A stretch of 64,000 nucleotides of DNA, taken from positions 35,487,318 to 35,551,317 of the forward strand of contig NC_069001.1 of the NCBI RefSeq assembly GCF_001194135.2, written 5' to 3'. The notes below the pieces were generated by a model. The model was given only the letters and a program-made list of their open reading frames with translations, made no database searches and was not told the DNA's origin. The translations under genes were made by a program, and so were the position numbers. This document shows positions 1 through 64,000 of the stretch, one piece after another (position 1 is the first letter of the stretch; each line of letters starts with the position of its first letter). Source of the DNA: Octopus bimaculoides. Taxonomy: Eukaryota.

Positions 1-347
1 ACGAAATGCTCTTTTGCTCGTTCCACACCTTCTTTAAGAGGAACGAGACTGAAAGAATGCAAAAATCTATTATTATTATTCTTCTTCTTCTTATTATTAT
101 TATTATTACATTCTGATTTGTTTGGAATATTTCGTGATTGCCATAAATTTCAATTTTTATTGTTTTTTTCATTTTTTTCTTTTTATATTAATTCCTTGGA
201 TATAAGTTATTTTTCAGTATACATACGTGCATACATGTCTGCATGTGTGTGTGTGTGCATGTGTGTGCGTGTGTGTGTGTGTATACATATATGTATATAC
301 ATAAATATATATGTATATGTATATATATGTAACATGTATGTATATGT

Positions 348-381
<34 letters not shown>

Positions 382-393
382 CATGCATGTTTG

Positions 394-440
<47 letters not shown>

Positions 441-959
441 CGACTTATGTCCTCTTTTGTTCGAATTAATGCGTTACACAAAAGTACACACTTGATTTGC
501 TCTGAAATATTTTTCAAGGTGACGAATGTACTTTTGTTTCTTTTTCTTTTTGTTATGATTATTAGTATTAGGAAAGATTATTATTATTATTATTATCATC
601 ATCATCATCATCATCATCATCATCGTCAACATCATCATCATTTCTTTATTTACTACATACATTAATCGTAGTTTTTTTATTTACCGTTTGTTCTTCTCCA
701 GATTAAACAATAATAATAATAATAACTTTGAGTGCATTTTATACATCCTATCCTTATTATTTATTTAAAGAGAATTTGTTCACAATAATTTCCCAAAACC
801 ATAAAACAAAAAAAAAAAATCCAAAAGCAAAGTTTGAAAAAGAAAAAAAAGAGAAAATGAAAAAAAATATAACTATATTAAATTTCTGTAACAACTTTTG
901 ATCTAATGGAATTTCATTCTCTCTCTCTCTCTCTTTCCTTATTCGTCTTCCGTTCTCTC

Positions 960-1140
960 CTCATGCACTCTTCCAATTTCCTCATTCTCTAAAACTATTA
1001 TATTCTTTGTGGCGAACCACTTGTATGACAAATAAGTCGCACATAGATACATCCTCAGACATAAGCAAGTTAGAGACACATCCAAAGAAAATGGCTTTGG
1101 AATTGCCTGAAGTGATGTTTAAAGTATGGAAGACCGTTTT
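960..1140 (+). pseudogene. possible highly decayed CR1/L2-like LINE RT C-terminal fragment
   Basis: Frameshifted translation LKLLYSL...DISKLETHPKKMALELPE loosely resembles the CR1 motif LKLYKSLVRPHLEY...DIDKLERVQRRATK. Weak. Confidence 0.3.
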
Positions 1141-1217
1141 TATTGCATTCAAAGTGTTTAAGTGTTTCATGCTTTTTGCTGTTTCTTCTGTCTTTTACTT
1201 GTTCCAATGATTGAATT

Positions 1218-1490
1218 GTGGCCATGCTGGGGCACCGCTTTGAAGAATTTCAGTCAAACAAATTGACCCCAGTGTTTATTTTTGTTCTCTTTTTTCGTGT
1301 CTGGTAGTTATTCAATTGTTTTTGGGGGGTTTTTTGTGTTGTTTTATGTAGTTATTCAATTGTTTTTTTATGTTGTTTTCTTTTTCTTGAACTGCTAAGT
1401 TTCAGGAGAACAAACATTCCAACACTAGTTGTCAAGTGGTGGTGGGGAGGACAAACACAGACACAAACATACATACACACACACACAAGC
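1218..1490 (-). mobile_element. SINE family A, 3' half
   Basis: TGGCCATGCTGGGGCACCGCTTTGAAG...GTTGTCAAGTGGTGGTGGGG is the reverse complement of the 3' half of the full copy at 63407-63790. Confidence 0.75.
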
Positions 1491-1493
1491 ACA

Positions 1494-1621
1494 ACTCATT
1501 TTTGCCATCTTAGTAAACTGGAGTAATGTGAAATAAAGCGTCTTGCTCAAGGACACAACGCATCACGAGGAATCGAACTCAGGACCTTATGATCATGAAC
1601 TGAATACTCTAACTACTAAGC
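1494..1621 (-). mobile_element. SINE family B, 5' tRNA-like head
   Basis: GTGAAATAAAGCGTCTTGCTCAAGGACACAACGC and GGAATCGAACTC (B box) match the copies at 31742 and 50508. Confidence 0.8.
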
Positions 1622-2081
1622 GGCGCCCCCTTGAGGGCAATAGAAAGATCCGGTGAGGGGGCATTGAAGAAAAGGGGGATGATAATGGGGTGGCCAAAAT
1701 GGGGTGTTCGATGTAAAATAAAAATATTAATAGATTAATTAGGTTTAAGTTTTATTTGTGAAATACAGTTGTTTTGAATTTGCTGCAGAAAAGACGTCTA
1801 TATTTATGTGGGGGAGGGTGAAGGAGGTGCTAGGAATGTGGCCTGGGTGCCAAAGGGGCAGCAGCCTGAAAAAGTTAGGGAACTATTTGCCTAAAAGTCT
1901 ATAAGTCAGGAAATAGATACACTTGTATATCTGTCAATAGAGTGGGTATATTATCCAAAGTGTACAGTATTATATACCCATCACAGTTGTTTTTACCAAT
2001 TGGTTTCGTGCTAGGGGTACAACAGAGGGTTAGGTAACAATCTGATTATATAATCTTACACTCATCAGAGGTAGCCGACAT

Positions 2082-2150
2082 CATAATTAACTGATCCTCC
2101 TATATTTTCTTTTACCCAAAGCCAGCAACTTTTCAGCACCCCCTTGGATA
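2082..2150. mobile_element. right end of mariner-type MITE
   Basis: ATAATTAACTGATCCTCC...AACTTTTCAGCACCCC is shared with the complete copy at 27677-27898. Confidence 0.65.
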
Positions 2151-2189
2151 TATATGTTTGTGAGTATATAAATATATGTGTGTGTGGAA

Positions 2190-2236
<47 letters not shown>

Positions 2237-2253
2237 AACATATAGATATATAT

Positions 2254-2387
2254 GACAAGCTTCTTTCAGTTTCCATCTACCGAGTCCATAGCAAAAGGCA
2301 TTTTCCCAAGGTGTCATACAGTGGGACTGAACCCAGAACCATGTGGCTGGGAAGCAAGCTTCTTACCACACAGCCATGCCTGTGCCT
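2254..2387 (-). mobile_element. SINE family A, 5' part (tRNA-like head plus CORE-like segment)
   Basis: Reverse complement of GGCTGTGTGGTAAGAAGCTTGCTTCCCAGCCACATGGTTCTGGGTTCAGTCCCAC, with A box and B box. Many homologues in the window. Confidence 0.85.
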
Positions 2388-2842
2388 ATATATTTGAATT
2401 TTAATGAATATTTTAAAAGAATTTCCCATTGTTTGGTTTGGAAACATTTTCTCCTTCACACACTCATTCAGTAGCAAACGAGATGAATGAAACTCTGTTT
2501 TGAAAGCAATAAGTGTGCAGTTTTAAAAGCAATAAATTCTTGTTTGCATATGTTGTGGCTCTGCTTTCAAATTGCGATGGTCCGGGTTATGAGAATTTAA
2601 AAGTGTGCAATAAACTATATATTTATCGTATGTATCTTTATGCGTATGATATCTTTGAGCAACGCTCTACAACTAATAATAATAGTTTCAGCCTGAGAAA
2701 TGATTGATGTAGGGATGTGCGTGTTCACTCCTCTGCGGTTGTTGGATATAGATAAGTGCAGAAAAGACATTGATTATTTGAAATTCTATCATAAAGATTC
2801 ATATATACACGTGTGAGTAACCGAATGAAATATACATTTATA

Positions 2843-2947
2843 TATTAGATTTAAATAAGAAAATATGCATAATATACACATGCACATATATATATATATT
2901 ATATGTGCATGTGTATATTATGCATATTTTCTTATTTAAATCTAATA
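2843..2947. repeat. perfect 48-bp-arm palindrome ending at an assembly gap
   Basis: 2843-2890 is the exact reverse complement of 2900-2947, with a TATATATAT spacer. The N-run starts at 2948. Confidence 0.9.
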
Positions 2948-3649
2948 NNNNNNNNNNNNNNNNNNNNNNNNNNNNNNNNNNNNNNNNNNNNNNNNNNNNN
3001 NNNNNNNNNNNNNNNNNNNNNNNNNNNNNNNNNNNNNNNNNNNNNNNNNNNNNNNNNNNNNNNNNNNNNNNNNNNNNNNNNNNNNNNNNNNNNNNNNNNN
3101 NNNNNNNNNNNNNNNNNNNNNNNNNNNNNNNNNNNNNNNNNNNNNNNNNNNNNNNNNNNNNNNNNNNNNNNNNNNNNNNNNNNNNNNNNNNNNNNNNNNN
3201 NNNNNNNNNNNNNNNNNNNNNNNNNNNNNNNNNNNNNNNNNNNNNNNNNNNNNNNNNNNNNNNNNNNNNNNNNNNNNNNNNNNNNNNNNNNNNNNNNNNN
3301 NNNNNNNNNNNNNNNNNNNNNNNNNNNNNNNNNNNNNNNNNNNNNNNNNNNNNNNNNNNNNNNNNNNNNNNNNNNNNNNNNNNNNNNNNNNNNNNNNNNN
3401 NNNNNNNNNNNNNNNNNNNNNNNNNNNNNNNNATATATTAGATTAAAATAGATATATGTAATATATATATACATATATTAGATTAAAATAGATATATGTA
3501 ATATATATATATATATATAAGAATATATATATGAGTGAATGGCCAAATGAAAGAAAAAAGCACTCAGAACATTTAATGGGAGTTACATGCTTTATTCTTT
3601 ACAACTGTAAATAATAAGGATTGAAACATTAAGTCCCATAATTCGGTTC

Positions 3650-3774
3650 TATGCGACTTGAAGTTTCACAGGCCTCTAACAGAAACCTGACTCGTTCAGG
3701 ATTAGATTATTGAATCAGTTATCTAATCCTGAATGAGCTGGGTTTCAGTTCGAAGCCAGTGGAATTTTGTCATA
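3650..3774 (+). other. long imperfect hairpin (pre-miRNA-like or small foldback)
   Basis: The core arms 3678-3707 and 3721-3750 pair with a 13-nt loop. Outer pairing joins 3660-3669 to 3759-3768. Most substitutions are G.U-compatible on the + strand. Confidence 0.55.
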
Positions 3775-3821
3775 CACAGCCAAAGCAAACTGTTTTGAAT
3801 GATATATATATATATTAAATT

Positions 3822-3864
<43 letters not shown>

Positions 3865-3963
3865 CTATAAGATTTATATATGTATGCATGCATATATGTA
3901 TTATTAATTTCCAGTACCGCTGTCGTAGTCTCCTTTAGAGAGACTTAGAAATATTAATAACTC

Positions 3964-4009
3964 TATTTCTGAAAACCAGTGGATAGATTCCACTGAAATT
4001 AGATAAATA
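3964..4009 (+). ncRNA. decayed type-I hammerhead-like motif
   Basis: TATTT-CTGAAAA-CC-AGTGGA/TAGAT/TCCACT-GAAA-TTAG-AT-AAATA. Stems I and II pair, but G8 is A and the NUH site is broken. Confidence 0.4.
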
Positions 4010-4148
4010 ACCTTCGAACAGATAGTCAGCAGCGCCGCCTGGCTAGGGCTTGGCTGCTCTGCATTGACAAGGGGCAACACCCTGAAACTAGTCTGCAGAT
4101 GCCAAACCAGCAGGGGGACACTGCTGACCTACCCTGTTCGAAGGTTAT
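4007..4148 (+). mobile_element. 142-bp foldback element enclosing a hammerhead ribozyme
   Basis: ATAACCTTCGAACAG-A-TAG-TCAGCAG (4007-4032) is inverted to CTGCTGACCTACCCTGTTCGAAGGTTAT (4121-4148). Inner pairings are CTGG/CCAG and TTGGC/GCCAA. Confidence 0.7.
4058..4099 (+). ncRNA. minimal type-I hammerhead ribozyme, U3-A8 core variant, palindromic stem III
   Basis: Stem I TCTGCA/TGCAGA; core TTGACAA; stem II GGGG-CAACA-CCCT; GAAA; stem III ACTAGT palindrome; GUC triplet. Predicted cleavage is after C4093. Confidence 0.8.
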
Positions 4149-5150
4149 NNNNNNNNNNNNNNNNNNNNNNNNNNNNNNNNNNNNNNNNNNNNNNNNNNNN
4201 NNNNNNNNNNNNNNNNNNNNNNNNNNNNNNNNNNNNNNNNNNNNNNNNNNNNNNNNNNNNNNNNNNNNNNNNNNNNNNNNNNNNNNNNNNNNNNNNNNNN
4301 NNNNNNNNNNNNNNNNNNNNNNNNNNNNNNNNNNNNNNNNNNNNNNNNNNNNNNNNNNNNNNNNNNNNNNNNNNNNNNNNNNNNNNNNNNNNNNNNNNNN
4401 NNNNNNNNNNNNNNNNNNNNNNNNNNNNNNNNNNNNNNNNNNNNNNNNNNNNNNNNNNNNNNNNNNNNNNNNNNNNNNNNNNNNNNNNNNNNNNNNNNNN
4501 NNNNNNNNNNNNNNNNNNNNNNNNNNNNNNNNNNNNNNNNNNNNNNNNNNNNNNNNNNNNNNNNNNNNNNNNNNNNNNNNNNNNNNNNNNNNNNNNNNNN
4601 NNNNNNNNNNNNNNNNNNNNNNNNNNNNNNNNNNNNNNNNNNNNNNNNNNNNNNNNNNNNNNNNNNNNNNNNNNNNNNNNNNNNNNNNNNNNNNNNNNNN
4701 NNNNNNNNNNNNNNNNNNNNNNNNNNNNNNNNNNNNNNNNNNNNNNNNNNNNNNNNNNNNNNNNNNNNNNNNNNNNNNNNNNNNNNNNNNNNNNNNNNNN
4801 NNNNNNNNNNNNNNNNNNNNNNNNNNNNNNNNNNNNNNNNNNNNNNNNNNNNNNNNNNNNNNNNNNNNNNNNNNNNNNNNNNNNNNNNNNNNNNNNNNNN
4901 NNNNNNNNNNNNNNNNNNNNNNNNNNNNNNNNNNNNNNNNNNNNNNNNNNNNNNNNNNNNNNNNNNNNNNNNNNNNNNNNNNNNNNNNNNNNNNNNNNNN
5001 NNNNNNNNNNNNNNNNNNNNNNNNNNNNNAATTAATAAGTAAATGCACAATAAATTTTGATAAATTGAATTTAATTGAGATTTACCTGTAAATTTGGATT
5101 TTTATCCATCCCTGATATTATTATATATATAGATATACAGATAGAGAGAG

Positions 5151-5181
<31 letters not shown>

Positions 5182-5182
5182 C

Positions 5183-5348
5183 TCTCTGAGTGGTTGGCGT
5201 TAGGAAGGGCATCCAGCTGTAGAAACTCTGCCAAATTTAGATTGGAGCCTGGCGTTGCCATCCGGTTTCACCAGTCCTCAGTCAAGTCGTCCAACCCATG
5301 CTAGCATGGAAAGCGGACGTTAAACGATGATGATGATGATGATGATGA
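5183..5348 (+). mobile_element. SINE family D 3' part (RTE-like tail, (GAT)n end)
   Basis: TGGTTGGCGTTAGGAAGGGCATCCAGCTGTAGAAAC...CCAACCCATGCTAGCATGGAAAGCGGACGTTAAACGATGATG is nearly identical to 36560-36714. Confidence 0.85.
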
Positions 5349-5943
5349 TATATATACATATATATTTATATATATTTTCCTTATGTATGAAAATAACCTT
5401 TTAACCATCATACCACAATACCGTCTTTAGTTCTCCTCTTTATTATTAAGAAACACAACATGTTCGTTTTACAGAAAGACTTCATCAACTTCAGATCATG
5501 AAGCGATCACAGCTTGTGTATATCGTTGCAAAGACTGTCAAATGCATATTTAAACATTTCTCGCAATCAACTGTTTTCTATTGATTATCCCATTGATATT
5601 AGATTGCAGCTGGTGCAATGGTGCAGATATCTGAGATGAAATCCTATTTTCTTGTCAAAACATTGATGCTAGTTATCTCCATAGCGAAACCCCTCATCAC
5701 TTAAAAATAGGAATATATTTGATATGATGGCAAATGAGTCAGAAACTCCAGGTCTGTTTCAAACGCACACAGGCACACATATACACACATATACACATTC
5801 ACACAAAAGCACATGCATACATACACACACAAACACACAGACTTATGCATACACACAGCTGTACACATTACAAAACTATACCTTTTAGTCTTGAGTCATA
5901 AACACACATACATTTGTATGTGTATGTGTGTGTATGCATATAC

Positions 5944-5974
<31 letters not shown>

Positions 5975-6161
5975 TACATGCATATATATACATATATATG
6001 TATGTACATATATATATATATATACACATATATATACACACATATATATATATAGACATATATATATACATATATACACATATATATATATTCATACATA
6101 TATAATTATATATATGCATTTATGGCTCAACACTAATGCATTTAGATGTGTGTATATATGC

Positions 6162-6225
<64 letters not shown>

Positions 6226-6260
6226 NNNNNNNNNNTTTGTGTGTGTATATATGTGTGTGC

Positions 6261-6319
<59 letters not shown>

Positions 6320-6773
6320 TGTATGTATATGTATGCTTGTGTCTGTGTGTGTACTTATACATGACTATATTTATACAGACGTATAAATCAGTATTCCTAT
6401 ACATTCAGCATATGTATACACATACAGATACACATGCGCATACACACTCACACAAACACACACACATACTTAAAGCTGTATGTATATATTGATTTATACA
6501 GAGTTAACGAGTGCCACTTCACCACAAGATGGTTATAATTTCAATGACACAGCCTGTCACACCCTGGACAAATGTCCTCTATTCTAACCTTGAGATAACC
6601 AATATTTTACGAGTGAAATTTAATAGCCAAATGTGTGTGTGTGTGTGTGTGTGTGTCTGCTTGTGTGGGCATCTGTGTATGTTTGTTTGTGCGTGTGTCT
6701 CTGGGTATAACCGTGTTTATGCATATGACAGCATTAAAGTGCTCATTGCACTTTAATTATATTCAGGTACGTT

Positions 6774-6808
<35 letters not shown>

Positions 6809-6869
6809 ATATATATATANNNNNNNNNNNNNNNNGTGTGTGTATATGTATGTATGAAAGCATGCACGT

Positions 6870-7600
6870 AAGTAATTAAGTCTCTTGTCACTTTGATTAA
6901 TAGGGTTTAGCTAGACATAGCTACACAGCGCTCATAGCCCATATGGCTTCCTGTGTGCAGGATGAAAGCTGAAGACTTCCAGAAGCCCCGGCTACCTGTC
7001 CCTGTCACCACTTTTTCCGTCGCTACTGGACTTAAGGAGAAAGTGCAATGACATCGGAGCTGGTCTCTTGGTTTGCAGAACAACCTGTTGTGAGCCAGTC
7101 CTCCTCCTCCTCTCTCTCTCTCTTTCTCTCTCTCTCTCCGTCTCTCTCTCTCTCTCTCTGATTGTAAAGAGATGACTATCATTATCCCTCTCCCTCTCTC
7201 TCTCTCTGATTGTAAAGAGACGATTATTATTATCATTATTATTATTATTACTATTCTTGTACTTTAAACTTGTTCTTGTGTTCCACAATCTTCGTAGTTA
7301 CCAGGATGCAGGATTTGTATGAAGCAAGACAAGTCAAAGAGCTGAAGGAGACAAAGGGCTTATATGCCTTGGGTCTGATAGGGTGTCTGCGAGTGACTTC
7401 CTTATGGAGACAAGTCTGTCGCATGTTAATTTGCTAATTAACCCACAGATGGAACCTTGGCTGGTGCTACTATTCCATGTCATAATAGACCTGGGAACAA
7501 TAATGGCTAAGTTGTGGACCCACATTCCTCAAAAACTCCTGAACCAGTGCCCCCACAACTAGATGCAGTTTAAAGTCATAGCCATACATACTTTGTTTGT
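6870..7600 (-). pseudogene. decayed CR1/L2-like LINE reverse transcriptase, interrupted by microsatellite
   Basis: Minus-strand remnants in the expected RT order: LLMHKQSMYG (cf. LLHKLxxYG), STSQGSICG (cf. GVPQGSVLG), KSLADTL (cf. YADD) and HMGYER..RDLITY (cf. SYEERL..RGDLI). Confidence 0.5.
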
Positions 7601-7778
7601 GCATTAACAAGGTAACCAATGGTTTCATGTGAAAAGAACTTCCCAATTGTTTAAGCATGCCACATATCTATACACACACACACACACACACACATGCTTG
7701 TCATCAACCGTTACTTGTTTTTAGGAAAGACCAGCAAAAGTCACAGTTTGTAGCTCCATGCATGGTGACATGCTTCTG

Positions 7779-7810
<32 letters not shown>

Positions 7811-8496
7811 AATATGTAGAGGGTTTCATACAGTTTCTGTCTATCCAGTTGTCATCTCACAAGCTGTTACTTGATGGAAGTGATCCAGAAACCACACAAC
7901 CACATTTATTTGTTTAGTGTGTGTATGTGTGTGTGTGTGTGCCCAGATACACCACTACATACAGGCACCTAACAACACACACACACATGCACAACGAATG
8001 CACAGTCATGCATGCAGCATGGTACTACAATGTAATACCAAACTCTTTACAGCTGCCATGTTTGTCGCAGACAAATTCTACAACCGTTGCCTTTTCTTGG
8101 GATAATTTCATAAAATTGGAGGAACACTGCATGTGTGTGGGGAGTGAGGGTTGAGGGGGAGGATGTGATTGTCCTTTCTTTTTTGTTTCTTTCGGAATTA
8201 TTCCAAAAACTTGCAATTGTTGGTGGATTGCTTCTATTCCTGCGACTTGTTCTACTATATAGAGTGATGACAAGTCACTTCAAAGAATTCTTTTCGGAGG
8301 AAGGAAATACAAGGATAAAAAAAAAACAAAAATAAAAAAAAAATGGTACAGAAACGAAAACAGTTGTGGCAGCAGGGGTGGGGGTGGGTAAGAAAAGATT
8401 AAATAAATATATAAATAAAATGAGAATACTAAACAAAAATGTATTCTTCAAGAGAATTATGATTTCTGATCATATTTATTCATTTATTGTAGCGCT

Positions 8497-9252
8497 TTAT
8501 GTAACAGTATTTTGGTAATGAGGTTGGAGGGGAGTCAGGTGGTGGTGGTGGTGGTGAGAATGGTGATTGTGTTGGTGGTAGTGTTGGTAATGAAGGGGTG
8601 GTGGTGGTGGTTGTTGTTTCAGGGTGGTCATTGAAGCTAATGGTGGTTTTGTGGTGGCAGCGGTGGTGGTGTTGCTGGTTGTGGTGGTGGTAGCAGTGTT
8701 GCTGGTAACAGAGGCGACAACAGTGTAGGTTGTAGCTGTGGTGGTGGTGGTGATGGTGGTTGAGGCGATGGTGGTGGTTGTGATAGCTGTGGTAGTAGGT
8801 CTGACACTAACAGTCCTGGCTACAGTAGAGGTTGTAGTTGTGGTGGTAGCAGTGTTGCTAGTAACAGTGGTGACAACAGTGTAGGTTGTAACTGTGGTGA
8901 TGGTCATGAAGCTAATTGTAATTTGGTTGTTGTTGTTGTTGTGGTGGTGGTGGTGGTACTGGTAGCAATGGTTGTGGATGCTGTAGTTGATGATGGTGGT
9001 TGTGGTGATGGTGGTGGTTGTGATAGCTGTGGTAGTAGGTCTGACACTAACTGTCATGGCTACAGTAGAGGTAGTAGTAGTAGTAGTTGTGGTGGTGGTG
9101 GTGGTGGTGGTGGTTGTGTTAATACTTTTGATGGTAACAACAATGACTACAGTATAGGTACCAGCAGTTGAGGTGGTAATTGTGGCAATAGTGGTAATGG
9201 TGGTAGCATTAGGTGGTGATTGCAGAAAACACTGATTGCTGGTTGTTGCAGT
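8497..9252 (-). repeat. complex (ACC/ACA)-rich minisatellite, open as a Thr-rich mucin-like frame
   Basis: About 250 codons stop-to-stop. Repeated non-simple units: TVSVRPTTTAITT x2, TYTVV x3, VTSNTATT x2. Confidence 0.5.
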
Positions 9253-10062
9253 TTAGCTTCCCTTTCTTTTCTTTCTTTTTCTTTTTCTCTTTTCTTCTTG
9301 ATCTTATTAAGGTGGTCCTTGTTGTTGTTGTTGTAGTTGTCATCAGTTTGTCATTCTTTTTCTTTTTCTTTTCTTTTTCTGTTGTCGTCTTCAAATCTGT
9401 CTTTTTCTTGCTGTTTTCTTGCTCTTGGTGGAGAAGTTCAGCTTGGGTTATCATGGTTTGCGTTCTTTCTAATTTCCTTACTATTTTTTTTTTGTCCCCT
9501 TTTTTTTTTATTTGAGTTTTCATTGTTGATGTTTTTCGTGTACATTATTAGTTGTTATTGCTGTTGTTGTTGTTGTCATTGTTGTTCTCCTTCTTCCAAC
9601 AGATCTGGTGTCTTACCAGTTTTTCTTATTTTATTAACAAAAGATATAGAANNNNNNNNNNNNNNNNNNNNNNNNNNNNNNNNNNNNNNNNNNNNNNNNN
9701 NNNNNNNNNNNNNNNNNNNNNNNNNNNNNNNNNNNNNNNNNNNNNNNNNNNNNNNNNNNNNNNNNNNNNNNNNNNNNNNNNNNNNNNNNNNNNNNNNNNN
9801 NNNNNNNNNNNNNNNNNNNNNNNNNNNNNNNNNNNNNNNNNNNNNNNNNNNNNNNNNNNNNNNNNNNNNNNNNNNNNNNNNNNNNNNNNNNNNNNNNNNN
9901 NNNNNNNNNNNNNNNNNNNNNNNNNNNNNNNNNNNNNNNNNNNNNNNNNNNNNNNNNNNNNNNNNNNNNNNNNNNNNNNNNNNNNNNNNNNNNNNNNNNN
10001 NNNNNNNNNNNNNNNNNNNNNNNNNNNNNNNNNNNNNNNNNNNNNNNNNNNNNNNNNNNNNC

Positions 10063-10104
<42 letters not shown>

Positions 10105-10179
10105 GTGCATATCCATATATATCTAGATATGCAGTCATGTGTATTTACACACACAAAATACACATATATAAATACATAC

Positions 10180-10213
<34 letters not shown>

Positions 10214-10349
10214 GCATATACATGTTTATTTACACATTCACACACATAAGAGAGGAAGAGAGAGAGAGAGAGAGAGAGAAGCGGACATGAAATTACAATG
10301 CAAAGACCTAAGTCACCATGTTGTGATTGTAAAGAGATGACTATTATTA

Positions 10350-10392
<43 letters not shown>

Positions 10393-10919
10393 TGTTCTTC
10401 TTCTTCTTATTATTATCATTATCATCACCATCATCATCATCATCATCCTCCTCCTCATTATTATTATTATTATTGTTCTTCTTCTTCTTCTTCTTCTTAT
10501 TATTATTATTATTATTACTGTCGTTATTTTTATTAGTATTATTATTATTATTATTATAATTATTATTATTATTGCATCACTTGTATCAGTATATCATGTT
10601 CCCCCCCACCACACGCACACACTTTTCGTCTCCTCCCTCCCCCCACCACTCTATTCTCCTGTTTTGTGTGGGTGGGGGAGTGTGGCAGTAACAAGATGTG
10701 GTTGGGTGTGAGCCATCCTGTTACACAATGGATTATTACAGCTTTGGATGGGGAACAAAGTCTTTGATATTTATAAAGTTGTTTGTTAGAGAGGAAATGA
10801 AGCAGGAGATGACAAGAAAAAGGCACCTATATCATATGTGAGCGTGTGTGTGGGTGTATGCGTGTGCATGCACGTCTCTGTTGAAGTGTGTGTGCGTGTG
10901 CGTGTTTTATATATGTGTG

Positions 10920-10950
<31 letters not shown>

Positions 10951-10954
10951 TTAA

Positions 10955-11010
<56 letters not shown>

Positions 11011-11825
11011 ACATGTATCTCTATAAACACGAATATGCAGGCATATGTATGGTGCCTTGCAAAGATAAATAGACAGACAGGCAGACAGATAGACAAACAG
11101 ACAGATAGATAGATAGATAGATAGATACATACATACATACATACATACATACATACATGAATAGATAGGTAGACAGACAGACAGACAGACAGATAGATGG
11201 ATGGATGGATAGACAGACTAGATATAAAGCTTAAATATTTGTCCATATTTCATCTAATACACAGGTGTGTGTGTGTGTGTGTGATGAGAAATATGGACAA
11301 ATAGTTAAGAGGTTTGCTTCACAACATTGAGGTCTCAGGTTGTGTCCCACAGCACAGCATTTTGGCCAGTTGTCATTTCTCTTGCCTTGAGTTGACTCAT
11401 AACTCGTGAGCGGAACTGGGGAAGATGAAAACTGTGTAGAAGCCCATTATGCTATGCACTGTTGCACCTTGTTATGCATTGGGTGGTGTTAAGGGTACAT
11501 ATGCTTGTGGAATGCTCAACTCATTTAATTGGCTCACACACAACTGAGCCCATGGTGCGGTTGATCCAGCAATTGAGCCTTTGTTGCTGAAACCAAAGGA
11601 AAACCAACACTTTTCCATATACATCAACAGTGACCTTGTCATTGGGAATGCCTTTCCCTGTGTATTCCAAAAATGTAATTCATTTTTCACGAATAAATTA
11701 CACTTAACATTCGAGGTTCTGATGCAGTTGTAGGATGTTATCCAGACACTCAACTAAGAGACCACTGCATCTGATAGCAGAAACAACTGTAAGCCAATGA
11801 AGTCCATAGCATAACCTTTGTTTTT

Positions 11826-12150
11826 CCTGTGTGGTAAGAAGCTTGATTCCCAACCACTTGGTTCCAGGCTCAGTCCCTCTGCATGGCACCTTGGGCAAGT
11901 GTCTTCCACTATGACCTCAAGCCGACTAAAGCCTTGTGAGTGGATTTGGTAGATGGAAACTGAAAAGAAGCCTGTTGGGTATATATATATANNNNNNNNN
12001 NNNNNNNNNNNNNNNNNNNNNNNNNNNNNNNNNNNNNNNNNNNNNNNNNNNNNNNNNNNNNNNNNNNNNNNNCACACACACACGTGTGTGTGTGTGTGTG
12101 TCTTTTCGTCAGTGTTTGTCTCCCCATCACTGCTTGACAACTGGTGTTGG
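11826..12150 (+). mobile_element. SINE family A with an assembly gap in its internal microsatellite
   Basis: The head and CCTTGGGCAAGTGTCTT segment lie before the gap at 11992-12072. TGCTTGACAACTGGTGTTGG resumes after it. A family D tail follows at 12165-12275. Confidence 0.85.
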
Positions 12151-12841
12151 CATCCAACCGCAGAAACCAAGCGAAAACAGACTGGAGCCTGATGCAGCTC
12201 CCCAGCCTGCCAGTTCCTGTCAAACCATCCAATCCATGCCAGCATCATCATCATCATCATCATCGTCATCATCATCTAAGTGGTACCTTTTACTACAGCT
12301 TCAAGCCGCCCAAAACTTTGTGAGTGAATTTGGTAGAGGGGAAACTAAAATAAGCCCATCACACGTGTGAATGTATGTGTGTGTGTGTGTGTGTGTGTGT
12401 ATAAGTTGGATGATGTCNNNNNNNNNNTCATCATCTGAATAAACACTTATTTCCACACTTGTAATTGAGCATTTAACCTTAAAATGAGGTTCTACTTTTT
12501 TGAAGGGGTACAGTACACACACACACACACACACACACATATGTATTATAATAATAGTGATATTGGTATTAAATTAAAATAAGGAATGGTACAATAAAGA
12601 ACAGAAGAACATTCTGTGGTAGGGGCAAAAAAAAAACAAAATAAAGATGAAAAAAATTATAAAGAAGAAGATGATGATGATGATGATGATGTTGATGTTG
12701 GTAATAAGGGTGGTGAAAGATTGGAATATTAAATATATACAAAACACTGCAAAAAATTATAATCAAATAATAATAATAATAATAACGATGATGATGACAA
12801 CAACGAGAACGATAAGGATTGTGGTGATGGTGATGATAGCA

Positions 12842-12880
<39 letters not shown>

Positions 12881-13362
12881 CAGTAACAAAAGACAAAAGA
12901 ACTAAACGATGTTCAGCTAATTGACAACAAAGTAAGAAATTTAAACCCCTGCTTTTGGTAAAAAAAAATGAAATTGTGTTGGGAACGTAGAATGTCGAAT
13001 CAAAGAGGATTTTTCTAAAGGCTCTAATTTAAAACACCTTATTATGTACTTTGGTGGGGTGATTGGGACTGATTTGAAACTTTGAAGGAAGGTTTCCACC
13101 TTCACCACCGCACCACCACCACCACCAACGCCACCACCACTCTTTTGTTTTGTTTCATTTGTAATTTATCTGTTTGTGTGTATTTCTTTATTGTATTTTT
13201 TTTTCTATTTTAAAACATGAGTCAGTGAGATGAAATATTGAACATGGAAACTAGCTAAAAAGTGAATATCTGTTGTCTATTAGTTGCTTGTTCTTGGTGA
13301 GTGAAGTGGTAGGTATGGGTGGGCGAAGGGCACTGTACTTTACAAGTTATTTTAAATATATA

Positions 13363-13530
13363 GGCACAGGAGTGACTATGTGGTAAGAAGCTTGCTTCTC
13401 AACCACAACGTGGTTCCAAGTTCAGTCCCACTGCATGGTAATTTGGGCGAGTGTCTTCTACTAGAATCTCAGGCTGACCAAAGCCTTGTGAGTGGATTTG
13501 GTAGACAGAAACTGAAAGAAACCCATCGTA
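13363..13530 (+). mobile_element. SINE family A, 5' part
   Basis: GGCACAGGAGTGACTATGTGGTAAGAAGCTTGCTTC...GGATTTGGTAGACAGAAACTGAAAGAAACCC. Confidence 0.85.
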
Positions 13531-13583
<53 letters not shown>

Positions 13584-14100
13584 TATATATATTATATGCG
13601 CACATGCATACATATACATACATACACACATATACATATACATACATATATATAAATACGCACATATATATCTCCCTTATACCAAATAATCCCTGATTAC
13701 CTTCCCCTGTCTGGAATTCCATATTTCACAACATAGCAAAGAGATGACACAATACAGGTAAAGAAATTTGAGAAATTTGAAAAGAAGATACGAAACCGAC
13801 TCACTAGACTCTGCAGAGCAGTTGGTGTTAGGAAGGGCATCCAACTGTAGACACCATTCCAAAGACAGCACTGAAGCTCAATGCAGCCTTGTAGCTCACT
13901 AGTTCCCTGATCACCATGCTCTTAGACTCTTTGGGCTTAAACTTCATGCCAGCCCATGTTGCCATGTCTTCAAGTGAAGTCAGCACCCTTTCTGCCTCCA
14001 TATGGTGATATCATCCATGAAGCCCCTTACTGGGTGTTAATATATATTATATACATATATGGTGCCACAGCCTTAAGGCAGAAACATATAGAAGAATAAA

Positions 14101-14132
<32 letters not shown>

Positions 14133-14137
<5 letters not shown>

Positions 14138-14421
14138 CACTCCATCGGTTATGACGATAATTGTTCCAGTTGATGCAAGTGGCTGAGTACTCCACAGACA
14201 TGTGTACCCTTAACGTAGTTCTCAGGGAGATTCGGCATGATACAGAAAGTGACAAGACTGGCTTCTTTGAAATACAGATACAACCCATTTTTTTTTTTCC
14301 AGTTGAGTTTACTGAAGGATTGTGAAATAAAGTGTCTTGCTCAAGGATACAATGCACCACTGGGAATCGAACTCAACACCTCACAATCATGAGCTAAATA
14401 TGCTAACCACTAAGCCATGCA
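14133..14421 (-). mobile_element. SINE family B, near full length
   Basis: CAAGTGGCTGAGTACTCCACAGACATGTGTACCCTTAACGTAG...GTCTTGCTCAAGG...GGAATCGAACTC...CTAACCACTAAGCC. Confidence 0.85.
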
Positions 14422-14489
14422 TTTTTACATTATACATGTATATATATGGTTCAAAATTGTCCAAAAAAACAAAAGACAGAGGCAGGTAA

Positions 14490-14640
14490 GGGAGCAACAA
14501 ACAAGTGAGATCAGTTTGACGCTCAGGGGAAAAGGAAAAAGTTTTTGATGTTTCAAACCTATGCTCTTCTACAAAAAGGAATGAGGAGAGAAAAAAACAG
14601 ATGGGGAGAAGAAAAAATGGAGAGAAATAAAACGTGTCTA
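14490..14640 (-). mobile_element. Penelope-like terminus with a decayed hammerhead motif (about 14541-14580)
   Basis: Diverged homologue of 22196-22395. The minus strand reads TTTTGTAGA-A-GAG-CATAGG-TTT-GAAAC-ATC-AAAAA. Confidence 0.55.
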
Positions 14641-15549
14641 TTCTATCCAATGTATTGAGTTCAGTACTGGATAATGCTTCCACTATGTAAAATATATTAT
14701 TGATATAGTCTACGTCTGTTAACTTATCCTATATATGTGTGTGTATATGTATGTATGTTTATATCACTTATCTTTACAACACAGAATATTATATAAGTAA
14801 ATATTATAACACTCAGAATTGGTAACTGTTGCTTTCAATGAAAAAGAAAAATATTTTTTCTTTTACAAAAAAACGTTCACGTGCATAGAATTTCAATAAT
14901 TATTGACATTTCCTTACTATAGTTCAAATTATCAGCTTAAAATCTCAAAATTTTCTTCACGGAATAATTTTGGTTTTGCACTATGTGTTTGTGTTTGTGT
15001 GTGTGTGTGAGATTAACACAACAAAAGAATTTTTTGTTCTGTTTTTCTGCTTCTTTCTTGTCCTGTTTTTGGTTTTTCACCTCTTTTAGTTTTTCCGCAA
15101 GGAAAGAATATTCCGCGCTAGTAACAGACAAGAATAGAATACCAAATTCAAAATTTTATGACGCAAGCCTTTATTAATCAATAATGGCTCCTTGTCTTGG
15201 AGCAACACCAGCAAATGAAGGCTTTTAGAAAATCTCTTGTAAATGTTTGGAAAATGAGAACAAGAACTCTTTTCTTTTTTTTTTAGTTTGAATTTTGCTT
15301 TGTTGTTGCTTTTTGTTATATTTTGTTTTTTATAATTTTGTCTTTTTATTTTTTGTTTTTTTTTTTTGTTTTTTGTTCTTGCTCATGTGCTCTTCCTTCT
15401 TCTCTCGCAAATTTACGTTTTGTCTTTGTTTTATGGTGGGGGTGGGGTTAATTATATTTAATTTGATTTAATTTTATTTAAACAAAAAAATTGACAGAAG
15501 CAGAACTGTATGAAATTTATCTTTCGACGGGAATTATGTGCTTATGCAC

Positions 15550-15593
<44 letters not shown>

Positions 15594-15599
15594 GCAGAC

Positions 15600-15632
<33 letters not shown>

Positions 15633-15781
15633 TAGATAGATAATATATGTTCATGTGTGTGTGTATGGGTGTGTGCGTGAGTAAACAGAGCTCAGCAATT
15701 ATGTTGCCAAGAAAAAGAAAGAAATAAACAAGAGAACATCATGTATATGTGTGTGTGTGTGTGTGTGTATGTATCTGTGGT

Positions 15782-15816
<35 letters not shown>

Positions 15817-15825
15817 ATCTGTGGT

Positions 15826-15856
<31 letters not shown>

Positions 15857-16470
15857 TTGTATGTGTCCCTCACCCACCCCACAGCCTTCGTTTCACAAAA
15901 GAGCCCCCCAAAAAATAATGTCATTACACATTTGAAAATGTCTCGACATTCAAATCTTGAAATCAACTTTAATCATTGCTTATTTTCTTAAAATTCCAAA
16001 GCTTATATTACATGTAATTCCAACGATTTTTACTCAACCAAACCGTTAGACAATGCACCGTTTTCCAAGAGAACTGGGCCATTCTTACAGGTTCTTTACC
16101 ACCCAACAACACTATTATTATTTTTATTATTATCATTTGTATTTTTCACTATTATTTTCATGTATCCCATTGTAGCAAAGGTTTAACTTATCACTAAATT
16201 ATGCTGTCTATCAAACCCCGCTCCTTGTCTCCCATTTGCTGTTTTCCTATTGTCATGTTTTGGGGAGGCTTTTTTTTATTTTCGTTTATCTCTCAAAAAA
16301 GTGCTATTATTGCAAAATACAGTGTGTTTCATAATAATGGAACATATTTAAGTACAAGTACTTCGCCTTGAAACAAGTACATCTAAGAAAAAGATTGCAT
16401 AAATGGAGATGCAGTTTTTTGTCAATGAATAGGTCGCAACTTGGAGTGACAAAAATGTTGATGCCATATA

Positions 16471-16620
16471 AGTGCAGGCATGGCTGTGTGGTTAGTAGCT
16501 TGCTTCCCAACCACATGGTCCTGGGTTCAGTTCAACTGTGTAGCACGTTGGACAAGTGTCTTCTACTATGATGTCAGGGTGACCAAAGTCCTGTGAATGG
16601 ATTTGGTAGATGGAAACTAC
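16471..16620 (+). mobile_element. SINE family A, 5' part
   Basis: GCAGGCATGGCTGTGTGGTT...CTTCCCAACCACATGG...GGATTTGGTAGATGGAAAC. Confidence 0.85.
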
Positions 16621-17159
16621 CATCTGGATTTTGGTAGATGTGTTTGTATGTATATGCTTATATGTGTGTGTTTATTGCATGTAGGTATACTCTTCTGCAT
16701 CAGTAATGCAATCGTATTTAAATCCCTCCTCATCACATTTCAGTGACTAAGTTTGCACACACACACACACACCTACACACACACACCTACACACACACAC
16801 ACCTACACATGCACACGCACATACATGCATCTGCTTTGAGTAATTCTTGTCATCCCCTGATATCAGTCGTGGCTATTCTCGCTTTACTCCTCTCTCACTC
16901 TCTTTTCCTCTTTCTCTTTTTCTCTCTTTCTCTCTTTCTCTTTCCTTCTCTCTATCTCTTTCTTTCTTTCTCTCTCCATTGCTTGCTCTCAGTCTCTCTC
17001 CCTCTCCCTCTCTCATTCTCCCTGTCAAAAACTGAAGCAGTGAATAATAAGAAGAAGAAAACGAAGAAGAAGAAAACGAAGAAGAAGAAGAAGAAAACGA
17101 AGAAGAAAAAACGAAGAAGAAAACGAAGAAAAAAACGAAGAAGAAGAAGAAGAAAAAAA

Positions 17160-17191
<32 letters not shown>

Positions 17192-17288
17192 ACAACAACC
17201 ACCACCATCACCATCATCATCATCGTGCCAAGGAATTCTATTGTTTTCTGTTTTTGACATTTTCTTAATGCAATTCTTGCAACTCAAG

Positions 17289-17410
17289 GATTTATTATAT
17301 TCTGTCCTGAAGGAGAGATTGAGAAAGTCAGGAGTTTCTTGAAACGATTCAAGCGGAATCTTCGTGAACAGCAAATTGAATTGATGACAGGGCTTTCGGA
17401 TGGCCGACTG
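17289..17410 (+). CDS. candidate coding exon, unknown protein
   Basis: A T-rich tract and CAAG acceptor, then an open frame (x)FIIFCPEGEIEKVRSFLKRFKRNLREQQIELMTGLSDGRL, then a GTATGG donor. Non-repetitive and CpG-containing. No homology recognised. Confidence 0.35.
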
Positions 17411-17685
17411 GTATGGTAGAAATAGCAGCCAAATCCCTTTATATGATGCCTCAGCTTTCTTGAAAAGAATGGAAGGTACTATTGGGTGGTACCTTGTAGG
17501 AGACGAATCTGATTGGTTAATCAGTCTTTTAGAAATAGCAGCCGAAACACCCTTAGATCGTATCTCAACTGTCTATCATAGGTGGGAAAATATCAATGGA
17601 TGGTACCACGAAACTATGAGAAAATCTTTTCCTTGTTATTCACTGTATTAGAAATAGCAGCTAAAACTCCCTCAAATCATGCGTC

Positions 17686-17729
17686 TTTGATGATGACAAT
17701 GATGATGATAACGATGATGACAATGATGA

Positions 17730-17760
<31 letters not shown>

Positions 17761-17991
17761 GATGATGATGATGATGACAATGATGATGACAATGATGATG
17801 ACGATGATGACGATGATGATGATGATGATGATGATGACAATGATGATGATGATGATGATGATGACGACAATGATGATAACGATGATGACAATGATGATGA
17901 CGATGATGACGATGATGATGATGATGACGATGATGATGATGATGACGATGATGATGATGACGATGATGATGATGACGATGATGATGATGAC

Positions 17992-18022
<31 letters not shown>

Positions 18023-18103
18023 GTGGTGGTGGCGATGATGATGATGGTGGTGGTGGCGATGATGATGATGATGGTGATGATGATGATGATGATGATGATG
18101 TTG
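17686..18103. repeat. long imperfect (GAT)n microsatellite
   Basis: About 415 bp of GAT with GAC/AAT/AAC/GGT variants. Confidence 0.95.
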
Positions 18104-19284
18104 ACTGTGTGTCAGAAACGTAATAGTTATGAATTAGTGCCATTGTCTTACTAGCAGTTTCTTCTGTTTCCAGTCTTCAGGGTAAACATGTTCAGCCATG
18201 GGGAAATATTACCTTCCTTGGAAACAAGTGGGGGATGACGATTGGAATGGCATCTGGGCTACAGAGAATATGCTTCAATGAATTCTGTCAAATTCATGCA
18301 AGCATAGAAAAGTGGAGATTAAAACAATGATGATGATGCGATATGAATGGATGAACGAATGAATAAATGAATGAATGAACGAACAAATGAATGAAAGAAT
18401 GAGCGATGATAGTCTCTTGTAGTCTGAGAAGAATGGTTCTGCAGTTTTTTGTTGAACATCCTGCAACAGATGATTTGCTATGCTTTAACTCACTCCCCTC
18501 CATCAAATAAACATTACCTGAACATGGCCACGGTGTACCACATGTGAGGTGTCGCACTGATCACAGAACAGCACGAGAGGGAGAGTTTTGCTCAAAGACA
18601 CAACATACCACCCAGTCTGGAAATTGAACTCACAACCTCATGGTCCTGAATCCTGCTCTCTAACCACTCGGCTATGCGCCACCATGGTAATGAAATATAA
18701 TCAGAGAAAAAGTGCTGTTTTAAAAAGATCTCATCTGGTTGAGAAATTAATTTTTTCAAATCATTAATGTCCATTTTTCTCTTAGTTTTTCTAGGTGTTT
18801 TTTTTTGGTGGGGGGGGGTTTCTATCTTTTCTGTAATTCCATTCAGTCGAGAGGGTTTTACAGTTTCAAATTGATTAATCGTTTTTTATTATGAATATGT
18901 CAAATTTTTTTTAACACAAGAGTTTTGTTTATTTTTCACCATTTCTCTTTAATTCTATATCTTTTTTTAAATTTCTACCAAATGAAATAAATACTTGCCA
19001 TTAAAATTCTTTATGTCGCAGACTATAGTCTTCCATTTAGTTTCCCCACCAAAATAAAAAAAAAAAACCTTCCATTTCTGCATAGCAATCAAATCTTCCG
19101 GCGGATGGTAAAAAAAAAATGCAAAACTACTTTTAATTCATCTTGCATAAATTATCCAGCATTCCATTAAGTAGAAAGGTGGAAGACATCTATTTTTATG
19201 GATTTCTTTATTTATTTAATCATTTATTTATTTATTCATTTATTTATGCTGCATTTTAGTTTTTATTTAATGAGTTTTATTCAC

Positions 19285-19505
19285 GAGGGTTCAGTCTCAC
19301 TGTGTGGCACCTTGAGCAAGTGTCTTTTACTATAGCCCCAGGTCAGTCAAAGCCTTGTGAGTTAATTTCGTTGATGAAAACTGAAAGAAGCCTATCATAT
19401 ATATTTCTATGTGTATATATATGTGTGTATGTGCATATCATCATCATTGTTTAATGTCTGCTTTCCATGCTGGCATGGGTTGGATGGTTTCAATGAGGAC
19501 TGGCG
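19285..19505. mobile_element. family A fragment (+) followed by a family D tail (-)
   Basis: GGTTCAGTCTCACTGTGTGGCACCTTGAGCAAGTG at 19288, then TTTCCATGCTGGCATGGGTTGGATGG at about 19462. Confidence 0.75.
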
Positions 19506-19749
19506 AGAGGAAAATATGGACTTTAAAAAAACATTATGATGCTGTAGTCCTTGGTACATTATGTCAACAAAAAAAAAAAAGAAAAGAAAAAATACAGTAT
19601 GTTCAGTTGCTGAAACATCATTGATTCTAGGTCGACTTGATTGGGGCTGACATGGGTTAAATAACAACAGCAACTGCTGTGGCAAGAAACAGAAATTGAA
19701 GGATCAGCTCCCTATTTAGAATATAGGGGAGAGCTAAAGAAACTGGCCT

Positions 19750-20076
19750 TCTGTTAGTTATGATGCTGAGGGTTCCAGTTGATCTGATCAATGGAACAGC
19801 CTACTCAATTTATTAGCAGGCAAGTGGCTGAGTACTCCACAGACACATGTACCCTTAATGTAGTTTGTAGTTTGCAGTTTGCAGGGAGATTTGGCATGAC
19901 ACAGAATGTGACAAGGCTGACCCTTTAAAATACAGGTACTTCTCATGTTTGCCAGCTGGGCAGACTGGTGCAATGTGAAATGAAGTGTCTTGCTCAAGGT
20001 CACAGCACACCACCAGGAATTGAACTCAGGACCTTATGATCATGAGCTGAATTTTCTAACCAACCAGTCATGCACC
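19750..20076 (-). mobile_element. SINE family B, full length
   Basis: Collinear reverse complement of 31742-32053 and 50508-50839. Confidence 0.85.
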
Positions 20077-21115
20077 TTCGCTCAGAATATAGGCAAAAGC
20101 TAAATGGTACAACTGAATGTATGGATTTTGTAGATGTGGTGATGGGGGAAAATCAAAATAACTGAATAATTTCTAAATTACTTATGTATTTGTGTGTTTA
20201 TTTATCTATCTATTTAATTAATTAATTCATCATTTTAGTTATATAACAAATTTTATTTATGAGAGAGAAAGAGATATAACAAGTGAGAGAGAGAGAGAGA
20301 AAGCCAGGCATAATCTCTACCTCAAAGTAACTTATACCAAACCTTCCACAAGTCTTAGTCAAACATCCATCTCATTAGGTGATCCTCTATGCATTAACAA
20401 ACAGCTTTCAGCCTATTGCAAAACTTGCAGCAGTCAAGAAATTATTCAAGAAAAAACATACTGGAAAGTAATTTTCCCCACAGCAAACTACAATTACTTA
20501 CTTTCTGTCTTTGATTCTATTTTCTTTTCTTTTTTTCTTTTCCTAATTACTTAAGGTTCTATTCTCCGAAGCTACTCCTTCAAAACGTACTTTATTTGCC
20601 TGGTTCTTGTCATTCTAATGATGATTGATGTGAATGAGTCGTAACAAATATCTCCAGATTTTCGTGTTGGTTTTCACCAATTCCTTAATTTCTTCGGAAG
20701 ATGTTTTTCTTTGCAATGTAAATATAATCTCGTCTCCTTTTTCTTTTTATATTTATTTTATTCTGTTTTTTTTTTCTTTATTTTTAAATCTGATTTGTCA
20801 ACAAGTCGAGGAGGAATGGATAATGCTTGTAGACAATTTTTAGATCATCTGGATGGATTTAGGCGATAGGGATCACCTAACATAACTAATGGGATTTATA
20901 GCACTTATTTATTTTGAATCATTGAAGCTATATGGCAGATTGAAAACAGGAAGAATATATATGTTTGTGTGTATGTTTATATATGTACTTGCATAGCAAG
21001 CGACCTGATCTGAGATCGTGTGCTGGAACGAAAACAATTGCAGTGTGGAAGGTGTTTATAAGCGATTTAAGAAACACACAAAAACCGTTAGATTCATTTC
21101 AACATTTAAATTTAA

Positions 21116-21166
21116 TTTGCCGAAATATTTTCGTTGCTTTGAGACCGCAACCTGTTCACTGACAAA
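21116..21166 (-). ncRNA. type-I hammerhead-like motif, G3-C8 core (left arm)
   Basis: Minus strand: TTTGTCA-GTGAACA-G-GTTGC/GGTCTCAAA/GCAAC-GAA-AATATT-T-CGGCAAA. Confidence 0.55.
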
Positions 21167-21188
21167 ATTCCGTGCTGCATCATGGAAT

Positions 21189-21239
21189 TTTGTCAGTGAA
21201 CAGGTCGCAGTCTCAAAGCGACGAAAATATTTTGGCAAA
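21189..21239 (+). ncRNA. type-I hammerhead-like motif, G3-C8 core (right arm)
   Basis: Stem I TTTGTCA/TGGCAAA; core GTGAACA plus an extra G; stem II GTCGC/GCGAC; GAA; palindromic stem III AATATT; UUU triplet. Confidence 0.6.
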
Positions 21240-22051
21240 TTAAATTTAAATGTTGAAGTGAATCTAATGGTTTTTGTGTGTTTCTTAAATGGCTTATAAA
21301 CACCTTCCAGGCTGCAGTTGTTTTATATATAGATATATACACAAACAAAAAAAACACACAACACAGACACACACATACACATACACACAGTCATACACAC
21401 ACCCATATATATGTATGTGTATGTAATGTATATAGGGGAGATTGTGAGTAAGAAAGGATTTTCATGGATGTAATTGTGTAAAAAATAAGCAGAAAAAATA
21501 AAAGATATAAACCATTTCTGTGCCTGGTCCTTTTATCCAGATTTGAGTAACCACTGTTAATCTTGTTGAGTTGGTTACCAATGCAAAACTCCAATGATTC
21601 AACAGAAAAAATTCGAAGCCATTATTAGCCTAAAATATCCTTTGTTTTTGTTTGTTTTTATTCATTAGACTTTACCCTCACCTGATTAATGACAATTTAA
21701 ATATGACTAAATGACAGAAATTGTAAAGATTTATGATGAAAACCTGAGCAATATGCTTATGGATTGTGTATTCTACAGGATGTCAAAGACATAAATAGCT
21801 TCCAGATCATATAAACATATATACTCACTATCACACACACACACACACAGATATATATACATATATGCACACACACACACACGCTGTGTGTGTGTGTCTG
21901 TGTTATTCCTTCAACCCAATTCAGTCACATGGCTGATGTTTACCCCAAGTTATTGTAGAAGACACTGACCCAAGGTGTCATATGGTGAAACCACATTGTT
22001 TGGAAGCAAACGTTATAACCACACAGCCAAGTTAATGCTTATGTATATGTC

Positions 22052-22192
22052 CATCATCATCATCATCACTTAGCACCTGTTGTCGATGCTGGCATGGGTT
22101 GGACGGCTTGACCAGGGCTGGTAAGCTGGAAGGCTACACCAGATTCCTGTCTGATTTGGCATAGTCTCTACTGCTGGATGCTCTCCTAACAC
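22052..22192 (-). mobile_element. SINE family D 3' part
   Basis: (CAT)n followed by GCTGGCATGGGTTGGACGG...GCTGGATGCTCTCCTAACACCA. Confidence 0.8.
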
Positions 22193-22195
22193 CAT

Positions 22196-22395
22196 ATATA
22201 TATATGGGAGAATATACGAAAAAACAACAACAGACGAGGACAGGTGGTGCAAATAACAAAAGGATGTATTAGTATGACGCTCGGGAATACGGAAAGTCTT
22301 TGACGTTTCGAGCTACGCTCTTCAACAGAAAGAATACGGAGACAAGGAGAAAAACACGGAGAAAAAAAATTGAATAGTGTCCAGTCAACGGTCAT
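22196..22395 (-). mobile_element. Penelope-like terminus (pseudo-LTR fragment)
   Basis: TA-flanked and CpG-rich. Contains GACGTTTCGAG and the hammerhead motif at 22297-22333. A homologue lies at 14490-14640. Confidence 0.7.
22297..22333 (-). ncRNA. minimal dimer-type hammerhead motif, A6U variant
   Basis: Minus strand: TCTTT-CTGTTGA-A-GAG/CGTAG/CTC-GAA-ACGT-C-AAAGA. Stem III is a loopless ACGU palindrome and the triplet is GUC. Confidence 0.7.
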
Positions 22396-23097
22396 TTGTA
22401 TATATATGTATATGTATGCATTTGTTTATATTTGCTTATATATGCATGTGCATATATTTTTTATGCCTATGTAGTTGTGTGTAGATATATATATATAAAC
22501 ATATATATATATTTACCCTTGTTTATTATATTTATGCCACTGTGTGTGTGTGTGCATGTGTGTGAAAGAGGAAAGAAGGAAGTGAAAGAGAAGAGATGTA
22601 TTATGCAGTTGATATCTTGTTGGATCTTGTCACATGATATCTGTAACACCCAACATATTATATGTATACCATTATTTTGGTATTATCTATTGTATCTTTG
22701 AAATTCCTTTTCCAGTACACACACACACACACACACATAGATATCTGCATATATACATACAGACACACTCACACACACATACATATATACACATACATAC
22801 ACACGTGTGTGTATTTCGTTTTTGTGATGAAAATCTCACTTGACTTTCTTTTACTTTTACAGCAATTGTAAATAACTCATAAAGGGCCTGTTTTCTTCCC
22901 CACCCCCTATCCCGGCCCCAGCCATCATTCATTCTTCTAAATTCACTGCATCAAGATAAAAAAAAAATATCAGGGCTGTTTTGGGTAAACACTATTTACA
23001 TGCATCACAAATTCTAAATAATTATTTTTATTGAAGTCAGCAAAATAAATAGATAACTAAATAAATAATAATAATAATGATGATGATGATGAAGATG

Positions 23098-23320
23098 ATT
23101 TCATTTATTTGCCACAAGGGTGAAGCATGAGGGGGACAATACAGAGACAGACATGAAGTGTGGGGGTTTACGTATAATAATGAAATAAGTAAAAACACGG
23201 TATACACTGTAAAAGAAGGGACTTATGCATAGCATACAAAGGTTTGCCACAAGGGCAGCTCCAACCAGCTGAATTTTTAGAATACCTTTTTGACCAATCC
23301 GCATTCTCTTAAACATCACT
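23098..23320 (-). mobile_element. putative LINE 3' end with (CAT/TAT)n tail; second copy at 31460-31530
   Basis: GATTTCATTTATTTGCCACAAG...GACAATACAGAGACAGACAT is shared with 31458-31515, and both abut AAT/GAT repeats. Confidence 0.55.
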
Positions 23321-23677
23321 ATATATATATATATATAGTAAAAAAAGGTTTCAGATAGAATCAGGTACTTGTAAAGCTATGCACCAGGCAGGGTTGGATA
23401 AACTTGTGGTTCTGGCCTATAGTTGATAAGTATCAAATGGAATATTCCGGTTGTGTACACAGAGAAAACCAGCTCAATGAGTATTTAAAGCCTAGGGGTT
23501 GGCCCATAACTGGCCTCAACAAATTTCAGCCACGTCCCTGCTGTATTCTTTGGACATTCGTTTATTTGTAAAATTACATTTCATCCGATGATTATGGTTT
23601 TTGGTAATGGAGTAAATCTCTTAAAAAGATGTGTTAGAAACAGCTGTTATGAGCTGACAATTATATATGTATATGTA

Positions 23678-23845
23678 ACAGGCTTCCACACAGTTTCTGC
23701 CTTTCCTAAATTCACTGACAAAGCTTTGGTCATTTCAGGACTTTGTTAGAAGACACTTATTCAAGTCACTGAACATTGGGATTGAACCCAGACACCACAT
23801 GATATCAAAGCAAGCCTCTTCACCTCACCACTATGCTTGTGCCTC
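23678..23845 (-). mobile_element. SINE family A, old diverged copy
   Basis: CAAAGCTTTGGTC...AGAAGACACTT...GGGATTGAACCCAG. Confidence 0.7.
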
Positions 23846-24383
23846 TCTGTCTTTCTTTCTTCTTTATTTTTTTTACATTTGTTTCTTGTTTTGCTTTTTT
23901 AATTCAATATGAAAGTCCCTCTTTGTGTTTATAACTTGTCCTCCATGTATTTGCCCTTGTGGCAGACGAAGATCTGATGATTATCATCATCATCATCACC
24001 CCGCTTCTTCATCGCCATCATCATCGTCGTCGTCGTCATCGTTGTTATGTAGAACCAACATCTCTAATACGGCAGTAAATAAAGAAATAGATAGACGGAC
24101 ATTTTTTGGGCTAATATTGTGAGATAAAATGATGTAATAGATATTGTAAGTGGAGATAACTTGAGATAACAACAGCAAGATACGGCCTGCTCTTGTATAT
24201 CCAGCTCTCTACGAAATACATACACTCATATACAAACATGTATCCGTCTACGTGCGTGTGTGCATGTGATATATATGTATATATGTTTGTGTGCACATGT
24301 GTGTATATAAACATATATACATATTTATATATAGGTGTATGTTTGTGTGGTATTTGTATACACACACACACACATATATGTAG

Positions 24384-24415
<32 letters not shown>

Positions 24416-25037
24416 TCATATATACTCATAGATATAGATGCCCATATGCTTGCGTATGGTGTATATATTTGTATGTATACACGCATATATATAGTCTGAG
24501 CGTGTGTTACAGAAGCAATTGCTCATCTGAATATCTTGCCATAATATGAAGTCCTGTAACATAGGATTACCCCCCCCCCGAGTGTGTACATATGCATGCA
24601 TGTACATGTGTGTGAGCATATGTTTATACATACACATCCACACACACTTACATATTTATATATAGACATAACTGCATGTTTGCATATACATACACATACA
24701 CCCATATGTGTTTGTATAGATGTATCTTCACATTTAAATACCCACACAGATCTACATTCCTGCTGTAAAATAGCACTTTTGAATCTTAATATAATTTCAG
24801 TAATTCAACTCCGAAAGTTAAAAAGGAAACAGAAGCATATTTCTTCAGACAAGACAATCCACAGACTCTTCTCTTTTGCTGATGGAGTTACTCTTGTTCC
24901 AGAATGGTACTCTCTCTCTCTCTCTCTCTCTTTCTCTCAAACAGGCTTAGTGGTAGGGAATATTCACTTCACAATCATAAGGTCATGTGTTCAATTCCTG
25001 GCAGTGCACTGTGTTCTTGAGCAAGACACCAAGACCA

Positions 25038-25111
25038 GTTGTCAAATGGTGGTGGTCATGGTGGTGGTGGTGGTCGTCGTCATGGTGAAGGTTAACAAAC
25101 ACAGACAGAAA

Positions 25112-25163
<52 letters not shown>

Positions 25164-51854: not shown

Positions 51855-52330
51855 TAGCAGCCATAGCTCTGTGGTTAACAAGTTCATAACCACATGGTTT
51901 TTAGGTTCAGTCCCATTGTGTGGTACCTTAGGCAAGTATCATCTGCCATAGCCTGGAAGTACCCAAACTTTGTGCATAGATTTTAGTTGATGGAAACTGA
52001 AGGAAGCCTCTTGTGAATGTATGTTTATGTCTATGCACATGTATATGTATGTGTGTGTGAGTGCTTATGTTTCCTTGCCTTCAGATCAAGCAACAGTTAT
52101 AAAAGAGTGCCGCTGCCATACAAACGAATACAAATGATGATATCATCCATTGCTAATCTTCCATGAAAGCATGTTCTGCCCGAGGTAATATTTCTTAACA
52201 TAGAAACAGGTGAGGGTTATCGACAGGAAGAGCATCCAGCTGTAAAAAAAAATTCCACTTCAACGAATTCTGTATAAACCATGCAAGAGTATAAAACAGA
52301 GTGTTTCATATGAGAACAACAATGATGATG
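51855..52330 (+). mobile_element. composite SINE: family A head, internal microsatellite, D-like tail
   Basis: GGTTCAGTCCCATTGTGTGGTACCTTAGGCAAG, later CAGGAAGAGCATCCAGCTGTA and (GAT)n. The tail resembles 18170-18340. Confidence 0.65.
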
Positions 52331-52669
52331 ATGATGATCTACACACAATCATCATCATCATTATCATGTGGTAGCCTACATGTGCTAACTTATATAGCCT
52401 CTCATGAAGTACACAGTCATGTGACTGATCATGTTTCCATGTTCTTGTCATGCTACCTCACATCTTAAGTTATTTTGATAATGTAAAACTCAGTATTACA
52501 ATTTGAAAAGCTTCGGTTGATGTTGCCAGTGAAATATATATGCTCTACTTTATTTATTGAGTACTTTTTTTGCTATTTGTAAATATAAATGTTCTTCACC
52601 AATGTATGCATGTATGTAAACATAAGCGTATATGTTTGCATGTGTATGAATGTATGCGCTTGTGTGTAT

Positions 52670-52719
<50 letters not shown>

Positions 52720-52754
52720 AACTGAACATTCAGTAACAGGAAACTATAATAATT

Positions 52755-52781
52755 TCATTTATTTTTATTTTTCAGGTAAGT
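52755..52781 (+). promoter_or_regulatory. candidate recursive splice site (acceptor fused to donor)
   Basis: TCATTTATTTTTATTTTTCAG|GTAAGT, with the AG/GT junction at 52775/52776. Confidence 0.35.
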
Positions 52782-53943
52782 ACAAATTGATTCAACACTT
52801 CACTGAACTCCAGTTGAATAAGCAACCATTGTGAATGATTCTTAAAAATATTTCCAGCTGAATGACGATAAAAGCCTGTTTCTCCCATTCACTAACAGGT
52901 TAGTTACTTAACTGTCTCCCATACAATAGTTTCCAAGATAAACCATACACAATGATGTTTTTCCCTTTTCTTCATTTCTTTCTCTCTTACCTCCTCTCTC
53001 TCTGTTTATCTATCTATCTATCTATCTAGCTCTCTCTTTAACAATATTAGTCTAAGGTTATAAAGTTTTGTTGTTCATCTTTCAGACAAGGTGGTGCTTG
53101 GTGAATTGTAGGTCTAGTTATATCTAGAGACAAGTCCCTTCCCCTTTTTGTTTGTTGTATAAATATTGTAGTTTTATTTACAAAGAGCTACTGGAGATCG
53201 TTATCTTCCCTCTTATATTCTCACACCATTTTTATTTTCTTACTGATCCACCTTTAGCGTCACACTTGGGTAAGCACGAACAATCATCTTTTCAGCATCC
53301 AAACAATATTTAGGTCCGTTTGAATACAATCTGAAACATACTTATGCTATTTGTGGACCTGAAATAGAAATTTTCTTTTCAGCTTGTTAATTTGTTTTAC
53401 AAACCACTATATCTACCAAATACTTCCTTAAATTTTTCCTGGTCAGTCCTTACAACAACAATATTGTCTTTTGTATTGCAGGAACAAAATGCAAAATGTT
53501 GCTTTCGTGCTGGAAGCAACCTGTCATGTCATATATATTTCATTCTTGTTGAAATCATTTCTCATTCTATTTACCATCTTGCTTTGGGAAAAGTTAAACA
53601 TCTAAGTTGATTTGGATGAGATTTTAAACCAAAGTATTTCTCAACTTGAAAATGATTGCCATGTTTTTTTCTGTTTTTGCTTTTTTTTTTTTTTTTTTTT
53701 TTTTTTTGGCAAATTCATTTAAAACTAAAGATGTTACTATCTAGAGCAAAGTTGTAAAATATAGTCAGTGATGTATATATAATGCTTAGTAGTATTTATT
53801 TCTTGCTAAACACTGAAGCATTGAATTAATTAGATTATGTAAATTCAACAAACACTGTGTAATTAATCCTACCAGTTAATTTGTCAAAACACATCTATGT
53901 TTTATAAAGCATAAAATATCAAATATGTATTTTTCATATTTTA

Positions 53944-53984
<41 letters not shown>

Positions 53985-54021
53985 AGCAATGAATTCCGGG
54001 TAGAGGTAGNNNNNNNNNNCT

Positions 54022-54066
<45 letters not shown>

Positions 54067-54869
54067 GGAGAGACATTCTGGAGGGGCTTGGGGATTAAGA
54101 GCTATGCAAGTTTCCAGATTAGGCAACACTACATCATACCAAAAGCACCACCCCCATCGTCTCTCTTCTAAAGTAAAGATCCAATTATTGAATGATGTTA
54201 CATGACATTAATCAGTCGTAGTTATATCTCCATTGGGACGTTCAATATTGATAACAACTTTAAGATGAAGGAAAAACACTTTGGTTTAAACTGACATGGT
54301 GGTCGATATTGGTTTGATATGAGGTTGTGTGACTTTGTGGTTATTAAGCTGAGCTCACAATCCAAAGGCTGTGAGTTCAAATCCTGTTCTGGGGAATATG
54401 TTGTATTTTTGAGCAAGACGTACCCTTTCACATTGCTTTAGTCTTCTCAGATGAAAACAACAATCAGATCAGCTTTCTCTCTGTCTCTAGTTATTGCATC
54501 ATTGGGGTAAGAGAGCCAAGAAGGTGTCTATGGCTGCCACTGGTTGCTTGGGTAACAAAAAAGACTTTACAAAACACAAGACAGATCATAATTAGAGCAA
54601 AACACATCATTTCATGTTGTTCCACTCTACTCAGCTGTAAAAACCAACCAAGCTCTACTGCAGTCCCACATGTCTCCCTCATGTTCTGCTTTGTCAGTGG
54701 GCAAGAGGGTTGATAAGATGTCTTATTCTGCTCCAGACTACAATCTCAGTACCAGTTTCTTCTGTCTGCTCTCAAACACATTGGGCAGCAAGTTGACTCC
54801 ACTGGTTTCTGTCGACAAATCCTGACAAGAAGCAACTTTGCCTTTCAATCTATTGGCATTAGTTGATAT

Positions 54870-55270
54870 CAGTCCTTTTGCTGTTCTTCTGCATATTGGG
54901 GCAGCAAGTTGTTGCCACTAGTTTCTGTTGACTATAGTTTTCTCTACATCCAGTCATGTGATATTAGTTTTTCTGATGTCAGTTATGAATGTTCTGTGTT
55001 ACACAGCTTTCTGTCTTCCTCTCTTTCTTTTCCCCTCCAATGGTGTCAGTTTGAAATCTGTTTTAAAATGGTATTGTTCTGGTGGCCAGAGTATGCGACT
55101 GGCTAATTTTAATCTTTGTACTGTAATGAGTGGTCTTGTGCTGGCTGTTTTTAGAATGTCTTCAATGGTTATGCAGTCTTGTCAGTACTTTCCCAGAATC
55201 CTTCTAAAAGAACCTTCGATGGGACACATCTAGCTCTCTGTTGATTTTCATGGTGTTCAAAACTACATAC
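54870..55270 (-). pseudogene. RTE-clade LINE 3' fragment
   Basis: SFRRILGKY*QDCITIEDILKTAS..QRLKLASRIL..TPLEGKRKRGRQK..TDIRK..NRN*WQQL matches the RTE C-terminus, with in-frame stops. Confidence 0.8.
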
Positions 55271-56113
55271 ATAGCTAAAGCATTGCCGAAATACAAAACA
55301 GATCCTAATTAGAAGTTTCTCATTAGTGAAACATAACATAAAGTCTTTGATATTTTCCGAACTCATTAAAGTATGCATGCAATTATGTTTATTTCTATTT
55401 ATATATTTATTGATGTTCATTTCAGAACTGTAAATCAATAGTTTAGTTTAAAAAGAAGATAAAAACAAGATGGAAAACCCTAAATATTTGACACACTATT
55501 TCTAAAGTAACAGACTTGTTAAGACCTGGGACTGACATGTTGCTTTATTAAGTTTCACATATTGTAAACTAACAAACTCTGGTATATCTGTGACTGACAT
55601 TTCATTTTATTAGCATCTTGTCAGTAAATACCTCCCTCTCTCTTCGGTCCATTATCCCTTTCCTCGCTTCCCCCACCATGCCAAACATTTCGGAATGACA
55701 TCAGTGTAGTATTTCAATAGAAAGTCTATAACAGATATCTATTTCTGTCAGATCTACATTCTTACATTCATTAAATATTCAGTGAGTCTTAATTGTGTCA
55801 TTTCAATGCTAATTTTGCCAAAGTTTTGTTATTCCATTTCCAGAAGTGTTTTGCTATGTATTTCAGGTCTGTAGGCATATTAAATCAAATATTTTTTTCC
55901 TTTTTCTTTTAGTCAGCTATTAGAATGTTGTATACAAGAACCTGGTTTTTAGCTAGACCCACCAGACAATGTACTTAATAGCTTATACACTGTCCAAGGT
56001 TATATGAAACACTTTACTTTATACAAACCCTTACCTAATCCCACCCCACTGCATGTCACTAACCTAAACTCTGGCCCTGATTTTCTGAAACATTTTTAAT
56101 TTTAAAAAAACTA

Positions 56114-56282
56114 TAGGTGCAGGCATGGGTGTGTGATAAGAAGTTTGATTCCTGACTTCATAGTTCTGGGTTCAGTCCCACTGAATGGCACCTTGGGCGA
56201 GTGTCTTCTACAAAGCTTCAGGCAGACCAAAGCTTTGTGAGTGGAATTGGTTGACAGAAACTGAAAGAAGCCCATCGTATAT
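56114..56282 (+). mobile_element. SINE family A, 5' part
   Basis: GGGTTCAGTCCCACTGAATGGCACCTTGGGCGAGTGTCTTCTAC...GAAACTGAAAGAAGCCCATCG. Confidence 0.85.
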
Positions 56283-56413
56283 GTTGGTGTTGTATGCATT
56301 GTTAATCCTAGATATATATATAAGGCAAGACAGTCATGCTTGGAATGTCTTTGAACATACTCACTTAAGAATGGCTTGAAGTTAAATAGTATCTAAGGGC
56401 CTTCATGCAATGG

Positions 56414-56460
56414 CTGAAGAGGCCTTGTCTAGGTTGGAAACAGAATAGCTGTCTAAGCAC
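56414..56460 (+). ncRNA. possible decayed hammerhead motif
   Basis: CTGAAGA-GGCCT/TGTCT/AGGTT-G-GAA-ACAG/AATAG/CTGT-C. The core, stem III and GUC are present, but stem I does not pair. Confidence 0.35.
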
Positions 56461-58089
56461 AGTTTTTCCACACTATTTCCCCCACCCCACAGTTCCTCCC
56501 CCAGTTTTTTTCTTTTCTTGCAGCTCCTGCACAAAAAATACATTTCTATTTATGTGTTTTTTTTTTGTTTTTTCCATTCAGTTCCAGACATTGAAGCCAA
56601 AACCAAAACAAACTCACAACCCCCATCTCACCCAAACTCTTTATNNNNNNNNNNNNNNNNNNNNNNNNNNNNNNNNNNNNNNNNNNNNNNNNNNNNNNNN
56701 NNNNNNNNNNNNNNNNNNNNNNNNNNNNNNNNNNNNNNNNNNNNNNNNNNNNNNNNNNNNNNNNNNNNNNNNNNNNNNNNNNNNNNNNNNNNNNNNNNNN
56801 NNNNNNNNNNNNNNNNNNNNNNNNNNNNNNNNNNNNNNNNNNNNNNNNNNNNNNNNNNNNNNNNNNNNNNNNNNNNNNNNNNNNNNNNNNNNNNNNNNNN
56901 NNNNNNNNNNNNNNNNNNNNNNNNNNNNNNNNNNNNNNNNNNNNNNNNNNNNNNNNNNNNNNNNNNNNNNNNNNNNNNNNNNNNNNNNNNNNNNNNNNNN
57001 NNNNNNNNNNNNNNNNNNNNNNNNNNNNNNNNNNNNNNNNNNNNNNNNNNNNNNNNNNNNNNNNNNNNNNNNNNNNNNNNNNNNNNNNNNNNNNNNNNNN
57101 NNNNNNNNNNNNNNNNNNNNNNNNNNNNNNNNNNNNNNNNNNNNNNNNNNNNNNNNNNNNNNNNNNNNNNNNNNNNNNNNNNNNNNNNNNNNNNNNNNNN
57201 NNNNNNNNNNNNNNNNNNNNNNNNNNNNNNNNNNNNNNNNNNNNNNNNNNNNNNNNNNNNNNNNNNNNNNNNNNNNNNNNNNNNNNNNNNNNNNNNNNNN
57301 NNNNNNNNNNNNNNNNNNNNNNNNNNNNNNNNNNNNNNNNNNNNNNNNNNNNNNNNNNNNNNNNNNNNNNNNNNNNNNNNNNNNNNNNNNNNNNNNNNNN
57401 NNNNNNNNNNNNNNNNNNNNNNNNNNNNNNNNNNNNNNNNNNNAAATTGTCTCAAAATATAGTTAATTTTGTGGTTTGGATGACTTTCCTAAGGGCCAGT
57501 TCTTATCGTTTCTACCCCATTGCCACTGTCTCAACCACAGATACATACCTCAAAGAAACAGAAAGACAAACAGACAGAAAGACAGACACAGACAGAAAGA
57601 CAGTCACAGACAGATTACATGGATGGATAGAGGGAGAAAAGAGAGAGAGACAAACAGATATACAGGCAGAAAGATATATGGACAGATAGACAGATAGGGG
57701 GAGAGAGAGTGAGAGACTGACACACAGACAGACAGATCTGCTGACAGATAGATGGGTACAGAGACAGACAGATACATGGACAGATAGAGAGACAGACAGA
57801 CAGACAAATACATACACAGACAGGCAGACAGATACAAAAACAGATAGACAATAAATTAGGATGATTAACAATGTTCATGGATAAAAAAGGATATTTACAA
57901 TCTGTGTTTGTTCATGTATTATTTGGTAAGACTCGGCTGTGAAAACATTTGCTTGTTATATAATACAGACATCAATTGTATAGCTTGGCTTTGGTGTGTT
58001 CATCATTTTGCAGGATTTGGCCGGGCAGAGTTGTGCCTGGATCCTTGTTTAGAAGTCATTGTACCTTGTGACATTGTAGTTTTAACTGG

Positions 58090-58230
58090 AATTTTATCCA
58101 CTGGAAGGTGGTGGTCTGATACTCCTGAGGGAGATGGAACTATGGCAGACCTAAAGCAACATGGGGAAGGGCCTGCAAGAAATTGAGGTCCTGGCAGGTG
58201 GTGACATCTGGGGCAATTGCAACCCGTTGT
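58090..58230 (+). pseudogene. decayed RTE-like LINE C-terminal remnant
   Basis: TPEG...GRPKATWGR resembles the W.P.G.R.RGRPK.TW motif. Confidence 0.5.
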
Positions 58231-58749
58231 CAAGGACTGAGATAGATGGAGATATCTTGTTGGTATCCTATGCAACACATGGAGCCAAAGAATTTAATTA
58301 ATGAATGTAATATAATATAATTCTGAGGCAGGGTTGGATTAACCATTAAGCAAAATAAGCATGTGCTTAGGGCATCAAGGGAAGGAGCGGGGGTCACCAC
58401 AGAAATGGTAAATGGTTTACGGCACAAAAGAAATCGCTTTCCTAATATAATATTCTTCATGCATATATCTGAGAGTTTTTCCAGTTACCAAACTTAAAAG
58501 ATAAGTACTAGGGAGCTCAAGGTGGTGCTCCAGCATGGCCATGGTTTGATGACTGAAACTAGTAAAAGACAAAAAATAATAAAAACTCAAAAAACAAAAA
58601 GATGAAAACTGCTAAGTAAAGAGACAGAAGAGAAATAATGACATACATGGACGTTCCTAAATAAAGTTTTTCCAAAATATGGAAGAATTTAAGTAGAAAC
58701 TGAGATTATTAAATCACGCTCTCAGACACATTGGAAGATTCACCATTCT

Positions 58750-59165
58750 TAAAACTAAATAACATATTATTATAACAGACAAATACCGACAGGCTGATTC
58801 TCCAGAGCTGGAATTGTTTCCATCCATAAACCCAACATAAGGGCTTCCATATGTCTGACTCCACAAGGAAATTTCCGAAATATTCTCTCTCCAAAATATA
58901 GAAGAATCAAGACAGCAATTTTGGTATGGGCAGCGGAGACCGCATGCAGACAGAAATATCAATTAGAAGCCTAGTGTGATATATTTAGTAAACCATTATT
59001 CAATCTTCAAGTTATAATAATAGACGTAAATACAGACAGACCTTTCTTCAGAAGCGGCATTATGTCTCCATCCGTAAAACTAAGGAACTGCTTCCATATG
59101 TCGGCTTTCTAAAGAAATTTCCTATCCTAAACATATATTCTCCATTCTCCAAAAATATAGGCAGG
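58750..59165. repeat. diverged tandem duplication of about 250 bp
   Basis: GCTTCCATATGTC at 58843 and 59090 (offset 247). AAATTTCC, CTCCAAAA(A)TATAG and AAATAC.GACAG also recur in register. Confidence 0.75.
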
Positions 59166-59198
<33 letters not shown>

Positions 59199-60242
59199 NN
59201 NNNNNNNNNNNNNNNNNNNNNNNNNNNNNNNNNNNNNNNNNNNNNNNNNNNNNNNNNNNNNNNNNNNNNNNNNNNNNNNNNNNNNNNNNNNNNNNNNNNN
59301 NNNNNNNNNNNNNNNNNNNNNNNNNNNNNNNNNNNNNNNNNNNNNNNNNNNNNNNNNNNNNNNNNNNNNNNNNNNNNNNNNNNNNNNNNNNNNNNNNNNN
59401 NNNNNNNNNNNNNNNNNNNNNNNNNNNNNNNNNNNNNNNNNNNNNNNNNNNNNNNNNNNNNNNNNNNNNNNNNNNNNNNNNNNNNNNNNNNNNNNNNNNN
59501 NNNNNNNNNNNNNNNNNNNNNNNNNNNNNNNNNNNNNNNNNNNNNNNNNNNNNNNNNNNNNNNNNNNNNNNNNNNNNNNNNNNNNNNNNNNNNNNNNNNN
59601 NNNNNNNNNNNNNNNNNNNNNNNNNNNNNNNNNNNNNNNNNNNNNNNNNNNNNNNNNNNNNNNNNNNNNNNNNNNNNNNNNNNNNNNNNNNNNNNNNNNN
59701 NNNNNNNNNNNNNNNNNNNNNNNNNNNNNNNNNNNNNNNNNNNNNNNNNNNNNNNNNNNNNNNNNNNNNNNNNNNNNNNNNNNNNNNNNNNNNNNNNNNN
59801 NNNNNNNNNNNNNNNNNNNNNNNNNNNNNNNNNNNNNNNNNNNNNNNNNNNNNNNNNNNNNNNNNNNNNNNNNNNNNNNNNNNNNNNNNNNNNNNNNNNN
59901 NNNNNNNNNNNNAAAAGAATTAGGGAGCAGAATCCAAAAGTATTATGTAAGTAAATGAGATCAAATCACAGACGTATGAAGAAGGATTAAAGGAGCCCTA
60001 TTTTTTGTCTTTGTAAGATCAACATCTATCGATGTGTGTGTGTGTGTGTGTGGGTGGGTGTGTGTGTATGTGTGTGTGTGTATGTGTGTGTGTGTGTGTG
60101 TATGTATGTGTGTGTGTGTGTGTGTTGTGGGAGTGAGAGAGAGAAAAATACACATATGTTATAAAACTTTTAGATAGTTTTTTAACAGGAATATTCTGGA
60201 AGCTATATCTAAGACTTAATACATTATTATTATTACCATTAC

Positions 60243-60285
<43 letters not shown>

Positions 60286-60422
60286 TTTATCTACCTAATT
60301 CCCAAACCCCAATACTTACAATGAAACAACAACGTTTTTGCTTTTTTAGATTATTTTTGTCCCCGTTCCTTTCTTCTTCATCGACTGACTACAACATCAA
60401 AATGCACACGTGTGTGTGTGTG

Positions 60423-60458
<36 letters not shown>

Positions 60459-60468
60459 NNNNNNNNNN

Positions 60469-60503
<35 letters not shown>

Positions 60504-61189
60504 GACATGTGGTTCAATCCCATTGTATGTCACTTTGGACAAGGGTCTTTTATTATATTGATAGCTTTTGAGATGAACCTAAACTTGTGGATGGGTTTTG
60601 GTAGATATAAACAGGGGAAGCTTGTTATATATTTTGTTAACAACTGGTGTTGGTGCATTTACATCCCTGTAACCTAACAGTTTGGCAAAACAGACTGATA
60701 GAGTAGGTACCAGTAGAAGAAGATTAAAAGAAAGAAGATAACAAAATTGTTAAAAACAGAAAATGAAAACGAGCCAAGCACCCCCATCTCTTAAATTAAA
60801 CTCAACCATGCTTAAAATTTACAAAATAAAACAGAAGGTCATGCCTGGAGTGCCTTTGACCAAAGGTCTATTTGTACGATCGTGGTTGGCCTGAGAGTGC
60901 TAATCAGCAACAACAACAACAACAACGACAACCTAGGGCTCTACATGTGCCATAGATAAAACAGCCACAGTTTTTGGTAAAGTTACTCATGGAATGAACA
61001 GACATTTGGCAGCAGCTATTTATATTCAAAGAATGGTGTTAAAACATGGGAACCTTGCTGTGTTAATTCTACAAAAGTCACATCTGGCAGCGAAAGGGTT
61101 AGCTGGCTTTCTCGAAATATCCTTCTTGCAGTCTATTTCTGTCTATGTATGTATGTATGTATGTATGTATGTACATATGTGTGTGTGAG

Positions 61190-61226
<37 letters not shown>

Positions 61227-61239
61227 TTCTGATAAATTA

Positions 61240-61810
61240 TCTATTGCATTTCTCTTTACTTCTCTTTCTCTTTTTTATTCTTTTTGTATTTTGCTTCTTC
61301 ACCTCTGTTTCTTTCTCACAATCTCTTTATTGTTTTCTACATTTCCCCCCTTATTTCACCCTATCCATCTTCAACTCTCTCTCTCTCTCTTTCTCTCTCT
61401 CTCTTTCTCTCTCTCTCTTTCTCTCTCCTCCTCCTCCTTTCCCTCTTCAATCCTCTCTATTTCAATTTTCCCTAATATTTCTCTCTTAATTTCTTCAACC
61501 TCTTTCCTTCTCTCCCTCTCTCTTACTCTCTTTATCTTTCTCCCTCTCTGCTCTCTCCTTCTCACTCTCTCTCTCTTTCTCTCTCAGTCATTTTCCTTCT
61601 CTCTCTTATTTTTCTATATTTCTCTCCTCCTTTTTACCATCTTTATTTCTTTTCTCTTTCTCTCAATCTCTCTATCCCTCACTCAGTCACTTTTCCCCTG
61701 TATTTTTTTCTTTCACTCTCTCCACCCCTTTGTCCCTCTTCCCAACTCTTTTTCTCCATATCCTCTCTTCCTCACATACTCTCTCTCTCTCTCTCACTTT
61801 CACTCTTAGA
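61240..61810. repeat. about 570-bp imperfect polypyrimidine (CT)n tract
   Basis: Strong C/T strand bias. Confidence 0.9.
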
Positions 61811-62904
61811 ATATTACATTTCATAGTAATTAATTGGATTTTAAAATTATTAATTATATTTTAATTTTTTTCTCCTCCTCCTATTTGATACGCTGAAATC
61901 TTATTATAAAATTTTTACAATTTTCTGGAAAAAAAAAATAATATAATAAAAGAATTTTAATATAGTACCTCCTCAAAAATTAAAATATTTTCACTCAGAA
62001 AAAAAAAAAAAAAAAGACATATATCTTTCAATTTTCTTTTATTTTTTAGATGAAGCAAAATTTTTTTTTTAAATTTATTACAAATGAAAATTTAAAATTC
62101 ATCAAAAATTTCCACGTATGTCATAGTGAATTACTAAACATATTTAAGATGCTAATCAAATTGGTTGATAGGTCATTTCAAAGGTAGAAAGATCTGCCTT
62201 TCATTGCTTTGCTAACCACCACAGAAATTCTTCAGAACATTTCTACAGAACCATACAAACCCTTAAATATTCATGAATTCCTAATCTTAGAAACCAATTT
62301 GAATTCGCTTACCAAATATTATTCCATCATGTTTTCTGGTCACAAATCTCTTTGGTCAGCATCACCATTGCTTGATATATTGGATTAGATGCAAGTCTCT
62401 TCCATTGATGAAAAGCATAGTTTCCCTTCCCGCCTTTCTCTTCACTTACCATTTATTATTATTTTTTTTTTTTTTGCTAATGTATCAAATTACCATACCA
62501 GTTCCACATAATAAAGTTTATACTTTGAGTCAGAGAAAAATCCTTCCCTGCCGTAGCCAAACACCACCACCACCACCACGCTGTCACAGATCAAATTCTT
62601 AATTCACCTTCTCACAAAGTTCAGAGACTTTTGTCAGAAGTCTCATTCCAAAGGGAGGACAAAAAGAAAAGGAAAGAAAGAAAGAAAAGGAGAAAGAGAG
62701 GAAAAGTAAAGAAAATATTTATCTGTTTAAATGTCAAATCGTTCTCCATGACTCTCAGAATGTTCTTGCTTTCCTCTAAATTCGTTCTTCTTTGGTGAGT
62801 GACAGTTTACTAAGCAGCCATATAATTTCATGACTATTTGATTCAGCTCACAAATTAACAGTTTCTATACGTGCGTGTGTGTGTGTAATAAAATGCTAGC
62901 GATT

Positions 62905-63260
62905 ATTATTATCATCATTAAAGGGTGAGAGAGCAATACATGCCATCAAAGTGACACTGGGGTACAAATATACAAAGCCCAGTATACCCATCATGACTAC
63001 ATGTCTGATAAGGGTACACCAAACACATGCACGACATGGTGATCTAAAATTAAGATAAACGGTGCATGACCTTGCAGGTGGGGCCCTGTTAGAATTTTCT
63101 TCAGGTCGAGTAGCCCATCCCACTCAAAAGGTCCTTGAATAATGGCTATTTAAGGATGTTGAACGAAGCACCCATGTTTCCTTCCAAAGGTGAATTATTC
63201 AAACCCCAAAGACATGATTATGATGCTCCCCCACTACTTCTATTTGTGATCAGAGATGCA
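62905..63260 (-). mobile_element. retroelement 3' portion ending in GCTCTCTCAC plus an (AAT/GAT) tail
   Basis: GTGAGAGAGCA next to (ATT/ATC)n, the same terminal 11-mer as the R4/Dong element at about 42957. Confidence 0.5.
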
Positions 63261-63406
63261 CATATTGTCAGTCCAAGGTGCTCTGTGGTGGAACTGAACC
63301 TAAAATTCTTTGGTTGGGAAGCAAAACTCTTAACCACAAAGTTATGCCTACATTAAGCCCTCGATGTTTTTCTTTTCCTTTAAATATAGGTTCACATCTG
63401 TAAATC

Positions 63407-63790
63407 ACAGGTGTGACTGTGTGGTAAGAGGTATGCTTCCCAACCACATTGGTTCTGGGTTCAGTCCCACTGTATGCCACCTTGGGCAAGTGTTTTCTAC
63501 TTTAGCCTCAAGGCAGACAAAAATCTTGAGTGGATTTGGTAGATGGAAACTGAAAGAAGCCTATCGTATGTATGTGTGTGGGGGGACCGCGTCTGTCTGC
63601 TTGACAACCGGTGCTGGTGTGTTTATGTCTCCATAACTTAGTGATTCAGCAAAAGAGACTGATAGAATAAGAGCCAGCGTTTGAAAAAAAGCACTCCTGG
63701 GGTCGAATCATTCAGCTAAAAATTCTTCAAGGCAATGCCCCAGTATGGCTACAGTGTAATGACTGAAACAAGCGAAAGATAAAAGAAAAA
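63407..63790 (+). mobile_element. SINE family A, full length; an inverted head fragment lies at 63265-63350
   Basis: Head, CCTTGGGCAAGTG segment, TGCTTGACAACCGGTGCTGG, CTTCAAGGCAATGCCCCAGTATGGC and a GACTGAAACAAG tail. Confidence 0.9.
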
Positions 63791-64000
63791 GGAGCATAAA
63801 CAAACAAACAAATAAATAAAGCAAAAAAAAAAAGAATAATCCCCACCTCCCATAAACGTAGGGATTTATTACCATATAAGGACATCTCCTCTTCTTTACC
63901 AAATGTTTCATTTGCTTCAACCTTTTCTTCACTAAAGAGTCTTCAGGCTAAAATGTTAGGCCTACATGTAGAACAAGAAAACGTATTATAAGTGGGGAGG

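What the first reader, a model, noticed from the sequence alone, without database searches (positions are those of the whole stretch)
3964..56460. About eight hammerhead-ribozyme motifs with four different catalytic cores in one 64-kb window
Seen: type-I HHR-shaped motifs at 3964(+), 4058(+), 14541(-), 21116(-), 21189(+), 22297(-), 39425(-) and 56414(+). They belong to at least five sequence-unrelated carriers. The cores are TTGACAA (U3-A8), GTGAACA (G3-C8), CTGTTGA (A6U), and canonical CTGATGA or CTGAAGA. Established: positions 3 and 8 form a Watson-Crick tertiary pair in active HHRs, and Penelope-like elements carry minimal HHRs with palindromic stem III that cleave as dimers. Inference: this genome hosts a diversified, high-copy population of Penelope- or retrozyme-like self-cleaving RNAs. 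A search for canonical CUGANGA would miss about half of them. Minimal HHRs as such are known; the co-occurring covariant cores are the part that may be new.
Basis: partly seen in the sequence, partly recalled or inferred. Interest (0 to 1): 0.85.

Follow-up and report, generated by a model that had tools for sequence, protein, structure and literature searches.

The report
Minimal hammerhead ribozyme relics in octopus DNA
This stretch of octopus DNA holds several relics of small self-cleaving hammerhead RNA motifs of the kind carried by Penelope-like jumping genes, and one family swaps a key catalytic-core base pair in a way I did not find reported from nature.

Summary
No motif spans an assembly gap.

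- **Beyond chance:** 4058(+), with a U3-A8 core, and the mirrored pair 21189(+)/21116(-), with a G3-C8 core, are complete minimal type-I hammerhead shapes. Chance predicts 0.001-0.02 such hits per window.
- **New copy:** I found a third, diverged copy of the 21189 family at 16414-16470(+). Its core is A3-U8, a double change that keeps the 3-8 pair.
- **One family, U at position 6:** 22297(-) and 14541(-) are two copies, 69% identical, and both carry U6.
- **Partial:** 39425(-) lacks helix II. 56414(+) lacks helix I.
- **Chance level:** 3964(+).

The shapes match the minimal hammerheads of Penelope-like elements. They share the palindromic helix III, the bulged base after A9, G10.1-C11.1 and the opposite-strand pairing. 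Two carriers abut (TA)n runs. The window has no reverse-transcriptase ORF and no Rfam hit.

Natural U3-A8 cores were already published in 2011 and 2014. I found no report of natural G3-C8 or A3-U8 cores. Copy number, family consensus and cleavage could not be tested, because no other octopus DNA was reachable.

The parts
4058..4099 (+). Motif A: a complete minimal type-I hammerhead shape. Helix I is 6 bp, the core is UUGACAA (U3-A8), helix II is GGGG/CCCU, followed by GAAA. Helix III is the palindrome ACUAGU. C17 is at 4093, so the predicted cut lies between 4093 and 4094.
   Evidence: Sequence. Descriptor hit with score 13. Shuffles predict 0.0013-0.02 such hits per window.
4009..4146 (+). 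Carrier of A: an imperfect palindrome that extends helix I into a rod of about 60 bp, with the hammerhead at its tip. It ends about 2 nt before the assembly gap at 4149.
   Evidence: The RNA fold gives -73.4 kcal/mol with z = -7.4. It is a single copy in the window.
21031..21324 (.). Carrier of B: a head-to-head palindrome of two 147-bp arms that are about 92% identical and symmetric to the centre. Each arm reads outwards as hammerhead plus a tail of about 92 nt ending in GTTGTTTT. The right end abuts a (TA)n run.
   Evidence: The sub-threshold Rfam MIR6140 hit (80 bits against a cut-off of 140) only reflects the long hairpin.
21189..21239 (+). Motif B+: a complete minimal hammerhead shape. 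Helix I is 7 bp, the core is GUGAACA (G3-C8), with a bulged G at 21203. Helix II is GUCGC/GCGAC, followed by GAAA. Helix III is the palindrome AAUAUU and U17 is at 21232.
   Evidence: Score 15. Shuffles predict at most 0.007 such hits per window.
21116..21166 (-). Motif B-: the mirror copy of B+. The stem II pair C-G is replaced by U-A, a compensatory change. An A.C mismatch lies at the helix I base (positions 2.1-1.1).
16414..16470 (+). Motif B3, not in the finding: a diverged third copy of the B-family hammerhead segment. Its core is AUGAAUA (A3-U8). Helix II is kept through a G.U pair and helix III is kept as the wobble palindrome AAUGUU. It is damaged by G12 to A (a CpG transition), a 1-nt insertion near position 17, and a helix I reduced to 5 of 7 pairs. 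A SINE-like repeat follows directly.
   Evidence: Pattern match with 0 mismatches. nhmmer E = 0.016. Alignment and pair counts. SINE-like repeat.
22297..22333 (-). Motif C: a hammerhead shape with core CUGUUGA (U at position 6). It has a bulged A, the G10.1-C11.1 pair, the helix III palindrome ACGU, C17 and a 5-bp helix I. It lies in a repeat of about 190 bp (about 22206-22398) flanked by (TA)n runs, with a GTTGTTTT box 73-80 nt downstream.
   Evidence: The chance expectation for its class is 0.045 per window.
14542..14577 (-). Motif C2: a decayed paralogue of C, 69% identical over about 185 bp. Its core is UUGUAGA (U3.G8, U6). The helix I pair C-G is replaced by U-A. Helix II is kept through G.U pairs. 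The helix III palindrome is lost (ACAU).
   Evidence: nhmmer E = 0.0017.
39425..39469 (-). Motif D: a partial hammerhead with canonical CUGAUGA and GAAA. Helix I is 6 bp (AUUCUA/UAGAAU) and helix III is the quasi-palindrome AUGCACAU. No helix II can be drawn. A GTTGTTTT box lies 57-64 nt downstream.
   Evidence: (class expectation 0.015).
56414..56453 (+). Motif E: a partial hammerhead with CUGAAGA, helix II GGCC/GGUU, an extra G before GAAA, and a 4-bp helix III hairpin (ACAG/CUGU). It has no helix I.
   Evidence: (class expectation 0.03).
3964..4009 (+). Rejected candidate: a 7-bp hairpin (CAGUGGA/UCCACUG) between A-rich stretches. The core reads CUGAAAA, so G8 is missing.
   Evidence: The class expectation is 0.30 per window, and a second hit of the same quality lies at 36779.

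Best explanation
The window comes from an Octopus genome. It contains relics of short retroelement pieces that each carry a minimal type-I hammerhead ribozyme of the kind described in the terminal repeats of Penelope-like elements (PLEs).

**Mechanism (inferred from the family).** Helices I and II form within one RNA. Helix III is only a 4-6 nt palindrome that cannot fold back on itself. The active three-way junction therefore needs two copies paired through their palindromes, for example two units in a tandem or multimeric transcript. Cleavage after position 17 would then cut unit-length RNA out of that transcript.

**Core variation.** The tertiary 3-8 pair is kept but its letters vary. It is U-A in motif A, G-C and A-U within the single B family, and C-G in C, D and E.

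**Insertion.** The carriers look like 5'-truncated 3' ends, made of the hammerhead plus about 90 nt. They are inserted into (TA)n microsatellites, and one of them is a head-to-head inverted pair.

**Shown here:** the shapes, their improbability by chance, the structure-preserving differences between copies, and the flanks.

**Inferred:** the PLE origin, dimeric cleavage and past activity. The present solitary copies are probably inactive. B3 has lost G12, C and C2 have U6, D lacks helix II and E lacks helix I.
For: 1. Motifs A and B are complete shapes that chance does not produce. Shuffles predict 0.0013 hits per window or 0.02, against 2 observed. Only 2 of about 40 structure-only loci carry the hammerhead letters.
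2. The three B-family copies keep U4, G5, A6, A9, A13, A14 and A15.1. Every change in helix II, helix III and the 3-8 pair preserves pairing: 3-8 G-C to A-U, stem II C-G to U-A, plus two changes to G.U. Overall 93.8% of cells are paired, against 24-60% in slid controls.
3. C and C2 keep helix I by a compensatory C-G to U-A change and keep helix II by G.U pairs.
4. These are a base between positions 9 and 10.1 (B, C, D), the G10.1-C11.1 pair (B, C), palindromic positions 15.2-16.2, and dual motifs on opposite strands.
5. The B right end, the C 5' end and the C2 3' end lie 0-1 nt from (TA)n runs, whereas only 4% of the window lies within 5 nt of one. PLEs show a microsatellite or AT-rich target bias and inverted 5'-truncated copies.
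6. A GTTGTTTT box lies 57-92 nt downstream of the cut site in B, C and D. It occurs only 11 times in the window on both strands.
7. A G3-C8 core is known to cleave. [quoted passage not shown]
Against: - No reverse transcriptase or GIY-YIG ORF and no Pfam hit was found in the window.
- No Rfam hammerhead model matches, even at E <= 10 on 100-200 nt stretches.
- Each family has only two or three copies here, and B+ and B- are not independent. In the pair-count shuffles, 52 of 500 reach the observed covariation.
- The class-specific chance figures for C, D and E were fitted after seeing the candidates.
- The GTTGTTTT box was chosen by eye and is T-rich.
- The A carrier is a rod with the hammerhead at its tip, which is not the usual picture of a PLE terminal repeat.
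- Published PLE minimal hammerheads cleave poorly in vitro. Cleavage was not needed for PLE insertion in vitro.
Confidence: 0.65

Rival explanations
1. These are non-LTR retrozymes: non-coding tandem repeats that are transcribed, self-cleave and circularise into small rod-like circular RNAs. On this view they are not fragments of coding Penelope-like elements. It applies above all to motif A.
For: Motif A sits at the tip of a rod of about 140 nt with z = -7.4. The rod ends about 2 nt before an assembly gap, as an unassemblable tandem array might. Animal retrozymes carry type-I hammerheads with short palindromic helix III. They are now argued to derive from PLE terminal repeats, so the two readings overlap.
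Against: No second unit of any carrier lies in direct orientation in the window. B is an inverted pair, not a tandem pair. C and C2 are dispersed single copies flanked by (TA)n. Nothing similar follows the gap at 5030.
Confidence: 0.2
2. There are no ribozymes here. A and B are fold-back or MITE-like DNA palindromes, and the rest are chance matches in AT-rich, repeat-rich DNA. The hammerhead letters are incidental.
For: Both A and B lie inside long DNA palindromes whose arms pair by Watson-Crick pairs only, so the fold would be equally good on the other strand. Rfam finds no hammerhead. At relaxed thresholds the shuffles give as many hits as the real sequence: 3.8 expected against 6 observed at score >= 7. 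3964 is at chance level.
Against: The core letters are the point. Of about 40 real loci with the same helices, only A and B carry UGA..A and GAAA in register, where about 0.001 is expected. The independent copy B3 keeps those letters and changes positions 3 and 8 together. No target-site duplication flanks B.
Confidence: 0.08

Closest known systems
Minimal hammerhead ribozymes (min-HHR) in the pseudo-LTRs of Penelope-like elements (Cervera and de la Pena 2014, PMC4209133; Lunse, Weinberg and Breaker 2016, not readable here)
   Same: Both are type-I motifs. Helix III is reduced to a palindrome, so an active fold needs a dimer. Both have an unpaired base between positions 9 and 10.1, the G10.1-C11.1 pair and short helices I and II. 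Most copies are solitary and highly variable, and dual motifs occur on opposite strands. A U3-A8 core variant is already described there, with about 1,300 hits in Schistosoma mansoni.
   Different: No PLE ORF or pseudo-LTR is present in the window. One family here uses G3-C8 and A3-U8 cores, which I did not find reported as natural. Another family has U at position 6. Motif A has G10.1.U11.1 and no bulge, and sits at the tip of a 140-nt rod.
Natural hammerhead core variants (Perreault et al. 2011, PMC3088659) and engineered 3-8 swaps (Martick and Scott 2006 as cited in PMC11167929; PMC3884650)
   Same: A C3-G8 to U3-A8 covariation occurs in nature. The C3G/G8C double mutant partly restores cleavage, including in the Anolis PLE hammerhead. 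A natural A6C variant cleaves slowly.
   Different: In those papers G3-C8 is a laboratory construct. Here it is a genomic family with two G3-C8 copies and one A3-U8 copy. The G3-C8 copies have U17 rather than C17. This fits the reported trapping of position 17 by a complementary base at position 3. That link is my inference.
Metazoan non-LTR retrozymes (Cervera and de la Pena 2020, PMC7229834; Li et al. 2026 preprint)
   Same: They are type-I hammerheads with weak palindromic helix III in non-coding, AT-rich repeats. They form strongly self-paired RNAs and are proposed derivatives of PLE terminal repeats.
   Different: Retrozymes are tandem arrays of 170-400 bp units. No tandem arrangement is visible here.
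Rfam Hammerhead_1 (RF00163) and related models
   Same: They share the same catalytic core and three-helix junction. The giant squid genome has 235 Hammerhead_1 hits.
   Different: None of the motifs here reaches even E = 10 against any Rfam hammerhead model. They have no hairpin helix III and half have non-consensus positions 3 and 8.

Membership tests
Hammerhead ribozyme (any type) | The invariant core: U4 G5 A6, A9, G12 A13 A14, the A15.1-U16.1 pair, and position 17 not G | tested here: met
   Met in A, B+, B- and D. Also met in E, apart from an inserted G before G12. Not met in C and C2 (U6), B3 (A12) or 3964 (A8 with C3).
Hammerhead ribozyme (any type) | Positions 3 and 8 form a Watson-Crick pair | tested here: met
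   The pair is U-A in A, G-C in B+ and B-, A-U in B3, and C-G in C, D and E. Within the B family the two positions change together.
Hammerhead ribozyme (any type) | Three helices around the core | tested here: inconclusive
   Helices I and II are present in A, B and C. Helix III exists only as a 4-6 nt palindrome that needs a second copy. D lacks helix II and E lacks helix I.
Hammerhead ribozyme (any type) | A match to the curated Rfam covariance models at the gathering score | tested here: not met
   There are 0 hits at gathering score. No hammerhead family appears at E <= 10 on 101- and 199-nt stretches around C and A. None is among the 150 listed hits of the whole-window E-value scan.
Hammerhead ribozyme (any type) | Site-specific self-cleavage giving 2',3'-cyclic phosphate and 5'-OH ends | not testable with these tools
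   This needs in vitro transcription or RNA-end sequencing.
Penelope-like-element minimal hammerhead | Helix III replaced by palindromic positions 15.2-16.2 (dimer architecture) | tested here: met
   The palindromes are ACUAGU (A), AAUAUU (B), AAUGUU with wobble pairs (B3) and ACGU (C). D has the quasi-palindrome AUG..CAU.
Penelope-like-element minimal hammerhead | [quoted passage not shown] | tested here: met
   B has a bulged G with G-C, and C has a bulged A with G-C. D has the bulged A only. A has no clear bulge and a G.U pair. The feature is defined and the sequences are.
Penelope-like-element minimal hammerhead | Located in the pseudo-LTR of an element encoding a reverse transcriptase and a GIY-YIG endonuclease | tested here: not met
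   There is no such ORF among the 44 ORFs of at least 110 aa or the 292 open frames of at least 55 aa. Ten selected ORFs gave no Pfam hit. The source paper states that most genomic copies are solitary, so this lowers the membership claim but does not exclude it.
Penelope-like-element minimal hammerhead | Consensus families within a genome, rich in compensatory changes | tested here: inconclusive
   Only three B copies and two C copies are available. Three double changes preserve pairs: 3-8 and stem II in B, and helix I in C. The shuffle control is weak, with 52 of 500 shuffles reaching the observed value. A genome-wide test was impossible.
Penelope-like-element insertion signature | 5'-truncated copies, inverted head-to-head pairs, a microsatellite or AT-rich target, and a 30-40 bp tail at one end | tested here: inconclusive
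   B is a head-to-head pair of 147-bp arms. Its right end lies on a (TA)n run. Its left end is followed by about 45-69 nt of unique sequence before a TA/CA microsatellite. C is flanked by (TA)n on both sides. This is consistent, but single loci cannot define element ends.
Non-LTR retrozyme | Tandem repeats of 170-400 bp, each with a type-I hammerhead | tested here: not met
   No direct repeat of any carrier occurs in the window. For A this is undecidable, because its carrier ends about 2 nt before the gap at 4149.

The most novel reading that the evidence does not exclude
Octopus retroelement hammerheads, and perhaps those of other invertebrates, use any Watson-Crick pair at core positions 3-8. 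One family switches between G3-C8 and A3-U8. Such ribozymes would have escaped every survey built on CUGANGA or on Rfam models. If so, animal hammerhead counts are underestimates. Penelope-like clades reported to 'lack canonical hammerheads' and to target (TA)n, such as the Naiads, which survive as remnants in cephalopods, might in fact carry non-canonical-core hammerheads.
Probability: 0.3. Interest if true: 0.6.

Novelty: new member of a known kind. Interest (0 to 1): 0.42.

Why it matters
- **Direct evolutionary support.** The 3-8 tertiary pair was established by crystallography and by laboratory double mutants. A natural family in which positions 3 and 8 change together, G-C to A-U, would be direct evolutionary evidence that the pair is what selection sees.
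- **Blind spot in detection.** Descriptor- and Rfam-based censuses miss a sizeable share of animal hammerheads. In this window six of the eight credible motifs lack CUGANGA, and none reaches an Rfam threshold.
- **A concrete test.** It gives a way to check whether 'hammerhead-less' Penelope-like clades really lack the ribozyme.
- **What is ordinary.** Minimal dimeric hammerheads scattered through invertebrate genomes, including U3-A8 variants, have been known since 2011-2014. The copies seen here are mostly damaged relics.

Tried and rejected
- **Rfam.** The gathering scan gave nothing. The whole-window E-value scan was swamped by microsatellite and hairpin matches to miRNA models. Two local E-value scans showed no hammerhead family.
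- **Other genomic copies through spurious ORFs.** The 93-aa frame across the B palindrome found no protein sharing words with it. I ran no further search on A or C, because octopus DNA is evidently represented only by UniRef gene models.
- **Pattern scans of public collections.** The B and C motifs in JGI metagenomes, A in IMG/VR and B in GTDB genomes all gave 0 hits. None of these collections is expected to hold cephalopod DNA.
- **Papers not held.** Lunse et al. 2016 (PMC5785218) and the supplements of the two key PLE papers are not held. I could not check their variant lists or any octopus PLE consensus sequences.
- **Covariance model from the three B copies.** It recovers only those copies. 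C appears at E = 8 and A not at all. The model is too sequence-specific to serve as a cross-family test.
- **Dimer folding with RNAcofold.** It gives trivial domain-swapped duplexes and says nothing about helix III.
- **Alternative registers.** I tried other registers for the C core, to avoid U6, and for B, to obtain C3-G8. They break helix II or helix I, so I rejected them.
- **B as a MITE.** I found no target-site duplication.

Full report
**Context and gaps**

The window is AT-rich (24-37% G+C) and full of (TA)n and (CA)n microsatellites and SINE-like repeats. It has 14 runs of N. An ORF fragment at 43134-43466(-) is 79-90% identical to many Octopus bimaculoides proteins, so the DNA is from an octopus or a close relative.

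None of the eight listed motifs contains or spans a gap. Only the carrier of 4058 (its rod ends at 4146, the gap starts at 4149) and the far 3' flank of 56414 (gap at 56645) are cut. The operators' question about continuity therefore does not affect the motifs.

**Library search**

Rfam gives no match at gathering scores. The whole-window E-value scan is dominated by microsatellites and one long hairpin matching miRNA models. Local scans of 101 and 199 nt around 22297 and 3964-4148 list no hammerhead family even at E <= 10. This was expected for motifs without a hairpin helix III and with changed positions 3 and 8. It still means that curated models give no support.

**Anatomy**

- **A, 4058-4099(+):** UCUGCA | UUGACAA | GGGG-CAACA-CCCU | GAAA | (A)CUAGU | C17 | UGCAGA.
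- **B+, 21189-21239(+):** UUUGUCA | GUGAACA | G | GUCGC-AGUCUCAAA-GCGAC | GAAA | (A)AUAUU | U17 | UGGCAAA.
- **B-, 21116-21166(-):** the same with GUUGC/GCAAC in helix II and C at position 1.1.
- **C, 22297-22333(-):** UCUUU | CUGUUGA | A | GAGC-GUA-GCUC | GAAA | (A)CGU | C17 | AAAGA.
- **C2, 14542-14577(-):** the same family, with core UUGUAGA, helix II GAGC/GUUU, ACAU in place of the palindrome, and helix I UUUUU/AAAAA.
- **D, 39425-39469(-):** AUUCUA | CUGAUGA | 14 nt that form no helix | GAAA | (A)UGCACAU | C17 | UAGAAU.
- **E, 56414-56453(+):** CUGAAGA | GGCC-UUGUCUA-GGUU | extra G | GAAA | (A)CAG-AAUAG-CUGU | C17, with no helix I.
- **3964-4009(+):** reads CUGAAAA, then two spare bases, a 6-7 bp hairpin, GAAA and a non-palindromic AUUAGAU. 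G8 is absent.

**Chance**

- A descriptor was used for a minimal type-I hammerhead: any Watson-Crick 3-8 pair, a 0-1 nt bulge, GAAA, and a palindromic helix III of 4, 6 or 8 nt. It finds exactly A (6+4+3 pairs) and B+ (7+5+3 pairs).
- 1500 dinucleotide shuffles give 0.0013 hits per window at the score of A. A looser scoring scheme separates them clearly: scores 15 and 13, with the next best at 8. It gives 0.02 and 0.007 expected hits.
- Real DNA has more hairpins than shuffles, so I also counted loci in the real window with the same helices but any core letters. There are about 40 outside simple repeats, and only A and B+ carry the hammerhead letters, where about 0.001 would be expected.
- At relaxed thresholds the real window is not clearly enriched: 6 hits against 3.8 expected at score >= 7. 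C and 3964 therefore cannot be accepted on the descriptor alone.
- Class-specific expectations, fitted after the fact, are 0.045 (C), 0.015 (D), 0.03 (E) and 0.30 (3964) per window. As a group C, D and E exceed chance. Taken singly each remains uncertain. 3964 is rejected.

**Family evidence inside the window**

- B+ and B- are the two arms of one palindrome (21031-21324). The arms are 147 bp and about 92% identical. One of their four differences in the motif is a compensatory C-G to U-A change in helix II.
- A SINE survey turned up a third copy, B3, at 16414-16470(+). It matches TTGTCANTGAANAGGTYGC with 0 mismatches and nhmmer gives E = 0.016.
- The B3 core is AUGAAUA. Position 3 changed from G to A and position 8 from C to U. 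Both are non-CpG transitions, while U4, G5, A6, A7 and A9 are unchanged.
- In B3, helix II keeps pairing through a G.U pair and the helix III palindrome becomes the wobble palindrome AAUGUU.
- B3 is nevertheless damaged. G12 has become A by a CpG transition, there is an insertion near position 17, and helix I has 5 of 7 pairs.
- Over the three copies 93.8% of cells pair. Two pairs show changes on both sides. Slid controls give 24-60% paired and no double changes. With three sequences the shuffle control is weak, as 52 of 500 shuffles reach the observed value.
- I read the pattern as variation that arose under selection in active source elements, followed by CpG-type decay after insertion. That reading is an inference.
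- C and C2 are 69% identical over about 185 bp. Helix I is kept by a C-G to U-A change and helix II by two G.U pairs.
- Both C and C2 have U at position 6, so U6 predates their split.
- A6 substitutions are strongly deleterious. This rests on established mutagenesis, from my own knowledge, and on the slow natural A6C variant. The C family is therefore either a crippled lineage or not a working ribozyme.

**Carriers**

- A, B, C, D and E share no detectable similarity.
- A sits at the tip of an imperfect palindrome of about 140 nt (fold -73.4 kcal/mol, z = -7.4) that stops about 2 nt before the gap.
- Each B arm reads outwards from the centre as hammerhead plus 92 nt. It ends in GTTGTTTT, directly on a (TA)n run on the right. 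On the left about 45-69 nt of unique sequence precede a microsatellite.
- C is bounded by (TA)n on both sides, with 95 nt from the cut site to its 3' end. C2 ends 1 nt from a (TA)n run. Only 4% of the window lies within 5 nt of such a run.
- GTTGTTTT occurs 11 times in the window on both strands. Three of these lie 57-92 nt downstream of the cut sites of B+, C and D. The tails align weakly. I chose this box by eye, so it is only suggestive.
- No ORF resembles a reverse transcriptase or an endonuclease.

**Comparison with the literature**

- Cervera and de la Pena (2014) defined minimal hammerheads in the pseudo-LTRs of Penelope-like elements. They described a palindromic 15.2-16.2, a base between positions 9 and 10.1, a conserved G10.1-C11.1, and mostly solitary and very variable copies.
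- The same paper reported pairs on opposite strands, low activity and only as dimers, and a U3-A8 covariant with about 1,300 hits in Schistosoma.
- Perreault et al. (2011) had already seen natural U3-A8.
- PLEs insert with 5' truncation, inverted copies, one-sided 30-40 bp tails and a bias for microsatellites or AT-rich DNA.
- G3-C8 appears in what I could read only as an engineered variant that partly restores cleavage. The single search hit for 'G3-C8' with 'hammerhead' is such a construct.
- Hammerhead_1 hits are reported in the giant squid genome.
- Naiad PLEs are said to lack canonical hammerheads, to prefer (TA)n, and to persist in cephalopods as remnants.

**Verdict**

I add a fourth motif of the same family.
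- It is plausible for the C family and for D and E as decayed relics.
- It is wrong for 3964.
- The Penelope or retrozyme interpretation fits the anatomy. It is not shown directly, because the window has no coding element and no tandem array.
- The kind of element is known, and so is the U3-A8 core.
- Possibly new is a natural family with G3-C8 and A3-U8 cores. With it, all four Watson-Crick pairs occur at positions 3-8 within 64 kb.
- Family-wide conservation, copy number and catalysis remain untested.

Noticed in passing
window 43134-43466 (-): This is an open frame of 111 aa with the pattern RPDIIL...LIDMTVP.D.N...KY.DLEIE. It has 320 homologues, and the best are 79-90% identical Octopus bimaculoides 'uncharacterized proteins'. 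Others at about 55-65% identity come from many marine-invertebrate assemblies, and no Pfam family matches. It looks like the C-terminal part of a widespread retroelement protein. One UniRef homologue at 78% identity is labelled Escherichia coli (UPI00321971E2), which suggests contamination or mislabelling in that public record.
   Followed up: partly
window 16468-16560 (+), 2306-2382 (-), 63408-63493 (+), 56112-56205 (+), 11827-11903 (+), 25254-25309 (-), 34740-34793 (-), 48361-48410 (-): A SINE-like repeat (GCAGGCATGGCTGTGTGGTTAG...CCACATGGTCCTGGGTTCAGT) has at least eight copies at 77-87% identity. One copy starts exactly where the B3 hammerhead relic ends. Another lies 200 nt upstream of motif E.
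   Followed up: partly
window 27380-27520 (+), 33194-33315 (-), 32920-33042 (+), 41419-41546 (-), 41155-41291 (-), 40885-40985 (-), 43659-43734 (+): A second SINE-like family has a tRNA-like T-arm box (GAGTTCAAATTCCGCCGAGGTCGACTTTGCC). It has seven or more copies at 75-92% identity, several clustered at 40.9-41.5 kb next to the gap at 41920.
   Followed up: no
window 2172-2245, 5916-6315, 26204-26274, 28401-28480 and many more: In the E-value scan, all of the 150 listed Rfam matches (of 355) are to miRNA families such as mir-297, mir-3149, mir-466 and mir-1277. They fall on (TA)n, (TG)n and (CA)n microsatellites and are artefacts of low complexity. All are below gathering scores.
   Followed up: yes
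window 17582-18154 and 16722-17374: Long trinucleotide-type simple repeats read as poly-Met/Thr, poly-Ser or Lys/Arg/Gln-rich open frames of 140-200 aa on both strands. They are not genes.
   Followed up: no
window 21232 versus 4093 and 22302: The cleavage-site base is U in both G3-C8 motifs but C in the U3-A8 and C3-G8 motifs. A C17 could pair with G3 and trap an inactive fold, by analogy with the C3-G17 trap discussed in PMC3884650. The U17 may therefore be a coupled adaptation. With one family this is only a hint.
   Followed up: no
window 3977-3999 (+): A 7-bp hairpin (CAGUGGA-UAGAU-UCCACUG) lies directly upstream of the rod that carries motif A. It is the basis of the rejected 3964 candidate. 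Whether it belongs to the same element cannot be told from one copy.
   Followed up: partly
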